From Euprymna scolopes (Eukaryota): a stretch of DNA of 64,000 bases. The position numbers and the translations under genes were made by a program. Within the stretch, counting starts at the first letter, position 1. The number at the start of each line of letters is the position of its first letter. Location: assembly GCA_053919585.1 (NCBI GenBank), contig JBSSHM010000205.1; one strand, 5' to 3'. The notes under the pieces were generated by a model. The model had not been told where the DNA came from, did no database searches, and was given only the letters and a program-made list of their open reading frames with translations. Below are positions 1-64,000 of the stretch, piece after piece.

Positions 1-151
1 GATCCGAAGTTTGTCATCTAATTCTACCGCATACATGCAGGAACCTCTATGGAATCAGGAAGAAGCTTACGGTAAAAAACCGTTGGGATTACGTAGAATG
101 GTTGAACAAGACCGTGACGCTAGAACTTGAAGCTTTTGAAGGAGAAGAGTA

Positions 152-654
152 ATGACGTTTAAGGTATCTACAAAATTGTATGACAAGGAAGTGTATATCA
201 GTACCGACGAAGGTGATATCGAATTCAAGATGGATATTAAGAATCCTAGTCGACCGTGGCGAATATTACCTCACATTTCAATATCGGAGGTTCTAGTTAC
301 ACCAACATCGCAGTACCTCTTACATTATTCTCAGACATGTACGAAGAGTGTATGGTAGAGAATTCGTTCTACTGTGAAGACTTAGATGAAACTATCATCG
401 TAGAGCGTGTAAAACAGGAGGGCGTATGGTTAATCCGTCAGGTGTTCCAAGATTCTTCTGTATCAGGCACTAATTCTTATGAATACGTAAGTACAGTACA
501 ACATCGCGATATGTTAGCATTCATCCAAATGTGTTCGCACACTGTGAAGAGTTATAACCTACGTAAACGTAAGAACTCAGGGTTCAACAAGTTCCGTAAG
601 AATGTAGTGAAATTTTTCAACCTACCTTCAAAACTTTTGAACAAATTAGGTTGA
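152..654 (+). pseudogene. hypothetical protein split by an apparent frameshift near 250
   Basis: ORF 152 starts by TAATG coupling. ORF 256 has no SD and continues in the -1 frame. Confidence 0.45.
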
Positions 655-698
655 CATTAACCCGATATCTGGTATCTTACTGGGTATCGGGTGTTTTT
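651..698 (+). promoter_or_regulatory. sigma70 promoter overlaid by a terminator-like hairpin
   Basis: TTGACA...TATCTT, with stem ACCCGATA/TATCGGGT followed by a T-run. Confidence 0.6.
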
Positions 699-714
699 AT
701 TAAAGGAGACAACT

Positions 715-1044
715 ATGAACCTACGAGATAATATCAAGAAACTACGCAACGAAGATATCATCCTTCAGTTTGCTGAGAACTATCCAGAAGCTTACAACTG
801 GTTCCAATCGGATGTTGCATTCAAAAGATCGTTCTTTCATGATACAGGTGTTTCGGAATTGCGATACGCATCACGATCGCTATACCACGAATTTAAGAAC
901 GTAGAAGCTTTGCCTTTCTGGGAGAATGGTGAGATAGTACCTATTTCAGAAATTACCAAGTACCTCAAGGCGGAAGGTTTTGATGTACGAGATCACGATG
1001 GTATGGTATACCATTCTATTTGGGTATCTTTGGAGAAATTCTAA
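715..1044 (+). CDS. hypothetical phage protein
   Basis: AAGGAG SD, ATG at 715. Confidence 0.7.
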   Translation: MNLRDNIKKLRNEDIILQFAENYPEAYNWFQSDVAFKRSFFHDTGVSELRYASRSLYHEFKNVEALPFWENGEIVPISEITKYLKAEGFDVRDHDGMVYHSIWVSLEKF

Positions 1045-1517
1045 TGACTAAACAACTTACACATCAACACCTAGAAGGTGCAGAAGAGTTACTAGGGGTT
1101 CTAGACCTACTGATCTCTAACAAAAATCATATTGTAGAGACTTGTGAAACTAATTTCGACAAAGTCTTATCCTATACTATGATCTCGAAATGTGGTAACA
1201 GAGAGTTTACCCTTGACCTTAAGTCTGGATTGTGCGATAGTGTATCCATGCACCATTACGACGCAGCAGAGGTACTTGATTTAATCAACCGTCTGTATGT
1301 ATGGTCAGAGTATAATATTGATGGATCGAAACGTCCTGTATTTCCAGTGAGTACTCCGATTAAGCATCGCAACGACCCTAGCGCTATATATCAATTATAC
1401 CGCGACAATGGTTTTGCTATGTGGGGTATGGATGATTACGGGAATAACCGATGGCAGTATATCGAAGCGATTCACAAAATCACTACTGAACAGATTCAAC
1501 GACTAAATGAAGAGTAA
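1044..1517 (+). CDS. hypothetical phage protein
   Basis: TAATG coupling, GGAG SD. Confidence 0.7.
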   Translation: MTKQLTHQHLEGAEELLGVLDLLISNKNHIVETCETNFDKVLSYTMISKCGNREFTLDLKSGLCDSVSMHHYDAAEVLDLINRLYVWSEYNIDGSKRPVFPVSTPIKHRNDPSAIYQLYRDNGFAMWGMDDYGNNRWQYIEAIHKITTEQIQRLNEE

Positions 1518-1526
1518 GGAGCCACT

Positions 1527-2323
1527 ATGAATGAGATGCAAGACGTGTAAATGATTACATGGATGTACATATGCAGAACTATAGCCTGATTGCTATTAAG
1601 GCTGCTTGGAAATTGATCAAACCTTTAGTGATGACTGCACTTGACGGTGCTGATTCTCCGGAGTATATCTCGGGATGTCGAGTCCTTGGAGCAAATGAGT
1701 ACGAAGATCGTTGCGGTGCTTGGCATATCGCTGATGGTTCTGATTATGTGGTAGTAGAACTTCCGGAACCATGGAATACATGGGAAGCTGTTACTGGAAA
1801 AGATATCTCAGAGATGTTCGAAGATACCGATTACCGACTAGATGATGCTAGTGACCAGTTCGGACTTCTAGTACGTCGTGATAGTTCGGAAGACAATCCG
1901 CCTAAAAAGTACTGCTGCATGAAAGAAGAGATGATGGGAGAGGTGACTGTGAAGAAGCTTAATAAATGTATTTGTGGAGATTACGTGCCGTACCGAGACA
2001 CTATTACTGGTGCAGTGGCTGCAATGATGCCTATGGACTCGTGTGCTAACTGTCATGATATCCGTTGTAAGTTGCAAAGTCTAAAATACTCTGACTTTCC
2101 TATGACCGTGGAAGGTTACACGGAGTTCTCTAAAAACTCCCGAGACTTTGAAAAACATCTGAAACATCTTCAGACGGCTGATAAAACATGGAAGTTTTTG
2201 ACAGTACATCATAAACTCGGTATCAACTACAAACACTTCACCGACGAAGAACTCGCACACCGAATGGTAGAGTATCATACAAAAGAGTACGAAGAAGTAA
2301 TAAAATACCTTGACAACGAGTAA
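1527..2323 (+). CDS. hypothetical protein (apparent frameshift near 1546, possibly two fused genes)
   Basis: SD and ATG at 1527 are out of frame with ORF 1559-2323. There is an internal SD+GTG near 1948. Confidence 0.5.
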
Positions 2324-2368
2324 GTAGTTTGCAATAATCCTCTTAGTTTAACGGCTAAGAGGATTTTT
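2310..2368 (+). promoter_or_regulatory. sigma70 promoter plus hairpin/T-run occluding the SD
   Basis: TTGACA-N17-AATAAT, then AATCCTCTTAG..CTAAGAGGATT-TTT. Confidence 0.7.
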
Positions 2369-2371
2369 ATT

Positions 2372-2932
2372 ATGTGGATTACAAAAGAAGACCTACAACC
2401 TATCACCCAAGATCAAGGTTTCATTGATTCTTATAAAGAACATATGGGGCGAGATTTCAAACCCGCAGAGTTATGGGAGGATGAAGTATCCGGTGCCACA
2501 TTCCATGCAGGGGCTCATAATGAGCTTGAGTGGTCATACGAAGGTTTCAAGGATTGTGTATGTGATACTATGGTATTCGATCCGGAACATGATGAGATTG
2601 TAAATGTGACTACATTACGACAATTATTAGACCTAGAAGGGATTCAAGTGCAATCCTACGGGGTATGTGATTTTCGAGACCATTGGACAGAGAAAGGTAT
2701 TATCAAAAACTTATTGGCATTCTATCCGGAACTCCTTAAACTTGGTGCCTGTAAAAAGACAAAATACCTGATCAATCTGACCTGTGTAGATAATGAAGAT
2801 TTCCGTCCGCACAAGAACGGAGGTTATCGAGGGTTAGAGAGAGGCAACTTCCCTGAATATATCCGAGATGGTGACGCAGATACGTACCTACTATTCGAAG
2901 TTATGAAATTAGTTAAAAAGGAGATTAAGTAA
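2372..2932 (+). CDS. hypothetical phage protein
   Basis: 186 aa ORF with SD. Confidence 0.75.
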   Translation: MWITKEDLQPITQDQGFIDSYKEHMGRDFKPAELWEDEVSGATFHAGAHNELEWSYEGFKDCVCDTMVFDPEHDEIVNVTTLRQLLDLEGIQVQSYGVCDFRDHWTEKGIIKNLLAFYPELLKLGACKKTKYLINLTCVDNEDFRPHKNGGYRGLERGNFPEYIRDGDADTYLLFEVMKLVKKEIK

Positions 2933-3183
2933 TGTCTATCAAACAGGTTACATGGGTTGAGATCAGCGAGACACAATTCTATAACAAGTTGTGGGATTTC
3001 CCTCAAGAAGACATTCAACTTGTATATATGACAGAGTTGTATGATTTCGAAGAGCACGAATGGCACACGAAAGGAGGTACGCCCCTGTTACGTAAAACCG
3101 TACAGGAAGTTTACGACGAAGAACAGAGTTATCCGTCACGAGTACGTTATTTCAAATCAGAGGGGATCGAAAATGAAATTTAG
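2932..3183 (+). CDS. hypothetical phage protein
   Basis: coupled ORF, GGAG SD. Confidence 0.7.
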   Translation: MSIKQVTWVEISETQFYNKLWDFPQEDIQLVYMTELYDFEEHEWHTKGGTPLLRKTVQEVYDEEQSYPSRVRYFKSEGIENEI

Positions 3184-3382
3184 TCAAGCGCAAACAACTA
3201 TCACTCTTACTGAAGAGGAGGTTAAACAGGCTCTAGAGCTGTATATCAACAAGAAGTCTAACAAAGTACATCGTATCTCTACAGTAACCCGTAAGACGCG
3301 TACAGAAGCTTCAGGGTTCGGTACTATGGAGAGTTTTATCGAATATCCGGATGGTATGGTAGTAGTGGCAGCGGTAATGTAA
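3173..3382 (+). CDS. hypothetical phage protein
   Basis: GAGGGG SD, ATG at 3173. Confidence 0.65.
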   Translation: MKFSQAQTTITLTEEEVKQALELYINKKSNKVHRISTVTRKTRTEASGFGTMESFIEYPDGMVVVAAVM

Positions 3383-3383
3383 T

Positions 3384-3702
3384 ATGATTGAAAGACGCGT
3401 AACAGAGTACCATAGTAATTGTAAAGCTAGTGTCAGGTGTAACCTACCTGTACGTAGAAAGGTATCCCGTTATGAGTCCTTTCAAGGTACATTTCTCTAG
3501 CGAACGTAAATTCAACAGGGTTAAAGATTACATTTTATCTAGGTGCAGTAGCGTCCCTGCTCATCCCGTAAGACTTAAATTATACTACGTACTAGGTTTC
3601 GATAAAATAACTATTGACTTACGAAACCAGAAGGTATACCTTAGTCGTAATTCGTTAGTACGATGGGATTACATAACAACTGGAGGAGAATTCTATGACT
3701 GA
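3384..3702 (+). pseudogene. hypothetical protein with an apparent frameshift near 3405
   Basis: ATG at 3384 is out of frame with ORF 3430-3702. Confidence 0.35.
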
Positions 3703-3940
3703 TAAGACTAAGTTCAAGGTAGGGGATATTGTAGAAGTTATCGATGTAGAGAAGTTCAAAGAAAATGTTGCAGGTGGTGACTCATTTTGGGCAGTAGGTG
3801 CGTTAGATTCAGACAACCGATCTCGTGTGGAGTTCATTAATGAACTTACTCAGTCGGTGTACCTAAGTGGCTATGTAAGTGCAGTGCTATTCCTAGGTGA
3901 GCAACAATACATTCGTAAAGTAGGAGGTCAAGATGTATAA
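3695..3940 (+). CDS. hypothetical phage protein
   Basis: GGAGGAG SD, FKVGDIVEV N-terminal motif common in small phage proteins. Confidence 0.7.
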   Translation: MTDKTKFKVGDIVEVIDVEKFKENVAGGDSFWAVGALDSDNRSRVEFINELTQSVYLSGYVSAVLFLGEQQYIRKVGGQDV

Positions 3941-4134
3941 AGATATGAAAGGTAATTACTTACACCCTATGACTGTGGTAGTTTGTCCTCAAGGTTATCT
4001 GTACACAGTAGAAGCTTTCGAGACTGATTCGTAACTACCCTGTACGTTGTGTAAACAGTTGTGCAGTATGTTACTTCAAACCAGAACAACTAGAAGCAGT
4101 AACTTGTGTACAAGAACTGATGGGAACTGTGTAA
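3933..4134 (+). pseudogene. small Cys-rich protein split by a frameshift near 4030
   Basis: SD+ATG at 3933. The second frame ends in TAATG coupling at 4134. Confidence 0.45.
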
Positions 4135-4421
4135 TGGAAAAGAAAAATAAAGTACCACAATTACTATCATACTACGCACCCCATCGTTGTGTAGCGGAGG
4201 ATACCCAAGACCTGTACTTAGGTACCCGTGAGATGCGACCTCTCCTGAGTAAAATTAATAAGGTTCAGATCCTTATGGAGAAGCAACGTAAAGAGACCTT
4301 AAAAGGCGATGAAGAGTGGTGTGTTATGTCGTGGAATGCATGGCAAGACCAGATCGACGAATTAATGGTTGACATCGAGCTACTTCTACGAGAAGATGTA
4401 GTTTCTAACCTAAAGAAATAG
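4134..4421 (+). CDS. hypothetical phage protein
   Basis: coupled ATG at 4134. Confidence 0.65.
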   Translation: MEKKNKVPQLLSYYAPHRCVAEDTQDLYLGTREMRPLLSKINKVQILMEKQRKETLKGDEEWCVMSWNAWQDQIDELMVDIELLLREDVVSNLKK

Positions 4422-4430
4422 GAGGTCATT

Positions 4431-4853
4431 ATGACAGCAAGCACTAAACACCTACACCCACTAGGTGTTTCTGGTCTTCCGGCTAAAATGAAAGGCGGTG
4501 ACCTAGAAGTAAGACCAAATGCCCGACTATGGGTACTTCGTAACCATTCAGGTAGATACGGAAGCGAACCTTATGAAGTGGTAGCTAAGTCAGAGGTCAT
4601 TCACCAAGGTGACCATACTTACGGGCTACTGGTACTAGTGGAGACTCATGTAGACGACTACTTTGATTGTATCGGCAATCTAGACATCATCGGCACTTCT
4701 AAGGAAGATGTAATGTCTAAGGTTAATAAGATCGTAGGTCGTATCCAAGAAAACAAACGTAAACGTAAAGCGGCTCTTGAAGAACTATTCGAACAAGATG
4801 AAGGTGCTAAGGCGCTTATCGAAGCTTTCAAGAAACAGCAAGAGGAGAAGTAA
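4431..4853 (+). CDS. hypothetical phage protein
   Basis: GGAGG SD, 140 aa. Confidence 0.75.
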   Translation: MTASTKHLHPLGVSGLPAKMKGGDLEVRPNARLWVLRNHSGRYGSEPYEVVAKSEVIHQGDHTYGLLVLVETHVDDYFDCIGNLDIIGTSKEDVMSKVNKIVGRIQENKRKRKAALEELFEQDEGAKALIEAFKKQQEEK

Positions 4854-4855
4854 TT

Positions 4856-5295
4856 GTGTTTTGTGAACAAGTATTTAAAGTCTTGGGTATACAGAATACT
4901 TACCCTCGTGATGTATCTCTAAACACTTCCCGAGAGCAAATTACGGTAGTTTCTGGTCACTCAGGTGCAGGTAAGAATACTATGATGCAAGGTATCATGG
5001 CGAACTTTACCGCACAGAATGTACAGTTCAGTGTAATAAGTACAGAATCTTTTGACTGGGGTAAGTTGTCGGTAACCCGCCACATACGCTGTACACATGT
5101 CCGTTCGATAACCTAGAAGGCGTCTTCAAACATATGAAGACTTCAGGAGTTAAGGTACTAGTTATCGAACAGCTACCGACAGACATTACTTTTGTAAGTG
5201 CTAATAGGTACATGAGCGATCTTCGAAAATTCAAGAAGATGTATGACGTCGATCAAGTTATCATCGGTGTTATGAAGAAAAGATCAAAAAGTTAG
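4856..5295 (+). pseudogene. small P-loop NTPase-like protein, frameshifted near 5062
   Basis: Walker A GHSGAGKNT in the first frame, Walker-B-like VKVLVIE in the -1 frame ending at 5295. Confidence 0.55.
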
Positions 5296-5354
5296 TTGAC
5301 ATCCTTAACCAGATACTAGATAATCCTCTTAGTTTAACAGCTAAGAGGATTTTT
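5296..5354 (+). promoter_or_regulatory. sigma70 promoter plus hairpin/T-run occluding the SD
   Basis: TTGACA-N17-GATAAT, hairpin nearly identical to 2336-2368. Confidence 0.75.
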
Positions 5355-5358
5355 GTTT

Positions 5359-5855
5359 ATGGAACAATACACCAACTTACTTGACCTAATGACGGCTTAC
5401 CCTGAAGAGTTTATCGATGCAGTATTGAAACGTAAAAGTACTTCAGTAAATAAGATTAACAAAGATAAGCACAAAGCTCTTGCATACGCATTAAATAATC
5501 GATCACGGTTAGTGGTGAAGGAGCTTTTAGGTGATAACTCCTATCGTTTACCGTTGGAAGGGGTGTGCCTGTGTTTAAGTGAGTTTGATCTTCGTAATTG
5601 TGCTATGGAATTGTACTGGGAAGGGAAACTATTACCCGTATATGACCCTGATAAGATTCTAGTACATTTAGCAGGAGAGCTTATTCAAGGTCATGCCCTA
5701 GATAATCCGATTACTATCCATACTGCGGAAGGTACGCAGATCGATGAGTTATCTAAATCCCTGTAATTGCTAAAGAGCAGCGTCGCGGTATCACTATCCG
5801 ACCTCAGTTGATGGAAGATATCGAAGAATCTCAAATTGACCCAGAAAATGATTGA
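5359..5855 (+). CDS. hypothetical protein (apparent frameshift near 5756)
   Basis: ORF ends at 5766, with a coding-like continuation in the -1 frame to 5855. Confidence 0.55.
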
Positions 5856-5909
5856 CAAACAGAAAAATCATAGTAGAATTCTCATTATCAACTAAGCGGA
5901 GGAAAAGTT

Positions 5910-6116
5910 ATGGAACTATTCGGATACACATTCACTATCGTACAGGTAATACTTATGGCAATCATTGCTACGTTTACACCGAATTGTGTAGGAAACTGGA
6001 TTACCAAGCTAGGAGCTCTACTAACTAATACAAAAGTAGACCAAGCATGGTGGGGTGAAGTGATCGACTGCGCTTGGGTAGTACTTATCGTAATCTTATT
6101 CGGAACATTTAACTAA
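5910..6116 (+). CDS. small membrane protein
   Basis: two hydrophobic segments, GGAGG SD, upstream TTGACA..TAGAAT. Confidence 0.7.
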   Translation: MELFGYTFTIVQVILMAIIATFTPNCVGNWITKLGALLTNTKVDQAWWGEVIDCAWVVLIVILFGTFN

Positions 6117-6128
6117 AGGAGACATCAC

Positions 6129-7277
6129 ATGAAAGCGAAGACTATTGAAAAAACAGTAAAGAACAAAGTACAAGATTGGTTGAACTCACTACCGAACGAC
6201 CTAGCAGATTACGTAGGTTCTAAAGTAGTAATTACTGGCGGCTGTATCGCGTCGATGTTCCTGAAAGAGCAGGTGAACGATTATGACATGTACTTCCGTA
6301 ACATCAAAGCTGCAACACTAGTAGCTCGTCACTACGCACTAGAGTGGATGGAGAAGAACGGTAAGCAAGAAGCTAAATGCTCTACACATCAACCGCTAAT
6401 CCCGATGCTTCGTTTCACCCTAGACGAAGGTAAAAGTTCTAGTAAATTCATTAGCCAGATTGAGTCAGAAGCTTTGCCGCATCACGTATCTAGTAATGGT
6501 ATGGGGCAGACTACAATCGCTATCCACCCTAAATCTAAGGTTCTGGGTGACTTCTTAGAGGCAGGTTGGGGAATCTTCCTACGAGTAGAGATTTACGTAC
6601 GTTCTCAAGGTTTCCTAGGTGTTAATCCTGACGAAGAGTACGATTACTTCGAAACTCGTGAAGAAGGTGCCGCGGAAAACTTCATTGACGGTGCTATCGG
6701 CTCTCGACCTGAACACGAAGAAAATACTCTACTAGCTGAAGAGCGCGGGGTAGCAGATGATGCAGGTGACAAGTACCGAGTTAAGTTCATGTCAAGTAAC
6801 GCGATCACCCTGAGCCATAAGATGCAGATTGTTATCCGTTTCTTCGGAGACCCAAGCCAGATCCACGACACGTACGATTTTGTACATGCAACTAACTACT
6901 GGACTAAAGGTGAAGGTCTGGTTACCAACGCAAAGGCTCTGGAAGCTCTCCTAGCGCGTGAATTGGTGTACACAGGTAGTAAGTATCCTCTCGCTAGTAT
7001 CTTCCGCACACGTAAGTTCCTGAAGCGTGACTGGACTATGCATATCGGTAACTACGTACTGATGGCGATGCAACTTAACGAGCTAGACCTAACTAACGTC
7101 TACGTTCTTGAAGAACAATTGACAGGTGTAGATGCCGCGTATCTTAACCAAATCATCAAGGTAGCGAAGAATACGGCATATGCGAATGAGACTGATAAAG
7201 TAGATACAACTTACATTATGACTCTGGTAGAGCGTATGATGGGTGGTGAAGATATTGACGAAGGTGTAACTCAGTAA
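6129..7277 (+). CDS. Pol-beta-superfamily nucleotidyltransferase-like protein
   Basis: ITGGCIAS...NDYDMYF (hGG...DxD) motif and later YDFVH. Confidence 0.65.
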   Translation: MKAKTIEKTVKNKVQDWLNSLPNDLADYVGSKVVITGGCIASMFLKEQVNDYDMYFRNIKAATLVARHYALEWMEKNGKQEAKCSTHQPLIPMLRFTLDEGKSSSKFISQIESEALPHHVSSNGMGQTTIAIHPKSKVLGDFLEAGWGIFLRVEIYVRSQGFLGVNPDEEYDYFETREEGAAENFIDGAIGSRPEHEENTLLAEERGVADDAGDKYRVKFMSSNAITLSHKMQIVIRFFGDPSQIHDTYDFVHATNYWTKGEGLVTNAKALEALLARELVYTGSKYPLASIFRTRKFLKRDWTMHIGNYVLMAMQLNELDLTNVYVLEEQLTGVDAAYLNQIIKVAKNTAYANETDKVDTTYIMTLVERMMGGEDIDEGVTQ

Positions 7278-7522
7278 TGCATAAACGAGCAGACTGCCTA
7301 TTGAGATCGGAGTTCCGGTCTCTTGGGTGGGAGATTTGTAGAAGAACTGGATATACCTTTGATGATATCTACATCCATTGGCATGAAGTAGTAGGTGAGC
7401 ATGTAGTCTATCTTAAAGGTACGTTTGCAGGTTATGTAGAAGGTTTCTGGCAGCAGGGACATATCTACCGTCATATAAAGGGGAGTGCTTATGCGTTGTA
7501 CGGATACAGATTCAAAGGGTAA
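7277..7522 (+). CDS. hypothetical phage protein
   Basis: coupled ORF. Confidence 0.6.
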   Translation: MHKRADCLLRSEFRSLGWEICRRTGYTFDDIYIHWHEVVGEHVVYLKGTFAGYVEGFWQQGHIYRHIKGSAYALYGYRFKG

Positions 7523-7673
7523 AGCTATCTTCCAGACAAACTCCGGAGCATATTTCGGATTGACTGTAGAAGAGATGGAAGAGGCTTTACAAGTGATCAA
7601 AGAGACGTTAGTATATCGTGAGTGTGGTAATCCACGTAAATACATAGACTCACGTCACAAGAAAAACTATTAG
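7491..7673 (+). CDS. hypothetical phage protein
   Basis: GGGAG SD. Confidence 0.55.
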   Translation: MRCTDTDSKGKAIFQTNSGAYFGLTVEEMEEALQVIKETLVYRECGNPRKYIDSRHKKNY

Positions 7674-7682
7674 GAGGTCTAA

Positions 7683-7970
7683 ATGATCCATACATTTCTG
7701 ATTTTGTTACTAGGAGGTATAGGCTATCACCTCTTCATGTTCTGTGTCGCGGCGGAGAAAGAATTCGAACAGATGAAGAATCTGATTGTAAATCACTGTC
7801 ATATATTCCGATTAACAGATTATGGGGTTACTCGTGTAGAGAGTCCTGTAGCTAATACCGAGTATGCATACTCAGGTTCATGGATGTTCAAACGATTGAA
7901 TAGAGATTATACCTGTATGCTTGCTAACCGCAGGAACATTAAATTCTGGGAGAAGTTAGAAAATGAGTAA
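7683..7970 (+). CDS. membrane-anchored hypothetical protein
   Basis: N-terminal hydrophobic helix, SD. Confidence 0.65.
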   Translation: MIHTFLILLLGGIGYHLFMFCVAAEKEFEQMKNLIVNHCHIFRLTDYGVTRVESPVANTEYAYSGSWMFKRLNRDYTCMLANRRNIKFWEKLENE

Positions 7971-8280
7971 GAGTATTAGTTTTCACCAGACTATGAAAAT
8001 GGCTAGTCGTCTGAAAGAGGTTCACGGGTCTCGATTAGGTCAAACATTCTGTTGGTTCTTTATCCAAGAGACTCGTGATGACGTATGTGACCCTGTCGTT
8101 TCCGGATTATTCGAGAATGATGGTGTGTCTGCGGTAAACCAGTTCCTTACTATAGTAGAGCATTACCAATGGGATCTTAACAACCTCCCTCTGTTGGATA
8201 GGGTGGCAGAGGAACAAAAACAAAGAGCTGATATGATAGCTATGGTAAAAGAGGGAGGAAATGTTTTATGGCAAGGTTAG
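7963..8280 (+). CDS. hypothetical phage protein
   Basis: overlapping start, SD. Confidence 0.65.
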   Translation: MSKSISFHQTMKMASRLKEVHGSRLGQTFCWFFIQETRDDVCDPVVSGLFENDGVSAVNQFLTIVEHYQWDLNNLPLLDRVAEEQKQRADMIAMVKEGGNVLWQG

Positions 8281-8642
8281 TAGGTAAAACAGTTGTACGT
8301 ACTCGACGTTTGGATATGGAAGTTTTACACTCCGTACAGATCGGGAAGGGTAAATTCGGGCACCCATACCTGACATTGATGATGTTGGAAGGAGAGTGTC
8401 CTATTCTTATCCGACACCAGAAAGGTCAGTTCCCCCGTTCATCTGATCTCGCAGGTCGTGCACATGGGGCAAGTAATGATTGGACGTGGTATGCGCTTAA
8501 TGAGTTCGGGTATGAGCTTATGAAGGGTGCTATGGATGCTTGGAAGGTACACAAGAGCCCTTCTCTGACAAGTTACACGTTCCTTTACACTTACATTATG
8601 GCGAAGGGTCATAGTATTGTAGATGACTTCGGAATCCAATAG
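8268..8642 (+). CDS. hypothetical phage protein
   Basis: GGAGG SD. Confidence 0.65.
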   Translation: MARLVGKTVVRTRRLDMEVLHSVQIGKGKFGHPYLTLMMLEGECPILIRHQKGQFPRSSDLAGRAHGASNDWTWYALNEFGYELMKGAMDAWKVHKSPSLTSYTFLYTYIMAKGHSIVDDFGIQ

Positions 8643-8650
8643 GAGGTTTT

Positions 8651-9112
8651 ATGTCAACAGTTATAAAAGCAAAAGGTCTCGCATACCAACATCATGTAGT
8701 GATTAACGATCAGATGTACGGAGGTCGTCCTTATGACTACCATCTAAGAGAGGTAGAAAAGCAAGTATGTTTCTTGTACGGAGAGTCTCCTAAACTTAAA
8801 CTACTGCGTATCGTTGCATGGTTACATGATATCAAAGAAGATTGCGGAGTTACCGATGATGACCTAAGAGAAGTAGGGTTCTGTGAGGAGGTAATCTTCG
8901 CTGTAGATTGTCTTACTAAGGATCCTCAAGAACCTCTAGGAGAGTATTATAAGCGTGTTGCTGAATCTCCTCTTGCAATTAAGGTTAAGATGGCAGACAC
9001 TATGTCTAACTTGATGCACAGTATCCGAGAGAGAAGTACTAAACGTATCAACAAGTATACACAACAGATTCAACAGTTAGAATCATTGCGTAGCAAGAAG
9101 GAACGAGACTAG
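8651..9112 (+). CDS. HD-domain hydrolase, small alarmone hydrolase / (p)ppGpp-hydrolase-like
   Basis: PYDYHLREV, AWLHDIKED and VKMADTMSNL match RelA/SpoT HD motifs. Confidence 0.8.
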   Translation: MSTVIKAKGLAYQHHVVINDQMYGGRPYDYHLREVEKQVCFLYGESPKLKLLRIVAWLHDIKEDCGVTDDDLREVGFCEEVIFAVDCLTKDPQEPLGEYYKRVAESPLAIKVKMADTMSNLMHSIRERSTKRINKYTQQIQQLESLRSKKERD

Positions 9113-9170
9113 TTATCAACTCCCAACTTAACGGTTGGGAGATTTTTATTACCTGAACAGGAGACCAATT

Positions 9171-9515
9171 ATGATTTTACTTTTCACTCCAAACCAACAT
9201 GCAAAAGGTGTAGGTGTATTTGACAATGGCACTACCCAGATGGCAGTAGAAGTTTACTCTATCCGTAAAGAGATGTTCGCATTCTCTATCGACGGTAACC
9301 GTAAAGTTAACCTGACAAGACCTACTCCGGAAGAAGCATGGCAAGATGCAGCAGATTATTTAGGTGCGGCACTGGTAAAAGTGTTTGACAAGAAGGATCT
9401 AAAGCAGTACGATGTGTACAAAGATTACTTGAAGACACAGAAACAGTTGAAGAAACAAGAGCAACAAAAAGCTCTTGACAAAGAAAACGAAACTGTTAGT
9501 CTGTTTAGCAACTAA
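9171..9515 (+). CDS. hypothetical phage protein
   Basis: AGGAG SD, ATG at 9171. Confidence 0.7.
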   Translation: MILLFTPNQHAKGVGVFDNGTTQMAVEVYSIRKEMFAFSIDGNRKVNLTRPTPEEAWQDAADYLGAALVKVFDKKDLKQYDVYKDYLKTQKQLKKQEQQKALDKENETVSLFSN

Positions 9516-9533
9516 ACAAAGAAGGAGAACCTC

Positions 9534-9767
9534 ATGGGTATGAACGTTTTATTAAAAGAAGGTGGAATCTTAACAGTAGATTCTCGATGGGATTCAGGAG
9601 TTCACCTAGGGTTTACTGTGAACATTATAGACCCAGAACGATATGATGGACGTACCCTAGACAAGGTTCTAACAAAAGACCAGATCGAAGCACTAGAAAT
9701 GTCCCTACTAGTTCATGCAATGAACATGCTAGAGGGTGAGACAGTAGAGGAGGAAGGTGATGCGTAA
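9534..9767 (+). CDS. hypothetical phage protein
   Basis: AAGGAG SD. Confidence 0.65.
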   Translation: MGMNVLLKEGGILTVDSRWDSGVHLGFTVNIIDPERYDGRTLDKVLTKDQIEALEMSLLVHAMNMLEGETVEEEGDA

Positions 9768-10257
9768 AATGATTAAACCTGTATTCGTATTAGGCGCGAG
9801 TATGATGGCAATGGCATGTACTCCAGTAGACGAAATCGTAGGTAAGGAGCGCGTAGGCGCACCTATCCAGAAGGTTACCACTGAAACGTGTTTCGAAGAG
9901 TGGGAATACAAAACTAAGTACCGCGACGAACCCGTATACACTTACAAGAAACGTAAGGTAGTAGAGCCGATCTACAAGTGGGATCAAATCGGCAAGAACA
10001 AATGTACTACTTCTAACGGCAAGCGTACCTGTAAGACTACTTACAAAAAGGTCAAGAAGAAGGTAGGCACTAAGACTGTATGGAAGGAAGAACGAGTACG
10101 TACAGGTTACAAGAAGGTTGCTTACGAAGAGCGTGTAGCTGATTACGGCGAACAACAGGTAACTTGGAATGAGTATAATGTCCTAGTGACTTACTCATCT
10201 GGTAAGGTTGTCAATACGACTGAACGTGAAGAAGTGTCAAAAACGGAGTGCGATTAA
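9760..10257 (+). CDS. putative Lys-rich lipoprotein
   Basis: signal peptide ending in lipobox-like AMAC. Confidence 0.6.
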   Translation: MRKMIKPVFVLGASMMAMACTPVDEIVGKERVGAPIQKVTTETCFEEWEYKTKYRDEPVYTYKKRKVVEPIYKWDQIGKNKCTTSNGKRTCKTTYKKVKKKVGTKTVWKEERVRTGYKKVAYEERVADYGEQQVTWNEYNVLVTYSSGKVVNTTEREEVSKTECD

Positions 10258-10258
10258 T

Positions 10259-10858
10259 ATGAAAGTTTACTACAAATTCAAAAACGAAGCAATTCGTAAC
10301 CTATTCGAGAATTCGAACTATAGTAACGAGAAGATTTCCAAATATCTCACCCAAAATTACCCAGAAGGATGTTTCCCTTTAGAAAAGCATCAGGGTTTGT
10401 GGGTAGAACATGTAGGGAAGGCTTACGGAGGAACTTCTCTATACTTTAGTCCTCAAGAAGTTAACGAGTTTCTAGATAAGGTTGAGGAAAACCAGAAGAC
10501 CTCGAAAACTCCAATCGATAAACCTGTTAAGGTGCGAACTAAGAACAAACTCCTCATTATGTACAAAGATGGATCTACTGTTATCATAAACGGTGCAGAT
10601 AATATGAGCATCTCAAAAGGGTTGTTTAACTTTAACAAGAAACGTACGGTAGCAATCAATGATTATGTTATCAAGTCAGAAAATACTGAAGGCGCGATCC
10701 CTTTAGAACATCTGTACATGATCCATGTAGAATCTACTCCAGCCAACTTATCAGGTAGTGTAGAATTCGTAGAAGGTAAGGTAAAATCTATCAATGTGTA
10801 CGAAGATAGTGGTCAGGATATTTATTTGGGTAATTTCGCAGTTAAGATAGAAAAGTAG
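10259..10858 (+). CDS. hypothetical phage protein
   Basis: long ORF sharing a K-x-x-x-x-Y-x-D/N-G motif with 41406 and 41995. Confidence 0.7.
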   Translation: MKVYYKFKNEAIRNLFENSNYSNEKISKYLTQNYPEGCFPLEKHQGLWVEHVGKAYGGTSLYFSPQEVNEFLDKVEENQKTSKTPIDKPVKVRTKNKLLIMYKDGSTVIINGADNMSISKGLFNFNKKRTVAINDYVIKSENTEGAIPLEHLYMIHVESTPANLSGSVEFVEGKVKSINVYEDSGQDIYLGNFAVKIEK

Positions 10859-10922
10859 TTGACATCCGACTGACAATCAGTAAAATCATATCCAGATAAT
10901 CAAGAAAAAGGAGAACTTAAAC

Positions 10923-12995
10923 ATGAGTATTATTATCGCAGAATCTAAATTCGTTATTCTTCGTAACGCACTACAAGAGCGCTTCGACACGCTGACATCA
11001 GAAGGTCATAACATCTACCACTCGGCACTTACAAAAGACCAAGCGTGGGATTTATACATGACTATCGATGAAGGTGCTCCGGTATTCCGTGAACGTACTC
11101 ACCACGACTGTCAGTGTTGTAAGAGTTTTATCCGAAACGTAGGTCGCGTACTGTTCTCTCTAGAAGGTCGTCTAGTATCTATCTGGGACAGTCTTGATGT
11201 TCCGGCAGAGTACGACGATATGGTTAACCTGTTGGCAGATGCTAACCGTGAAGCAGGTATCGCAGGTATCTACTTGAATGATGAGCGTGTAGTAGGTCGT
11301 CTTCAATCTCACGAACAGCTACCGGACGGTAAAGTGCACACTTGGGAACACTTCCAAGTTACTCTTCCAGACGTGGCGTACTGTACCTCGGGTAGCATTG
11401 CGACTCATAAGGGTACTGCACAAACTAGTGAGAAAGTACTACGTCGTTCGGTAGAAGAAATCAGCGAATCAGCAGTAGAACAGGTAATCGAACTGTGTGA
11501 AGCAGACTTGATCCTACGTAGCTCTCAGCAACTTCCAGTTGTTAAAGGTCTACAGAAACTACAGCAACAAGCTAAAGATGCTCCGGAGTACCGCGTATTC
11601 TTCTGGGATACCACGGTAGAGTACATCGCAAAAGGTTTCAACTGTAACATCCGCGGTTCATCTATCGGTACTCTTCTAGTAGACCTTACTGAAGGTGTAG
11701 ATCTAGAGGTAGCGGTTAAGAAGTACGAAGACAAGACTAACGGTGCAAACTACATGCGCTCTAAGCCTCTGTTCACTCAGAAACAGAAAGACGACGCGAT
11801 TACAATGGCTAAGAAAGAAGGGTACGAACCATCATTCTACCGCCGTCACGCAGTTAAATCAGATATCTCAGTACTTGACGTACTGTTTGCAGATGGTACT
11901 GTTACACCTCAGATGGCTGATAGCCCGTTCGATGTGCTGGCTCCTGTACAGAAGACTAAGAAGCCTAACTTTGACCGCGTGAAAGAAGTAGGTATCGAAG
12001 AGTTCATCACCAAGATCCTGCCTAACTCGGAGTCGGTGGAACTGTTCCTAGAGAACAAGCACGAAGCTAATCTAGTCTCACTGGTTACCGCGGTACATCC
12101 AGACGCACCTACTATCATGAAATGGGGTAACAACACTTCATGGGATTTCAACGGTGGTTACGCAGACTCTGTTATTGCAGAGCGTGTAGCAGCTAAAGGT
12201 GGTAAGGTTGATGCAGATATTCGTGTATCGATGGCTTGGTCTCATCGTGATGACCTAGACCTTCACATGGAGAACACTTACCGTCAGCATGTATACTACG
12301 GCGCGTATTGTTATGGTTCGCTGTCACAAGATACCCTTAATCTTGATGTAGATATGCGAGGAGAAGAGTTCCACCAAGTAGAGAACATGACAATCGTGGA
12401 TCCTAGTAAGCTTTTACCTAATAGTAAACTACCTATCTCGGTTCATAACTACAGTGAGGAGTACCCACGAGCAGGTGATCCAGAACGTGTAGAAGGTTTT
12501 GAGATTGAAGTAGAGATCTTCGGAGAACTCCATTCAGTCAAGGTTACGAATAAGCTTCGTGATGGTGGTAAGGTGAATGTAGGCGAACTTGTTGTAGATG
12601 GTCAAGGTAATGTAACGTTTAACCCGTTTATGCCTTCAGAATCCACTACAACGCCTCGTAAGCTATGGAACGTTATGTCTTGTGCATTTGTTCCGGTTGA
12701 GATGGTAATGCGCTCTCCGAACTTCTGGGACAGTGCTGACAAAGGTGGTAATGAGTTCGTATTCTTCATGTTAGACGATTGTAAGAATCCGGATCCGGTA
12801 CAAGGTTTCTACAATGAGTATCTATCACAGGAATTCCGACCACACCGTAAAGTGTTCGAGATGCTAGGTTCAATGATGAAAGCGCCTTACTCTGATGAGC
12901 AATTGTCAGGTGTAGGTTTCTCGAAGAGCCAACGCAACGATGTAGTTCTACGTGTTACTGGTGAAACTACGCGAGTGTTTAAAGTTAAGTTCTAA
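10923..12995 (+). CDS. large conserved phage protein (HDCxCC motif, SMAW..DDLDLH domain)
   Basis: 690 aa, own promoter (TTGACA..TAAAAT) and SD. Confidence 0.8.
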   Translation: MSIIIAESKFVILRNALQERFDTLTSEGHNIYHSALTKDQAWDLYMTIDEGAPVFRERTHHDCQCCKSFIRNVGRVLFSLEGRLVSIWDSLDVPAEYDDMVNLLADANREAGIAGIYLNDERVVGRLQSHEQLPDGKVHTWEHFQVTLPDVAYCTSGSIATHKGTAQTSEKVLRRSVEEISESAVEQVIELCEADLILRSSQQLPVVKGLQKLQQQAKDAPEYRVFFWDTTVEYIAKGFNCNIRGSSIGTLLVDLTEGVDLEVAVKKYEDKTNGANYMRSKPLFTQKQKDDAITMAKKEGYEPSFYRRHAVKSDISVLDVLFADGTVTPQMADSPFDVLAPVQKTKKPNFDRVKEVGIEEFITKILPNSESVELFLENKHEANLVSLVTAVHPDAPTIMKWGNNTSWDFNGGYADSVIAERVAAKGGKVDADIRVSMAWSHRDDLDLHMENTYRQHVYYGAYCYGSLSQDTLNLDVDMRGEEFHQVENMTIVDPSKLLPNSKLPISVHNYSEEYPRAGDPERVEGFEIEVEIFGELHSVKVTNKLRDGGKVNVGELVVDGQGNVTFNPFMPSESTTTPRKLWNVMSCAFVPVEMVMRSPNFWDSADKGGNEFVFFMLDDCKNPDPVQGFYNEYLSQEFRPHRKVFEMLGSMMKAPYSDEQLSGVGFSKSQRNDVVLRVTGETTRVFKVKF

Positions 12996-13064
12996 AAGTC
13001 CTTGACTTAAGAAACAAGGACGGGTATCTTAATACTCGTCCGGTTAACAAACAAAGAGGGTAAT

Positions 13065-13331
13065 ATGAATCGTATTCAAGTAACACATGACGCAACAGGT
13101 AAACGAGTACACGACTTCCTAGTACAGACGGAAGAAGGACGTTTCGGCTGGATTTCTGAGAAAGAGCGAGTGAATCTGGTTTACGGAAAAGAGCGCAACC
13201 ATTTCTCCTCAATCCGTCCGATAAAAGTAGTTGACTTACCAGATTTATGTAGTAATCTTGGTATGGAAGTTACGTTAGAATCTTGTAACGCTTTATGTTA
13301 CGCCCTAGATGAATCAATTCATAATCAATAA
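13065..13331 (+). CDS. hypothetical phage protein
   Basis: promoter and SD. Confidence 0.6.
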   Translation: MNRIQVTHDATGKRVHDFLVQTEEGRFGWISEKERVNLVYGKERNHFSSIRPIKVVDLPDLCSNLGMEVTLESCNALCYALDESIHNQ

Positions 13332-13342
13332 GGAGAAACACC

Positions 13343-13756
13343 ATGACAAACATTATCCACGAAGCAGCAAAAACAGGTCTTGTAATCCCAACAGAGCGCG
13401 GTATGCGTAATGTGGTAGAACTTTACAAACTACCATTGACAGGTGAATACTCTCTTGATAGTATCAGTCGTGAGTTCTTGGTACGTATCAAACAGAATGA
13501 CCAAGCGTCACTAGTTGTTCAAAGCGGTGGTATCAGTCCTTTAGATCAATTCCGCCTAGATGTTCTTAAGCAGGTTATCGCAGACCTACAAGAGAAAGCG
13601 GCAGCAGAAGAACAAGCCCGTGTTAAAGAACTAGGTAAAGCTGCACGTCGCCAAGAACTACTAGCACAAAAGGCAGAGCTTCAGAAAGAAGCTACTCGTG
13701 GCATGACTCAAGAAGAAGTTGACGCAGAACTAGCAGAGCTAGACAAGGAGGCTTAA
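13343..13756 (+). CDS. coiled-coil phage protein
   Basis: AAGGAG SD, helical C-terminus. Confidence 0.75.
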   Translation: MTNIIHEAAKTGLVIPTERGMRNVVELYKLPLTGEYSLDSISREFLVRIKQNDQASLVVQSGGISPLDQFRLDVLKQVIADLQEKAAAEEQARVKELGKAARRQELLAQKAELQKEATRGMTQEEVDAELAELDKEA

Positions 13757-13757
13757 G

Positions 13758-13916
13758 GTGGGTACTACTTTCGATGTAAACTGGATGTGCGGTGAAGTTG
13801 TAATCCAGCAGGTTTACTCAGGTAACTGCTTCGAAGCGGCACTAACAGCCTTTATTAAGGCTCGTGGTAATAAACCTGAAGGTGCGTATTTCTTAGAAAT
13901 TATCGACCGCACTTAA
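13758..13916 (+). CDS. small hypothetical protein (52 aa)
   Basis: GGAGG SD plus GTG, fills the intergenic gap. Confidence 0.5.
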   Translation: MGTTFDVNWMCGEVVIQQVYSGNCFEAALTAFIKARGNKPEGAYFLEIIDRT

Positions 13917-13952
13917 TCGACAAATCGTTAAATTATTTTAGAAGGAGGGCAT

Positions 13953-14498
13953 ATGCCATTAGTTATCCCAGAATACTACACAGACATGTCAGACAAACGT
14001 CTAAACAAACGTGGTCGTGCGTTGTTCGCGGTGAAATTCCATCTTGAAGGTATGGAAGACCAATATATTGCACTTGCCCTTAACATCCCACAAGAACGCT
14101 TGCACCGTCTTTACGGAGAAGTAGTGGGACTTCTAGGATACTTCGATATGTACGAGAAAGGTACTCAAGCAGAACTAATTTTAACTCTTCATAGTCAAGA
14201 GATTAAAGTTAAGACTGAAGTCCTTATCGCAAAGCACGGAGACAAAATCTTCACCAAGGAACCTCTACCTGTCAAAGGTAAGAAGAAGAAGAAGAAAAAG
14301 GAAAAGTACGACCTAGTACCTGTCAAGGTTAACCCTGAATTTGTAAGGGATAATCAGTACCACGAAGGGTATAAGGTAGTACGTGAAGACTCCAACCCTG
14401 AAGGTTTCGAATACTTCATGGGTCTTCACGGCACACCTATGGTAAGTACTTTCCCTAGCGGTATGCGATGCTTTGTTTTGATGAAGGTCGAAAAATAA
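13953..14498 (+). CDS. hypothetical protein with a poly-Lys tract, possibly DNA-binding
   Basis: SD, KGKKKKKKKEK. Confidence 0.7.
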   Translation: MPLVIPEYYTDMSDKRLNKRGRALFAVKFHLEGMEDQYIALALNIPQERLHRLYGEVVGLLGYFDMYEKGTQAELILTLHSQEIKVKTEVLIAKHGDKIFTKEPLPVKGKKKKKKKEKYDLVPVKVNPEFVRDNQYHEGYKVVREDSNPEGFEYFMGLHGTPMVSTFPSGMRCFVLMKVEK

Positions 14499-14566
14499 TT
14501 TGACTTCCTAGTCCCCTTTGATTAGTATTAGTCGTGAAGATTGGTACTGGCAAAGGGGATTTTTAT

Positions 14567-15328
14567 ATGCTGAAATTCATTATCTACTCTCGAAAATCTA
14601 AGAACTCTCAGTCTGGACACACTCAGCACACCCACCTTACTGCTGAATGGGAGATCAATAACTACCTACAAACTCTAGATGCACAAGGTATCCAGTATGA
14701 GGTAGTAGACTCTTACCAAGAAGATTTCTCAGGAGGTGGTTACTACACTCGCAGACCAATCTTTAAATCTATCGTAGACCGTTGTAAGGCAGACCGTTCG
14801 CTAACACTACTAGCCTCTAAAGCTGACCGTATAGCGCGTGATGCTTGGACAGGTGCGGAACTAATCAAAACTATCAATATGGTTATTGCTGCTAACCCTG
14901 ACGCCGATGACACTATGAAACAACTACTGTTTGTGATGGCTGAGAGCGAATATAACAACACTTCTAACCGATTCAAGGCAATGTACCAAGCAAAGCTTAA
15001 ACGTGCGGAGGATGCAAGAGAGGACGTTGTATGGGGGGGTTCAAGTCCTAAGTGGCAAGAGTCTTTTGCCAAGAACAAAGAGAATCATAAACCTAAGAGT
15101 CACCACGTACAAGCTAACAAAGCTATCCAGCCTGTAGTACAGACAGTAAAGGATATGATCGAATTCAGTGAAAACCGTTTGACAATGCGAGAGATTGCAA
15201 GTAAGCTTAACTCTCGTGGTATTACAACACCTCGTGGTGCACAGTGGACACAAGCAGCGATAAGCCGCCTAGTATCACGTCACAAGATCAACTATGTAAA
15301 CAAACCAAAAGGAGCACAATATGCTTAA
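14567..15328 (+). CDS. serine recombinase (resolvase catalytic domain plus short recombinase DNA-binding domain)
   Basis: IYSRKS catalytic motif, SKADRIARD, EIASKLNSRGITTPRGAQWT. Confidence 0.85.
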   Translation: MLKFIIYSRKSKNSQSGHTQHTHLTAEWEINNYLQTLDAQGIQYEVVDSYQEDFSGGGYYTRRPIFKSIVDRCKADRSLTLLASKADRIARDAWTGAELIKTINMVIAANPDADDTMKQLLFVMAESEYNNTSNRFKAMYQAKLKRAEDAREDVVWGGSSPKWQESFAKNKENHKPKSHHVQANKAIQPVVQTVKDMIEFSENRLTMREIASKLNSRGITTPRGAQWTQAAISRLVSRHKINYVNKPKGAQYA

Positions 15329-15782
15329 TGAGAGTCAAGTAGTAGCGTACCGTAAGTACTTAGAGGGCGACACTAAGCCTATGTTTTCTACAGATTTCGC
15401 AGGAAATACAACCGCGGGTTTTGGAAAACTTGATGAGTACGGATTCTTCCAGTATCCGCTTATGGTAAAAGAAGATACGGGCACGATCGTCAATGTTCCC
15501 GCGTTGATGGCTAAGGATTTCCGAAGTGCAATGTATATGGGGTATCTGATTAATGAAAGCCTTCGACTAGAAGGGTTGCCAACTATCTCCCGTGCCCATC
15601 AGATGATCGATTATACGTTCGGCTACATGTGTATAGAGATTCCAGCTAAGTCTTACTTCAACAACGAAGTGACTAATAAGATTCTGAGTTTCTTGACACA
15701 ATCTTATCCAGACTTCAACGTTATTGAGGTACTACCTTTATACCGTCCGATGGCTAAAGGATTCTCTCGTAACTACGAGTGA
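15321..15782 (+). CDS. hypothetical phage protein
   Basis: AAGGAG SD. Confidence 0.7.
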   Translation: MLNESQVVAYRKYLEGDTKPMFSTDFAGNTTAGFGKLDEYGFFQYPLMVKEDTGTIVNVPALMAKDFRSAMYMGYLINESLRLEGLPTISRAHQMIDYTFGYMCIEIPAKSYFNNEVTNKILSFLTQSYPDFNVIEVLPLYRPMAKGFSRNYE

Positions 15783-15990
15783 CAAAACGAAAATCATAAT
15801 CCAAAATTGACAATTGACAAAATGATTTTTAATTTTCCAAAATTCGAAAGTACCTAATGGAAAATTCATATTAGAAAACCCGTTTTCTCCCGAGCATTCA
15901 CATGTTCGGGGGGTTTTCATATCCACACTTTCATATCCTATAAATCCTACACAACAACACTCTTCAAATCTCAATTTTTATGGAACGGTG

Positions 15991-16122
15991 TACGGTAAAA
16001 GTTTTTATGGAGCTCTGTACTGTAAAACTTACAACATACTGTACTGTAAAAGTTTACAAGATATCATACTGTATAAAATAAAATACCCGTGCTATGTAAA
16101 ATACAACATACAATACTGTATA
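15991..16122 (+). repeat. cluster of TAC(T/G)GTA(A/T)A repeats at the left border of the island
   Basis: copies at 15991, 16018, 16042, 16067 and 16114. Confidence 0.6.
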
Positions 16123-16146
16123 CAATGCAAACCTTACGGAGTACGG

Positions 16147-16162
16147 TGTGACGTGGATCACA
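16147..16162. promoter_or_regulatory. CRP-type box
   Basis: TGTGA-CGTGGA-TCACA. Confidence 0.7.
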
Positions 16163-16266
16163 TTTTTATACGTCGCGCACTCTTTATAGCTACCATGGCA
16201 ACTAAAGCGCGAAGCCCATCGCTATCTGACCTGATTTTGTTTTGTCCTCCCTTAACCTTTGATACT

Positions 16267-16309
16267 AGTATAGCCGAACCACCTATAAAAACAAGTGATC
16301 CGGCTCACA
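16267..16309 (-). promoter_or_regulatory. leftward class II CRP-type promoter
   Basis: minus strand TGTGA-GCCGGA-TCACT, 21 bp, TATACT. Confidence 0.7.
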
Positions 16310-16313
16310 GTTC

Positions 16314-16541
16314 CTATACTAAAGTTTTTTCATGTTCCTTTACAAACTTAAGAATCTCCCTATGTTGGTTAGGTGCGGTCTTTCCGATCCAAGTCTTACG
16401 ACTTCCTAGCTTACTAGTAGTACAGATAAAAACCTTACCCGATTTAGTATTAACATCATAGCGTTTTGTACCGTTAACTAGTACCGTAAAATATTCTTTA
16501 TAAAAAGGGTGTTGACTTGTAACCTTTATAGAATGAAACAT
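16314..16541 (-). CDS. hypothetical phage protein
   Basis: 75 aa, downstream of a leftward promoter. Confidence 0.6.
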   Translation of the reverse strand: MFHSIKVTSQHPFYKEYFTVLVNGTKRYDVNTKSGKVFICTTSKLGSRKTWIGKTAPNQHREILKFVKEHEKTLV

Positions 16542-16573
16542 AATACTTACTCTTTGTTTGTGAATGTATGCCC

Positions 16574-16690
16574 ACTATACCTAGGTATATAGCAAGGTGT
16601 TAGGGTGTTAGTATCAAACTGTGACATCTGTCACTAAAAACTATCAAGGTTTAAGTTTCTATTGTACTTAGCATATAAGCCGCGTATATT
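16574..16690. promoter_or_regulatory. divergent promoters sharing a CRP box at 16620-16635
   Basis: TGTGA-CATCTG-TCACT. Leftward TATAGT is 40 bp away. Rightward TTGTAC-N17-TATATT. Confidence 0.6.
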
Positions 16691-16728
16691 TACCTTATCG
16701 AAACAACACAACAAAGAGAGTCATTACC

Positions 16729-17373
16729 ATGTACAACACTAAAAACATGCAAACAACACCACGTACAGCGGCGGGAAATTTTGAGGCTAAATTGTCTCAC
16801 ATTGTATTTAATGACCGTGAGACGGGTTCACTTAAAGCCTTACCAGATCACCACTTAAACCGCGTTACAGGGTACAACCGTAAGCAAGCGGATCTATACT
16901 TCCATAACCCTGATCATTTAGTCGATAATCAGGAACCAGAGTTTAATATATTATCGATCAACTATGTAGAATACGTGGGACTCCGTAAACCTTGTAATGA
17001 TTTACGATACTTTATATTTATGATTGATGCCTTGATCGGTACTGTAGATCGTGAGACAGAGAAACGATACTTAAAACCTTCCTGCGCTTACAACGTATTA
17101 CGTGAGGAGGTAGAAAACCCGAACGGCTCGCACTATAAGAGTTTTAAAAATTGGCTTAAGCTTGTAACTAAAAAGAACGTCTTTAGTATTGATGAAATCG
17201 ATATGTTATTCGATTACATGGATCGTTATTATCAAGCTATGAAACTAGTTCATGAACTACTAACAGGCGGTTTATGGGGTGGTGCTTGGTGTTCATTAGG
17301 CACTATTGAGAACTTGCGATCGCAGCTAAATACTAAAACTAAGGTGTTAGAAGCGGATCCACATAATTATTAA
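16729..17373 (+). CDS. hypothetical protein (island)
   Basis: 214 aa ORF. Confidence 0.75.
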   Translation: MYNTKNMQTTPRTAAGNFEAKLSHIVFNDRETGSLKALPDHHLNRVTGYNRKQADLYFHNPDHLVDNQEPEFNILSINYVEYVGLRKPCNDLRYFIFMIDALIGTVDRETEKRYLKPSCAYNVLREEVENPNGSHYKSFKNWLKLVTKKNVFSIDEIDMLFDYMDRYYQAMKLVHELLTGGLWGGAWCSLGTIENLRSQLNTKTKVLEADPHNY

Positions 17374-17379
17374 CCAAGA

Positions 17380-17421
17380 TGTGACATAGGTCACTGTTAT
17401 TATTTATCAGTGACCTATAAT
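17380..17421 (+). promoter_or_regulatory. class II CRP-type promoter with hairpin
   Basis: TGTGA-CATAGG-TCACT, 20 bp, TATAAT. Confidence 0.8.
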
Positions 17422-17453
17422 TAAAACTCATTCAACAACTAAGAGTACCTGTT

Positions 17454-17711
17454 ATGACAACTAAGTTTCACGCACTACAACTTAACAAAACTTTAGAGAC
17501 AGCGGTTATCAATATCTCATCTCGTAATCATATCGACCTGAATACGGTTACATTTATCGGACGCGGTAACCAACGCCTATTAGTTGGAGAGCCTAAAACA
17601 GGACGTCTAGTACGTTTAAAAGTAGTATCCACGGGTGTTAAAATCGTCGCATCAGTAAATAGTGTAATGGTAGCAACTCGCACGATCAACGGTGTAGATT
17701 TAGAGGGGTAA
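17454..17711 (+). CDS. hypothetical protein (island)
   Basis: follows promoter. Confidence 0.7.
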   Translation: MTTKFHALQLNKTLETAVINISSRNHIDLNTVTFIGRGNQRLLVGEPKTGRLVRLKVVSTGVKIVASVNSVMVATRTINGVDLEG

Positions 17712-17714
17712 GTT

Positions 17715-17954
17715 ATGAGTAAGTTAATATTTGATATAGATTGGGATTCATCGTACGATTTAGATCGGATCGCGGTAAGTGCTAACTCTAATGACACTTT
17801 TATCAATGTAGGGGTTAAGGATTCTACAGTAGATCGCGCCGCATGGATTGAGCTAAACGAAAAGCAACAAATAAAACTAGTCACAGCAATATTAGAAAAC
17901 TTAACTAATAAAGGGGTGATTATCGAACAATGTGAACTAGGTCACGGTAAATAA
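17715..17954 (+). CDS. hypothetical protein (island)
   Basis: GAGGGG SD. Confidence 0.7.
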   Translation: MSKLIFDIDWDSSYDLDRIAVSANSNDTFINVGVKDSTVDRAAWIELNEKQQIKLVTAILENLTNKGVIIEQCELGHGK

Positions 17955-17972
17955 ATCTCAACACCGTATACT
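17931..17972 (+). promoter_or_regulatory. class II CRP-type promoter
   Basis: TGTGA-ACTAGG-TCACG, 20 bp, TATACT. Confidence 0.75.
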
Positions 17973-18011
17973 TAACTTAAATCGAAAACGGCAACAAATA
18001 AGGAAAGCCTA

Positions 18012-18380
18012 ATGACTCCAGAAATGAAAGCAGTACATGAAACATTATTACAACAATGGCAAGATATGCTATCACGCGGCATTATGCCTGTTATTGAACA
18101 GACTATCAAAGGCGACAACGGAGAGACAGAGCATTTAACTGTAGATCTTCTCTTGTTTGTAAAGACTGAAGAACCTAACACAAACCGAGTACCCTATGGG
18201 CTTTACTTTTCCGGTGATTTTGAAAAGGATGTACATTTTAGCGGTGACATACAAAAGCGCGGGGATATGTATTACTTACCTATCGATGAAGTATTTTCGG
18301 ATCTAGATTACTATTTACAAACGGTATCCGAAGAGATCAACGAGGGTTATATTGTACCTAATGGTTTATTTGTGAACTAG
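18012..18380 (+). CDS. acidic hypothetical protein (island)
   Basis: AAGGA SD. Confidence 0.75.
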   Translation: MTPEMKAVHETLLQQWQDMLSRGIMPVIEQTIKGDNGETEHLTVDLLLFVKTEEPNTNRVPYGLYFSGDFEKDVHFSGDIQKRGDMYYLPIDEVFSDLDYYLQTVSEEINEGYIVPNGLFVN

Positions 18381-18431
18381 ATCACACATTACTAAAAAGA
18401 GGTTTGAATATTACTGAGCCTCTTTTATAAT
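18371..18431 (+). promoter_or_regulatory. CRP box with class-I-like spacing and hairpin
   Basis: TGTGA-ACTAGA-TCACA, 39 bp, TATAAT. Stem AAAAGAGG/CCTCTTTT. Confidence 0.7.
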
Positions 18432-18467
18432 GTGAATCGTTAACCAATGACAACCGAGGAAAAGCAG

Positions 18468-18872
18468 ATGTCAAATTATACCGAACTTAAAAACCTTCTT
18501 TCTGAAAAGCTAAACACTTTTGACTTCACACTAGATGATAGCGAACAAAGTTTTAACGTCTACCCTACGTTACATGTAAACCTATTCCATGGTGATTGGG
18601 TAAGTGTTGAAGTTGCTAAAAGCGTTTACGGTAATGTGAAATATAACAACCAGTCAATACTACATGTGAAAGTGTTACTAAATGCTTGTCAAAATTTATC
18701 AGATAATCTATCTGCACATGTATCAATATGTGAAACGGATTGCGACGTGAATCCTTTCAATCTGTCAGTTATCGGGATGTGCGGTATTCATGAAGGGGAT
18801 CAAGAATTACTGCATTTTGCAGATATCCCGACACTAATTGAAGGTATCAAAAATTTTCAATTCGAGTCCTAA
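18468..18872 (+). CDS. acidic hypothetical protein (island)
   Basis: GAGGA SD. Confidence 0.7.
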   Translation: MSNYTELKNLLSEKLNTFDFTLDDSEQSFNVYPTLHVNLFHGDWVSVEVAKSVYGNVKYNNQSILHVKVLLNACQNLSDNLSAHVSICETDCDVNPFNLSVIGMCGIHEGDQELLHFADIPTLIEGIKNFQFES

Positions 18873-18874
18873 AA

Positions 18875-18917
18875 TGTGACGGCGGTCACGGTAATGTATA
18901 AAGTGATCGCCTATAAT
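18875..18917 (+). promoter_or_regulatory. class II CRP-type promoter with hairpin
   Basis: TGTGA-CGGCGG-TCACG, 21 bp, TATAAT. Confidence 0.78.
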
Positions 18918-18962
18918 TATTTCAACTTAAACAGATAGACAACTAAACAAAAGGTAAACATT

Positions 18963-19382
18963 ATGGGCGCAGGTAACCGTTACACTTTAACTGAAGATAG
19001 CAACATTTTAGCTTATCAACTTGACACGTCTTGTAATTGTTGGGAGTCAGAGATCTATGACTGCGATTGTAATGAGAACGACCGCGACGCACTAATCGAT
19101 CACATTATGGAGCTTGATATTTGCAAGCGTTACGGGCTAACAGATAGCCGCGACCAAATTTATTACGGTGAAATGTTCATGGTCACTTTTGAGAGTAGTC
19201 ATAACGGCGATGCAATCGTGATCAATTTTGAATACCAGTCAGATTTTGAGCAATACGGACTACAGGAACATAATTACGAGAAGGCATATAACAAGCTTAT
19301 CCGACACATAAATAAAGCTTTTCCGTTGTTTGTTGGTCACGGGTACACATCAAGCTTTTACGCGGTAAAAGAAATTAAATAA
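18963..19382 (+). CDS. acidic hypothetical protein (island)
   Basis: AAGGT SD, CNC..CDC motif. Confidence 0.75.
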   Translation: MGAGNRYTLTEDSNILAYQLDTSCNCWESEIYDCDCNENDRDALIDHIMELDICKRYGLTDSRDQIYYGEMFMVTFESSHNGDAIVINFEYQSDFEQYGLQEHNYEKAYNKLIRHINKAFPLFVGHGYTSSFYAVKEIK

Positions 19383-19393
19383 CTGTCAAAAAT

Positions 19394-19435
19394 TGTGATA
19401 TAGGTCACAGCAAATAAATATCAGTGACCTATAAT
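19394..19435 (+). promoter_or_regulatory. class II CRP-type promoter with hairpin
   Basis: TGTGA-TATAGG-TCACA, 20 bp, TATAAT. Confidence 0.8.
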
Positions 19436-19472
19436 TAAACCTCATCCAATATCAAGCCTTGGAGGGCTAAAC

Positions 19473-19748
19473 ATGAAAACAACAACTATCACACAACCTA
19501 CACGCAATGCGGCACGTAAACTTAAAGCGGATATGGTAGCGGCGGGAAAAATTGCAACTGTAATCGATAACGGCTCACAGTTCAAAGGGAACGATCGATG
19601 GGGTGTTAAGATTGAAGGGCGCGAAGTCCTAGCGGCACCACGTAAACCACACGGCGGGGTGAAAGTTGAAGTCTGTAATTCATCCCCTCAACATATGCGC
19701 CGCCGCGGTTTTGTAAAGGTGATGCATAAGCGTAACAAGTTGCAATAA
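19473..19748 (+). CDS. basic hypothetical protein (island)
   Basis: GGAGG SD. Confidence 0.75.
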   Translation: MKTTTITQPTRNAARKLKADMVAAGKIATVIDNGSQFKGNDRWGVKIEGREVLAAPRKPHGGVKVEVCNSSPQHMRRRGFVKVMHKRNKLQ

Positions 19749-19791
19749 TGTGAGCTAGGTCACTGTTATTTGTTTATCAGTGACCTATAAT
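19749..19791 (+). promoter_or_regulatory. class II CRP-type promoter with hairpin
   Basis: TGTGA-GCTAGG-TCACT, 21 bp, TATAAT. Confidence 0.8.
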
Positions 19792-19823
19792 TATTTCATC
19801 GAAACAGGAAGCGGAAAATTGCC

Positions 19824-20180
19824 ATGAAAACTTTTAAAACTCTTCTTATCGCGGGACTTTTGGCAACATCTTGTAATGTTAGTGCTATCAAATATATAGC
19901 TAGTACAGACCACGGGATTAAACAGGTAGCAGCGTTAAAAGCTTGTAAGGATTACCTATCTAATGAAGGTAGTTTTGACCTAGCGGATGCATTACAGATC
20001 GCGCTTGTAGATGAATACAATGCAGACCGTAAGAAACACGGATTCTTACAATTCACTCAAACTAAAGTTTATAAGGTAGCGTATCTTAAGAATACAGTAC
20101 TTTTGAAAGATTCAAAACCCTTCCAAGTTAGATGTGAAACAATGGCAAAAGTTGTTTTAAATAAGATTATGAAAATGTGA
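19824..20180 (+). CDS. exported hypothetical protein (island)
   Basis: signal peptide MKTFKTLLIAGLLATSCNVSA. Confidence 0.7.
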   Translation: MKTFKTLLIAGLLATSCNVSAIKYIASTDHGIKQVAALKACKDYLSNEGSFDLADALQIALVDEYNADRKKHGFLQFTQTKVYKVAYLKNTVLLKDSKPFQVRCETMAKVVLNKIMKM

Positions 20181-20217
20181 TCTAGGTCACAGCAAATAAA
20201 TCCCAACAACGTATACT
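20176..20217 (+). promoter_or_regulatory. class II CRP-type promoter
   Basis: TGTGA-TCTAGG-TCACA, 20 bp, TATACT. Confidence 0.8.
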
Positions 20218-20257
20218 TAACTTAAATCGAAACGGCACAACATAAGGAAGCCCTCCC

Positions 20258-21046
20258 ATGAAACTACGTAAAACTGATAAGCAATCTGATTCAAAAGTTA
20301 TCTTGGAAGTCGGTTATATGTCTAATAATACAGAACTAACCACTACAATCAAATACATGAAATTTGAAGGTGAAGTGGTATATTGTAGCGTTAAACGAAA
20401 AGAACTGCTATCCCGTATCTGTCCCGATCTTGCTTCGCTTGAAAAAATGTATAGTGTTAACCCTAAGACAGGCGCTAATTGGTCTGACAATAGTTTAGGG
20501 CATTATATCGAACAAACTAGAAAATATTTAGGCAAGAATCCTAAAACTATCGAGGATTTTCAGGATGAGATCTCAGAATTGGCTAACGAGTTAAACACTC
20601 ATAAGGTTTTATCTTTTGGGGGTGATAACTTACCCGTCTACGCGATTGAAAAGCTACGCGACATCCTAAAAAATCCGATGGATCACGACTCAGAACGTGT
20701 AAGAAACTATCTCGAAAAAGTTACTGATAAAGTGGTGAACAACTCTTTCCGCCGTGACAGACTTAAAAAACAGGGTAATGATTTTTGTGACAGACTAGCA
20801 ACCTTGCGAGTGTTGAAGAAAATGGTTCAACACCCTTTACTAAATAACATTCCGTCACGATCTGAAGTGTGGACTATCGATCGACTATCGGACTGGGTAG
20901 GTTGTGATCGATCTCTTCTTATGCCTCTATTCTTCCTTAACAAGGAAGAGTTGGAAGAACAGATCGCGGCACTACTTCAGGGTGTACAATCTGCACGTCT
21001 AAAAGAGTTGAAGCGTTTAGAAAAGAAATTTAATCTTAAGCTGTAA
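20258..21046 (+). CDS. hypothetical protein (island)
   Basis: 262 aa, AAGGA SD. Confidence 0.75.
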   Translation: MKLRKTDKQSDSKVILEVGYMSNNTELTTTIKYMKFEGEVVYCSVKRKELLSRICPDLASLEKMYSVNPKTGANWSDNSLGHYIEQTRKYLGKNPKTIEDFQDEISELANELNTHKVLSFGGDNLPVYAIEKLRDILKNPMDHDSERVRNYLEKVTDKVVNNSFRRDRLKKQGNDFCDRLATLRVLKKMVQHPLLNNIPSRSEVWTIDRLSDWVGCDRSLLMPLFFLNKEELEEQIAALLQGVQSARLKELKRLEKKFNLKL

Positions 21047-21048
21047 AA

Positions 21049-21091
21049 CGTGAGATAGGTCACGGTATTGTTTCGCGCCGTGACCTATACT
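21049..21091 (+). promoter_or_regulatory. class II CRP-type promoter with hairpin
   Basis: CGTGA-GATAGG-TCACG, 21 bp, TATACT. Confidence 0.75.
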
Positions 21092-21225
21092 TAATCCCGA
21101 GTTAAGCGAAACGACATCAAAAACTTTTCTCAAAACTTTTTAAAATCCGGTTGACTTTTAAAATCAAGTCGGTAAGATAGTAAATAAATCCACGGCGGTC
21201 ACGCCTAACACACTAAGGTGATAAC

Positions 21226-21750
21226 ATGAACAACTACAACACAGCAACTAAGACAACTATCAAAGCAATCCGCGAACTACTTGAAGACACCTTTTCAAAT
21301 ATCGACGTAGCATCATATGAAACACAGATCGATTTGTTCCGTGCTGTACTTAAGTTTGAAGCTGAACACGGACTAGATACTACAAAAGAATGTCTTAGTA
21401 TTCTTGATGTAGCTATGTCAGCTACTGATACGGATTTAGATGATCTTTACTGTGAGTTCTCCGAAAAACTAGAAGCTATCGAATCCCGTGAAGACGACGA
21501 AAATCTTGAGCTTCCTTGTGGTGACGTGCGAATCATCGACAAAGAAGAGATTGATCAGATCTGGACTGATAGCCTTATCGAAATGATTAAAGACTGCTAC
21601 AACCTAGGCGATAACCTTCCTTCTTTTGTTGAGATTGACTGGGAAAAGACTGCTGAAAACTGTAAGGTGGATGGAATGGGGCATCATTTCGCATCATACG
21701 ACCATGAGGAGCATGAAACGGATAGTGTTTACATTTTCCGCACTAACTAA
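21226..21750 (+). CDS. highly acidic protein, possible ArdA-like DNA mimic
   Basis: D/E-rich, C-terminal EIDWEKTA...YIFR reminiscent of ArdA. Confidence 0.5.
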   Translation: MNNYNTATKTTIKAIRELLEDTFSNIDVASYETQIDLFRAVLKFEAEHGLDTTKECLSILDVAMSATDTDLDDLYCEFSEKLEAIESREDDENLELPCGDVRIIDKEEIDQIWTDSLIEMIKDCYNLGDNLPSFVEIDWEKTAENCKVDGMGHHFASYDHEEHETDSVYIFRTN

Positions 21751-21809
21751 GCCGGACATACAGGGCGGGTTAATCCCCGCCATATCTGAACAATTGAGAG
21801 GGTGATCCG

Positions 21810-22073
21810 GTGATACCTACAGAAAGAAAAGATATACAAGGGGCTAACGCTTTTATTCTTAAACACGTCAACAAAGGTTTATTTGTTGAGACAGTAGAAA
21901 AGGCAGTTAATGAGGAGTTGGAACTTTACAAGAAAATATTGGATATGCCTTTCAACCATTTTATAATGGTGCCTTTAGAAGGCGGGGCAAAATTGAAGGT
22001 ACGAAAAACCTTTACAGGGAATTTGGAAGTAACTAAGATTGAATCCGAGTTCACAACAAAAGCACGTATTTAA
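21810..22073 (+). CDS. hypothetical protein (island)
   Basis: GAGGG SD plus GTG. Confidence 0.6.
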   Translation: MIPTERKDIQGANAFILKHVNKGLFVETVEKAVNEELELYKKILDMPFNHFIMVPLEGGAKLKVRKTFTGNLEVTKIESEFTTKARI

Positions 22074-22091
22074 CAAAGAGAGATAGACACA

Positions 22092-22223
22092 ATGAAAAAG
22101 ATTTCACCAATGAAAAACACACGTAAGGTTATGGCTTCAGAGATTACAGCGGATAAAGGTTATCGCTCCGAACGTGAGAAGAAACACAACCGAGTTGAGC
22201 GCGAAGTTAAGCGCAATTGGTAA
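22092..22223 (+). CDS. small basic protein (43 aa)
   Basis: manual translation, precedes terminator. Confidence 0.5.
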   Translation: MKKISPMKNTRKVMASEITADKGYRSEREKKHNRVEREVKRNW

Positions 22224-22237
22224 AAGGTAGATAAAAG

Positions 22238-22267
22238 AAAAGCGCACCATTAACGGGTGCGCTTTTT
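22238..22267. terminator. bidirectional intrinsic terminator
   Basis: AAAAGCGCACC..GGTGCGCTTTTT between convergent genes. Confidence 0.75.
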
Positions 22268-22660
22268 GTATATATCGGGGTTGAAATTGTAGTAGTTCCC
22301 TACTAGTTCGGATCCTGTAACATCTAACCACACAACACGGTTTACCCTATTAGGCTGGATAACCTTATACTTATTACTATCAAATTTCCCTTCTTGTTTT
22401 ACGCGGGTACGCTTGATCAGTTTCACCTTTTCGAGTTTAGTTAAAGACCTGTATAAGGTGCGCTCGGATATAGCTAAATGCTTGGATACTTGATCAACGT
22501 TCGGGTAAATAGAATTATAACCATGAATCACACCTAAACCGTTCAAATAGCCGTATAAGAGTTTATCTACACTGGATAGAGGGATTGTACTAGCTTTATC
22601 CTTAAACCTTATAGCGGCTATTCTGTGAAGCTCTAAAGGCATATTGAAATATAATGACAC
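22250..22660 (-). CDS. winged-HTH protein (HTH_36 / replication-initiator N-terminus-like)
   Basis: DKLLYGYL..YPNVDQVSKHLAISERTLYRSLTKLEKVKLI..NKY. Confidence 0.7.
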   Translation of the reverse strand: MSLYFNMPLELHRIAAIRFKDKASTIPLSSVDKLLYGYLNGLGVIHGYNSIYPNVDQVSKHLAISERTLYRSLTKLEKVKLIKRTRVKQEGKFDSNKYKVIQPNRVNRVVWLDVTGSELVGNYYNFNPDIYKKRTR

Positions 22661-22713
22661 GGGAGTTCCTCCTTAAATTTCTTTATGAATTAATTATAAC
22701 ATGGTGCTTGAAC

Positions 22714-22755
22714 TGTGATCTATATCACGGTAATATGTTTGGGACGTCCTATAAT
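22714..22755 (+). promoter_or_regulatory. class II CRP-type promoter
   Basis: TGTGA-TCTATA-TCACG, 20 bp, TATAAT. Confidence 0.78.
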
Positions 22756-22796
22756 GGACACATCAATTAAGAACAACACATTTTAAGGAGTTACCC

Positions 22797-22910
22797 ATGG
22801 TTAAGTTTATTTTTATCTTAGTTTGTACATTTGGTCTTTACTATACATCGGCAGATGTGGTGGCACCTTCCTGTCAGGGTGTAGAATGTTCTTCACTTCT
22901 TAAGGACTAG
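22797..22910 (+). CDS. 37-aa exported or membrane mini-protein with CxxxxC
   Basis: AAGGAG SD, MVKFIFILVCTFGLYY...CQGVEC. Confidence 0.6.
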   Translation: MVKFIFILVCTFGLYYTSADVVAPSCQGVECSSLLKD

Positions 22911-22915
22911 GCGCG

Positions 22916-23251
22916 GTGATAAAGCATCAAATCGACTTGCTTATGATTCATAAAATTGTCGATAAAAGCACCGGACATATTACGGAGCTAAAACCTAATG
23001 ACAAGGTAGTTTATAGTTATTTACTAGCTTACCAAGGAGAAGGTTTAACCGTAAACCGGATCGCACTTGATAACGGATTGAGTGATAGTACTATAAAGCG
23101 TACTATAAAAACCTTGAAGAGTTGCGGACTATTGACAACTGAATCCACAAAACACAAAGGGCGTACGGTAACACAGTTTAATCCGAAAACCCCTACTATT
23201 AACAATTTTAAATATTACCAGATTAACGGTAATGAGTTATTCATCAATTAA
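22916..23251 (+). CDS. winged-HTH protein, paralog of 22250-22660
   Basis: DKVVYSYL..VNRIALDNGLSDSTIKRTIKTLKSCGLL. Confidence 0.7.
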   Translation: MIKHQIDLLMIHKIVDKSTGHITELKPNDKVVYSYLLAYQGEGLTVNRIALDNGLSDSTIKRTIKTLKSCGLLTTESTKHKGRTVTQFNPKTPTINNFKYYQINGNELFIN

Positions 23252-23420
23252 GGATATACCAATGAAAGATTTACTAAATACTTACAAAAATCAAGCGATT
23301 ACAAAAGCTGACTACTTTGAACCGCGTACCAACAAGCGAAAAGAAGAGAAAGGCGATCACGATCTAGATAGTACCGCTAGTGAGTGCCGTTATTCAGTTG
23401 GAACCGCCTTCACTTATTAG
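23232..23420 (+). CDS. hypothetical protein (start may be 23262)
   Basis: AAGGA SD before the internal ATG. Confidence 0.5.
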   Translation: MSYSSIKDIPMKDLLNTYKNQAITKADYFEPRTNKRKEEKGDHDLDSTASECRYSVGTAFTY

Positions 23421-23426
23421 CCAAAA

Positions 23427-23468
23427 TGTGACATAGGTCACTGTTATTATCTGACGGTGACCTATAAT
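23427..23468 (+). promoter_or_regulatory. class II CRP-type promoter with hairpin
   Basis: TGTGA-CATAGG-TCACT, 20 bp, TATAAT. Confidence 0.8.
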
Positions 23469-23508
23469 TAAACCTCATTCACGCAAACCATTTGACGGAA
23501 ATTTTATC

Positions 23509-23787
23509 ATGCGTACTAATAAATTTATTACCCTAGTTTGTTTTGACAAGAATAATTTTGATAAGTTTGAGGTTGTGCCAGTGGCAAACCTACACGGCAA
23601 GGATGTCGAGGCGTTCGCTAACACTCTTCACGATCACGGGCTTAAATGTTTCACAACATCTACAGATAAGGGTACGCAAAAGTATTTTTCACCTCACATC
23701 AAAACAGGGAATAAATTGGTTGAAAAATTTATTCAACATTGTACACTTAGAGGGGTAGAAATTAATAATCTTTTTTGGAGTATGTAA
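23509..23787 (+). CDS. hypothetical protein (island)
   Basis: follows promoter. Confidence 0.7.
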   Translation: MRTNKFITLVCFDKNNFDKFEVVPVANLHGKDVEAFANTLHDHGLKCFTTSTDKGTQKYFSPHIKTGNKLVEKFIQHCTLRGVEINNLFWSM

Positions 23788-23788
23788 T

Positions 23789-23935
23789 ATGCTTAAGAAT
23801 CTTTTAATGTTAGCTTTTGTAGCTGTTTTATGTTGGGGTGGTTATAGTCTGTTACTCGATGCAAAGCAGATCATTGAGAAAAGGAACAGTAACCTATGTC
23901 ATACGGCTGAATGTATTTTGGGAGAGGGTAAGTGA
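23789..23935 (+). CDS. 48-aa membrane mini-protein with CxxxxC
   Basis: GGAG SD, hydrophobic N-terminus, CHTAEC. Confidence 0.55.
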   Translation: MLKNLLMLAFVAVLCWGGYSLLLDAKQIIEKRNSNLCHTAECILGEGK

Positions 23936-24105
23936 TAACACAAAAGCACTTCGATATAGTATTAGGTAAGATTAAATCCTATGTACTAAAATTGTTTCTA
24001 GCTAGTTGGTTGGGTATGGTGTTTATTATCGTTTGCGCCTTTCAAGCTGATACGGTGGAGCAAATCACCATAGCACAAAACCAATTACAATCGTTTGAAA
24101 AATAA
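23932..24105 (+). CDS. 57-aa membrane protein
   Basis: GTGA coupling, central hydrophobic helix. Confidence 0.5.
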   Translation: MITQKHFDIVLGKIKSYVLKLFLASWLGMVFIIVCAFQADTVEQITIAQNQLQSFEK

Positions 24106-24114
24106 GGGCAAACT

Positions 24115-24510
24115 ATGATTACACAGCAAGATATCAAGAAAGATTTAGAACAGGTATCTAATACGATATTAGATATGAGTGACAGTAAACTTATGGAGAT
24201 TTTCACTTGTAACGAGTATCAACAAGTGTTTACCCATCAACGTTACATAAGTCTAAATCCGGAAAAACTATCCGAGCTTTTAGGAGAGGTATACTGTAAG
24301 AAGGTTTTAAAGATACCTTACCGTTTATGTTTTATTCACGCCGCAATCGGGAAAATAGGCGGTATGAATATGTCCTATGATGATCTTCTAAATCTTTGCG
24401 AAGAACGTCGCAAGTTTGCCCAATGGGTATCCGATAACTCGGAAAATCTGGCTAAAGCTATGATAAATAACAAGAATTTAAGACAGTGGCAAAAATACGA
24501 CGTCTTATAG
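24115..24510 (+). CDS. hypothetical protein (island)
   Basis: 131 aa ORF. Confidence 0.7.
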   Translation: MITQQDIKKDLEQVSNTILDMSDSKLMEIFTCNEYQQVFTHQRYISLNPEKLSELLGEVYCKKVLKIPYRLCFIHAAIGKIGGMNMSYDDLLNLCEERRKFAQWVSDNSENLAKAMINNKNLRQWQKYDVL

Positions 24511-24515
24511 TAAAA

Positions 24516-24558
24516 TGTGAACCCGATCACGGTTTTATGTGGTCGGGTTTAGTATTAT
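24516..24558 (+). promoter_or_regulatory. class II CRP-type promoter with hairpin
   Basis: TGTGA-ACCCGA-TCACG, 21 bp, TATTAT. Confidence 0.75.
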
Positions 24559-24611
24559 AAACGTGTTGAGAGGATGTCCTCCAACATAACCCAAAACTCG
24601 GAGCGCACAAC

Positions 24612-24797
24612 ATGCTTACAATCTTATCCCTTATCCTTTCTGGCGGTGAAGTGGTTACAATTACGCAACCGGATTTAGAGACTTGCCTAAACTCACAAGA
24701 AAAGGCGATTCTTGCAGGGCATAAGGCAACATGTGACTTAATCACTCCGGAGCAATGGGATCAACAATTACAGCAACTTATCAACAAGCAATCTTAA
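24612..24797 (+). CDS. small hypothetical protein (island)
   Basis: GGAG SD. Confidence 0.6.
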   Translation: MLTILSLILSGGEVVTITQPDLETCLNSQEKAILAGHKATCDLITPEQWDQQLQQLINKQS

Positions 24798-24807
24798 GGA
24801 TCATATT

Positions 24808-25044
24808 ATGTCATATGTAGTAACCTATTACACTCGCGCCGTGGCTACCGTTCAAAGTTTCCACAACACTAAAAAGGAAGCACAAAAGGCAATGGCTGAC
24901 GACATCAAAGAGGTTAAAACCTCATACCCTCGCAACTCAGGTTATAAAAAGGCAGGTTCTATTGCGTCCGGACGTGTTACCTTTGAGCACCCTTATTACG
25001 GGGTGGATTACGTTTGTAAACTAGAGAAGAATCCCGCCAATTAA
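24808..25044 (+). CDS. hypothetical protein (island)
   Basis: AAGGA SD. Confidence 0.7.
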   Translation: MSYVVTYYTRAVATVQSFHNTKKEAQKAMADDIKEVKTSYPRNSGYKKAGSIASGRVTFEHPYYGVDYVCKLEKNPAN

Positions 25045-25050
25045 TCAAAG

Positions 25051-25093
25051 TGTGACTTACCTCACAGCAATCTGATCGGGGTTAATCTATTAT
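25051..25093 (+). promoter_or_regulatory. class II CRP-type promoter
   Basis: TGTGA-CTTACC-TCACA, 21 bp, TATTAT. Confidence 0.78.
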
Positions 25094-25145
25094 TAGTTTG
25101 TCGGCGGATAACGTCAAACATTAACCCCTTTTAGGAGTATTCCTT

Positions 25146-25757
25146 ATGGATAACATCACTAAATCACTTTTTAACCTAACATCTACAAATAACGGTTTTT
25201 TCAAGTCTGAAAAGCAAGCGGACTTCCTAAAGTCTTACACGGTAGACGGTTCAACAATTTGGGGATCGAGTTCATCAACTTACGGTAATGTAACACAGCA
25301 AGTATTCTTTTTAGATTCTGAAGGCGTTACAGCGGTTAAAACGTGGTCACAGAAAAAGCAATCATTTACCCGCACCACTTGGGAACGTAAGACCGATGCA
25401 GCCTTTGCAGCCCTTAAAGTTGCAAAAGCCGTAGCCGATGAGAAGAAATCTGTTTTACGTACTAGACTTGATAAAATTCACAACCGAGTAAATGAATTAC
25501 GTAACCTTAAGGATAAAACTTTAGCTAAACTGTCTATGACACTCGTAACAGAGTTTTTAGAAGCAACTGAAGGGAAGTCTAAAGAAGAGGTTAAAAAGCT
25601 TTCCAAGCCCTTTATGGAGCGTAATAACAAGGTCAAAAAGCTTAGTGATAATGTTGAGCCGCAAATTCGACGCCTGTTTGATAAATCGTATGAATTAGAG
25701 CGCGAATTATGCAACGTTACCTCAGAATTTCGCAAACTGTACGCAAACACTAAATAA
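25146..25757 (+). CDS. hypothetical protein with coiled-coil C-terminus (island)
   Basis: AGGAG SD. Confidence 0.75.
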   Translation: MDNITKSLFNLTSTNNGFFKSEKQADFLKSYTVDGSTIWGSSSSTYGNVTQQVFFLDSEGVTAVKTWSQKKQSFTRTTWERKTDAAFAALKVAKAVADEKKSVLRTRLDKIHNRVNELRNLKDKTLAKLSMTLVTEFLEATEGKSKEEVKKLSKPFMERNNKVKKLSDNVEPQIRRLFDKSYELERELCNVTSEFRKLYANTK

Positions 25758-25807
25758 TACCAGCGGGGAGAAATCCCCGCCTACTCGACAACATCAATAA
25801 CTAATAA

Positions 25808-25850
25808 TGTGACTTTTGTCACAGCATTTTAAAACTAGATAACCTATTAT
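25808..25850 (+). promoter_or_regulatory. class II CRP-type promoter
   Basis: TGTGA-CTTTTG-TCACA, 21 bp, TATTAT. Confidence 0.78.
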
Positions 25851-25914
25851 AGCCTTGTACCAACGAGGTACAACAACACAAACTTTATCAATAATTAGTC
25901 TAGAGGGCTTTATT

Positions 25915-26292
25915 ATGTTTTTATCTGAATTCAACTCATACCTAGTAACATGTGGCGAGGGAAACGATTTACGTACTTTGAAAGTAAGTGGTGAAGATTT
26001 GAAGACCGTTTTTGCAACATTTCCCCGTGTAGTGTGTATTGAAGAAATTCATACTTTTGAAATCTACGTTAAAAATCAGGAAGGTGTACGTGGATGGGAT
26101 ATCAAGTTTATTCAAAGCACTGATAAACTTATCAAGACTTTCCCGCTATTTGATTGTATTATCAGTAAGAACGATCACATTCCGGCGGATCTATCAGAAC
26201 ACCTAACCTATGAAGGGGCGGACTATCCTCACGGAGGAGTTTTCCTACCTAATACCGAAAAAAGCGAAAATGGGAAATTCTACTTATCGTAA
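25915..26292 (+). CDS. hypothetical protein (island)
   Basis: GAGGG SD, ATG at 25915. Confidence 0.7.
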   Translation: MFLSEFNSYLVTCGEGNDLRTLKVSGEDLKTVFATFPRVVCIEEIHTFEIYVKNQEGVRGWDIKFIQSTDKLIKTFPLFDCIISKNDHIPADLSEHLTYEGADYPHGGVFLPNTEKSENGKFYLS

Positions 26293-26322
26293 ATAAACCG
26301 TACAGCGTTTAAAGCTCCTGTA

Positions 26323-26342
26323 AGCCCCGTGAGGGGCTTTTT
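26323..26342 (+). terminator. intrinsic terminator
   Basis: AGCCCC-GTGA-GGGGCT-TTTT. Confidence 0.75.
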
Positions 26343-26395
26343 GTCGTGGGGTGGTATGATTCATCAAATAAGTTGCTAAAACCTTAAATAACAGG

Positions 26396-26491
26396 TTATC
26401 CACAACGGGCACGGTGTACGTACAGCAAAAAGCCTCACAAGATAAGAAAAGGTGTACATAGTAGTGATTGTTGTGAGTATCTTGTGGATAA
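26396..26491. promoter_or_regulatory. two inverted consensus DnaA boxes
   Basis: TTATCCACA at 26396-26404 and TGTGGATAA at 26483-26491, in an intergenic gap. Confidence 0.65.
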
Positions 26492-26517
26492 CTTTTATTA
26501 CTCCCTTTATACCAAAA

Positions 26518-26560
26518 TGTGACTTACATCACAGCACTTTAAAACCTAATCGCTTACTAT
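26518..26560 (+). promoter_or_regulatory. class II CRP-type promoter
   Basis: TGTGA-CTTACA-TCACA, 21 bp, TACTAT. Confidence 0.78.
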
Positions 26561-26619
26561 TGTTTTGTACCAACGAGGTGCGACAACTTAACCCTTTAAC
26601 TCTCTCTGGAGAAAACATT

Positions 26620-27060
26620 ATGTCTACTGAATACACACTTACATTTGATAACTGTTTTATTGACGCTTTTGATGTACCATACCGTGCACATCCTATCTTT
26701 TCTGATCTGTCTGCTTTTGTTAAGACCTTGCCGGAAAATCTAAAAGATCTAGTTTCGTTTGTAGATGAATATCAACTTGAAGGTGCCGATCTTGATGTGG
26801 TACTAACTCTGGAGGCGGAACAAATTTCCGTAATGTGGGAAGCTTTTCAAGAAGGTACGATCGCAAAGTTTAAAGATAATGGCTATGTAGCTAGTCACTA
26901 TTACAAGGGTTATATAGTGGAGTTGGATAAGGCACACGGTAAAGTGTTTATTTTATCAAAAGGAAAGGATGTGAGAGTTTCAACCGCGGCAACTGGAGAA
27001 CTGGACAGTTTAGAAGGGGCGAAAAAGTTTATCGACTGGGCAGAGACTTTTAATTCATAG
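26620..27060 (+). CDS. hypothetical protein (island)
   Basis: GGAG SD, ATG at 26620. Confidence 0.72.
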   Translation: MSTEYTLTFDNCFIDAFDVPYRAHPIFSDLSAFVKTLPENLKDLVSFVDEYQLEGADLDVVLTLEAEQISVMWEAFQEGTIAKFKDNGYVASHYYKGYIVELDKAHGKVFILSKGKDVRVSTAATGELDSLEGAKKFIDWAETFNS

Positions 27061-27103
27061 TGTGATCTAGGTCACTGTTATTATCTTAATAGTGACCTAT
27101 AAT
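27061..27103 (+). promoter_or_regulatory. class II CRP-type promoter with hairpin
   Basis: TGTGA-TCTAGG-TCACT, 21 bp, TATAAT. Confidence 0.8.
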
Positions 27104-27140
27104 TAAACCTCATTAAACAACACGGCAATAAAAGCACGTT

Positions 27141-27527
27141 ATGAAAATCCTAGTTAAAATCCTAAAAGTTGAAGACAATACAGTTACTTATCAAGAACTT
27201 AACCGCACAACCAAGGCTGTTATGATTGAAGATTTTATGTCAATTGAACAGTTCATCAATGCACTTAACCATGAAACTTTTGGATTCGAGTTGGCAGAAA
27301 TGAACAAACAGCAAGCTATCAAAACCGCGGCAATGTTCGGAGCGGTGATCACAAACTGGGATTACTGCCGCGTACTTCAAAACTTTTCAGCTACTGTAAA
27401 CACTAAGCATGAATACGATAACGGTTATGGTTACATGAAAAACGAAATCTCAATCACAACATACTCGCAAGCCCACCTATGCCGTATGGCTATCGTTGAA
27501 CACCACACTTACAAGGGAGATAAATAA
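27141..27527 (+). CDS. hypothetical protein (island)
   Basis: follows promoter. Confidence 0.7.
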   Translation: MKILVKILKVEDNTVTYQELNRTTKAVMIEDFMSIEQFINALNHETFGFELAEMNKQQAIKTAAMFGAVITNWDYCRVLQNFSATVNTKHEYDNGYGYMKNEISITTYSQAHLCRMAIVEHHTYKGDK

Positions 27528-27528
27528 T

Positions 27529-27795
27529 ATGTACCTTATTATTGATTCAACTGTCACAATTATGGAAACAGGACGTCGTACGGTAAGCACTTGGTTGATC
27601 GTCGCCACTGGTAACGGGTGCGGTGGATGGGATTTTCATGAGCATCAGACGGGACGCCCATTCTTTTATCAAAAAGATGAACTAAACGCAGTAAATGGTA
27701 TGTTATCCCGTCTACAGTTCCCAAATGTATCGGTTACCGAAACTACTAACGGCAATCATCGACAAATCAATACAAAAACCGTCACACTACTATAA
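27529..27795 (+). CDS. hypothetical protein (island)
   Basis: GGGAG SD, ATG at 27529. Confidence 0.65.
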   Translation: MYLIIDSTVTIMETGRRTVSTWLIVATGNGCGGWDFHEHQTGRPFFYQKDELNAVNGMLSRLQFPNVSVTETTNGNHRQINTKTVTLL

Positions 27796-27806
27796 AGAGG
27801 ATTACC

Positions 27807-28112
27807 ATGCGAACAGGTATTAAGGGCGTTAACAACCTAGGTAATAAAATAATTTACCGTTCTAAATCTGCTATAGCAGGGGGCGGGGGTGTGAGACTTG
27901 TCAAGGTGTACGGAGTAGGCGAACAGCTAGCCCAGATTCTTATTGAACGCCACTTAACCATACACCGTGAGGGTGAAGCACACATCACTGATAATGGAGG
28001 CTCGATCTCCGTCGTGATAGTATCAAAAAGTCGTGAGATCTATATAGACTATATCCCTGAAAAAGGGCGATTGCTAATATTCACTGACTTTGAGCCGGAT
28101 CCTGATAAATAG
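27807..28112 (+). CDS. hypothetical protein (island)
   Basis: GAGGA SD. Confidence 0.7.
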   Translation: MRTGIKGVNNLGNKIIYRSKSAIAGGGGVRLVKVYGVGEQLAQILIERHLTIHREGEAHITDNGGSISVVIVSKSREIYIDYIPEKGRLLIFTDFEPDPDK

Positions 28113-28155
28113 TGACCTACTTCACAGAATACCCCGTCCAGTACGGGGCTATTTC
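28111..28155 (+). terminator. CRP-type box followed by a terminator hairpin
   Basis: AGTGA-CCTACT-TCACA, then CCCCGT..ACGGGG. Confidence 0.6.
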
Positions 28156-28256
28156 TTACCGTTTTACCGTACACCATTTAAACGCTCTGTAAGGCTCTGT
28201 ACGGGGTTTTTGTACTTAATGCGGGTGTTTATACCTCTTTTGTGATTTGACGGTTT

Positions 28257-28299
28257 TGTGACCTAGGTCACTGTTTTTATAATCTAGGAAGGTTACTAT
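28257..28299 (+). promoter_or_regulatory. class II CRP-type promoter
   Basis: TGTGA-CCTAGG-TCACT, 21 bp, TACTAT. Confidence 0.75.
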
Positions 28300-28346
28300 A
28301 TAGACCTAGACACAAAACACCTAAACAACCTTTTTGGAGAAACACC

Positions 28347-28586
28347 GTGAACGCACAACAAATTATCAAAACCCTAGCGGCTAACAATATTGCATCGGCT
28401 ACAGTAGCACCTAAAACAGTAGGGATCACAGTTGGCGATTGGGTAGCCGTGATTGTACAACCTACCGCCGCGGGGATCGAAGTCTCTTTAGTAGCTCAAA
28501 AGACTTTAACACCTGTACAAACTGAATACGGTAATAAGTACAATTTTGTGAGACTTGTCACAGAACTTTTAGAGCAAGTACAGTAA
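28347..28586 (+). CDS. hypothetical protein (island)
   Basis: GGAG SD plus GTG. Confidence 0.7.
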   Translation: MNAQQIIKTLAANNIASATVAPKTVGITVGDWVAVIVQPTAAGIEVSLVAQKTLTPVQTEYGNKYNFVRLVTELLEQVQ

Positions 28587-28589
28587 TAT
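28547..28589 (+). promoter_or_regulatory. class II CRP-type promoter embedded in the 3' end of a CDS
   Basis: TGTGA-GACTTG-TCACA, 21 bp, TAATAT. Confidence 0.68.
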
Positions 28590-28643
28590 TAAGTCTCTGG
28601 CGGGGGTAACCCGCCTATAACCACACCAATTTGGAGATACCCC

Positions 28644-29012
28644 ATGTTATTATCAGAGTCTCGCATTACAGCCACAAATGAAATCAATATCAACATCTGG
28701 GGGTCTCGCATGTTCCGTGCAAGCTTCCCAAAACAAATCACTTTCGATGGCAATATTGAATCAGAATCTAATAGTGTAATGGTGGCACTTTCTTACACTG
28801 GCAAGGATGGGGTTTTGTATGGTTCATCTATCAAAGGTCACATTGTAGGCAACACGATCCGACTAGGCGCAAAAGGTGTTAAAGGTCAGGTAACTAGCAA
28901 CTATGACGGCGAACCCCTAGAGCTAGTAGTTTTAGACCGTCAAGGCAAGGTTATCCACCGTCAACCGTTCGGTAAAGCGGCAAAGGTTAAAGACCACGGT
29001 CATACTAAGTAA
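28644..29012 (+). CDS. hypothetical protein (island)
   Basis: GGAG SD. Confidence 0.7.
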   Translation: MLLSESRITATNEININIWGSRMFRASFPKQITFDGNIESESNSVMVALSYTGKDGVLYGSSIKGHIVGNTIRLGAKGVKGQVTSNYDGEPLELVVLDRQGKVIHRQPFGKAAKVKDHGHTK

Positions 29013-29013
29013 A

Positions 29014-29056
29014 TGTGACATACATCACAGAACGCCCCGCCTAGTGCGGGGTTTTT
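29014..29056 (+). terminator. CRP-type box followed by an intrinsic terminator
   Basis: TGTGA-CATACA-TCACA, then CCCCGC..GCGGGG-TTTTT. Confidence 0.7.
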
Positions 29057-29063
29057 CATGTTA

Positions 29064-29106
29064 TGTGAGTTTGATCACAGTATTACTTATCCAGACCACC
29101 TATTAT
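29064..29106 (+). promoter_or_regulatory. class II CRP-type promoter
   Basis: TGTGA-GTTTGA-TCACA, 21 bp, TATTAT. Confidence 0.78.
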
Positions 29107-29165
29107 TAACTTGTACCGAGAAGGTATAAAGCAAATTTTTCAACACCCCATTTGGAGTCTACATT

Positions 29166-29366
29166 ATGACACGTAAAGAAGCTAAACAAGCTATTCAATC
29201 TGAACTAAACGCTATCCACGGCAGCCCACTAGTAAACATGATCACATCAGAACATGATTACCTTATCGGCGGTGTTAAGACTGGACAACTTACAGCAAAA
29301 GAGGCGGCAAATAAGATCATGGCTGCATATACTTCAGAATGTACTAAACTGTTTAACGCTCGATAG
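29166..29366 (+). CDS. hypothetical protein (island)
   Basis: GGAG SD. Confidence 0.68.
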   Translation: MTRKEAKQAIQSELNAIHGSPLVNMITSEHDYLIGGVKTGQLTAKEAANKIMAAYTSECTKLFNAR

Positions 29367-29379
29367 GAGGACATCCCCC

Positions 29380-29646
29380 ATGAAAATGATTAACACTGAC
29401 AACTGTAAAGCATTCACAACCGAACTACTTAAAGTTAGCCGCGGTACTCATCCCGACTACTACGGAGATCGCCTATACAACCGCGACGCTGTACTGACAA
29501 AGTTAGCAATAGAACAACCGAAAAAGGCGCTTGATTTCGCCCTTGAAATTCAGACCCTAGACCCTGACACCCTAGGGGTGCACCCTAACACCCTGAAGAT
29601 GTGGGCTAACACATTGACCCGACAAGTACAACTCAACATCAAGTAA
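29380..29646 (+). CDS. hypothetical protein (island)
   Basis: AGGAGG SD, ATG at 29380. Confidence 0.7.
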   Translation: MKMINTDNCKAFTTELLKVSRGTHPDYYGDRLYNRDAVLTKLAIEQPKKALDFALEIQTLDPDTLGVHPNTLKMWANTLTRQVQLNIK

Positions 29647-29647
29647 A

Positions 29648-29693
29648 TGTGACCTACATCCCACAAGCCCCGTATATCACGGGGTTATTTTTT
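29648..29693 (+). terminator. degenerate CRP box plus intrinsic terminator ending the island
   Basis: TGTGA-CCTACA-TCCCA, then CCCCGT..ACGGGG-TTATTTTTT. Confidence 0.65.
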
Positions 29694-31319
29694 GCCCTTT
29701 TACAGAACAGCATACTGTAAATATTCGTCTATACCGTACACCATTTAAACGCCCTGTAAGCCTCCCTACTGCACTTTTACCCCTCACTCAACCTCGTAAT
29801 CGATTATTCATGTAACGCCCCAAATCGCATTTATTACACCAAAACGTGACCTATATCACCTAAATTTCCCTACCAAAACCTATCCCATATTACCGTGACA
29901 TAAATCACAATTCTCATACATTACATATACTTAGCGAGATTTTACCATAGGGGTCAAAATGGCATACGGTAAGTTCTCCCTATACCCTCGGAAGCCTTAC
30001 ACTGTAAGGCGTACGGTAAAATATGGACAGGGGTCAATATGTCATACTATAAATATATACACGCGGCATAATATACTAGTTTAGTTAATTCTCATTAGTC
30101 GGGATAGGAGGGGAGCGGGACGGTTACCGTATAGGTGCGGGTATTGATAATTGACGGGGATAATTTTATACGGGAGAGGATGCGGTAAGCAGGGGGAGTG
30201 GGGAGTGAGCTGGAGAGAAAATGTGGGGAGTGGAACGAGGCGGGGACATTTGCTTAACAACTCGCTCTCTCTTCCATCGGTTACACATCCGTTATAATAT
30301 ACAGTACTATATAGTGAATAATAATTACATCAACTATACACCTTACAGAACACGCACAAACAGAACAGCGTACTGATTACATCAACACAGCATACGGTAT
30401 AGAATAAGCAACACACTATACTGTAAACCACAACAATATTACAGTACGCCATACATGCATTATCTATCAGGTGATGCTATCTTGTATGTATTATGTGACT
30501 TGAATCACCCCAGTCATACGGAGCGCCCGAGCTATACAGAACGCGGTTCCCTTCACAGATATTTTGAAATTTCAGAACGCTTTACAACATGCCATCCCGA
30601 CTTGTTAAGCAACGATCGGGCTACTTTAACTCCCACACCATTTCCCACGTTCCCCACCAGATATTTCACCCCACAGATATTTCAAACCTCACCACCACAA
30701 ACAGTACCCCCACAAAATTTAAGTACCCCAATTAAAAACTACCCACCACACCCTTTATTCACCACAATGACTAACCACTGCATAATAAAATACCCACAAA
30801 ATACCTATTCCACAGAAAAAATTAAATACCCCACCACACACGCTCCCACAACCCCCAGAATTAACATTATGAAGTACACCGATACAATGGCTCCACCTCC
30901 ACCAACAACCCACCACAGGGCTTCTCAGGAGATATTTTGACTATAGGGATATTTGGATGTCAGGATATTTTGGACAGGTAGGATTAAAAAGGGAGGTACC
31001 AATTTGAAAAAGATATAGGGAAAGTATTGATAGGATGGAAATTTTTGGACGTATACTTTGTCTGGAGGATGTGTCGCGCTTAGATATGGTAAGGGTTAGT
31101 TATAGGATATTTTAGGAAAGTAATGTTTGAATAGAGGATCAGGTTGGAATGGGTATAAAAAGAAGAGTTTTGAGTATGGTGTAGATAAATGTCGTTTAAT
31201 ATACGTTTAATAAGGGGTGTAAATGGGCGTAGGAGGGATTTTAAGGGAAAAGTGGATACATTGTACCCATAAATAGAAAAACCTCCCTGTGAGCTTTACA
31301 GAGAGGCTTAGAGTGGGTG
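29694..31319. other. 1.6-kb non-coding, strand-skewed, repeat-rich region where transcription converges (candidate genome terminus or origin)
   Basis: no credible ORF, alternating G-rich and C/A-rich blocks, seven GATATTT copies, three more CRP-like boxes. Confidence 0.6.
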
Positions 31320-31589
31320 TTACTTTTTGTTGAATAGAGGTTTACTAAACCATCCTCTACTGAATGTGTAAGGGATACCTTTGAAGACGATCCAGAATGC
31401 CAATATGAATAACCAAAAGAATAAGGCTACCCATCCACAAAGAGTAATACCTATAGCAGCTCCTCGTGTGACAGGATTACATTCAAAATTAATTTCTCCA
31501 TCTCGTCCTTTCTCATCCCAACTCCACAACCAACAAGATACCATACCCGCTACAAGCCAAGATATGATCAAAATGATAGTGGATATCAT
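31320..31589 (-). CDS. membrane protein (paralog of 34210)
   Basis: SWLVAG...PVTRG...GWV. Confidence 0.7.
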   Translation of the reverse strand: MISTIILIISWLVAGMVSCWLWSWDEKGRDGEINFECNPVTRGAAIGITLCGWVALFFWLFILAFWIVFKGIPYTFSRGWFSKPLFNKK

Positions 31590-31813
31590 GACAGTTTCTC
31601 CAGTTGTTTAGTAACGTATCCGGTACCTTGGTTACGTAGTTGTTCGTAGATGGTGTCGATGTCAGTATCGAACATAACTTCCAGTGCGTTCTCTAGACAG
31701 AGGATAGCGTCTGTACCTGTAGTGGCAAAAGTGCCGTCTTCTGTTTCTACATCGAAACTGCGTTCATAGTTGACTTGGATTGCACAAAGCAATACTTCTT
31801 TTAGATTGTCCAT
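31586..31813 (-). CDS. hypothetical protein
   Basis: GGAGG SD. Confidence 0.7.
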   Translation of the reverse strand: MDNLKEVLLCAIQVNYERSFDVETEDGTFATTGTDAILCLENALEVMFDTDIDTIYEQLRNQGTGYVTKQLEKLS

Positions 31814-31829
31814 AAAACCTCCTTACTGT

Positions 31830-32084
31830 TTAGTAAATATTGTCGAAAGATTTATACTTCCAATGATCACCTTTAGTACATTCTCCGATAAGAGTATAAA
31901 CTAACACTTCATCTCCGAAGTATCGATTGTCGATAATCTTACTACGGGAGGCGCACCAAATCATAGCACGGTTTATTCGGGTGGAAGGGTCTTTACCTTC
32001 TACTGTGAGTGTCCCGATAGTAACTTCGTGCTTCTTACCTTGATTAACCTCTTTCTTAATCAGATATATTTTCTCGACTGACAT
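31830..32084 (-). CDS. hypothetical protein
   Basis: SD, operon packing. Confidence 0.65.
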   Translation of the reverse strand: MSVEKIYLIKKEVNQGKKHEVTIGTLTVEGKDPSTRINRAMIWCASRSKIIDNRYFGDEVLVYTLIGECTKGDHWKYKSFDNIY

Positions 32085-32085
32085 A

Positions 32086-32337
32086 CTAACCTCGGATAAA
32101 CTTTACATAGCCTTCGATGGCAACTTCTTCTACTTCTAAGTTAGCATTCAGGTCGTATAAACATCCAGAACCTATTGCCATACATATTAGAGCCTCCGTA
32201 CCACTCTCCCAACGATTAGAGCGACGGTAGACTGTAGGCTTTTCTTCCTCTGCTAGTACAGGTACAAAGTATGCACCGAACTTGAGGTCTCTTAGTAAGG
32301 TAGGTTTAGTAACCTTCTCTTCAATTTCGTAATCCAT
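32086..32337 (-). CDS. small paralog, family A
   Basis: DL..GAYF...VYRR...C motif. Confidence 0.7.
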   Translation of the reverse strand: MDYEIEEKVTKPTLLRDLKFGAYFVPVLAEEEKPTVYRRSNRWESGTEALICMAIGSGCLYDLNANLEVEEVAIEGYVKFIRG

Positions 32338-32338
32338 A

Positions 32339-32581
32339 CTACTTCTCCGTATAAGAGAAGGTTGGCTGCTCCTTCAAGTATAAAGGAATAACCTGTTGGT
32401 GATAGTCTACCTCATGAAAAGTTCCTACGGCACAAGTCAGCCTATAACAAGTCATACCTTCGTCGTGAGAACCCGCTTGCTTTACTCTTCGGTATACATG
32501 ACCGTGTAGTTCGAAATAACCTCCTTTAAGGATGTCTTGGGCATCCACCGTAGGTTTTGGGTCTAAAATTTTTGGATTCAT
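32339..32581 (-). CDS. small paralog, family A
   Basis: DI..GGYF...VYRR...C motif. Confidence 0.7.
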   Translation of the reverse strand: MNPKILDPKPTVDAQDILKGGYFELHGHVYRRVKQAGSHDEGMTCYRLTCAVGTFHEVDYHQQVIPLYLKEQPTFSYTEK

Positions 32582-32583
32582 AA

Positions 32584-32841
32584 TTACTCCTTATCGAAAG
32601 AAAATACAGGATTAGTGTCGACATGCATAGGGTGTACTCGAAGGCTCCCTCCTAACATAACTATATCTCGTGATGATAGGTCTACACAAGTAAATAGCCC
32701 ACCTATATCATGCCTTTCAGTAGTAAGCATCATTACACTACCTTCATCTTCTTCTCTGCAAAAATAACCTGTACCGTATGCCGTGCAAAGGTCTTTAAGA
32801 TATGTTACAGGTTTCTGTGGGTCTTTAATTAATGGTACCAT
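32584..32841 (-). CDS. small paralog, family A
   Basis: LKDL..GYF...CVDL..PVF, GAGG SD. Confidence 0.7.
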   Translation of the reverse strand: MVPLIKDPQKPVTYLKDLCTAYGTGYFCREEDEGSVMMLTTERHDIGGLFTCVDLSSRDIVMLGGSLRVHPMHVDTNPVFSFDKE

Positions 32842-32981
32842 GTTATACCTCCTCGTATTCTTCTGGGTTGTTCCCGTAAGTTTCAATTTCATCCGCCATA
32901 CAATCCTCACATATCAGATTATGCATCAAATCATAGTGAGTGGCGATATTACTACAATGTGGTGAGTCACATTCTAACATT

Positions 32982-33164
32982 CTAACCTCCTGCCAACATA
33001 GCCGCTAAGGTAATAGAGACTAGGGTAAGTCCTAGAGCTAGTCCATAATGGAACTTAGCTCCTAAAGGTGCTTCACGTTTATGGTCATCTTGTCCATCAC
33101 GTAGATAACATCCCGTGGCTATACCGAACAGGAAGATGAACATCGCTAGTACAAAATCTACCAT
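32982..33164 (-). CDS. small two-TM membrane protein
   Basis: hydrophobic segments, SD. Confidence 0.6.
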   Translation of the reverse strand: MVDFVLAMFIFLFGIATGCYLRDGQDDHKREAPLGAKFHYGLALGLTLVSITLAAMLAGG

Positions 33165-33484
33165 GTCTTCTCTCCTTTATACTTTTCATACAGAGTGTAG
33201 AACTCTACTTGTCCCATGTCAAGACTAGCCTTAACTAAATGTAAGTGTTTTTCTGCATCTGGAAGGTACAGAGGGCTTAGGATATAGTGTTCATCTACTT
33301 CTGAGAAATCCGGAACCTCTTCTACAGTACCTGTGTAGATAGGATACACCATAGTACAGGTTTCGGAATTGTTGATGTACTCCAAGTAAGATAATACATC
33401 CTCTAACGACAGGTCAATTACGAACAGTACATCCATACTGAAAGGTTTATCGTATATATGACTCACGTCAACTAACTTCAACAT
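33158..33484 (-). CDS. hypothetical protein
   Basis: SD. Confidence 0.65.
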   Translation of the reverse strand: MLKLVDVSHIYDKPFSMDVLFVIDLSLEDVLSYLEYINNSETCTMVYPIYTGTVEEVPDFSEVDEHYILSPLYLPDAEKHLHLVKASLDMGQVEFYTLYEKYKGEKTW

Positions 33485-33487
33485 AGC

Positions 33488-33736
33488 TTAACCCTCGAAT
33501 GGTGCTACGCGAGTAAATACCGGATTAGTGATCACGTATAATGGAATAACGCGAGAATCTTCTCGGAAATTATGAGTCTCTTGGGTAGCAAGATTCATAC
33601 ATAAGACTCGCTTGCCTTCCTTTTTCTCGGTACGTACATACACTTTATCAGGAATACCTGAAAGGTGGAAATACGGAGAATGGATACTACCTAGTTGGTG
33701 TAAAGATACTTCGTTTTCTGCGATTGTTGGTGTCAT
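33488..33736 (-). CDS. small paralog, family A
   Basis: LHQL..PYF...VYVR...CMNL...PVF. Confidence 0.7.
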   Translation of the reverse strand: MTPTIAENEVSLHQLGSIHSPYFHLSGIPDKVYVRTEKKEGKRVLCMNLATQETHNFREDSRVIPLYVITNPVFTRVAPFEG

Positions 33737-33749
33737 AATTATACTCCTC

Positions 33750-33947
33750 CTAACAACAAGCTACCATGGCGTCGATTTCATCTTGAACTGCTTCTTGTGG
33801 GGTTAGTTGGTCGATATCACCGTTCACTGATTCTACCCAAGCGTTACCCATCTCTACCGCGGTCTTTAGGTCAAAGCGGCACTGAAGGATAAGTTCTTTT
33901 GCAAAGTCCAACACCCATACATCTTTGTCAATTTGTTGATCACTCAT
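33750..33947 (-). CDS. hypothetical protein
   Basis: GAGGA SD, ATG at 33947. Confidence 0.6.
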   Translation of the reverse strand: MSDQQIDKDVWVLDFAKELILQCRFDLKTAVEMGNAWVESVNGDIDQLTPQEAVQDEIDAMVACC

Positions 33948-34201
33948 TTTACGTTCCTCCTCTTTTTGAAAATCTTCCACACCATCTTGATATGGAACCA
34001 TAATGATACTGGAGGGAGTATACTTCTAGACCACCCCAACCATTTAGCATCTTCTTTACCCATCTCGCGGTAGTCATACATAACCACTCCGCAAGTACAC
34101 CGTTTAGTTTTACGTAACCACCAAGTCTCGTAATGTTGACAGTACCTCATACTAATCGTTGTGTAAGGGTTTGCAATAGTCGCACTACAACAATTATTCA
34201 T
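33944..34201 (-). CDS. Cys-rich hypothetical protein
   Basis: GGAGG SD, CQH..CTC. Confidence 0.6.
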   Translation of the reverse strand: MNNCCSATIANPYTTISMRYCQHYETWWLRKTKRCTCGVVMYDYREMGKEDAKWLGWSRSILPPVSLWFHIKMVWKIFKKRRNVK

Positions 34202-34209
34202 AGTCCCTC

Positions 34210-34431
34210 CTACTTTTTAGGAAAAATAAAACTCATCGCGTTGTGGATTAGTGCAATACACGACCAAGCTATTGCGAATGCAAAGCCGACCCATCCTGTA
34301 ATTACTAGTGCAGTTGCTACCCCGCGGTCTACAGGACTCCAACGAAATCTCATATCTTTATCGATCATACTGAACGCTAAGGCAGAGATAAAACCTGCCA
34401 ATAGCCATGATCCTAAGAAACTCATAAACAT
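34210..34431 (-). CDS. membrane protein (paralog of 31320)
   Basis: SWLLAG...PVDRG...GWV. Confidence 0.65.
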   Translation of the reverse strand: MFMSFLGSWLLAGFISALAFSMIDKDMRFRWSPVDRGVATALVITGWVGFAFAIAWSCIALIHNAMSFIFPKK

Positions 34432-34432
34432 A

Positions 34433-34663
34433 TTAGTATTTCACCACCTGAATATTTGCACCGTAAGTACCGCCGACTAGGTAGTCTACCATACTATTCT
34501 CTGATGCCTGACGTTTACCTTCACCGTAGTCGATAGAGATAAGTTTAGCCGTGAACTGTTGTTGGTTGCCGTTGACTTCCTGCACTTCTGTGATTATTTC
34601 AGCTTCGATGATTACCCCGTAGTCATACTCTTCGATAATACTACCTTTGCGGATTTCTTTCAT
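34433..34663 (-). CDS. hypothetical protein
   Basis: SD. Confidence 0.65.
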   Translation of the reverse strand: MKEIRKGSIIEEYDYGVIIEAEIITEVQEVNGNQQQFTAKLISIDYGEGKRQASENSMVDYLVGGTYGANIQVVKY

Positions 34664-34922
34664 TGTATTTCTCCTTCACGTAATTGATGTTGAACAGGTC
34701 TTTTGTATCTAACTGTAAAGTAGCTTCAGGATTGATAAGTGCCGCCCCTTGAGCTGCTTTGTAGATTCGGATAAACTCCTGTGCATTCATATCCCCTTTT
34801 ATACGATAGGGCGTACACAAATCCGCATTAGCTTTGTGGGACTCTTCGTTCAGTTTATGTGCAAACTCTTCGTATGGCATCATGGTAAACACGATAGAAG
34901 CAGCTTTCAAGTGCGTTATCAT
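34641..34922 (-). CDS. hypothetical protein
   Basis: SD. Confidence 0.65.
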   Translation of the reverse strand: MITHLKAASIVFTMMPYEEFAHKLNEESHKANADLCTPYRIKGDMNAQEFIRIYKAAQGAALINPEATLQLDTKDLFNINYVKEKYNERNPQR

Positions 34923-35396
34923 CTAATCCTCCAAATGTTTTAGTGTGTGCAAGAAAAGTTTTGCATCCTCTTCTCCGTACTGTTTACGAAGATACTTCAA
35001 TACGACTTGTAAGTCAACACTTTCTTCCGAAGGAGATTCCTCATCCCCATCTTCATCCTCTGATACAACTAACTCATCGAATGCAACTACCGCGGTGAAT
35101 ATGACCTCTTCTGCATCCTCTTTTTCAAAAGACTCTTCACATCGACCATAATAGATAGTCTTGGTCTTACCTGTAGCAGTATCTCCTATATACCAGAAAG
35201 GTGCTCCTGCTAAATGAGTGCCGAGGAAGAAGTTTAGATCCTTACAATACCCTACAAAATCATTGAAATTGTTCTTATGACTAAGCAACTCTTCGATGAT
35301 AAGGAACCTTTCTTTTTCGGTAGCCCATCGCATATCGACCTTAACGTTGTCTATCTCGTCTAGTTTGTAATTTGTGATAATTCTCTTATCTGACAT
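34923..35396 (-). CDS. paralog, family B
   Basis: C-terminal V..YL...YG......FLHTLKHL. Confidence 0.7.
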   Translation of the reverse strand: MSDKRIITNYKLDEIDNVKVDMRWATEKERFLIIEELLSHKNNFNDFVGYCKDLNFFLGTHLAGAPFWYIGDTATGKTKTIYYGRCEESFEKEDAEEVIFTAVVAFDELVVSEDEDGDEESPSEESVDLQVVLKYLRKQYGEEDAKLFLHTLKHLED

Positions 35397-35406
35397 ACAT
35401 CCTCCT

Positions 35407-35646
35407 TTAACTTCTCTGTAGTTTTATTGACAGTATTACCGATTCATAGATAGCCTTCCTACCGCACCAAAACAGAAGAACAGCAAGACCGCCATATTTG
35501 AATGCCATTTTAATAGCGGTAAAATATTCCCCTAAACATGCAGCAGTCATAACAAACAGAGTAAATGCAACTCCTGCGCACACAGCACATATCAAGAATA
35601 TGTACCCTGCCACGTATAAAAGTACAGCCTTCAGTCTACTATCCAT
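35407..35646 (-). CDS. membrane protein
   Basis: two TM segments, SD, upstream promoter-hairpin at 35661-35707. Confidence 0.65.
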   Translation of the reverse strand: MDSRLKAVLLYVAGYIFLICAVCAGVAFTLFVMTAACLGEYFTAIKMAFKYGGLAVLLFWCGRKAIYESVILSIKLQRS

Positions 35647-35712
35647 AAATCCTCCTGATATAAAAACACCTACCCGAGTAAGATAACATACTACAGGTAG
35701 GTGTCAATACTT

Positions 35713-35952
35713 TTATCGATTTTTCTTAGCGTACCTGTAAGACTCGGTAGCCAACCACAGATGTAATATCGCTTCTGCAATCATACCAGACACTGCGTAC
35801 GCATTAATAGAGTGTACTTGGAGCAATACCGCGGCACCCATGGTATTTACAAAGGTGTACAAGTTCCATAGGTCAACAATACCCATCATGATACAAATCA
35901 CTGTCAAGACAAGCCCTGCTACCATTTTCCACATAATCATAATTCCTCCCAA
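35713..35952 (-). CDS. membrane protein
   Basis: hydrophobic ORF. Confidence 0.6.
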   Translation of the reverse strand: MGGIMIMWKMVAGLVLTVICIMMGIVDLWNLYTFVNTMGAAVLLQVHSINAYAVSGMIAEAILHLWLATESYRYAKKNR

Positions 35953-36188
35953 TCTGATACTAGGAACTCTCCATCATTGAAGTATTTCCTTAACTTATTA
36001 AGTACCTCTTCTGCATGTTCCTTACGGTCGAACCTTACTAATGTCGGAGATTTGTTGGGGTCGAATGAGTAGAAGATTAGTTGCCAATCATCAGAACCCT
36101 TTTGAACACCACCCAACTTAGATAGGTCTAGACGGATATTAGGTGTAATCTGGACACTAAACATCCCGCACACTCTCGCGTAAAGCAA
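35937..36188 (-). CDS. hypothetical protein
   Basis: operon packing, start probably near 36164. Confidence 0.55.
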   Translation of the reverse strand: MLYARVCGMFSVQITPNIRLDLSKLGGVQKGSDDWQLIFYSFDPNKSPTLVRFDRKEHAEEVLNKLRKYFNDGEFLVSDWEEL

Positions 36189-36465
36189 TCATCGCCGTGA
36201 AGTTTAACACCGATACATGGTCATCCTCTCGAAGGGCATAGTCACGCATTATTCGCAACTCTTCAACAGAACACACTTCAGGATTCCACCAACCGTAACG
36301 ACCTCTATTACGACCCTCTGTCAGACGTACTCCCATCTCATTATATACTGCATCAATAAGTGTAGAGTCTGCGTAAATCTCTTTAGCACGAGGACTATGC
36401 GTACGTTTTGTATCTCGTAACAGAGTATTCATCGCGGATCGGAGGCGTTCTTTACAACTAGACAT
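36157..36465 (-). CDS. conserved phage protein
   Basis: GRYGWW...CSVEEL...VLNFTAMI pattern. Confidence 0.65.
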   Translation of the reverse strand: MSSCKERLRSAMNTLLRDTKRTHSPRAKEIYADSTLIDAVYNEMGVRLTEGRNRGRYGWWNPEVCSVEELRIMRDYALREDDHVSVLNFTAMIALRESVRDV

Positions 36466-36892
36466 AGTTACACCCCTTGTAGATTGGTTTACTACAGTTG
36501 AAGTAGTCCCAAGCGTTAGCACAAGATAGGTACTGCTTATCGCCTTCCATATCGTAACCGTAGTAAGTTCTCTCGTGAGCACTCTCAATCGCTACGATAA
36601 GTTCACTGTATCGTGAGAAGGTGTTTCGGATATCCTTCTCATCTACCCATAACACTCGTGGTACGTAATTCTGACGAGATTTTACTTGGTTAAGCATGTG
36701 GGTAAGACTAGACTTAGATACTACTTCTGTAATCTTAACAATAGCCCATTCTCCGTAAAAGCTAGCGAAGTCCATCCAAGAATCATTAGAGATAAAATGG
36801 TCATCACCTACGTAAAGGAAAGTCTTACCATTTGCACAAGTTACTAAGTGGTCACTAGGTTTTAGAAATTCTCGCATCTCATTTTTAGTCAT
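36458..36892 (-). CDS. paralog, family C
   Basis: HLVTCANGKTFL...WAIVKI. Confidence 0.7.
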   Translation of the reverse strand: MTKNEMREFLKPSDHLVTCANGKTFLYVGDDHFISNDSWMDFASFYGEWAIVKITEVVSKSSLTHMLNQVKSRQNYVPRVLWVDEKDIRNTFSRYSELIVAIESAHERTYYGYDMEGDKQYLSCANAWDYFNCSKPIYKGCNYV

Positions 36893-36893
36893 G

Positions 36894-37187
36894 CTACTCT
36901 CCTTTCAAATCTTTACGGTCTTCTACACACTCTAGGCTGAAATCCCAGAACTCGTCACATGCACAGCCAATATTAAGACGTTCTGCTGCCTCTGCTGTCA
37001 TGATAGTGGTTAGTTGTGCGGTCTGTTTAAGTTCGCCCCAACAGACATTACGTACTGCCTCGTCCCAACCCTCTTCAGCACGTTCACGGAAGTCTTCTAG
37101 GCAAGCATCTGCGTGTTCTTGTGCCTCTTCCTTTGTCGCAAACGTCTCAAACCCAGTTTCAGGGCAATATGCGAAAAATTTATCCAT
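36894..37187 (-). CDS. conserved acidic phage protein
   Basis: GFETFAT..EA...EGWDE..VCWG. Confidence 0.7.
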   Translation of the reverse strand: MDKFFAYCPETGFETFATKEEAQEHADACLEDFRERAEEGWDEAVRNVCWGELKQTAQLTTIMTAEAAERLNIGCACDEFWDFSLECVEDRKDLKGE

Positions 37188-37200
37188 CTTTTCCTCCAGA

Positions 37201-37407
37201 TTAGTCTAATCGATTAACTATTAATTCCATATGAGCCTTGACATCGTCTCGGGTAGCTAACTCTTCTAAGATACGAGCACGAGTTATGTGTAAAGCTGCC
37301 CAGAAGGACGCCCCAACTCGGTAAGAATCTGAGATAGAGATTTTACGGTCTACTCTTCCTAACATATCAGTCAAATGGGTGACACTTTTATCTTTAAAAC
37401 ACTCCAT
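37201..37407 (-). CDS. hypothetical protein
   Basis: SD. Confidence 0.6.
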   Translation of the reverse strand: MECFKDKSVTHLTDMLGRVDRKISISDSYRVGASFWAALHITRARILEELATRDDVKAHMELIVNRLD

Positions 37408-37935
37408 CTAATCCCCCTTATGTAGATGTTTCATTGCATGTAAGAATCGGTCTACATGTTCATGTCCGAACTCACGAGCAATATACTCACAGACGATACC
37501 ACTGTCAAACAGTTTAGTAGGTTCCGGATTATCTTCATCCATATCCGGTTCGTCAATCTCGACTCTCCACATATCCTGCTCTCCCAAGATACACTTGCTT
37601 GCAGTTACGATTGTCGCAGCACGTTCCGATAGTAGACGTTCTTCTACTTTATGCCATTTAACCTCTAGTACTGATGCCTGTGCTAGGTACGATGCGTAGG
37701 ATATAGGATGTAATCTGCCATTATCGCCGAAGAACCAGTAATCAGCATCTAAGATATCTTCCTGAGAGTTCATAACCTCTTTGATTACCCAAGGGGTATT
37801 CATGTCGTTGAGGTAGTAGGTAAGGAAGTCTCCCTTCTCATCTACAGTCCATTTAGAAACATCCATCTTACGTCCTACTAGTAAGACTACTTTAGGTTCT
37901 ATGATAGATGTTTGTAACACTACTTCAGGTTTCAT
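37408..37935 (-). CDS. paralog, family B
   Basis: C-terminal V..YI..EFG....RFLHAMKHL. Confidence 0.7.
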   Translation of the reverse strand: MKPEVVLQTSIIEPKVVLLVGRKMDVSKWTVDEKGDFLTYYLNDMNTPWVIKEVMNSQEDILDADYWFFGDNGRLHPISYASYLAQASVLEVKWHKVEERLLSERAATIVTASKCILGEQDMWRVEIDEPDMDEDNPEPTKLFDSGIVCEYIAREFGHEHVDRFLHAMKHLHKGD

Positions 37936-38330
37936 TAGCCCCTCCATTTCAATGCATGGTCGAATCGTTCGCGCTCTTTAGCTCCGAATTCATCTTCGAT
38001 ATACTGACGAACAAACACTAAGTCAACTGTTGCAGAAGATTTAGGTAAGGTCTCTCCAATCTCCTCTGCCTTAACCACTACCAAGTACTCACTAGCAGTT
38101 ATCGCGGGAAGTTCACAGTTTTCGTACATTACCATATCGTATCCTAGACGAATACCGTCCTCACGAACAGTGATAAACCTAGCTGTAGTACGACGAGGGT
38201 CGTAAAATCTGTCCTTATCTGCATGGTATGCAAAATCATTGTCATCCAGTACCTTGTCGATAAACATTCGTACGTAATCTTCCCCGAACTGGGATAAGCT
38301 TACTTTAAATTCCTCCGGTAGCTTTAACAT
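37935..38330 (-). CDS. paralog, family B
   Basis: C-terminal V..YI..EFG....RFDHALK. Confidence 0.7.
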   Translation of the reverse strand: MLKLPEEFKVSLSQFGEDYVRMFIDKVLDDNDFAYHADKDRFYDPRRTTARFITVREDGIRLGYDMVMYENCELPAITASEYLVVVKAEEIGETLPKSSATVDLVFVRQYIEDEFGAKERERFDHALKWRG

Positions 38331-38917
38331 TTACCTGCCTCCTTAAGTTTACGTAGCATCTGATTCATGATCTCCGACGTGAGTTCGGTATCTTTGGTAA
38401 TATCCAAGATACAACGAGCCATTAATCGTGACGGAATATCCTTATCCATAGGTACAGGGAATAATTGCTCACGGAGGTCTTTACTCGGATCAAAACCTGC
38501 CTCATCTACTTGAAGATAATCTAACTTATCTAGTCGGTAGACCTTGTATAGGTCTTCTGAAGGTACGGAACCTACATTAGCTTTACGTTCTAGAGGTTTC
38601 CCGTACTTAGTCCAAGCATTATCACCTACTGCACGGATAAGTTCGCGGCTATCATGGTCACTACGACGACTACGACGGTTCTCGTCGAAGTAACTCTTCT
38701 CATCCTTCGCACAGTAGGTGATAACCCCGTCCATATCTACGAACAAGTATTCATTGAACCTAGCTTCTCTAACCTTTCGATTACCTTCGGGAGAGTTTGA
38801 CCAGAGACACCCTAAATAGAAGAGACACATTTGTAAAAGTCGACACTCTTCTTTAGTTAGTTTCGTGGTATCCCATTTAGTATTCAATACTGTTAGTTTT
38901 GCTACAGGTGTGCCCAT
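38324..38917 (-). CDS. hypothetical protein
   Basis: GGAGG SD, 197 aa. Confidence 0.7.
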   Translation of the reverse strand: MGTPVAKLTVLNTKWDTTKLTKEECRLLQMCLFYLGCLWSNSPEGNRKVREARFNEYLFVDMDGVITYCAKDEKSYFDENRRSRRSDHDSRELIRAVGDNAWTKYGKPLERKANVGSVPSEDLYKVYRLDKLDYLQVDEAGFDPSKDLREQLFPVPMDKDIPSRLMARCILDITKDTELTSEIMNQMLRKLKEAGKC

Positions 38918-38930
38918 AATGACCTCCTAT

Positions 38931-39218
38931 CTATTTCTGACAATGACATTCTTCGCCTTCGATTTGATAGAACCAACCAGTCCCATCACAATCACGACAA
39001 GTATCCGCTTTAACGTGTTCAAAGTCAAGCGTTACCGTGCACATACTCATCTTTACAGGTACTTCTTTATATTCAATACCGCGGTGTTTACAGAATAAAG
39101 CTAGTTCAGTACGTTCGTGGTGCGAATACAGATTGAATTGCACTACAATACCTTCTCCAAGGTGATGATACTCTCGGTGAGAGATATGTGCAATATCTGG
39201 GTGAATACTCCTAATCAT
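38931..39218 (-). CDS. protein with a C-terminal DnaJ-type Zn motif
   Basis: CRDCDGTG...CHC. Confidence 0.65.
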   Translation of the reverse strand: MIRSIHPDIAHISHREYHHLGEGIVVQFNLYSHHERTELALFCKHRGIEYKEVPVKMSMCTVTLDFEHVKADTCRDCDGTGWFYQIEGEECHCQK

Positions 39219-39700
39219 CGGATCACCTCTTCAGGGATAAATTCCGCAGCAATGTAGAAGTTCATGTCGGAGTCGTCCCACAAAACAAATACATTACCGA
39301 ATCCAACCTCTATTAAGGACTCTTCTAAGATAGGGGTGAGTTCATGACCACCTATTTTATTCTTACTTGCGTACATAGCACCGCCCCTACTAGCTAACCT
39401 TTCTAGTAGGAGTATAGCATCACTTCGAAGATTACAAGTTACCGCTTCCAAGATAAGGGTAGGACGTTGCCAAACTCTCTTAGCTTTTCCGTTAATACTT
39501 GCCGAAAAGCCGTCAATGAATTCTACCTGTAGAACCTCTACGATATCCCAAGCACGGTTACTGTGACTCAGATCTTGGCTGTAATCTGGTAAGAACATCT
39601 GACCCTTAGTACCTACTAAAATCTCACCTGCCACTAGGTAACGTTTACCGTTGCGACACACCACTACATGTTTACCTGATACTAGTTCTGATTTTTTCAT
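39215..39700 (-). CDS. paralog, family C
   Basis: HVVVCRNGKRYLV...WDIVEV. Confidence 0.72.
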   Translation of the reverse strand: MKKSELVSGKHVVVCRNGKRYLVAGEILVGTKGQMFLPDYSQDLSHSNRAWDIVEVLQVEFIDGFSASINGKAKRVWQRPTLILEAVTCNLRSDAILLLERLASRGGAMYASKNKIGGHELTPILEESLIEVGFGNVFVLWDDSDMNFYIAAEFIPEEVIR

Positions 39701-39701
39701 T

Positions 39702-40190
39702 TTACTCTCCTTTAGTTACTACTTCGTAGAATGCGCCGTTGTCACTGTTTTCCCAAAGTTTGTTAGCATTGCTGAACAGGACTGGGAACGAATGATACTT
39801 CACCTTATCTGCTGACATCTCGTGGATACCTTCCTCAGAGTATAGGATTTCTGTATCGTTGTAAACCGCTCTCTCTAAAGCAGCGAAAAGTTCACTACGT
39901 AGTTTGAATTTACCAAGACGGTTTACCACCTTCTCCTCTCTTACCCACAATGAAGTACCTTTAGTCACAAGAGCAGTGTCAACACCATCGTGGAAAACCC
40001 CTAAGAAAACTTCCATGATGTCAAATTTAATTTCTGTATCACTACCACCCTTATAGGTCATATCTTCGTTGTAATCGTTGAGTCGAAGGTAACCCTGCTT
40101 ACCTAGAAGTTTCTTAGGCGTTACAATATAGTTTCTGCCATTACGCAGTCTTACCACGTAAGAGTCTTGTTTCAGTTTTGATAGTTTCAT
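39702..40190 (-). CDS. paralog, family C
   Basis: YVVRLRNGRNYIV...FDIMEV. Confidence 0.72.
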   Translation of the reverse strand: MKLSKLKQDSYVVRLRNGRNYIVTPKKLLGKQGYLRLNDYNEDMTYKGGSDTEIKFDIMEVFLGVFHDGVDTALVTKGTSLWVREEKVVNRLGKFKLRSELFAALERAVYNDTEILYSEEGIHEMSADKVKYHSFPVLFSNANKLWENSDNGAFYEVVTKGE

Positions 40191-40199
40191 AATCCCTCC

Positions 40200-40664
40200 T
40201 TAGTGAGAATATACAAAGTTTTTCATGAATTCTTCGATAGGTGTTCGGTGAACAAACTCCGATACCACTAACTTGCTGTGGCGTACAATCCCATCTTCTA
40301 CTTTACGAATGATATCGTACTCGTAGGCTTCTGTAAAGTTTAAATTGCACCCGTTGTATGCCCAAATTTGTCCGGCTTTTGGACGTCGACGCTGTGCGTC
40401 TGTTAGTGTTAGATCTTCTTCTGTCTCGAATACTTCACCCAACAGGTGTAGATGCTCTTTTCGGAAGCAGAACTGATTGTGACCGTCGAATGCTGCTGGA
40501 GTTGTGACTTTGAAATCGCCCTTCAAAGCATCCTTTGTGACGAAATAGGCAGGTTCTCCGAGGAAATCCTCCACGTACTCCATCTTAACTGGTGCAGACC
40601 CCGTACGAGAGACGACTAGTCCGATGTACGGTGACTTTAAAATTTTCGCGTAGATACTTTTCAT
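40200..40664 (-). CDS. hypothetical protein
   Basis: shares PAY.V.K.AL..FR..HL with 40681. Confidence 0.7.
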   Translation of the reverse strand: MKSIYAKILKSPYIGLVVSRTGSAPVKMEYVEDFLGEPAYFVTKDALKGDFKVTTPAAFDGHNQFCFRKEHLHLLGEVFETEEDLTLTDAQRRRPKAGQIWAYNGCNLNFTEAYEYDIIRKVEDGIVRHSKLVVSEFVHRTPIEEFMKNFVYSH

Positions 40665-40680
40665 AGTAAATTGCCCTCCT

Positions 40681-41172
40681 TTAAATATCGCGCAGGTGGT
40701 GTGTACGGAAGATTACATTCTTACTGGAGCTTCCCCATGAGAATGCGATACCCGCTTCAATTAGTGCACTTTTGCTTACGATGTACGCCGGAGCTCCGTT
40801 AAGATTGGGTACATACTTAAATTGCAGATAAGTACTATCCCACTTAAAGTCGGTAGTATCCATTGAATTCAGAGGAGTGTCCATGATACGAGACCGAACC
40901 TCTGTAACATCTGGTGCATGAGGTTTTTCTACAACTACCTTTTCTTTTGGAGCTTCTACCTGAAAAGCCATCACCTCTTTGAACAGTGCTGTGTCGACCT
41001 GTACAGTAGAAGAACATAGGTTAGCCATCCAACCTTTTTGAACCATCTTCATACTTGCCAATTCATTTGTAGCCAACTTACGATGGAAGTATCCAAACTC
41101 TTCAGCCTTAAGAGCAATCTCCAACATATTAATCCAAACATTAACACTTAAAGTTACCATTGAATAAACCAT
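40681..41172 (-). CDS. hypothetical protein
   Basis: SD lies within the upstream hairpin. Confidence 0.7.
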   Translation of the reverse strand: MVYSMVTLSVNVWINMLEIALKAEEFGYFHRKLATNELASMKMVQKGWMANLCSSTVQVDTALFKEVMAFQVEAPKEKVVVEKPHAPDVTEVRSRIMDTPLNSMDTTDFKWDSTYLQFKYVPNLNGAPAYIVSKSALIEAGIAFSWGSSSKNVIFRTHHLRDI

Positions 41173-41176
41173 AAAC

Positions 41177-41238
41177 AAAAATCCTCCTAGCTATTAATTA
41201 ACTAGGAGGATTATCATGTATTAACTTCTACCTGTCAA
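41177..41238 (-). promoter_or_regulatory. sigma70 promoter plus hairpin/T-run occluding the SD
   Basis: minus strand TTGACA-N17-GATAAT, AATCCTCCTAG..CTAGGAGGATT-TTT. Confidence 0.75.
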
Positions 41239-41405
41239 GGCTTTTAAGGTAAGTTTTTGATGTTCTGAGTGAATCTTTCTCATTACCTTATGAACTTCAT
41301 TCTGTAAGGTACCATCTAACAGAGGTAATCCTACTTCTTCTGCAACCTTCTTATGAGCGCGTTCAATATCACGTAGAGTTGCATACTGAGCCTCTTCAGA
41401 AGGTC

Positions 41406-41987
41406 TTACGAAGAAGGGAGAGTGTGTATGTGGAAGAAGCTTTCCGACTTTCCCACAGCAAGCGTGTCGCTAACCTCTGAAAAAGATAGGATAGACTTTC
41501 CACGACCCCATACCTCTGCATTGGTGACAGATTTATGGATACATTTCATATTGTCATCGAAGTCTAGGGTAGTCTCTAGACCGATAGATGGCTCAAGGAT
41601 GTCAATCGCTTCTACTCCGCTATCTTTCTTGATTTGAAGTTCTCGTACCTCACGGATACCTGTACCTACCTCTTTAACGTAGTTAACGATAACTCGATCC
41701 ATACCTACAAAAACTTTAGTAGCTTTTGCGATTGTATATTCTGAACCATCATCATACATAAGTACAATTTTAGTCGCGCTCTTTTCTGGGAAACCTTTCT
41801 TATTTGTCATATTCATCTCTCCTTCTATTGTATTAAACTTACAAGTACCTTCGAGTTGTACTGTACCTGAGACTTCTATACTACGTACAGGTGCTGCCAT
41901 CTTAATTTGTAAATCAGAGGACAGTATCCCTTCCAACTCCACCCCTCCTAGGTACACTTTAGCACCTTCTAGAACCTTAACGCTCAT
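41406..41987 (-). CDS. hypothetical protein
   Basis: KIVLMYDDGS motif shared with 10259. Confidence 0.7.
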   Translation of the reverse strand: MSVKVLEGAKVYLGGVELEGILSSDLQIKMAAPVRSIEVSGTVQLEGTCKFNTIEGEMNMTNKKGFPEKSATKIVLMYDDGSEYTIAKATKVFVGMDRVIVNYVKEVGTGIREVRELQIKKDSGVEAIDILEPSIGLETTLDFDDNMKCIHKSVTNAEVWGRGKSILSFSEVSDTLAVGKSESFFHIHTLPSS

Positions 41988-41994
41988 ACTTCTC

Positions 41995-42345
41995 CTAGAT
42001 ATCAGAAATCTTACTGACTACAGGTAGTTCAAACTTACCACGAAGGTCACGAGACTTATCCCACACCGCCATACCTGATGATAATCTAGTATCACCTTTA
42101 AACGATTTACGTTCGAACTGTAGACGTCCTTCGTTAAACTGAATATGGTGGTCTGGTGCCGAACCTTCAGGGTAGAAACTGATTGAGTCAATTTTCTGAA
42201 GCTTCAACACTACCTGTTTACCGTTTGTTGTAAAGTTTACACTGTAGTTTCCGTTCACGACGACATTATCTACACGGTGGAAGTTGTAAGGACGTCCGTT
42301 AGCGTAACGAATTACTAGTTTGTTTGTTTTGCGTAGTTGTGTCAT
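41995..42345 (-). CDS. hypothetical protein
   Basis: NKLVIRYANG motif. Confidence 0.7.
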   Translation of the reverse strand: MTQLRKTNKLVIRYANGRPYNFHRVDNVVVNGNYSVNFTTNGKQVVLKLQKIDSISFYPEGSAPDHHIQFNEGRLQFERKSFKGDTRLSSGMAVWDKSRDLRGKFELPVVSKISDI

Positions 42346-42357
42346 CGTGACCTCCTA

Positions 42358-42792
42358 TTATTCTGCAAGCTTTTTCATAATGTTACGACGTACTCGATAT
42401 GCAAGGTATACACATGATAGCCAAGTAATACCCACAATACCTGTCGTAACGAAATACCCTAGAGCATAGGCAAATACCAACGCCGCTACAATGGTAATAC
42501 GGATTATCCAATCCATAAAATTGTAACTGAGAGGACGTGTCGCTTGTGTCGCAGCAAACTTCTGAGCCATCTCCTTTATCTTATCGTTACCTCCTGTAGA
42601 ATCTACAAAAGATAATGCGGCATTCACCAAACCTAGTACCACGAGCCCTAGTACTGTTATTGCAAACACCATCCATAGTGCAAGTGCTAACATCCAAGCC
42701 ATGTTAGGTACTGTAGCGGCAATCAACATACCACCACCTACGATAAGAGCTAGGGCAGGGTTTGCCATTTTGTGTTTAGAACTGTTACTCAT
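42358..42792 (-). CDS. multi-pass membrane protein
   Basis: four hydrophobic segments. Confidence 0.72.
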   Translation of the reverse strand: MSNSSKHKMANPALALIVGGGMLIAATVPNMAWMLALALWMVFAITVLGLVVLGLVNAALSFVDSTGGNDKIKEMAQKFAATQATRPLSYNFMDWIIRITIVAALVFAYALGYFVTTGIVGITWLSCVYLAYRVRRNIMKKLAE

Positions 42793-42801
42793 CTTTACTC
42801 C

Positions 42802-43002
42802 TTACTTGATTTCAATTGGATGACGGTCAGCGTATACCTTCTCGCCACGTTTAACATCGAAGTGTACTACATCATACCCTTCAAATGATACGTTACCACA
42901 TCGTGCAGTAACTTCCTTAGTATCGAATACGAAGGTACGAGATTTAGTAGTCTCATTACCTTTACGTTCCGTTACCGCGTTCTCATAGATTACAAACATC
43001 AC
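42802..43002 (-). CDS. hypothetical protein
   Basis: coupled ORF. Confidence 0.6.
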   Translation of the reverse strand: MMFVIYENAVTERKGNETTKSRTFVFDTKEVTARCGNVSFEGYDVVHFDVKRGEKVYADRHPIEIK

Positions 43003-43448
43003 TCCTCCTTGTCAACAAATCTTGCGATATGGAAGTTTGCAGTGAAACCTCCGGTATCTGAATTAAATACAAAAGATTCTTGAGAGTTAAACAGGTCTGC
43101 AATCTCCCAACCATCTTCCAATAGCTCGGGGTATAGGAATGCGAAGCTATCTCTCACACACTTTATCTTAGTCTCTTTACAGTAGCTGTATTGGTTTTTA
43201 CTGAAAGAGATATCCATCTTCTTGATCTCTTTCTTCTTACCTATAAGCTCTATATTACGGAAGGTTGCCTCGACACCTCCTGTATGAGAACCCATCAAAG
43301 CACTCATCAACACTTCTCGTGGCAGTCGTAACTCTACGGTAGCACTACGAGAATCTTCATCACGTAGAGTAATAGCAACCACATTATTCTCTTGAGAGTC
43401 ATAACGCGTACCGATACCCAACTCTACCGTAGTTTTAAATTCACTCAT
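42999..43448 (-). CDS. hypothetical protein
   Basis: GGAGG SD. Confidence 0.7.
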   Translation of the reverse strand: MSEFKTTVELGIGTRYDSQENNVVAITLRDEDSRSATVELRLPREVLMSALMGSHTGGVEATFRNIELIGKKKEIKKMDISFSKNQYSYCKETKIKCVRDSFAFLYPELLEDGWEIADLFNSQESFVFNSDTGGFTANFHIARFVDKEE

Positions 43449-43449
43449 A

Positions 43450-43959
43450 TTACCTCCCATCTAAAGGTTCCATTCGTCCTGTCAAGAAATCGATGATATC
43501 TCCTCGATCTAGGAACTTCTCTTCGACCATCTCGACCCAAACTGAATTATGAAGGAAGTTTTCTCGGATGTAAACCCCTAATTCTATTCCATAGTAGAAG
43601 CCGACTTTATCCGATACTTCCTCTACCGACCAATCCATACGTGTCAAGAAATCATCCATCACGTCGTAGAAGTAATCCTCATCATCATCTTCAAGACCTG
43701 AGAAGATATTAAGAAGTTCTTCAGGGATACCGTTAAACTTCATCTCATCTACACGATCCCATAACCAAGATTTCAACACCTCTTGAATATTACCTACAAG
43801 AACTACGTGCTTGTAATTCTTGAACTCTTGTGAAGATTTGACTTTAGGGAAGTCTCGTAAAATACACTCCCCTTGGGTCACCACTGCACGTTCACTCTTA
43901 TGACTGAATAACATCTCAGCTAGGTGATAAGCTAAGTTGTCTAACTCTTTACGTGTCAT
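43450..43959 (-). CDS. acidic hypothetical protein
   Basis: SD. Confidence 0.7.
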   Translation of the reverse strand: MTRKELDNLAYHLAEMLFSHKSERAVVTQGECILRDFPKVKSSQEFKNYKHVVLVGNIQEVLKSWLWDRVDEMKFNGIPEELLNIFSGLEDDDEDYFYDVMDDFLTRMDWSVEEVSDKVGFYYGIELGVYIRENFLHNSVWVEMVEEKFLDRGDIIDFLTGRMEPLDGR

Positions 43960-43967
43960 AATATCTC

Positions 43968-44450
43968 CTAGTGACTTCGGATCAGGTCAGTGATAAATGT
44001 ATGGATACTTTCTTTCATAGGGTACATACGAGTACCCTTACAAGGACGGAACAGCACTTGGTCATTCTCCCAATCTACCCCATCAATAACATAAGAGTGT
44101 ACATGCTCTTGTTCTTTTGGAGTATTCTCACGTTGCATGTGGAAGTGGTCAATCCACACCGAACCTTTTTTCAGTTTTGAGATACGTTCCCACAGTCGAC
44201 GTAGTTCTGCATCTCCGATCTTCAGACTGTCGAAGTATTTTGTATCGTAATGACTTGCCACGATAGTGACGTAGGTTCCCGCCTTAATCTCCTCTTGCAT
44301 ATACTCATCAATAAAGTCGATTTTAGCCTTACCTAGTACTACACCTTGTCCAAATCGGTCAGCACGAGGTTCTGTGCCGCGTACAAAAGCCCATAGCCCG
44401 TCTTCTTGTGCAAGAATCGCCGCTCTTACTTGGTCTTTAGTGAATTCCAT
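43968..44450 (-). CDS. hypothetical protein
   Basis: SD. Confidence 0.7.
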   Translation of the reverse strand: MEFTKDQVRAAILAQEDGLWAFVRGTEPRADRFGQGVVLGKAKIDFIDEYMQEEIKAGTYVTIVASHYDTKYFDSLKIGDAELRRLWERISKLKKGSVWIDHFHMQRENTPKEQEHVHSYVIDGVDWENDQVLFRPCKGTRMYPMKESIHTFITDLIRSH

Positions 44451-44451
44451 T

Positions 44452-44883
44452 TTAGTACCTCGCTAGTATATGTTTAACTTCTGACAACTTTCGGTTTTCT
44501 ATCACCGGAGTGAAGTTGTTCGTACGGTCACGCAATAAGATATCGTATTTCATATCTGAGTACGTCCAAGGGCATAAGCATAACATGGACAGTTTCATTT
44601 TGCTACGACTTACTGCGTAGATATTAGGTGAATCGTTAGCCGCTTGATCTTCGATACCTTCATACGACATACTTTCCAAGTCTTGTACCTTGTTGAACAT
44701 TACCGGACGTCCTGCTGGAGTGGTCAAGTAAGTATTCATGCATTGAAACGTCACCATGTGATAGATACGCAGCCACATTTTCTTCTTAAGCAACCATACC
44801 ACCCCGCCATTAGACATACTGTGGTATGCCAGTTCAACACCTACAGGTTTAGCATACCCTAGGTCTAAATTATTAATACGCAT
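44452..44883 (-). CDS. hypothetical protein
   Basis: SD. Confidence 0.65.
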   Translation of the reverse strand: MRINNLDLGYAKPVGVELAYHSMSNGGVVWLLKKKMWLRIYHMVTFQCMNTYLTTPAGRPVMFNKVQDLESMSYEGIEDQAANDSPNIYAVSRSKMKLSMLCLCPWTYSDMKYDILLRDRTNNFTPVIENRKLSEVKHILARY

Positions 44884-45115
44884 TAGTCTCTATCTCCTAA
44901 AACTACAGCAATCATTGCTGCAATAAATCGAATAGCATGGTAGCCACACCAAGCTAGCCCTCCGATGACAATAAGTGCCAGTACCAATCCTATCCAAAGA
45001 AATGTTTCCATGTTAACCTCCTTTCGTTATCAGATGTAGTAATCTTATCAACTAGACTTCTTTTGTCAATAGAAAAAGGACGAATCTTTCGACCCGTCCT
45101 TAGCTTTTATCCAGA

Positions 45116-46084
45116 TTATTCAGCTAGGTTGAAGTATTTCCAATCTACTGTGTTCTCGTCATCAACGAATTCGAAGATTTCAGACCAGTTAGAGTTAGTA
45201 TCTGAGTCATCTGCTAGGTCGATTAGAGATTCTTCGATACATGATGCTAGTTCCTCCATCGGTAGGTTGCGTGATGCTTTACGAGACGCCTTACCTACTA
45301 GTAGTGCACGGGTACCGATAGTGTCAACGTTAACTACTTTACCTTTCACTGTGTAGCTTAGTTTGTGAGGTACGTAGAAGTCCGCTTGAACCTTAACCTT
45401 GTCGTAATCGATACTTACTAGACGATATTTGCCGCTATCTAGGTACTGTTGTACTACCTTTGAAGGGAAGCCTTCGACTACTAGGATTGGAATCTCACCA
45501 TTTCGACCTTTTGCAGTCTGACCTTTTGCAATCTCACGTACGCTGAAGTCTAGACCTAAGTAGCGGCTTAATGCCTGTGCAGAGACCATCGAACCGCCCC
45601 ATGCTGCAACTTGCTGGTTACGTAGTAGGTTGATATCTAGTTTAACCGGAGCATCATCAGACCCCCAGAGCTTCGCAAAGAAACCTACCTTCTGACCTTC
45701 AGGTTTGTAGTTCACTGGGATAAGTAGGTTCAGAGGTTCTACGTGTAACGGTGTAATCACTCGGATACGCTTCTCGTTAACCTTCTTAGGCATCAGGAAC
45801 TTCGAGTAAAGTCGTAGTACGTCTTCTTGTACAATACCTGCTGTGAACTGTTTAGTGTTCATACCATCTAGGTTTGCTACCGAACCACCTGACGGAAATA
45901 GTTCTAGACTTGCTTCCGACATCTCTGTACCACAGAATGCGTCGATATCTGTACCAATACCAAAGTATGTACCAGTCTCACTACCTGTACCTACTCGTAC
46001 GGTTTTTGCTTGTGCTGTAACTGCCGTCACTGACATTACCAAGATTGCTGCCATCGCGGTTAGGCGTTTAGTTACTGTTTTCAT
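45116..46084 (-). CDS. TAXI-family (TRAP) solute-binding-like exported protein
   Basis: signal peptide, VGTGSETGTYF, SGGSVANL, GIVQEDV, PLHVEPLNL. Confidence 0.8.
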   Translation of the reverse strand: MKTVTKRLTAMAAILVMSVTAVTAQAKTVRVGTGSETGTYFGIGTDIDAFCGTEMSEASLELFPSGGSVANLDGMNTKQFTAGIVQEDVLRLYSKFLMPKKVNEKRIRVITPLHVEPLNLLIPVNYKPEGQKVGFFAKLWGSDDAPVKLDINLLRNQQVAAWGGSMVSAQALSRYLGLDFSVREIAKGQTAKGRNGEIPILVVEGFPSKVVQQYLDSGKYRLVSIDYDKVKVQADFYVPHKLSYTVKGKVVNVDTIGTRALLVGKASRKASRNLPMEELASCIEESLIDLADDSDTNSNWSEIFEFVDDENTVDWKYFNLAE

Positions 46085-46109
46085 TTAAAGTTCCTCCTTC
46101 TTTAGATGA

Positions 46110-46289
46110 TTAAAACGGTGAGTTGCTAGTCGAGTACGAAGACTCTTGGTAACCTTGGTCATCTGATGAACCCAAAGTACCGATACCCATCACCAAACCT
46201 GCTACTACTGTAAGACCTAGTACTGTTGCAAGTACAATTGTCATGATCTTAGTAGAACCGTGCATTTCCTTTTTCTCTTTCTTAGCCAT
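46110..46289 (-). CDS. 59-aa single-TM protein
   Basis: manual translation, GGAGG SD. Confidence 0.55.
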   Translation of the reverse strand: MAKKEKKEMHGSTKIMTIVLATVLGLTVVAGLVMGIGTLGSSDDQGYQESSYSTSNSPF

Positions 46290-46636
46290 TACGATTCCTC
46301 CTGTCCGTATTGATATTTAAGTTGTTCGAAGCTGATTTCTTCGCCGTATCTGTGGTATATATTACAGGTTTTATTTTGCATGTCAACCACTAATCGTACA
46401 TATTTACAAGCCGTGTTCTTCCACCATACCCAATCTCCATTAGATATGTGCTTATAGAAGAAATCTAATACCTCATTTACAGGGTATCTATTCGCTTCTG
46501 AAGGAAGAGTATCATGCATTACGTGTGCACGACCATCTCTAGTATCTACAGTGAAAGATACTATACGTTTTTCAGAAGTCTTGAGTGTCTCCACTATTTC
46601 GGTAAGAGATGCCCACCTACATACTGCACCTTTCAT
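46289..46636 (-). CDS. hypothetical protein
   Basis: SD. Confidence 0.65.
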   Translation of the reverse strand: MKGAVCRWASLTEIVETLKTSEKRIVSFTVDTRDGRAHVMHDTLPSEANRYPVNEVLDFFYKHISNGDWVWWKNTACKYVRLVVDMQNKTCNIYHRYGEEISFEQLKYQYGQEES

Positions 46637-46644
46637 AGTACCTC

Positions 46645-47379
46645 CTACGAGAATTCTGATACTGTCTCTAGTTCCGCCATTGCGTGACAGTAACGCTCTT
46701 CGATAGCATCAAACGCTTCAAGTGACAGCATATCAGAGATAGTGTTGTTGTCAAACGCTTTAGCTAGACGAGATGCAGTTGCTGCAAACTTCTCCATAGA
46801 CTCAAACATCTTGATCTCTTGCTCAAACTCTTCATTCGCATTCTGCATTTCTCGGATCACAGAATCATTCTTGTTAGATGCAGCCTGTAGTTTGGTGAAC
46901 ATATTCTTCTTACGTGCGTAGAAGCGGTCTTTTGTCGGGTCAGTTTGATCCAATTCATGCTTAAGCTTGTTTAGGTCACCTACCAAGATAGCTCTGTCGG
47001 AAATAGCTGCCTGTACTTCTTCTTTCTTCGTAATCAGGATACGTTTTAGTGTGATGATTGCGTTCTCTCGCGCTTCCTTGATACGTTGTTCAATAATCCA
47101 GTTATGAACTTTCTCCGCGATAATAGAATCCAAACCTCGCATATGTCGGATAGCCATGATACCTGTAAAGCCGAACAACACGGTAACTACGATTACAAAG
47201 ATACCTTGGATTACCTGAAGAACGATCATACCTGCGAAGGCTAGAATCGCTAGAAGGATACCTACGAAAAACACATTACGGATAGTGTTTGTGAAGGTTT
47301 TATCCTGTTGAGAAGTAAGCTCTTCAATCTTACTCTTCGTTTCGTTTTTGATGTTCTTAAAATCAGTTGCTGCTGTCAT
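46645..47379 (-). CDS. membrane-anchored coiled-coil protein (PspA-like architecture)
   Basis: two TM helices, then a long helical region. Confidence 0.65.
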   Translation of the reverse strand: MTAATDFKNIKNETKSKIEELTSQQDKTFTNTIRNVFFVGILLAILAFAGMIVLQVIQGIFVIVVTVLFGFTGIMAIRHMRGLDSIIAEKVHNWIIEQRIKEARENAIITLKRILITKKEEVQAAISDRAILVGDLNKLKHELDQTDPTKDRFYARKKNMFTKLQAASNKNDSVIREMQNANEEFEQEIKMFESMEKFAATASRLAKAFDNNTISDMLSLEAFDAIEERYCHAMAELETVSEFS

Positions 47380-47595
47380 ATTGATTCTCCTGTCTGGTTA
47401 ATATACTGAGTATTCTACATAAAGATTTACTCATGTCAATACTAGTCATCTAAAATTTCGTATTTTAGGTAACGACCGCCACTTAGTTCATACGCATGTG
47501 CTACCCAGATTTCCATATCCTCTCGGGACATCTCAGGATGGTCAGATTCCCAGACCTCTCCTGTATCGTTATGAGATGTACGTAACCTTGCCACC

Positions 47596-48054
47596 CTAGC
47601 CTCCTAAGACTTTCTTAGCTTCTTCTACGGACTTCACAAGGTTGGTGTGAGTCTTACTCAGTGCGTTGTGACGGTTTTGCATCTCGATGTACATGTTTGC
47701 TAACTCATAAGGAGTCTTATCACGTACTAGCTTCTCTGCACGACGTAGGTCTATACCTTCTTGGAAATCTATCTTACGTTCTGCTAGGTCGAATACATCT
47801 TTAGGTAGTTTACGTACCTTGTCGATGGTCGGGTGTTTGAACGTACCGAAACAAATCACATCTTGAGCGCGAACAAAACCGATAACTTCACTACCTTTTA
47901 CCTTATCATGGGAATCTAATGCCAACGGTGCTACCCATTTACCTTTGAACTTTTCGCAAAGATACTCTACTAAGAAATTCCATTGGTCTTCTGTGAAATC
48001 TTCACGAATTACGTAGTCTCCGTGGATAAACTCAAATGTATCTGAAATCTTCAT
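47596..48054 (-). CDS. hypothetical protein
   Basis: SD. Confidence 0.7.
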   Translation of the reverse strand: MKISDTFEFIHGDYVIREDFTEDQWNFLVEYLCEKFKGKWVAPLALDSHDKVKGSEVIGFVRAQDVICFGTFKHPTIDKVRKLPKDVFDLAERKIDFQEGIDLRRAEKLVRDKTPYELANMYIEMQNRHNALSKTHTNLVKSVEEAKKVLGG

Positions 48055-48093
48055 CGTACTCTCCTTTGATTTTCCTTTCTTCGAACCTTCATC

Positions 48094-48330
48094 CTACTGC
48101 CCCATCGCAATAGTTTCTTCCATCTGCTCTAGAGACTTCACAATCTCACGAGCCTCGTCTGCGGTAAGTTCCACTGCACAAGGAATCTTCATTACTGGAA
48201 CCTCACCTTCCGGTTGCATTTTAGTGAATACCTCACACATAAGCGGAGTTGGGTCATTATCCCAATTTACACCGCCATCATGTGTTGTTTGTGGACGCTC
48301 AATACCATGAACTACTTTACGAATTGCCAT
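48094..48330 (-). CDS. hypothetical protein
   Basis: SD. Confidence 0.65.
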   Translation of the reverse strand: MAIRKVVHGIERPQTTHDGGVNWDNDPTPLMCEVFTKMQPEGEVPVMKIPCAVELTADEAREIVKSLEQMEETIAMGQ

Positions 48331-48331
48331 A

Positions 48332-48547
48332 CTACCTCCAAATCTTCTGAATGTATGTCTGTCGACGGTCTGTCAACTTACTCGGGACATGCTTGATACC
48401 TGTCTCTTCTTCTACCAACTCCACTCGGAAGGTACGCGTCTTTACTGCGATAACTGAGCTATGCCAACGTACACCTAAAGCAGAAGTCACCAGTATAAAA
48501 CATGCTACTAATTGGACATAACCACCTAAGAACATCAAAAATTCCAT
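48332..48547 (-). CDS. small membrane protein
   Basis: N-terminal TM segment, SD. Confidence 0.6.
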   Translation of the reverse strand: MEFLMFLGGYVQLVACFILVTSALGVRWHSSVIAVKTRTFRVELVEEETGIKHVPSKLTDRRQTYIQKIWR

Positions 48548-48606
48548 AACACTCCTCCTTATAGAAAAAATACCGCACCCGTTATGGATGCGGAGTAGAA
48601 TAGATA

Positions 48607-49743
48607 TTACAGTGTATTCTGAATATCGTCAATACATTTTTGAACTTTCTTAGCTACCGTTTCTGTCTTCCAACGAGAATCTACGCGAAGGTGAAGAAGT
48701 TTGGCTAGGATTCTTACATATCTGTCGTATGTACTCTCTGCGAAACTCGTAACAAAAGCACCCTCTACGATACTGTCGAAAGACCCGTCATTATCTCTTA
48801 AGAAGTTTTTGTACACCTGAACGTTGGAAAATTTCTCACTGTCTATAGCTTCTACGGGGATTACCACGTACGCTCCAGAATCATCAACCTGAACCTCCAG
48901 AGAAGTGTTACCTGCAAACATTGTCTGGACTCTTGGAGCCGTTTCTTGTACCGCTTTCTCCACCAACTCGACCTTATCAGGCGCTTCTACCTCGGCTACT
49001 GCCGCATTGATATCTTTTTCGAACTGTTCGAAAGTCTCAGGATCCATCGTATTACGTGCGTATTCGATAGAGAGTTTATGTATCATCTCATCGAAGTCCA
49101 TGTCGTAATACTCACAATCGTCGATCACATTCTGGATAGCCTCTTTCGCGTAATGTTCTGCGGTAAAACCTTTACGGTCTTCTTCTTGCTGACGTTTCTC
49201 ACGGATCTCTTGACGCTTTTTAAGACGCTCTTTAACCTCATCAGCTTGAAAGAAGAACTCTTTCCCGTCTAGTACTCGTTCAATCTCTTCTTCGGTCATG
49301 AAATCTTTGTAGAAGGTCTCTAAAAAGATACGTGCCTGATGGTTAGCTGCTACTCCGAAATCTTCCATCTGATTAGATGCACCACTATACCCCGTCTGTG
49401 AAGTATGGATCATCATAGACCCTAATGGCATTACCTCGTGAGTATCACACATCAAAAAGATTGCACTACCTGCTGAAGCTGCGGTTCCTTCCAAGATTCC
49501 GTGAAACTGTGCAGGACTTTTTTGAAGCTCTCCGTGCAATACTGCAAGGGTATCTAACCTACCTCCGAAAGAGTTTACGTGGAAGTTTACGAGGTCGTTT
49601 TTAGAATTAGCCTTACGGATGTAATACAGCTCTTCGTGCCACTCACTAGGTTTAGAGATATCACGGTCAAACATGATATCAATTTCCAGTGCACGAGGAT
49701 TCTCTAGAGTTCGTGTTGCTGCGTACGGTACTGTGTCTGACAT
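48607..49743 (-). CDS. clpP: ClpP-family protease with C-terminal extension
   Basis: VNSFGG, GTAASAGSAIF (catalytic Ser), MMIH. Confidence 0.8.
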   Translation of the reverse strand: MSDTVPYAATRTLENPRALEIDIMFDRDISKPSEWHEELYYIRKANSKNDLVNFHVNSFGGRLDTLAVLHGELQKSPAQFHGILEGTAASAGSAIFLMCDTHEVMPLGSMMIHTSQTGYSGASNQMEDFGVAANHQARIFLETFYKDFMTEEEIERVLDGKEFFFQADEVKERLKKRQEIREKRQQEEDRKGFTAEHYAKEAIQNVIDDCEYYDMDFDEMIHKLSIEYARNTMDPETFEQFEKDINAAVAEVEAPDKVELVEKAVQETAPRVQTMFAGNTSLEVQVDDSGAYVVIPVEAIDSEKFSNVQVYKNFLRDNDGSFDSIVEGAFVTSFAESTYDRYVRILAKLLHLRVDSRWKTETVAKKVQKCIDDIQNTL

Positions 49744-49752
49744 TAGACCTCC

Positions 49753-49989
49753 TTATAAATTACGTTGTTTTCTATGTTCTTTGAAGTATTGAATATCTTC
49801 CAGAAGCTTAGGTAGTCTGTCTAACAATACTTCATCTGTTAGATTTCTCATCCCCTTTTCAATACGGTCTTTATCACTTTCCATAGTGTTGCATGAGAAA
49901 TCGTTCAAGTCGTCATCCTTACCTTCTATAATAAGGTGGATATCCTGTGCCTGATTTTCGATACTTTCTAAGAACAACTTCTCTACCAT
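49753..49989 (-). CDS. hypothetical protein
   Basis: GGAGG SD. Confidence 0.6.
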   Translation of the reverse strand: MVEKLFLESIENQAQDIHLIIEGKDDDLNDFSCNTMESDKDRIEKGMRNLTDEVLLDRLPKLLEDIQYFKEHRKQRNL

Positions 49990-50003
49990 AGTTAATCCTC
50001 CCA

Positions 50004-50183
50004 TCAGATAAGACCCTCTGATTGGAGTTCCTTAAGGGTTACTAGGCGTTCTAGTTCCGTCAAAGATAACTCCTCGATTTGGTTCTCCGACATACCTACC
50101 TTCTTCGCTCGTTTAAGTAACGCAACTTTATCCAATACGATGTTAGGGGAACCTACTGTTACTCGGTATGATTTAGTGTCCAT
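50004..50183 (-). CDS. hypothetical protein
   Basis: AAGGAG SD, ATG at 50183. Confidence 0.55.
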   Translation of the reverse strand: MDTKSYRVTVGSPNIVLDKVALLKRAKKVGMSENQIEELSLTELERLVTLKELQSEGLI

Positions 50184-50246
50184 GTGTTTCTCCTTCTGCT
50201 TAGTTAGTAAGAGGAGTGTACTCACGGACACTCCATAAGTCAAGGT

Positions 50247-51641
50247 TTAAAAGTTTTCTTCTACAAACGCTGCTACACGAGAACGTTGTACTTCCCCTAA
50301 ACGAACTACCTTAGCGAAAGGTTGTCCGTGGAACTTCTCAGTAGCGTAAGTAAGACCTGAAGAACGCGGACTGATGTAGTCGTTGTCAATCTGACCTAAG
50401 TTACCCATGATGATTACTTTACAGTACTCACCTGCACGAGACAGTACCGTCTTAGCTTGGGATGGTGTAAGGTTCTGGAACTCATCGATAACCAAGTACG
50501 TATGGTTGATTGAACGACCGCGCATAAAACCTAAGTTCTTGAAGAAGATAAACGCATCTTCATTATCAGGACTCATACATACTGAGTGTTCCGGAGAGAA
50601 CTTCTTGTTCTTAGAATCACGAGCGATAATCTTCATGTTATCGTTACATGCCTCAAGCCAAGGTGCCATCTTCTCAGCTTCACCACCTTTAAGGTAACCG
50701 ATCTCCTTGAACTGAGTATCGTTACTACGAGAGAACACAATCTCTTGCATACGGTAAGATTTCTTCTTACCTTTAACAATCTCGGTACCACCTGCCATAG
50801 CCATAAGGGTCTTACCTGTACCTGCCGCACCGTCAATAATAACGATATCTACCTCTTGGTCTAGGATAGCATCCAAGGTGATGGCTTGTAGAATGTCTTT
50901 AGGTCGGATACCTGCCGCATTACGTCGCATCAAACTGTCTACATTGTGGAAAGTAAAGATCGCATACTCTTCACAATCGGATTGCCCTTCAAGACGCGCA
51001 GCGATACCCTCTTCCTCGTTAAGAAGCCAATCGTTTATACCGATATCCTGCTCTACCTCTTCAAGTAGGTCTGCTACACACTCTGCAAGGATATGTGTCT
51101 CTCCGCAAGATTTAGCTACTACACTATCTTTAGGGAGACTTTCCAACCATTTAGGTGGAAGTTCTACGTAGCCTTGAGGGAGTAAGTCAGGGTCTTCTAC
51201 GATGATATCGCTATTAAATTCCTGAACATTTTTAACACCTACTCCGATAGCCTTAAGTCGCATACAGACATCATTAGATACCAGTACTACTTGGTCACCG
51301 AAGTTATCTTGTAGTCGGAACGTGTTATTGATGATATGGTCATCATTACACGTAGGTTCGATGAATTGTTCCTCTTCCTTCTTCAGAGTTTGAAGGATGT
51401 ACAACTTACCGCCCGTTGGTAGGTCAACACCTTCATTGATTGGATCTTTACTACCGATTAGCTCGTCTAGTTGACGAATTGCTGCACGGGCATCTCTTGC
51501 TATGTCGCGGTCAGAGCTCTTCTGATGGTCGAGCTCCTCTAAAACGGTTAACGGAATGCATACATCGTTCTCTTCAAACTTAAGTACAGCTTGAGGATCA
51601 TTCAGCAACACGTTCGTATCTACAACATACTTTTTCAACAT
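50247..51641 (-). CDS. phoH: PIN-PhoH protein
   Basis: YVVDTNVLL PIN motif, GAAGTGKT, FMRGRSI, IDEFQN, GNLGQID. Confidence 0.92.
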   Translation of the reverse strand: MLKKYVVDTNVLLNDPQAVLKFEENDVCIPLTVLEELDHQKSSDRDIARDARAAIRQLDELIGSKDPINEGVDLPTGGKLYILQTLKKEEEQFIEPTCNDDHIINNTFRLQDNFGDQVVLVSNDVCMRLKAIGVGVKNVQEFNSDIIVEDPDLLPQGYVELPPKWLESLPKDSVVAKSCGETHILAECVADLLEEVEQDIGINDWLLNEEEGIAARLEGQSDCEEYAIFTFHNVDSLMRRNAAGIRPKDILQAITLDAILDQEVDIVIIDGAAGTGKTLMAMAGGTEIVKGKKKSYRMQEIVFSRSNDTQFKEIGYLKGGEAEKMAPWLEACNDNMKIIARDSKNKKFSPEHSVCMSPDNEDAFIFFKNLGFMRGRSINHTYLVIDEFQNLTPSQAKTVLSRAGEYCKVIIMGNLGQIDNDYISPRSSGLTYATEKFHGQPFAKVVRLGEVQRSRVAAFVEENF

Positions 51642-51792
51642 AAGGTTCCTCCTTATTAACGGTATTTGACCCAGTTCTTTTTGTTACGTGGAGATGCTAG
51701 TTCAATTCTCCACATAGGATTTGCGTAATCTGCAAGCCACGGAACTTGCGTAGCCCACAGAATACCAATCCACAATTTAAGCTTCTTTTTCA

Positions 51793-52512
51793 TTATGCCT
51801 CATTGTTACTTGCTTTGCCATTATCAACGATCGGTGGCGGTACTAGTGAAACTTTTGCTGATGGATTACGGTAACCCAATACGCGGCTTACATCAAACAT
51901 ACGTTCGTTTACTGCATTAGACTGATTACCACCAATCACACGGATCTGTTTCTTATCTTTTGTGATACCTGTTACGAATCCGACGTGACCACCTTTTCCG
52001 CGAGAAAATACCACGATTGCTCCTAACATAGGGCGATCAAGTTCGTCCCCATAATCAAGATAATTTCTAGCCCACGCTGTACGGGCGGAGCGGATACCAC
52101 TGCGTTCAATCCATGCAGAAACTGCACCTGAACACCACGGAGTTTCATCATCTTTAATACCTCCTAATTTTGCATCTTTCCAGATTTGTAAGACATTGAA
52201 GTTATGGTCTTCACCTTCGATCTCTGCAACAGCATAGTCATGTAGTGCCTCTACTAACCACCAAGGTAGGTTTTGACCGAAGTGTTCTACGTACTTGATA
52301 AGAGCTTTCTTTGCTACGGTCTCTTGGAAGATACCACTACATACAGTACCATTATCAGAGTTGTAAGGTGCTACCTGTTTTACTACAGCCTTTGTACCAT
52401 TACCATAGATACCATCTACCCCATTAGTATCATAACCTAACGATACTAGGTGTTGTTGCATCATACGGACATCTTCATTACTTTGCCCATATTTGATCGT
52501 GTTACGCGTCAT
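51793..52512 (-). CDS. endolysin: peptidoglycan-binding domain plus TIGR02594-type CHAP/NlpC-like peptidase
   Basis: VDGIYGNGT, DDETPWCSG, GHVGFV, GGNQSN. Confidence 0.85.
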   Translation of the reverse strand: MTRNTIKYGQSNEDVRMMQQHLVSLGYDTNGVDGIYGNGTKAVVKQVAPYNSDNGTVCSGIFQETVAKKALIKYVEHFGQNLPWWLVEALHDYAVAEIEGEDHNFNVLQIWKDAKLGGIKDDETPWCSGAVSAWIERSGIRSARTAWARNYLDYGDELDRPMLGAIVVFSRGKGGHVGFVTGITKDKKQIRVIGGNQSNAVNERMFDVSRVLGYRNPSAKVSLVPPPIVDNGKASNNEA

Positions 52513-53174
52513 TAAACTTTCTCCTTGACGATATCGTTGAAACTTACCTGAAGGTCGTACCCGCTCTTAAAGAGTCGGCGGTTATTGTGCTGGTATATGC
52601 GTTCACCGTCGACTTTAATCACCCAGAACTTCTCATCAACACCTTCTCCACAAGTATCTCCTTCTTTTAACTCATCCTTCAAGAACTGCAACTGTTCTTC
52701 TGACAGATGTGTAGGTTCTAGTACTAGGAACTGTACTAAAGGGTTCTTACGTGACACTTCACAGAAACAAACTTCCAAGTTGTCGAAATTTTGAGAATCT
52801 AAGATGTCCATTTGTGCCAGTTCGGCTTTACGACGTTCCACCTGTTCAACAATAAACTGGATAGGTGTATCGGTAATCCCTTTAAGAGTAGCCCATGTGG
52901 AGAGGATTCTGTAAGTGATGTCTTTACACCCTCTTTCCTGAAGCTTGGACTTATTAGCACTTCCAAACCTACTATTCCATTTACCGGAATAGGCAACCAT
53001 ACCACTATCTAAGATCTGCTCTTTACCGTACGTAGATACAAAAGGGAAGTGCAGGTTTACATACTCTCTTAGACAATCTGGGAATCTTGATGGGTCGAAG
53101 AATTGGTCATCCTCATATCCCACCGTCGCAGACTTAGTGCCTAGTTGTAAAATGATTTCGTATTGGTCGCTCAT
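52512..53174 (-). CDS. hypothetical protein
   Basis: 220 aa, SD. Confidence 0.72.
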   Translation of the reverse strand: MSDQYEIILQLGTKSATVGYEDDQFFDPSRFPDCLREYVNLHFPFVSTYGKEQILDSGMVAYSGKWNSRFGSANKSKLQERGCKDITYRILSTWATLKGITDTPIQFIVEQVERRKAELAQMDILDSQNFDNLEVCFCEVSRKNPLVQFLVLEPTHLSEEQLQFLKDELKEGDTCGEGVDEKFWVIKVDGERIYQHNNRRLFKSGYDLQVSFNDIVKEKV

Positions 53175-53233
53175 AAATCCTCCTATTTAATTGGGTACCT
53201 TTTCAAGATACCCACTCATTATTAATAAGTCAA

Positions 53234-54505
53234 CTATTTTGTCAGAACTTCTACCGTCTCTGTATAACCGCCTAGATGTTGCTCTCCTGAGAACACTTGA
53301 GGGATTGTGCGCATACCTAATTTCTCAAACTCCTCTGGGTACAAGTCTACATCTACTACCTCATAGCTGATGAAATGTTTCTCCAAGAAGGTTTTCAACT
53401 TCGTACAGTATGAACACCACTGTGCACTATATACCTTCAAGGTGTTCTCTGGACGGTACGTGACCTCTGTAGGGGTATTATCGATACGTGCCATCTGATA
53501 CTTACCATAGTCGATGTTACCTTTTAGAGGGTCGTGAGAGTAGTCTGTTACGCGTTCTTCGAAGAAGTTAGTGTGCTTCTTACCAGACAATACCCAATCC
53601 ATCCAAGGTAGAGGGTTTTCAGTCTCTTCGTAAAGCGGCTTCCAACCCATCTGTCTCATACGCAGGTTTGCTAGGTACTTAATGTAGTCCTTCATATCCT
53701 GCTTGGTCATATCCTCTTGGTCACCGATTTCATAAGCTAGGTCGATGAACAGATATTCTGCTTCGACAAACGCCTTAGTGATCTTCTTCACATAAGCGAT
53801 GATTTCTAATTTGTCTTCTTTCTTGAAATTCTCAAGCTCCATCAAGAAGATTCGCATGTTGTTCGCTACATGTTCTTCCTCGTCCCTTAAGCTCCACTCG
53901 TTGACTTTATTAGTACCTTGCATCAGACCTACACGACGAAGATTTAACATACTTGCAAAGGCTCCGAACAGACAGATACCTTCTGCTAGGAATAGACGTG
54001 CAAGAGTCTTCATGAAACCTTTCTTAGTCGAAGGATCCGTATCAGCACCACCGTACATCACATCAAGTTTACCTTGCATCTGTTCATACTGCATGAACTC
54101 CCCCCATGTAGTTTCTGGGAAGTCTAGAGCTTCTACCGCAGCAGCGTATGCACGTTGGTGAGTCGACTCTCGTGCAGCAGCTACCATGAACCAGTTACGT
54201 ACTTCGTTATTACCTACATGAGGAAGTAGTTGGCAATACAATTCACCTGCCGCCACGTCAAGTTGGGTGAATAGGTTCAAAACTTTTGTTAAGATTGCTT
54301 TGTTAACTTCGTGACTTACGTTATCTGTCTTCAATCCATCTTTAGAGTGGTACTGTTTGATATCATCACTGAAATCCAACTGGTGTGTTGACCAGTATAA
54401 ATCAATCTCATGACGTTCCGCAGCTTCCATTAGAAAAGGATATTTGAAAGGGCGGTAAACTTTGGTCTGGTCAAAAATACTGGTATTATCTATCTTTGTT
54501 GTCAA
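53234..54505 (-). CDS. nrdB: class I ribonucleotide reductase beta subunit with C-terminal glutaredoxin fusion
   Basis: RESTH..AY, EGICLFGAF, RDEEEH, NFFE.RVTDY, then WCSYC..TIPQVF..GGY. TTG start at 54505 after GGAGG. Confidence 0.92.
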   Translation of the reverse strand: MTTKIDNTSIFDQTKVYRPFKYPFLMEAAERHEIDLYWSTHQLDFSDDIKQYHSKDGLKTDNVSHEVNKAILTKVLNLFTQLDVAAGELYCQLLPHVGNNEVRNWFMVAAARESTHQRAYAAAVEALDFPETTWGEFMQYEQMQGKLDVMYGGADTDPSTKKGFMKTLARLFLAEGICLFGAFASMLNLRRVGLMQGTNKVNEWSLRDEEEHVANNMRIFLMELENFKKEDKLEIIAYVKKITKAFVEAEYLFIDLAYEIGDQEDMTKQDMKDYIKYLANLRMRQMGWKPLYEETENPLPWMDWVLSGKKHTNFFEERVTDYSHDPLKGNIDYGKYQMARIDNTPTEVTYRPENTLKVYSAQWCSYCTKLKTFLEKHFISYEVVDVDLYPEEFEKLGMRTIPQVFSGEQHLGGYTETVEVLTK

Positions 54506-55113
54506 TTTAATTCCTCCAATCTGTTTATAAGTGTGCTTTGATACTTTCTCAATCCACGTACATTCTCTTCTGTATCTTGAAGGTTTATGAAATGTTCGCA
54601 CCTAGAGATTTTAGCTTCTAACCACATTATTTCTGCTGTTATTAGGTTATCCGTGTCTCCTAACCATACCGCCTTATTGTCTATCGATATGTCCACACGA
54701 TACCTATTAGTCTTATAGTCAGGGTTTTCACTTACCCCGAAAGGGAGTTCATTAGCGTTTCGGACAGCACCAACTACAAAACCATTTGTTCTTTTATCCA
54801 CCATGAGGCAAGTATCTGGACTGTATACTTTAGAAGGATTTAGGATATCTTTATCGATAACAAAGCCCTTCTTAAACCTAGGTCTTACCCATTTTTCAAA
54901 ATTAGAGAAAAGTAACCATTCATCGCAAACAGTAGTACCTATGTATGCAGGATGGGTTTCTAAGAACTTCTCTGAATAACACCTCTTAAGGAGACCCCTC
55001 CAACAATCATATATAGGACATGTCCAGTACGGTTTTCCTTTACCTCCGGTAGCCACGGAGTAGGTGGCATCGTTAATACCTACTCCGTATATTGGTTTCC
55101 TAGGTCTGCCCAT
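54502..55113 (-). CDS. free-standing HNH-type homing endonuclease
   Basis: YGVGIND, WRGLLKRCY, VCDEWLLFSNF, IDKDIL, YSPDTC. Lies between nrdA and nrdB. Confidence 0.8.
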   Translation of the reverse strand: MGRPRKPIYGVGINDATYSVATGGKGKPYWTCPIYDCWRGLLKRCYSEKFLETHPAYIGTTVCDEWLLFSNFEKWVRPRFKKGFVIDKDILNPSKVYSPDTCLMVDKRTNGFVVGAVRNANELPFGVSENPDYKTNRYRVDISIDNKAVWLGDTDNLITAEIMWLEAKISRCEHFINLQDTEENVRGLRKYQSTLINRLEELN

Positions 55114-56978
55114 TAGCCCTCACAACTCAAACACCCGCCGTCATCTTCTTGATAGTTCGGTTTGACGTTTACCGCGTTCAATGGCTTCTGTGTGCCATCT
55201 CCTACTGAAGCTTTAACTTTACTGCTAGTGCGGTAGTAGTACAGACCTTTCAGACCTTTAATCCATGCTAGGTGGTGCAAATCACTCACTTCCTGCGCGG
55301 TTGCATCCGGACGGATAGCCAAGTTTACACTCTGACCTTGACAGATGTGCTTCTGTCGGATAGCTGCATGTTCGATAACCCAACGTTGGTCAATCTCTGA
55401 AGCGGTTTTGTAAACCTTCTTCTCATGCTCTGTCAACCAGTCTAGGTGTTGCACGGAACCGTCATGTGTCACGATACTGTTCCATTGTGCATCTTTCCAA
55501 GTTTGGTTTTTACCTGATGCTTCTGCGAAATCATCCATCAAACGTTCGAAGTGTTTGTTCTTGATTAGGAACGAACCTGAACGTCCTTGTGCTGTGAACG
55601 CGATACCTGCAAAAGGTTCGATACTCGGACTGACATTAACCAAGGAACTAGAACTTGCATTCGGTGCGATAGCCATCAAGTGAGAGTTACGCATACCTGA
55701 ACCTCGGCAGTCCGGAGCTTCTCCTCGCTCTTTACCCAGTACCATCGAACTACCTACTGCACGATTCTTGATAGTACGGTAAATGGTATTGTTAAGTTGT
55801 ACCGCACTGTTAAAACCGCCGGACTCGAAAGCTAGACCCTTACGCTGAAGGTACGATGCAAAACCTAGAGTACCTAGCCCGATAGCGCGTTCCACAGTAG
55901 CTGAGTAAATCGCACGATGGATGTCATCCGGAGCTAACGCAATGAAGTATTCAAGTACGTTATCTAAGAAACGGACAAGGTCTTCAACCAGAGTAGTATC
56001 TTTCCATTCATCGAACTTGTCAAGGTTCAAAGAGGACAGGCAACATACCGCGGTACGATCTTCATCAGTCATCAACTGAATTTCATTACAAAGGTTCGAC
56101 TGGACTACATGGTAATTCGGGTTAGTAATCCACGAAGGGATATTGTTATTAACCGTATCGATAAACTCAATGTAAGGTTCGCCTGTATCTTTACGTACCT
56201 CAAGAATCTTCAACCACACCTCACGGGCATCTAAGAATCGTCCTGTTGCACCATGCTTAGGGTCTACTAGTTCATATTGCTCACCGTTCTCTACCTTACG
56301 CATGAACTCGTCAGTAATGTTCACACCGTTATTCAGGTTGAAACATTTGAAGTTAGGATCGCCGCCTACTGGGTTACGCATCTCGATAAAGCTAAGTATC
56401 TCCGGATGGTCAATCGGAAGATATGCCGCGTAACTACCTCGACGTGTCTCCCCTTGCTTGTAAGCTTTAGCATCTGCATCATAAGTACGCATATGAGCCA
56501 TAACGCCTGTAGATTTCTCATCCACAGAACGCATACCTGCATACATACCTACACCGCCGCCGTTCATCGATAACCAACGACACTCTGAACTTGCATCTAC
56601 CAATCCGCGACGAGTGTCAGGGATAAACGATAGGAAACAAGAGATAGGAAGTCCTTCCGGTTTGACAGAGTACTGTAGATATTGTTGTACATCTTCGAAG
56701 GCTAGACCTTCAGGATATACATGAGCTATCGCATTAGACAATACCGGAGAAGCGAACGTAAAATGTTGTAACGATACTGCGTCATAGATGCGTTGTGCCA
56801 GTTCTAGGTCACCGAAAGAGAAACATGTCGCTGCTCGTGCAAAACTCTCTTGAGGGGATTTCTCCCCCTCCTTCTTGTAAAAGCCTTTCTTAGTGAGCAT
56901 AGCGTATCCCTGTTCTGGGATAATACGGTCACGGTCGTAATCGATCTCGATACCTAGGTATTTAGTTTTCTGTGACAA
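55113..56978 (-). CDS. nrdA: class I ribonucleotide reductase alpha subunit
   Basis: PISCF, QSNLCNEI, AIAPNASS, KGLYY, C-terminal CLSCEG. Confidence 0.95.
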   Translation of the reverse strand: MSQKTKYLGIEIDYDRDRIIPEQGYAMLTKKGFYKKEGEKSPQESFARAATCFSFGDLELAQRIYDAVSLQHFTFASPVLSNAIAHVYPEGLAFEDVQQYLQYSVKPEGLPISCFLSFIPDTRRGLVDASSECRWLSMNGGGVGMYAGMRSVDEKSTGVMAHMRTYDADAKAYKQGETRRGSYAAYLPIDHPEILSFIEMRNPVGGDPNFKCFNLNNGVNITDEFMRKVENGEQYELVDPKHGATGRFLDAREVWLKILEVRKDTGEPYIEFIDTVNNNIPSWITNPNYHVVQSNLCNEIQLMTDEDRTAVCCLSSLNLDKFDEWKDTTLVEDLVRFLDNVLEYFIALAPDDIHRAIYSATVERAIGLGTLGFASYLQRKGLAFESGGFNSAVQLNNTIYRTIKNRAVGSSMVLGKERGEAPDCRGSGMRNSHLMAIAPNASSSSLVNVSPSIEPFAGIAFTAQGRSGSFLIKNKHFERLMDDFAEASGKNQTWKDAQWNSIVTHDGSVQHLDWLTEHEKKVYKTASEIDQRWVIEHAAIRQKHICQGQSVNLAIRPDATAQEVSDLHHLAWIKGLKGLYYYRTSSKVKASVGDGTQKPLNAVNVKPNYQEDDGGCLSCEG

Positions 56979-57386
56979 TTATTCTTCCTCCTGTTCTTCT
57001 TGTTCTAAAGCCTGTCGTAGTACTAAGTTCTCTTTTAGTAACATCTCTTCTCGTACAGTAAGAGGAGGACTAAGTTCATCGATAAAACGGGTATTCGTCG
57101 TCCTACCATCAGCGTATACAACTTCTACCGAAACTAAGAAAGAACCTTTACCTGAATCCTCTCGGTATTCCGGTTCCTCTCCTTCTGCACCTTCATTTAC
57201 GTTGTAGTAGTGTTTTACTGGGCTCTTTCTTAGAGCATATTTTCCTGTTACCACTACATTTACTAACCCTCGGCTTGCAGTATCCATAGCTACTAAAGTC
57301 CCTTGTTCAGGGATTTGACTAGTATCTCCTGTAAAGATTGCGTTGTACATATCTTTAGGAAAATCGTACATATCTTGAATCGACAT
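56979..57386 (-). CDS. hypothetical protein
   Basis: SD. Confidence 0.7.
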   Translation of the reverse strand: MSIQDMYDFPKDMYNAIFTGDTSQIPEQGTLVAMDTASRGLVNVVVTGKYALRKSPVKHYYNVNEGAEGEEPEYREDSGKGSFLVSVEVVYADGRTTNTRFIDELSPPLTVREEMLLKENLVLRQALEQEEQEEE

Positions 57387-57395
57387 AATATCTCC

Positions 57396-58661
57396 TTATT
57401 CTAGTGGTGAACCATCTTCGTCACATAGTCGCATATTCTCACCTACAGGTTTGGTAGGTACACCTTTATCAGAAAGCTCCTCATAAGAGAACGTAATCCA
57501 CTGACCAATCAATTCTTTTTGCATCTCAAATGCGCGTTCTTCTGCGGTACCTTTCATTTTACATTTGAATTTAGCACCTTCTAGGGCATCACAAGCTTGT
57601 ACGTGAAGAACCCCCTGTCCAGACTTATCCTTGGTCACATCTAAAACCTTAGCCTCAGAATCATAACGAGGTTTCGACTTAGCCGCGTTAGTAGATCGTT
57701 TACCGAATTCGTAGATACCTTGTGTTTCGTAGTGAACAAGACCTTCATAACCTAGTTCGACATACTTATCTAACAGTTCCATACGTTCTTCGTGTGATGT
57801 CGTATACATTACCTCGCAGAACTGGATTACATCTTTCATACCGTTCTCGGCTACGAAATCCACCAAGGTATTCATATCTTCTGTAAGACGTTTCTCAAAA
57901 ACCTTACCAGTGGTGTTAGGGATATCGAATACGTGGAACTGAAGTTTCGCTGCATCTTCGTTAGGGTTGTAACCTAAGTACTCCACTGCATCATTAAGAG
58001 AGTCGATACCAGTGTCTTTTGCCTTTAAGGTTTCTCCTGTCTTAGCCGCAGTAAGATTGATCTTACGGTCACGAGCAATCTTAAGGATCTCCTTCTCAGT
58101 CTTTACAGGTTTCAACCATGCAGAACGGATACGTTGTAACGACAGACCGTGTGCATAAACTTCAGCATCAAAAGTGCCTAGTCCTGCCTCTTGTAATTTC
58201 TCAACTGCCTCTGTAAGATGCGCAACTTTTATATCTTCTGCACGACCGATCTTCGAGTATAAAGTACCGTCCAGTACACATGCACGACTACCGTTTTTCT
58301 TAACAGAAGTGATAAGGTCTGGAGACATCTTACTGAAACGATCTTTGTAGTTAGTGATCTTACGAGGCTCTTTACAAGAGTCTGCAAACTCATGGGCATC
58401 ATGAGCACTTGTACGATAATGTCGGTTGTCTATTTGAGATTTGTACATAGCTTGTAGTTCCACTACCGCCTGTTCTTCAGCAGTAGTTTCATTAGAACGT
58501 CCTAGGTTTTTAGGTTCTGCCACGTAACTGTGTTTAGTTTGTGCACCGCCAAGTTCTCCGTGCTGACAAGTCACTACTGCACCTACTACCCATGCTTCCC
58601 ATACCTGCATTCGTTTGGTTGCCGCGCTTACTTTGTACAAAGTTGTATGATTCTTAAACAT
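57396..58661 (-). CDS. lig: ATP-dependent DNA ligase
   Basis: KKNGSRA (KxD/NG), FDAEVY, FHVFD, EGLV, KSK, C-terminal OB fold. Confidence 0.85.
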   Translation of the reverse strand: MFKNHTTLYKVSAATKRMQVWEAWVVGAVVTCQHGELGGAQTKHSYVAEPKNLGRSNETTAEEQAVVELQAMYKSQIDNRHYRTSAHDAHEFADSCKEPRKITNYKDRFSKMSPDLITSVKKNGSRACVLDGTLYSKIGRAEDIKVAHLTEAVEKLQEAGLGTFDAEVYAHGLSLQRIRSAWLKPVKTEKEILKIARDRKINLTAAKTGETLKAKDTGIDSLNDAVEYLGYNPNEDAAKLQFHVFDIPNTTGKVFEKRLTEDMNTLVDFVAENGMKDVIQFCEVMYTTSHEERMELLDKYVELGYEGLVHYETQGIYEFGKRSTNAAKSKPRYDSEAKVLDVTKDKSGQGVLHVQACDALEGAKFKCKMKGTAEERAFEMQKELIGQWITFSYEELSDKGVPTKPVGENMRLCDEDGSPLE

Positions 58662-58686
58662 TTATTTCCTCCAATTGAAGAGCTAG

Positions 58687-58893
58687 TTAGCCTAGCTCCA
58701 TTTCATCCAAATCAGTAATGTACGGTGCATTCTCGTACATAGGGTCGCCTTTCTTATCCAAATCTCTTCGCATCTTGTATTCTTGTGCGTTTACTGGATC
58801 ATCCTCTGTAGGAGAGAATACGATAGCTACTGGCTCGGGAGTAGTATCCCAGTGGTCAAAAGTTTCGTAGTTATTCTCCACTTCTTTACTCAT
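58687..58893 (-). CDS. acidic hypothetical protein
   Basis: GGAGG SD, ATG at 58893. Confidence 0.6.
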   Translation of the reverse strand: MSKEVENNYETFDHWDTTPEPVAIVFSPTEDDPVNAQEYKMRRDLDKKGDPMYENAPYITDLDEMELG

Positions 58894-59329
58894 CGGAACC
58901 TCCGCGTTTCTTCTTGTTACCGATCGTTGAAATATCAATAAGATTATCTTCCGATACAAAACGTTCGATATTATCCGCTTGAAGGACATTAACTGCAAGG
59001 TATACCTGACTCATAGGGTGGATTTTATCTTTATCCGGTACAGGTTTTCCGTTCTCATCGATTTTAGTAGCCTTTCTTACATCACCGGAATACACGCGAG
59101 TTTTATAAGCTTTAGTCGGGAACTTAGTACTTCGGATTAAGAAGTCATCTTCTACAGAATAGTTATTGTCATACATTGAACTACGTACGTCAAGTCCTAA
59201 ATAGAACAAAACACGAGGAATACATACCTCACCTTCTGGCATGAAAAGCTCCGGATTGCTTTCTGCTACTTCGATAACCTTGTGCTCTGTAACTGAACCT
59301 GTCAGTTTACGATCATAAAAATCTCTCAT
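58886..59329 (-). CDS. hypothetical protein
   Basis: coupled ORF. Confidence 0.7.
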   Translation of the reverse strand: MRDFYDRKLTGSVTEHKVIEVAESNPELFMPEGEVCIPRVLFYLGLDVRSSMYDNNYSVEDDFLIRSTKFPTKAYKTRVYSGDVRKATKIDENGKPVPDKDKIHPMSQVYLAVNVLQADNIERFVSEDNLIDISTIGNKKKRGGSDE

Positions 59330-60171
59330 TATTTCTCCTTTGAAACTATTAGTACTTCCACCGTAGGGGCGTCACTTTTGAATGATGAACAGTTAGAGTA
59401 ATCACGATCCATGTAAAGTACCTCATACTTATCTTCATTCTCTTCACACCAATCAATAAGCCACTGATTAGTCTTACCTCTGTTACGGAATACGTTCGAA
59501 TAAACAACCTTGGCACCTTTCTCGCGCATCTGATCCATAAGATTCAATAGGATCATATCTTGCTGTACTGTCCAAGTATCCGTGTAGTGTGTCGTCGTCG
59601 TTGTATATGGTGGGTCAATATACACCACCACATCAGTCATGACTTCGAACTTCTTCAACATCTTACGCATGAAGTTAGCAAAGGAGAGGTTATACCAAAG
59701 GAAATCTTTACTAAGGTTGCTGTGTCGGAACATACGTTCTATGTCATAACGCTGACGCTTGCCGTGAGTAATGTTACACTCACCTTTCTTGTTGAATCGG
59801 ATAGAGTTCGAATGAGACCTCATCATGATAAGGTACAACAAATCCATTCGAGTGATATCCTTGTTGAAATCTGCCTTAAGACGGTCAAAATCTTCTCTAG
59901 AATCTTCGTACTGTTTATTAACCTCGTACGTACTCATAATCCAATCTACATTGGTAAGATTTTTATGAAGGTTCACCATCTCCGTCTGAATATCATTAAG
60001 ATGGTATTCATCGAACATTATCCGGTCTTCACAGTTTATTGCTACTGTTGCTGTCCCTACAAAAGGCTCGATCAGTATGCTTCGCTCTGTTTCTAGATGG
60101 GGCGCGATATCGTTGAACAACTCGCGCTTATTCCCACTCAAGTACAGTGCACTCTGAATAACTTCTTTCAC
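59329..60171 (-). CDS. dam: Dam-like (D12 class) DNA adenine methyltransferase
   Basis: SGNKR, EPFVGTA, LNDI, RFNKKG.CN, YIDPPY. Confidence 0.82.
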   Translation of the reverse strand: MKEVIQSALYLSGNKRELFNDIAPHLETERSILIEPFVGTATVAINCEDRIMFDEYHLNDIQTEMVNLHKNLTNVDWIMSTYEVNKQYEDSREDFDRLKADFNKDITRMDLLYLIMMRSHSNSIRFNKKGECNITHGKRQRYDIERMFRHSNLSKDFLWYNLSFANFMRKMLKKFEVMTDVVVYIDPPYTTTTTHYTDTWTVQQDMILLNLMDQMREKGAKVVYSNVFRNRGKTNQWLIDWCEENEDKYEVLYMDRDYSNCSSFKSDAPTVEVLIVSKEK

Positions 60172-60704
60172 TATTCCTCCTTTCGATATAAATTTACATA
60201 CACATCATCACTTAGATGTGCAGTCCCTGTTAGTCCTAGTCGGTCAGCGATAGGTGTGAAGTCTATGAAGGTATCTCCTACAAAACCTTTACCATTACCG
60301 ACAACCGACCAATGGAACTCTGTTACATCCTTATCATAGATAAATGCTTCATAGATGGATTTACCACCTACGACCCATATATCGCAGTTAGAGTTACGTA
60401 GACTGTACACCTTTGCCGCGGTCTTGGCAGCATCGATACCACTTACGTAAATCACATCTAACTCCGGTTGTAGGTACTTAGTCCATAAGACGGGATCAGA
60501 AGTAATTACAATATTCTTACGACCTTTGAACCCGTTAGACATCCCGTAACTCTGTAGACTTTTGAAAGTATTATGCCCCATGATAACCGGACATCCCATG
60601 GTCATCGCTTGGAAGTACTTTAAATCTTCTGGGAAATGCCACGGCAATTTATTATCTAGTCCCGCGCATCCGTATGAATCTGTCGCGGCTATCATCTTGA
60701 ACAT
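60171..60704 (-). CDS. folA: dihydrofolate reductase
   Basis: LPWHFPEDLKYF, IMGHNTF, GRKNIV, VGGKSIY, GDTF. Confidence 0.92.
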   Translation of the reverse strand: MFKMIAATDSYGCAGLDNKLPWHFPEDLKYFQAMTMGCPVIMGHNTFKSLQSYGMSNGFKGRKNIVITSDPVLWTKYLQPELDVIYVSGIDAAKTAAKVYSLRNSNCDIWVVGGKSIYEAFIYDKDVTEFHWSVVGNGKGFVGDTFIDFTPIADRLGLTGTAHLSDDVYVNLYRKEE

Positions 60705-60712
60705 AAAACCTC

Positions 60713-61567
60713 CTATGCAATTAGTTCAAATTCAATCTTCGGTTGTGGTACACCTTTGTAACCTTTAACATTAATATACTCACGGGCATGGTCTTCCATA
60801 TCCATAAGGTCTGTGTAGTCGTTAACCCAGTCCGCGATATTGAACGTCGGTTTTGCGCTTAGGTCAGGAGAACGTGACAGTAACTCTTCCACACCTTCTA
60901 GATGCGGTTCGTAGATATGCACATTGTTCATGATATGCATAGCCGTACCGCCCTCCATTTTCGCAATCTTCGCACCGAACATACCTAAAAAGTATACTTG
61001 CAATGCGTTAAAGTTTTTACCACACATCAGGTCGGTTGAACGTTGGACACTTGTCAGATGTACCGTTTCGTCGATAATCTGGAACTGGTGGTCACTTAGA
61101 CACGGTCGTAGACATGCACGGGCAAAGCTCTCAGGTTGCCACCAATCTAGTTTAAGTCCGCGGTTGTCGATACCATCTTGAAGGTTCTGTAGTACATCTC
61201 GGATATATTCTTCCGGAAGAGCTGCACCGTAGACTTCACCTAGATGGTCTTCACCTTCACGGTAAGGATTAGCTAACCAAGCTTTAGTTTCATTAGCATT
61301 CTTGAACCAAGTCGGAGAACCGATATCTGCAAATTCATTTGCCCATTCATAACGACGAATGTAACCGATAATCTCCGCAACCGCACTTACAGGATATGAA
61401 GGTCGTGTGGTAAGTAATGGTACCGATTCCGGAGTCAATTCATACTCCATAACTGCTCGTGGGATAGTTAGACATCGGACACCTGTCCGTTCGTTGTAAA
61501 TCCACTTACCTTCATTAAGAACCTTACGGACAAGCATAAGGTACTGTTCTTCGTAAGTCAACTTCAT
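60713..61567 (-). CDS. thyA: thymidylate synthase
   Basis: ERTGV, LRPC, QRSTD..G.NFN, HIYEPH. Confidence 0.93.
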   Translation of the reverse strand: MKLTYEEQYLMLVRKVLNEGKWIYNERTGVRCLTIPRAVMEYELTPESVPLLTTRPSYPVSAVAEIIGYIRRYEWANEFADIGSPTWFKNANETKAWLANPYREGEDHLGEVYGAALPEEYIRDVLQNLQDGIDNRGLKLDWWQPESFARACLRPCLSDHQFQIIDETVHLTSVQRSTDLMCGKNFNALQVYFLGMFGAKIAKMEGGTAMHIMNNVHIYEPHLEGVEELLSRSPDLSAKPTFNIADWVNDYTDLMDMEDHAREYINVKGYKGVPQPKIEFELIA

Positions 61568-61812
61568 TAAACTTCATCTCCATTACTATCAATTACAGTG
61601 TAGCCGTTCTGTTTCAGCTCTTCTATAATGTTATGCTCCATCTCTGAATCCTCTAGAAGGTCTTCTGCATCTAGAGATAATTTAACCGTAAGGTCTCCGT
61701 CTTCGTCCATATGAACACTAGTCATATTAACGTTATAGTTAGTGGACTTACCGTTAATCTCTAGTGCGTAGATTTCAAAATCCTGTTTCTGTACTTCTAT
61801 TTCAATTCCCAT
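61567..61812 (-). CDS. acidic hypothetical protein
   Basis: GGAGG SD. Confidence 0.65.
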   Translation of the reverse strand: MGIEIEVQKQDFEIYALEINGKSTNYNVNMTSVHMDEDGDLTVKLSLDAEDLLEDSEMEHNIIEELKQNGYTVIDSNGDEV

Positions 61813-61862
61813 AATTCCTCCAAATACGTTTAAAATCCCTGCCTCATCGGACAGGGGTTGTA

Positions 61863-62426
61863 TTAGCCTTTAGTTTTCCATTCACCAGTAATATAAATAT
61901 TCTGGTTCACTAAGATCGTTTTACCTTTTGCACTCAAAACAGACCCTTCTTCGGTATCTTCTACTGTAACAGAATACCATTCATTACCTTCTTCAGGTAG
62001 AGGGGCATTCCAATAAGCACCTAAATCTCCTTCAGTACAGTCAACATCTCCGAAGATTACAATAGGTTTACTTCCGATGATCCATGCAGTATCCCCTTTC
62101 TCTACATACTGTCCATAACCTTCGTACACTGGTAACGTTGCAAGGCTATCTTCGCTAACAAGGCAGTGTATATCTTCTGTAGATGCTAGTCGGTCTTTTA
62201 GTACTAAGGTGCCGTTTACAGGAACTATCGCAACATAAGTCTTAGTCTCATATAGACGGAAACCTTCGAAATACTTTGAATCCTCTAAGAACTGTTTAAG
62301 CATAGCAAAAACTTGTTCTTTGTAAAGATCTTTCTCTAGGAAGTCTTCAAGGCTTTTTGGAGCCCCGTCTGTATGTTTAAGGAAAAGATTATCCATAAAC
62401 CGTGGGTCAATAGAATCAAAACTCAT
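61863..62426 (-). CDS. hypothetical protein
   Basis: GGAGG SD. Confidence 0.7.
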   Translation of the reverse strand: MSFDSIDPRFMDNLFLKHTDGAPKSLEDFLEKDLYKEQVFAMLKQFLEDSKYFEGFRLYETKTYVAIVPVNGTLVLKDRLASTEDIHCLVSEDSLATLPVYEGYGQYVEKGDTAWIIGSKPIVIFGDVDCTEGDLGAYWNAPLPEEGNEWYSVTVEDTEEGSVLSAKGKTILVNQNIYITGEWKTKG

Positions 62427-62587
62427 AATTACCTCCAAGTCATTTTAACTTTACGTTTGTTTATAAATTTCTCCCAAAGGGCGATATTAAACGCCCTCCA
62501 GAAGGAATCACCTCGGTATGCATATGACCACCTACTCTTAGTGCTGTAGTGGACATAACGTTGTACACAATACCGATACTCCATGTA

Positions 62588-64000
62588 CTAAGCTCTCCAC
62601 TTACCATTCTTACAGGTAATGATTGCTCTTTTACCGTTCTGATAAGTGATGATGTGACTCACTGACCAAGAACCTGCACCTTTAGTATATCCTGCATCTT
62701 CGTTGAGTACACAAGCACCTGCGATAAACACACCGTTCTTGATTGCACAAGAGTGAGTATGACCGATGTTGTACTTGATACCCATCTTAACGAACGCTTG
62801 CATAGAGCCACGGGAACCATTAGAACCGTTGTGACCGTGTTGACCGCACTCGATCCCGTGTAGACGGAACTTCTCATCAGTACCTAGGAAACGGATACGA
62901 TCTAGGTCTTCAGGAGAGGATACCATCTCACATGCCGTACGGAACGTTTGTAGCTCTTCTCCACGAGACATCTTCTCGTAGTTAGCCAATTGCATCTTCA
63001 AGAAGAACAATGCGTTCACAGGGTCTTTACGATAGTCTTGTTCTTTAAGCCAACGCTCAAGAGCAAGGTCATGGTTAGACTCTACAACGATTACCTGTTC
63101 TACAGTTTGCTTGATATCTAGTAACAAGTCAACAGTTTTTCGAACTTCCTCTTCCACACACTCTTCACCGGAATTCATCTGCTTGAACAGGTAGTACGGA
63201 TCTTTGATGTTGTGGTGGTTACGACGCGCATGATCATGGATATCATGAAGGAACGCGTACTTCGGTTCTAGTTCAAACGCGATACTACCTTTCTGGCTAC
63301 CCCAACACAAATCTGCAATAGATTTACGAAGCTTGTCTGCATGGATATCACCGTACTGGATTGCATCAATGTAATACTCCGAGGTATCCTTACCTTGTGG
63401 GGTGTAACGTTCAGTCAGGTCATAGAAACAGCCTGTGGCACTTTCTGCATTGATATGACGCACAAACCAATCACCATCATCATCGATCTCCACTACTGCT
63501 GCGGAAAATGCGTGATGCCATTCTGCCTTTTGACCAGCCTTCTGTGGGATGTAATTACGTTTAGTAATCGCACCTGTGGTGTACATAATCTTAGGGTCAT
63601 CGTACTTATGAGATGGTACACTTTCCAGTTCCATCTTAGCATGAGGGATGATCGCTGACTGGTCACCAGTGTAGTTGTACAGACCTGACATAGGATTAAC
63701 CGCAGTAGGTAAGATATTCAACTCTCCACAGAATACAAGTCCGTCTGCAAGCTGTAGGCTATGATTGACCATGTATGGAAGGATACGCTCATCAAACCAT
63801 GCATCATCTCGCTTACCGTTCTGGTAACCATTACGGTTGTAATAGAAACCGGATACGATCAGTTGTGCCTCGTTCTCTTCACAATACGCAAGAAGACTGT
63901 TGAAGAAATCTTCATGAATGAAAGTGTTGTTCTGCGCACTAGTGATTACGAACTTCTTACCTACTGCCTGTTTACGATCTAAGATTGGAGAGTGGATGGT
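62588..64000 (-). CDS. calcineurin-like metallophosphoesterase (5' end outside the window)
   Basis: GDIH, HD, SNHD, HGH, GHTHS. The frame stays open to the window edge. Confidence 0.78.
   Translation of the reverse strand, partial: TIHSPILDRKQAVGKKFVITSAQNNTFIHEDFFNSLLAYCEENEAQLIVSGFYYNRNGYQNGKRDDAWFDERILPYMVNHSLQLADGLVFCGELNILPTAVNPMSGLYNYTGDQSAIIPHAKMELESVPSHKYDDPKIMYTTGAITKRNYIPQKAGQKAEWHHAFSAAVVEIDDDGDWFVRHINAESATGCFYDLTERYTPQGKDTSEYYIDAIQYGDIHADKLRKSIADLCWGSQKGSIAFELEPKYAFLHDIHDHARRNHHNIKDPYYLFKQMNSGEECVEEEVRKTVDLLLDIKQTVEQVIVVESNHDLALERWLKEQDYRKDPVNALFFLKMQLANYEKMSRGEELQTFRTACEMVSSPEDLDRIRFLGTDEKFRLHGIECGQHGHNGSNGSRGSMQAFVKMGIKYNIGHTHSCAIKNGVFIAGACVLNEDAGYTKGAGSWSVSHIITYQNGKRAIITCKNGKWRA

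What the first reader, a model, noticed from the sequence alone, without database searches (positions are those of the whole stretch)
16147..30509. A 14-kb phage gene island driven almost entirely by CRP-box promoters (candidate cAMP-CRP-gated infection program)
Seen: 27 matches to TGTGA-N6-TCACA with at most two mismatches, at 16147, 16294, 16620, 17380, 17931, 18371, 18875, 19394, 19749, 20176, 21049, 22714, 23427, 24516, 25051, 25808, 26518, 27061, 28111, 28257, 28547, 29014, 29064, 29648, 29845, 29894 and 30494. Eighteen sit exactly 20-21 bp before a TAnnnT -10 with no good -35, and two sit 39-40 bp before one. The N6 spacer varies while the half-sites are conserved. The flanking arms use plain TTGACA-N17 promoters, and I noticed no such boxes there. 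Known: this is the CRP consensus, and these spacings match class II (about -41.5) and class I (about -61.5) CRP activation. Inference: a lytic phage places a whole block of about 35 orphan genes under the host carbon-starvation sensor, so the block fires according to host cAMP status.
Basis: partly seen in the sequence, partly recalled or inferred. Interest (0 to 1): 0.92.

Follow-up and report, generated by a model that had tools for sequence, protein, structure and literature searches.

The report
CRP-box promoters drive phage gene island
A 14-kb block of small orphan genes in a Vibrio-type phage is transcribed from promoters that swap the usual -35 element for a near-perfect binding site of the host's cAMP receptor protein, and unrelated Vibrio phages use the same design.

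Summary
TGTGA-N6-TCACA with at most one mismatch occurs 26 times in the window against 2.7 expected, and 25 of these lie in 16147-30509. Seventeen boxes sit exactly 20-21 nt before a TAnnnT -10, with no -35 and no extended -10. That puts the box centre at about -40.5/-41.5, followed by a 26-58 nt leader, an SD and an ORF.

The flanking arms use ordinary TTGACA-N16-18 promoters instead. Every + strand intergenic gap of at least 66 nt in the island carries a box.

The same architecture occurs in:
- the syntenic island of Vibrio phage RYC;
- a closer metagenomic relative (L265);
- an unrelated lineage of 40-kb Vibrio siphoviruses (jenny 12G5).

Vibrio phage 193E37-1, a more distant relative, uses -35/-10 promoters in the same island.

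No CRP-family protein, and no other protein shared by all box-bearing phages, is encoded by any of them. The variable positions of the box do not co-vary as an RNA stem would.

Best reading (about 0.7): these are class II, and a few class I-like, promoters that depend on host cAMP-CRP. Real gating by cAMP is inferred, not shown. Ten of the 27 boxes are not simple + strand promoters: three abut terminators, one drives a leftward transcript, and several are unassigned.

This is a new variant of a known kind. The closest precedent is NtcA sites in cyanophages.

The parts
16147..30509 (+). Island of about 32-36 small + strand ORFs, mostly orphans, punctuated by 27 CRP-type boxes.
   Evidence: 96 of 133 window ORFs have no homolog in RYC or 193E37-1. 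Every + strand gap of at least 66 nt carries a box.
17380..17421 (+). Class II-type promoter: box 17380-17395, gap 20, -10 TATAAT 17416-17421; drives ORF 17454-17711.
   Evidence: cassette family 1
17931..17972 (+). Class II-type promoter: box, gap 20, TATACT; drives ORF 18012-18380 (RYC ortholog is also box-driven).
18371..18431 (+). Class I-like promoter: perfect box 18371-18386, -35-like TTGAAT 18404-18409, 16 nt, TATAAT 18426-18431 (gap 39); drives ORF 18447-18872.
   Evidence: the same arrangement recurs in RYC
18875..18917 (+). Class II-type promoter (gap 21, TATAAT); drives ORF 18963-19382.
19394..19435 (+). Class II-type promoter (perfect box, gap 20, TATAAT); drives ORF 19473-19748.
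19749..19791 (+). Class II-type promoter (gap 21, TATAAT); drives ORF 19824-20180.
20176..20217 (+). Class II-type promoter (perfect box, gap 20, TATACT); drives ORF 20258-21046.
21049..21091 (+). Class II-type promoter (2-mismatch box, gap 21, TATACT); drives ORF 21226-21750 after a long leader of about 128 nt.
   Evidence: the RYC ortholog is box-driven
22714..22755 (+). Class II-type promoter (gap 20, TATAAT); drives the 37-aa ORF 22797-22910 and the winged-helix gene 22916-23251.
23427..23468 (+). Class II-type promoter (gap 20, TATAAT); drives ORF 23509-23787.
24516..24558 (+). Class II-type promoter (gap 21, TATTAT); drives ORF 24612-24797 (start uncertain).
25051..25093 (+). Class II-type promoter (perfect box, gap 21, TATTAT); drives ORF 25146-25757.
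25808..25850 (+). Class II-type promoter (perfect box, gap 21, TATTAT); drives the ORF ending at 26292.
26518..26560 (+). Class II-type promoter (perfect box, gap 21, TACTAT); drives ORF 26620-27060.
27061..27103 (+). Class II-type promoter (gap 21, TATAAT); drives ORF 27141-27527.
28257..28299 (+). Class II-type promoter (gap 21, TACTAT); drives ORF 28347-28586.
28547..28589 (+). Class II-type promoter (perfect box, gap 21, TAATAT); drives ORF 28644-29012.
29064..29106 (+). Class II-type promoter (perfect box, gap 21, TATTAT); drives ORF 29166-29366. A second box lies 50 bp upstream at 29014.
16267..16309 (-). Leftward class II-type promoter: box 16294-16309 read on the - strand, 21 nt, TATACT at 16272-16267. 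Conserved in four Vibrio phages.
16140..16312 (-). Conserved non-coding element of about 170 nt between boxes 16147 and 16294. Candidate small RNA or leader; function unknown.
   Evidence: 85% identical in L265 against about 72% for the flanking genes. No conserved ORF, no covarying structure, no Rfam family.
16620..16635 (+). Box upstream of ORF 16729-17373. Possible class I-like arrangement (weak -10 about 38 nt downstream); unassigned.
   Evidence: The L265 ortholog has a class II box promoter instead.
28111..28148 (+). Box followed after 5 nt by a G+C hairpin and T-run (terminator-like); not a promoter.
29014..29052 (+). Perfect box followed after 4 nt by a terminator-like hairpin. It lies 50 bp upstream of the box of the 29064 promoter (possible tandem site).
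29648..29686 (+). Box followed by a terminator-like hairpin.
29845..29909 (+). Two boxes 49 bp apart (29845 with 2 mismatches, 29894 with 1) and no -10 at 20/21; unassigned.
30494..30509 (+). One-mismatch box inside ORF 30455-30940; unassigned, possibly chance.
22250..22660 (-). The only - strand gene inside the island: winged-helix protein (HTH_36, E 1e-5) with its own - strand terminator at 22266-22238.
22916..23251 (+). Winged-helix protein (HTH_36 2e-8, DUF6945 4e-7), downstream of the 22714 box promoter.

Best explanation
The island is transcribed by host sigma-70 RNA polymerase from activator-dependent promoters. In these promoters a near-consensus site for the host cAMP receptor protein (CRP) replaces the -35 element.

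The inferred mechanism is:
1. A CRP dimer binds TGTGA-N6-TCACA centred about 41 bp upstream of the start site (class II geometry).
2. It recruits polymerase to a good -10 hexamer.
3. In one or two cases the box sits about 20 bp further upstream of a promoter that keeps a -35-like hexamer (class I-like geometry).

Shown here: the motif, its clustering, its fixed distance to the -10, the lack of -35 and extended -10 elements, the downstream SD and ORFs, its recurrence in related and unrelated Vibrio phages, and the absence of a phage CRP homolog.

Inferred: that CRP is the binding protein, where the start sites lie, and that expression follows cAMP. The likely consequence is that this accessory block is expressed only in cells with active cAMP-CRP, while the arms with -35/-10 promoters do not need it.
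For: 1. Motif and clustering: 26 hits with at most 1 mismatch against 2.7 expected, 25 of them in the island, 11 perfect.

2. Geometry: 17 of 27 boxes have a -10 at a gap of 20/21 against about 1 expected. The predicted box centre is -40.5/-41.5, and leaders of 26-58 nt lead to an SD and ORF. PMC6050953 and PMC10328515 state that CRP activates from -41.5 or -61.5 and that Vibrio CRP uses this consensus.

3. No -35: the island has no TTGACA-like promoter, whereas the arms have 11 intergenic ones. No TG lies before the -10.

4. Selection rather than copying: only 10 boxes belong to two duplicated cassettes. The other 17 have unrelated flanks (median 35% identity) yet keep the core.

5. Comparative evidence:
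- RYC has 19 of its 27 boxes, and all 6 perfect ones, in the syntenic 13-kb island.
- L265 has the same promoters.
- Orthologous genes are box-driven in all three.
- 193E37-1 uses TTGACA-17-TATAAT in the same island.

6. Unrelated lineages share the design:
- Vibrio siphovirus jenny 12G5 has 14 boxes against 1.3 expected, 8 in class II geometry. One box is shared by its divergent early promoters.
- Further contig groups show it as well.

7. No phage factor:
- No Crp/cNMP family among the 133 window ORFs.
- E. coli CRP finds nothing in the window, RYC, 193E37-1 or any locus, and no Vibrio phage among 50,697 records.
- No protein is common to the window, RYC and jenny.

8. A G right after the box (-33, the third position of a -35 hexamer) recurs in unrelated groups. 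This fits sigma-70 still touching that DNA.
Against: - There is no expression, start-site or binding data. Everything rests on sequence.
- The host of this contig is unknown and is inferred to be Vibrio from relatives at 50-78% identity.
- The boxes carry information that the host ChIP sites I read do not show: T8/A9 at the dyad, and C at position 6 rather than T.
- Ten of the 27 boxes do not fit a simple + strand class II promoter. Three of them sit directly before terminators.
- Only 64 kb of the genome is visible, so a factor encoded elsewhere cannot be excluded for this phage.
- One contig group with the same architecture (L207) has tail genes most like Firmicute phages. There the binding protein would have to be another Crp/Fnr-family regulator.
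Confidence: 0.7

Rival explanations
1. A phage-encoded dimeric DNA-binding activator, not of the CRP family, recognises the box and activates these promoters from about -41. This would resemble the logic of known phage middle or late activators that bind a dyad overlapping the -35 region. The island would then be a delayed class timed by the phage, and the likeness to CRP sites would be mimicry.
For: - Two winged-helix proteins are encoded inside the island, next to a box (22250-22660 on the - strand, 22916-23251 on the + strand).
- RYC also has a DUF6945 winged-helix gene at the edge of its island, next to a box.
- Extra conserved positions (T8, A9) are not seen in the host CRP ChIP sites I read.
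- Only 64 kb of the genome is visible.
Against: - The window's winged-helix proteins have no detectable homolog in RYC.
- The RYC DUF6945 gene has a clear homolog at the same place in box-poor 193E37-1 (E 1e-14), so it does not track the boxes.
- No protein is shared by the window, RYC and jenny 12G5.
- At least two unrelated Vibrio phage lineages would need to have evolved or acquired a factor with exactly CRP's site and both of CRP's activation geometries.
Confidence: 0.15
2. The boxes act mainly as something other than activator sites. They could be high-affinity decoys that soak up host CRP. They could also be short homology cassettes that let small genes be shuffled between phages, like the promoter/stem-loop cassettes of T4-type hyperplastic regions. 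Promoter activity would be secondary.
For: - 25 or more near-consensus sites per genome copy is far more than the few perfect sites seen among V. cholerae ChIP targets in the part of the table I read.
- Two cassette families of five near-identical promoters lie between unrelated orphan genes.
- Box-plus-terminator modules exist.
- Related phages carry different genes behind similar cassettes.
- PMC2839356 describes such cassettes in T4-type phages.
Against: - The fixed distance of 20-21 nt to a -10 and the absence of a -35 are promoter constraints that a decoy or a recombination role does not require.
- 17 boxes have unrelated flanks, so they are not merely copies.
- These roles do not exclude the main explanation.
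Confidence: 0.08
3. The palindromes are RNA hairpins (processing, stability or termination signals) at the 3' ends of the upstream genes.
For: - The box often starts 0-10 nt after a stop codon.
- It can fold into a short hairpin, with a mean of -4.7 kcal/mol for the 22-mers.
- The terminator scan picks up some boxes as weak stems.
Against: - The variable position pairs 1-16, 6-11 and 7-10 pair no more often than in shuffles (16/27, 10/27, 12/27).
- The half-sites are conserved as sequence, not as complementarity.
- The stems are weak, and real terminators follow some boxes separately.
- The fixed distance to the -10 is unexplained by this model.
Confidence: 0.02

Closest known systems
Class II (and class I) CRP-dependent promoters of Enterobacteria and Vibrio
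   Same: The 16-bp core is the same. The site centre is near -41.5 and replaces the -35, or lies about 20 bp further upstream of a promoter that keeps a -35. A sigma-70 type -10 is present.
   Different: The setting is a phage, as a dense array (about 1.7 boxes per kb) driving orphan genes. The sites are much closer to consensus than most chromosomal ChIP targets I read. The dyad centre (T8, A9) shows extra conservation, and position 6 prefers C.
NtcA-site promoters of marine cyanomyoviruses (PMC3037559)
   Same: Lytic phages carry multiple sites for a host global nutrient-status regulator upstream of diverse phage genes. NtcA belongs to the CRP family (my knowledge). The authors propose that the phages exploit a host stress response.
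   Different: The regulator and motif differ (GTA-N8-TAC as given in that paper). Those sites number 1-16 per genome and are scattered. Here 25 sites are concentrated in one 14-kb island as its only promoter type.
Promoter/stem-loop cassettes (PeSL) of T4-type hyperplastic regions (PMC2839356)
   Same: Blocks of small orphan genes each carry their own short, repeated regulatory cassette. Gene content turns over between relatives while the cassettes persist.
   Different: Going by that paper's name for the cassettes (promoter-early stem-loop; I saw only its title and the start of its abstract), they carry ordinary early promoters. Here the -35 is replaced by a dyad activator site, and stem-loops accompany only three boxes.
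Phage-encoded activators of -35-less middle or late promoters (the Mu Mor/C type is what I had in mind; PMC4461284 on Mu C turned up)
   Same: A dyad site overlaps the -35 region of promoters that lack a -35, giving a separately controlled gene class.
   Different: No phage-encoded binding protein that co-occurs with the boxes was found. The site is the host CRP consensus.

Membership tests
Class II CRP-dependent promoter | Site matching TGTGA-N6-TCACA | tested here: met
   11 perfect and 14 one-mismatch boxes; 26 hits against 2.7 expected.
Class II CRP-dependent promoter | Site centred about 41.5 bp upstream of the transcript start | tested here: inconclusive
   The distance to the predicted -10 fits for 17 of 27 boxes (gap 20/21, centre -40.5/-41.5 if the start lies 7 nt after the -10). 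Start sites were not measured.
Class II CRP-dependent promoter | Weak or absent -35 element, so activity depends on the activator | tested here: met
   No TTGACA-like hexamer at 16-18 nt and no TG extension in the island promoters. The arms have 11 canonical ones.
Class II CRP-dependent promoter | Host encodes CRP with this specificity | tested here: inconclusive
   The host of the contig is unknown. The nearest phages infect Vibrio, whose CRP uses this consensus.
Class II CRP-dependent promoter | Transcription requires cAMP-CRP | not testable with these tools
   Needs expression or binding data.
Class I CRP-dependent promoter | Site near -61.5 upstream of a promoter with its own -35 | tested here: inconclusive
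   Box 18371 has a gap of 39 to TATAAT, with TTGAAT-16 between. The centre would be about -59.5 to -61.5, depending on the start site. RYC has several like it.
Phage-encoded activator system (dyad site at a -35-less promoter) | A phage DNA-binding protein that co-occurs with the sites | tested here: not met
   No CRP homolog. The winged-helix genes do not track the boxes. No protein is shared by the box-bearing lineages. Limited to the 64 kb visible here.
T4-type PeSL cassettes | Repeated promoter cassettes between small orphan genes in a plastic region | tested here: met
   Two cassette families of 5. 96 of 133 ORFs are orphans relative to RYC and 193E37-1.
T4-type PeSL cassettes | Ordinary sigma-70 early promoter plus stem-loop | tested here: not met
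   There is no -35. A stem-loop follows only 3 boxes.
Structured RNA / hairpin element | Pairing kept by compensatory change | tested here: not met
   Variable pairs are no better than shuffles. No Rfam hit.

The most novel reading that the evidence does not exclude
The boxes are not, or not only, read by host CRP as a nutrient gate. One possibility is that an unrecognised phage protein mimics CRP's specificity and geometry. The other is that the array of 25 or more near-consensus sites, multiplied by genome replication, titrates CRP away from the host regulon while island genes are expressed. Either way, a CRP-box regulatory currency would be shared by unrelated Vibrio phages.
Probability: 0.15. 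Interest if true: 0.8.

Novelty: new variant of a known kind. Interest (0 to 1): 0.62.

Why it matters
If host cAMP-CRP drives these promoters, a large virulent-type Vibrio phage ties a whole accessory gene block to the host's carbon-status regulator. About 30 orphan genes are involved, probably host-takeover or anti-defence functions.

Unrelated Vibrio phages do the same, down to their main divergent early promoters (jenny 12G5). That would make phage gene expression, and perhaps infection outcome, depend on nutrient state in marine vibrios. It would parallel NtcA use by cyanophages.

It also gives a simple sequence rule (box, 20-21 nt, -10) for annotating promoters in Vibrio phage genomes, where most intergenic signals are unannotated. 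I found no description of this in the papers searched.

Tried and rejected
1. RNA hairpin or processing signal: rejected. No covariation and no Rfam or tRNA hits.

2. Phage-encoded CRP homolog: rejected.
- Pfam on all 133 window ORFs found no Crp/cNMP family.
- E. coli CRP (fetched as L263:8121-8753 through NC_000913.3) finds nothing in the window, RYC, 193E37-1 or any fetched locus.
- It finds only 21 of 50,697 phage records, which look mostly like bacterial contigs or unannotated fragments, and none is a Vibrio phage.

3. Island winged-helix proteins as the binding protein. I first dismissed this because RYC lacks homologs. I reopened it when RYC's lone - strand island gene turned out to carry DUF6945. 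I rejected it again because that gene is conserved in box-poor 193E37-1, and the window's proteins are not significantly similar to it.

4. 'All copies of one cassette': rejected. Only 10 of 27 boxes cluster.

5. Attempts that led nowhere:
- Megablast to phages found nothing.
- The YfaP-based scan of viral contigs gave only relatives at 30-35% identity.
- The cassette-string scan gave six single hits.
- Exact-protein look-ups of two window proteins were not on record.
- The pf16 paper's promoter motifs are unrelated.

6. Not done: I did not build a position weight matrix from the ChIP table of PMC6050953, because that would have meant typing many site sequences into a script. I compared by eye with the parts of the table shown.

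The only CRP consensus used is the finding's own pattern, which the two Vibrio papers confirm.

Full report
**What the window is.** The 64-kb window is part of a large tailed phage.
- Gene content: an A1-like DNA transfer protein, PIN-PhoH, ribonucleotide reductase (the small subunit fused to glutaredoxin), ATP-dependent ligase, a Clp-like protease, thymidylate synthase, DHFR, a Dam-type methylase and a short serine recombinase.
- There are no tRNAs and no Rfam families.
- No deposited phage matches at nucleotide level.
- By protein, the nearest relatives are Vibrio myoviruses: RYC (31 of 133 predicted proteins shared) and 193E37-1 (13 shared). 96 ORFs are orphans relative to both.
- A closer relative exists as a 32-kb ENA metagenome contig (L265; 67% identity in the 690-aa DUF8224/YfaP-like protein, 70-78% nucleotide identity in shared genes).
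- The layout is a + strand arm (1-16 kb), the + strand island (16-31 kb) and a - strand arm (31-64 kb). It is syntenic with RYC and 193E37-1.

- With at most one mismatch the pattern occurs 26 times against 2.73 +/- 1.72 expected. 25 of these lie in 16147-30509.
- The two-mismatch class is mostly background.
- A positional profile of the 27 listed boxes gives A-rich positions just upstream, then invariant G2, T3, G4, A5, T12, C13 and C15.
- Three further positions are conserved: T8 in 23/27, A9 in 18/27, and a G immediately after the box in 20/27.

**Promoter geometry.**
- Seventeen boxes have a strong TAnnnT hexamer exactly 20 (6 boxes) or 21 (11 boxes) nt after the box. The chance rate is 0.02 per position, so about one is expected.
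- If the start lies 7 nt after the -10, the box centre is at -40.5 or -41.5.
- Each promoter is followed after 26-58 nt by an SD-like sequence and an ORF. Two are exceptions: 21049 has a leader of about 128 nt, and the ORF start after 24516 is ambiguous.
- None has a -35-like hexamer at 16-18 nt or a TG extension.
- The arms carry 11 intergenic TTGACA-N16-18 promoters.
- Every + strand intergenic gap of at least 66 nt in the island holds a box, usually starting 0-10 nt after the upstream stop codon.
- Box 18371 sits 39 nt before TATAAT, with TTGAAT-16 in between. This is class I-like, and RYC has several of the same build.

**Boxes that are not simple + strand promoters.**
- Three boxes (28111, 29014, 29648) are followed within 4-5 nt by a G+C hairpin and a T-run.
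- 29014 lies 50 bp upstream of the 29064 promoter box, and 29845 and 29894 are 49 bp apart. These could be tandem sites, which I did not test.
- Box 16294, read on the - strand, is followed after 21 nt by TATACT, so it is a leftward promoter.
- 16147, 16620, 29845, 29894 and 30494 remain unassigned.

**DNA site or RNA stem?**
- The variable position pairs 1-16, 6-11 and 7-10 pair in 16, 10 and 12 of 27 boxes. That is no more than in shuffles.
- The stems are weak.
- The half-sites are conserved as sequence, which indicates a protein-binding dyad.

**Copies or selection?** Clustering the 55 nt downstream of each box gives two cassette families of five. The other 17 boxes have unrelated flanks (median identity 35%) but keep the core, and mostly T8/A9 and G17 as well.

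**Relatives.**
- In the complete RYC genome, 19 of 27 boxes with at most one mismatch, and all six perfect ones, lie in the syntenic 13-kb island, which is 8% of the genome. Both the class II and class I-like arrangements occur there.
- L265 shows the same promoters and cassette types.
- The four island genes shared by the window and RYC are box-driven in both phages. The L265 ortholog of ORF 16729-17373 also has a box promoter, although of the class II rather than the class I-like build.
- 193E37-1 uses TTGACA-17-TATAAT promoters in its island. It has only two perfect boxes in the whole genome, both in that island.
- So within one phage family, the box and the -35 hexamer are alternative solutions at the same place.

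**Unrelated phages.** I scanned the viral contig collection for box, 20/21 nt, TATAAT. This returned several mutually unrelated groups with 5-7 boxes, nearly all in the same geometry.
- Group A consists of known 40-kb Vibrio siphoviruses (jenny 12G5, 1.236.O, 1.198.A/B; 94-97% identity in DnaB).
- In the complete jenny 12G5 genome there are 14 boxes (9 perfect) against 1.3 expected, 8 of them in class II geometry.
- One box between its divergent early operons serves a -10 on each side. Only a symmetric dimer can do that.
- Groups B and C are distant relatives of A. Group E has a family-B polymerase nearest to large Vibrio phages at 40% identity. Group D has a tape measure protein nearest to Firmicute phages.
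- A G right after the box recurs in these groups. At a gap of 21 it is position -33, the third position of a -35 hexamer, which fits sigma-70 still contacting that DNA.

**Who binds?** The Vibrio papers state that Vibrio CRP uses TGTGA-N6-TCACA and that -41.5 and -61.5 are its activating positions. I tested the alternative of a phage factor in four ways.
1. Pfam on all 133 window ORFs gave no Crp/cNMP family.
2. E. coli CRP finds nothing in the window, RYC, 193E37-1 or any fetched locus. Among 50,697 phage records it matches 21, which look mostly like bacterial contigs or fragments, and none is a Vibrio phage.
3. The two winged-helix genes in the island have no RYC homolog. RYC's DUF6945 gene has a homolog at the same place in box-poor 193E37-1.
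4. No protein is common to the window, RYC and jenny 12G5.

A host factor shared by vibrios is the economical explanation. I put it at about 0.7.

**What argues for caution.**
- There are no expression or binding data, and the host of this contig is unknown.
- Only half of the genome or less is visible.
- The boxes prefer C at position 6 and TA at the dyad. The V. cholerae ChIP sites I read prefer T at position 6 and show no central preference.
- Ten of the 27 boxes are not simple promoters.
- Sites this close to consensus may be occupied at low cAMP-CRP levels, so 'carbon-starvation gating' is a hypothesis and not a result.

**Comparison with known systems.** The mechanism proposed is the textbook class II/class I CRP mechanism. 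What is new is the setting and the scale.
- The closest described analogue is the set of NtcA sites in cyanomyoviruses: 1-16 per genome, proposed to exploit the host nitrogen-stress response (PMC3037559).
- The architecture of small orphan genes, each with a repeated regulatory cassette, resembles the PeSL cassettes of T4-type phages (PMC2839356).
- My literature searches found no description of CRP-box promoter arrays in phages. The library does not hold most subscription-journal papers.

Noticed in passing
window 16140-16312 (also L265 15500-15676, L267 1462-1638, L268 1493-1669): A non-coding element of about 170 nt bounded by two boxes is conserved in four Vibrio phages. It is 85% identical in L265, against about 72% for the neighbouring genes. 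A conserved leftward class II-type box promoter points into it. It has no conserved ORF, no covarying structure and no Rfam family. Its 5' part is purine-rich. It may be a small RNA or a leader.
   Followed up: partly
window 22250-23251: Two winged-helix genes lie in divergent orientation around a box-bearing intergenic region. Between them is a 37-aa hydrophobic ORF (22797-22910). The - strand gene is the only one of that orientation in the island and has its own terminator. Its homologs occur in Vibrio phages 1.193.O, S4-7, 184E37 and VnaP, but not in RYC.
   Followed up: partly
window 28111-28148, 29014-29052, 29648-29686: Three boxes are followed within 4-5 nt by terminator-like hairpins instead of a -10. 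Their role is unclear: an upstream tandem site, a roadblock or a cassette remnant.
   Followed up: no
window 17380-17425, 19394-19440, 19749-19795, 23427-23472, 27061-27107: In cassette family 1, the 3' half of the box (TAGGTCAC) is repeated in inverted form (GTGACCTA) directly abutting the -10. This gives an 8-9 bp inverted repeat with a loop of about 15 nt inside the promoter. L265 has the same feature.
   Followed up: no
L134, L080, L078; L092, L125, L103, L058; L040; L082: Many nucleotide-unrelated viral contigs carry arrays of perfect TGTGA-N6-TCACA palindromes in other contexts. Some sit 5-25 nt before the RBS with no -10. Others lie next to TTATCCACA-type repeats. One set forms tandem 18-bp iterons, and one array is in a G+C-rich contig. 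These are probably different uses of the same dyad.
   Followed up: partly
L264 (Vibrio phage jenny 12G5) 2754, 5711, 6805, 8451, 18547, 22631: In jenny 12G5, perfect boxes also lie in the structural-gene half of the genome, not only in the early region.
   Followed up: no
window 6129-7277: This 382-aa protein had no Pfam hit in my scan. Its L265 counterpart (386 aa, same position, about 73% nucleotide identity) carries a precomputed hit to Pfam Gad2 (PF26128). The window protein is therefore a possible anti-defence protein.
   Followed up: no
window 14534-15328: A short (264 aa) serine recombinase-like gene (Resolvase plus Recombinase domains) is conserved at the same place in 193E37-1 and L265. 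It is too short for a typical large serine integrase.
   Followed up: no
window 45116-46084, 50247-51641, 53234-54601: Three auxiliary genes stand out: a solute-receptor-like protein (NMT1_3; RYC annotates a TRAP receptor-like protein), a PIN-PhoH fusion, and an RNR small subunit fused to glutaredoxin.
   Followed up: no
L002 390-1265 (RYC, - strand): RYC annotates a 291-aa 'anti-sigma factor' just upstream of its + strand arm. It has no Pfam hit and no homolog in the window.
   Followed up: partly

Follow-up and report, generated by a model that had tools for sequence, protein, structure and literature searches.

Repeated CRP-type promoter/stem-loop joints between early genes of a Vibrio-type phage

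Introduction

Intrinsic (Rho-independent) terminators combine a GC-rich stem, a loop of 4 to 8 nt and a U-run, and they lie just after the stop codon. Phage elements that join such a stem to a promoter have been described, and the closest to those reported here are the PeSLs (promoter-early stem-loop cassettes; Arbiol et al. 2010) of the T4-type phages RB49 and phi1, which run from a stop codon through a promoter with a stem-loop to a ribosome site and a start codon, according to the passages of PMC2839356 that describe them. In the same passages, the stems lie in the gap separating the -35 from the -10 or overlap the -10, G-T pairs occur, one stem terminated in vivo, and the proposed roles are to end one transcript, to start the next and to serve as an exchange point (PMC2839356). 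Mini-circles formed between the elements are a further PeSL trait. A related cassette, PmSL, in which a middle promoter with a Mot box is combined with a stem-loop, is described for Vibrio phage nt-1 (Comeau et al. 2014, PMC4122927). That one element should end one gene and start the next is not a new idea but the published PeSL design (PMC2839356, PMC4122927). In bacterial promoters, CRP is described as activating from -41.5 or -61.5 (PMC6050953, in the part that treats these positions).

Results

The window (the whole 64,000-nucleotide stretch of DNA that was analysed) is a phage contig whose kin are the Vibrio phages RYC, eugene and ICP1. It represents a Vibrio-type marine phage, and its relatives share a repeated 45-base joint between early genes. 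In the window the joints lie within an array of small genes, 24 of whose 28 tested proteins have no PHROG match. The features around and within the array are the following.

14534..15328, + strand: serine recombinase (Resolvase and Recombinase domains), upstream of the array; short-loop stems (see below) occur without a recombinase
16729..29646, + strand: array of small same-direction genes, mostly one gene per promoter
22250..22660, - strand: winged-helix protein, matching no Crp family
22916-23251, + strand: winged-helix protein related to the 22250..22660 product, matching no Crp family

A Crp-type HTH above the cut-off was absent from all 5 complete relatives; the window contig itself is incomplete. 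A megablast search of 16000-30000 against phages gave 0 matches, blastn with 17001-25000 gave short pieces only, a search for related loci in IMG/VR with the 15988-16461 protein as query returned nothing, and a search of the phage's own genome found no second copy of the region. Exact-pattern scans of IMG/VR returned 1, 14 and 5 loci, none of them a relative with the array; one IMG/VR locus (L013) carries several class II boxes, all without stems. The stretch of phAPEC8 that was examined has a different design, with -35/-10 promoters followed by a leader hairpin.

The 45-base joint contains a perfect match to the site of the host's CRP, a switch for sugar starvation, and the same match is one arm of a hairpin. 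Of the 30 + strand CRP boxes, 26 fall inside 16147-30494, and across 12-14 kb of the phage region the boxes come at about one per gene. GTGA and TCAC are invariant in all 17 listed window boxes, which were selected by the motif TGTGA-N6-TCACA. With the transcription start assumed to lie 7 nt downstream of the -10, the boxes stand at the class II (-41.5) or near the class I CRP distance from the -10 hexamer. Sixteen of 26 window boxes have a -10 at a spacer of 20-21, and in the relatives the spacers peak at 21 (31 of 155), 39-40 (27) and 49-50 (16), against a maximum of 7 on the mirror side. None of the eight stem-bearing sites is among the 56 -35/-10 matches, the CRP box occupying the place of the -35. 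The boxes fit class II CRP promoters, and binding and activation by cAMP-CRP are predicted. A stem overlies 8 of the 17 class II boxes in the window and is lacking in nine.

17380..17421, + strand: CRP box, long-loop stem (17386-17418) and -10 TATAAT (17416-17421); stop codon 7 nt upstream
18875..18917, + strand: CRP box, long-loop stem in a second register (18881-18911, one G-U) and -10 (18912-18917)
19394..19435, + strand: CRP box, long-loop stem (19399-19433) and -10 (19430-19435)
19749..19791, + strand: CRP box, long-loop stem (19756-19787) and -10 (19786-19791)
21049..21091, + strand: CRP box, long-loop stem (21055-21088) and -10 TATACT (21086-21091)
23427..23468, + strand: CRP box, long-loop stem (23433-23465, one U-G) and -10 (23463-23468)
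24516..24558, + strand: CRP box, stem of the short-loop (terminator) type at 24520-24549 with one U-G and a partly U-rich tail, and -10 TATTAT (24553-24558)
27061..27103, + strand: CRP box, long-loop stem (27068-27099, one G-U) and -10 (27098-27103)
17931..17972, + strand: class II CRP box and -10, without overlay stem
20176, 22714, 25808, 26518, 28257, 28547 and 29064, + strand: further stem-less class II boxes
25051..25093, + strand: class II CRP box without matching stem; the spacer carries a short-loop-type 3' arm mismatched to its own box
28111..28158, + strand: CRP box and, after it, a separate GC hairpin; no -10
29014-29060 and 29648-29695: CRP box and, after it, a separate GC hairpin with a U-run; no -10

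The eight stems of the original prediction are all present. Its description of the distal arm as abutting the -10 holds for seven of them and fails for 24516, where the last G-C pair stops 5 nt short; among the long-loop stems, 12 of 13 have their last G-C pair 0-1 nt from the -10. Two T-T mismatches (in the elements 17380 and 19749) lie in inner, extended parts of the stems. When the spacers were shuffled with box and -10 held fixed (300 shuffles each), p was 0.003, the floor of the procedure, for seven stems and 0.013 for 18875. Of the 90 boxes that have -10 geometry, 24 carry a stem, compared with 4 of 90 when the mirror side is scored and 4 of the 127 boxes that lack the geometry; 200 spacer shuffles gave a mean of 2.1 and a maximum of 6. 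The same one-sidedness is seen in 15 other phage regions, with stems at 16 of 72 boxes and 4 on the mirror side. In a rough bacterial control (80 rows listed, mostly non-Vibrio), 10 of 120 box-plus-TATAAT sites among the matches listed had a stem, all of them A/T-rich, compared with 14 of 50 phage sites (p = 0.0015).

A stop codon lies 1-12 nt upstream of all eight stem-bearing boxes, with ORFs downstream, and the window stems lie 7-16 nt after the stop codon. Stems occur at 19 of 52 boxes directly after a same-strand stop versus 1 of 15 otherwise (p = 0.022); in the window alone the counts are 8 of 13 versus 0 of 4 (p = 0.053), and in the relatives, where 28 of 39 such post-stop boxes have no stem, the association alone is not significant (p = 0.18). 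At such distances a trailing ribosome may hinder stem formation, and a search for literature on stop-to-stem distance found nothing. This placement supports the earlier proposal that one element ends one gene and starts the next.

The internal mismatches in the elements at 18875, 23427, 24516 and 27061 are, as had been claimed, all G-U on the + strand, and none is A-C. This bias of 4 to 0 is suggestive (one-sided p = 0.06 at a null of 0.5, or 0.015 at a null of 0.35 derived from chance stems). Pooled over 18 de-duplicated stems, the excess of G-U over A-C (16 versus 2) is significant, with events that are not independent; counted as distinct wobble types it is 8 versus 2 (p = 0.055 at a null of 0.5). 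In one related strain, transitions show no strand bias (A>G and C>T, 328; T>C and G>A, 344).

Covariation of the distal arm with the N6 of the box, which had also been claimed, finds support in the relatives, which keep the pairing by G-U pairs and double changes; within the window it comes down mostly to copying and register shift. Six of the eight window stems share TAGGTCAC and are near-copies, and since 18875 and 24516 pair in other registers, their arm matches are not column-by-column compensation. A set of nine stems in the same register, drawn from three phages, has 94.9% of its cells paired, with double changes at 5 of 11 pairs and 0 of 500 shuffles scoring as high, in sequences that were chosen for having stems and whose structure was read from the same letters. 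Replacing an arm by that of an element with a different N6 lowers the mean score from 8.7 to 4.6. Given a mixed-register alignment of all 13 long-loop elements, RNAalifold missed the stem and returned only the box's own 4-bp palindrome. Selection on RNA-like pairing of the + strand gains support from the restriction of stems to the downstream side of the box and from the pairing kept in the relatives.

Two types of stem can be told apart: a short-loop type with a U-run, found in the relatives, with 24516 as a borderline case in the window, and a long-loop type ending at the -10, to which 7 of the 8 window stems belong. Both are present in the V. natriegens phage VnaP. Among the 8 nt after the stem, U occurs 4 times in 7 of the 8 window stems, 5 times in 24516, and 6 to 7 times in the short-loop stems of the relatives. 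The formula-based terminator score is above zero in 8 of 11 short-loop stems and in 0 of 13 long-loop stems. The short-loop stems with U-run look like ordinary intrinsic terminators, whose stem, 4-8 nt loop, U-run and post-stop place they share; the long-loop type differs from these in a loop of up to 15 nt and a tail with 3-5 U in 8 nt. A U-rich tract directly after a GC-rich stem is not found in the window stems, and the label of terminator, which the original prediction had offered, is not supported for the main stem type of the window.

Comparison with related strains adds details on single elements. A different gene ends immediately upstream of the 17380 box in one related strain. The 24516 stem type is also found in RYC, 1.084.O and other relatives, and among the changes listed for two related strains none falls at 24513-24554. 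Two related strains have at 25051 a box identical to that of 26518, and the 25051 element is probably a recombinant of two elements.

Discussion

We consider the joint to be a repeated cassette boundary of PeSL-like design, combining the CRP promoter of the next gene with a 3' hairpin of the preceding message (probability about 0.62). The sequence itself shows the box at a fixed distance from the -10, the stem with its one-sidedness, and the place just after a stop codon. Since the CRP box doubles as a hairpin arm, the joint is likely where one message stops and the following one begins. The CRP-type box, 20-21 bases before the -10, would start the next gene with host CRP, and the same box would form the predicted 5' arm of the RNA hairpin ending the preceding gene's message. 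In the long-loop stems, the A/U-only -10 region would act as a poor tail at which part of the polymerases would be stopped, and the stem would mainly remain as a stable shield of the upstream message against 3' exonucleases. Against this reading, there is no need for a plain 3' stem to stop precisely at the -10, and the stem is optional, most post-stop boxes in the relatives being without one.

The sequence shared from box to -10 may also provide short homology for swapping box-promoter-gene modules. Homology blocks with related strains begin at boxes. Of 23 breakpoints in one related strain, 4 come no further than 6 nt from where a box starts (p = 0.002, for a distance chosen afterwards), and with the counting window chosen first, breakpoints inside elements number 3/31, 5/39, 7/32 and 6/30 in four relatives (p = 0.48, 0.15, 0.01 and 0.04). 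The boxes coincide with gene ends anyway, which bears on such breakpoint counts.

The early transcript of T7 is processed into single-gene messages by RNase III, and the long-loop stems could similarly be sites at which this or another nuclease cuts a long early transcript. A length of 11-14 stacked positions is reached by six of the eight window stems (by two of these with a T-T mismatch), in keeping with the 11-bp minimal reactive helix given for E. coli RNase III in the relevant part of PMC1540722, and such cutting requires no U-run. Nevertheless, two window stems have only 9-10 bp, the typical substrates described in the same source have two helical turns (PMC1540722), short-loop relatives of the same element bear U-runs, and cutting leaves the fixed end at the -10 unexplained; we regard processing as improbable.

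An equally doubtful alternative is that the long-loop stem is a passenger, an ancestral inverted repeat copied among promoters with no function of its own. The near-copies (6 of 8 window elements) and the nine class II boxes that do without a stem would fit, as would a related strain that seems to have a stem-type spacer at the stem-less 20176 site (a joint 17420->20217, with 26 letters on one side). Against this, pairing persists across both registers and the differing sequences of six phages, wobbles and double changes included, the arms are constant while the loops vary, and stems favour boxes right after a stop codon. No likelier is a polymerase relay gated by the host carbon state, in which, the stem ending at the -10, RNA would be released within the region where the next promoter melts and a retained polymerase would restart with cAMP-CRP, such that a lytic Vibrio phage clade including ICP1 would run its first genes cassette by cassette; retention of polymerase on DNA after termination is described in the part of PMC6978322 on that subject.

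Least probable is a stem acting in DNA, as a non-template-strand hairpin or cruciform, as a further CRP half-site, or as a site of the neighbouring serine recombinase. The register of the 3' arm follows the -10 and not the box, G-T is a tolerated mismatch in single-stranded DNA as well, and a recombinase lies nearby in all six phages with long-loop stems; yet RYC and 1.084.O have box-based stems and no recombinase match, and ICP1 and phAPEC8 have a recombinase and no long-loop stems in the stretches examined. The half-site, cruciform and recombinase variants were set low, as a cruciform or protein site would be strand-symmetric whereas G-U exceeds A-C, and the arms of relatives lose the GTGA half-site (GTGG, ATGG, GTAG) with pairing kept.

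If the cassette-boundary reading is right, the PeSL cassette design extends to RYC/eugene/ICP1-like Vibrio phages, in a form where a transcription-factor site doubles as one arm of a predicted RNA stem. Moreover, CRP-type boxes at activating distances crowd the early region of the relatives, the model phage ICP1 included, and we therefore predict that the first genes depend on the host cAMP level. A literature search, with most subscription journals outside its coverage, found no description of a CRP-type early promoter set in these phages.

As in PmSLs, so far as these are described, an activator box replaces the -35 in a promoter/stem-loop cassette, which provides a precedent for the activator box. 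The Mot box is recognised by a protein of the phage, whereas the box here fits host CRP and the relatives encode no CRP. Moreover, the Mot box is not described as a stem arm in the corresponding part of PMC4122927. With class II CRP promoters, as characterised in part of PMC6050953, the joints have in common a TGTGA-N6-TCACA whose centre is at -41.5, and the relatives have further sites close to -61.5; the joints differ in that bacterial box-plus-TATAAT sites seldom have an overlay stem (the 10 of 120 among the matches listed). With PeSLs the joints share an intergenic unit that recurs in a variable region made up of small unknown genes, a stop codon at the 5' edge and a start codon downstream, and a stem-loop that lies between the promoter boxes or overlaps the -10, with G-T pairs allowed (8 of 17 boxes in the window, 16 of 72 in other phages). 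In contrast, PeSLs have a sigma70 -35 (TTG...) 17 nt before the -10, where here a CRP box at -41.5 is the 5' arm of the stem; they belong to a T4-like lineage and not to RYC/eugene/ICP1-like phages; and the window's main stem type, which ends at the -10, lacks a U-run. Because the CRP box replaces the sigma70 -35, the elements are not PeSLs in the strict sense; they are best read, with the same better-than-even confidence as above, as a CRP-box variant of the T4 PeSL promoter/stem-loop cassettes.

Stems over CRP-type promoters

All eight hairpins that the original prediction placed over CRP-type promoters can be located (boxes at 17380, 18875, 19394, 19749, 21049, 23427, 24516 and 27061, + strand), and each scores above shuffles of its spacer, so that the observation stands, with corrections. 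The right part of the box (TGTGA-N6-TCAC) pairs with an arm in the spacer before the -10 hexamer, and the predicted RNA pairing probability is about 1 in every case. Under a strand-neutral score, which treats G-U and A-C alike as mismatches and calls a stem from 7 upwards, stems are found in 24 of the 90 boxes with -10 geometry from 16 phage regions (the window, 14 Vibrio phages and phAPEC8), against 4/90 on the mirror side of those boxes, 4/127 at boxes without -10 geometry and a mean of 2.1 in shuffles. The window contributes 8 of 18, a total that includes a false -10 at 29648, and the other regions 16 of 72. As a rough control, bacterial sites with the same box plus TATAAT carry a stem in 10 of 120 cases, versus 14 of 50 in the matching phage subset.

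The boxes are concentrated, 26 of the 30 + strand matches in the window falling within 16147-30494, and 16 of these 26, picked regardless of any -10, are followed by such a hexamer at a spacing of 20 or 21 nt. Among 14 Vibrio phage relatives, the spacer peaks at 21 (31 of 155), 39-40 (27) and 49-50 nt (16), with at most seven hexamers per position on the mirror side. If the start is assumed to lie 7 nt after the -10, a spacer of 21 centres the box at -41.5 and one of 39-40 near -60; activation by CRP is described from -41.5 or -61.5 (PMC6050953). Since this spacing fits CRP activation and no Crp-type HTH scored above cut-off in five complete relatives (in each, the boxes gather in a single stretch of about 7-13 kb), host CRP is the likely reader, judging from sequence. 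Boxes also cluster at class II and near class I distances in ICP1 (4178-10960) and in the early regions of four other phage loci (L004, L006, L024 and L029). The clustered boxes of the Vibrio relatives, ICP1 included, suggest an early programme gated by host cAMP in a lytic clade. A different phage, an IMG/VR contig of 36.9 kb (L013), carries several CRP-type promoters of class II, in both orientations, none of them with an overlay stem.

Three window boxes stand directly after a stop codon and are followed by a separate GC hairpin (with a U-run in two) and no -10:
28111-28158, box without promoter
29014-29060, box without promoter
29648-29695, box without promoter
These are perhaps relics of exchange at the box.

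Two stem types and their position

Stems with a short loop (4-8 nt) stop 5-10 nt short of the -10 and lead into a U-rich tail; they are found in RYC, eugene, 1.193.O, F88, VnaP, 1.161.O, 1.084.O and P018-4, those of ICP1 lie slightly below threshold, and window stem 24516 is of this type with a weaker tail. Long-loop stems (loop 5-15 nt) account for 7 of the 8 in the window and recur in eugene, F88, 1.161.O, VnaP and, twice, 1.170.O; they occupy two registers offset by three bases, and in 12 of 13 the last G-C pair lies 0-1 nt before the -10. The proposed terminator reading is supported for the short-loop stems, 8 of 11 of which score above zero in a terminator formula by which 3 of 5 plain window hairpins also pass, and is not supported for the long-loop stems, the window's main type (0 of 13). 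That the latter are instead RNase III processing sites we regard as unlikely.

Stems are present at 19 of 52 boxes directly after a same-strand stop codon and at 1 of 15 others (p = 0.022), the latter being boxes with a distant stop or a separate upstream hairpin; the association is 8/13 versus 0/4 in the window (p = 0.053), with p = 0.18 in the relatives alone. Such placement is consistent with a role where the preceding message ends. The stem is optional, since most stop-adjacent boxes in the relatives lack one.

The array and possible exchange at its boxes

The window covers the leading 64 kb of a contig (G000:C113) of 78,426 bases, part of a 5.9-Gb eukaryote assembly. Phage character extends across all of it (dense genes, ribonucleotide reductase, PhoH, ligase), and the 690-aa product of the gene at 10923 shares 44-50% identity with proteins of Vibrio phages 193E37-1, RYC, 1.101.O, 11895-B1 and 1.170.O; the contig most likely derives from a marine phage that was co-sequenced. 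A search of the assembly turned up no second copy of the array region. Small co-oriented genes, 24 of 28 tested having no PHROG match, form an array at 16729-29646 that we infer to be the early region. It reaches a gene-poor stretch (about 29700-31300) where coding strand and GC skew switch, probably a genome end or origin. Strong local strand bias and three further CRP-like boxes (29845, 29894, 30494) occur in that stretch. Three genes deserve mention:
14534-15328, serine recombinase, upstream of the array
22250-22660, - strand, winged-helix gene (phrog_22534), inside the array
22916-23251, + strand, related winged-helix gene (phrog_22534), inside the array
The recombinase is nearest to that of ICP1 (49%) and occurs in many Vibrio phages and Phapecoctavirus, with no match in RYC or 1.084.O. 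Relatives have a single winged-helix gene of this family, on the opposite strand, closing the array, and the window pair are candidate regulators of the early region.

A related strain (run X1) has contigs that for the most part match the window at 90-99%; in them, different genes end directly before boxes 17380 and 24516, and joints lie at 17932 and 29012. Among 23 breakpoints listed for 16000-29700, four lie no more than 6 nt from the start of a box (p = 0.002) and eight fall inside an element, two of the eight being ends of one repeat-to-repeat joint. In four eugene-like phages, the distance window chosen first gave significant enrichment in two; with one chosen afterwards, blocks start no more than 15 nt before a box in 4/16, 5/18, 3/15 and 4/15 cases. 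Because boxes coincide with gene ends, these results show promoters travelling with their downstream genes, not the element driving exchange. Element 25051-25093 is probably a recombinant: its spacer has a short-loop-type 3′ arm with no fit to its own box, which resembles that of 26518 and in two related strains is exactly of the 26518 type.

Pairing of the + strand

The sequence TAGGTCAC is common to six window stems; 18875 and 24516 are in other registers. The claimed covariation is slight within the window, where column-wise compensation barely exceeds one position (box position 15: T-A, G-C, T-G), and is clearer across phages, where 94.9% of cells are paired in nine same-register elements and 5 of 11 pairs show double changes. 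None of the 500 shuffles or slid controls pairs as well, the sequences having been chosen for their stems. RNAalifold recovered from a mixed set of 13 elements only the palindrome of the box itself. When a box is given an arm taken from an element whose N6 differs, the mean score falls from 8.7 to 4.6. In 1.161.O (L025:14278), a box change from TCAC to CCAC turns the usual U-G wobble into C-G, stem strength being gained at the cost of box quality.

Counted over all stems, the ratio of G-U to A-C is 23:2; the window alone gives 4:0. With near-copies removed the ratio is 16:2 (two-sided p = 0.0013), and for distinct wobble types it is 8:2 (one-sided p = 0.055 at a null of 0.5 and 0.005 at 0.35). 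Transitions in the related strain have no strand bias (328 versus 344), so a null of 0.5 is fair where a perfect repeat decays. Because G-U exceeds A-C and pairing is kept across phages, selection on + strand pairing, as originally proposed, is likely, with few independent events behind it. A stem that acts at the DNA level is improbable, as is one that is a passenger spread by copying.

A proposed cassette model

The original interpretation, in which one element ends one gene and starts the next, is partly supported. We favour, with a probability of roughly 0.6, a model of CRP-started cassettes in which an RNA stem ends the preceding message, by termination or by protection. Each cassette would be started by host CRP and sigma70 polymerase; polymerase arriving from the preceding cassette would transcribe box and spacer, and the RNA would fold into the stem. 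Short-loop stems would lead to termination, whereas the long-loop type would cause weak termination at most, its 3′ stem staying on the message as protection. At a guess, the -10 is used as the only weak tail on hand, which would explain the long-loop registration. The boldest reading, a long-loop stem that relays polymerase into the next promoter, seems improbable.

Comparison with known cassettes

Our literature search turned up no description of arrays of CRP boxes in these phages; a paper on phage T1 deals with cAMP-CRP control (PMC6737242). Another cassette design occurs in a related group: phAPEC8 (L032:18673-22590) repeats -35/-10 promoters, annotated as PHIRE "promoters", each followed by an identical short leader hairpin. 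The closer comparison is with the PeSLs of T4-type phages, described as promoter/stem-loop units repeated in variable regions, with stems mostly between the -35 and -10 or overlapping the -10, G-T pairs, one stem shown to terminate, and service as exchange points (PMC2839356); a Mot-box version is described for nt-1 (PMC4122927). The window element lacks the -35 and is therefore not a strict PeSL, and it differs further in its CRP box, in the use of that box as the stem's 5′ arm, in its lineage and in having a U-less type. On present evidence, it nonetheless appears to work as a PeSL does.
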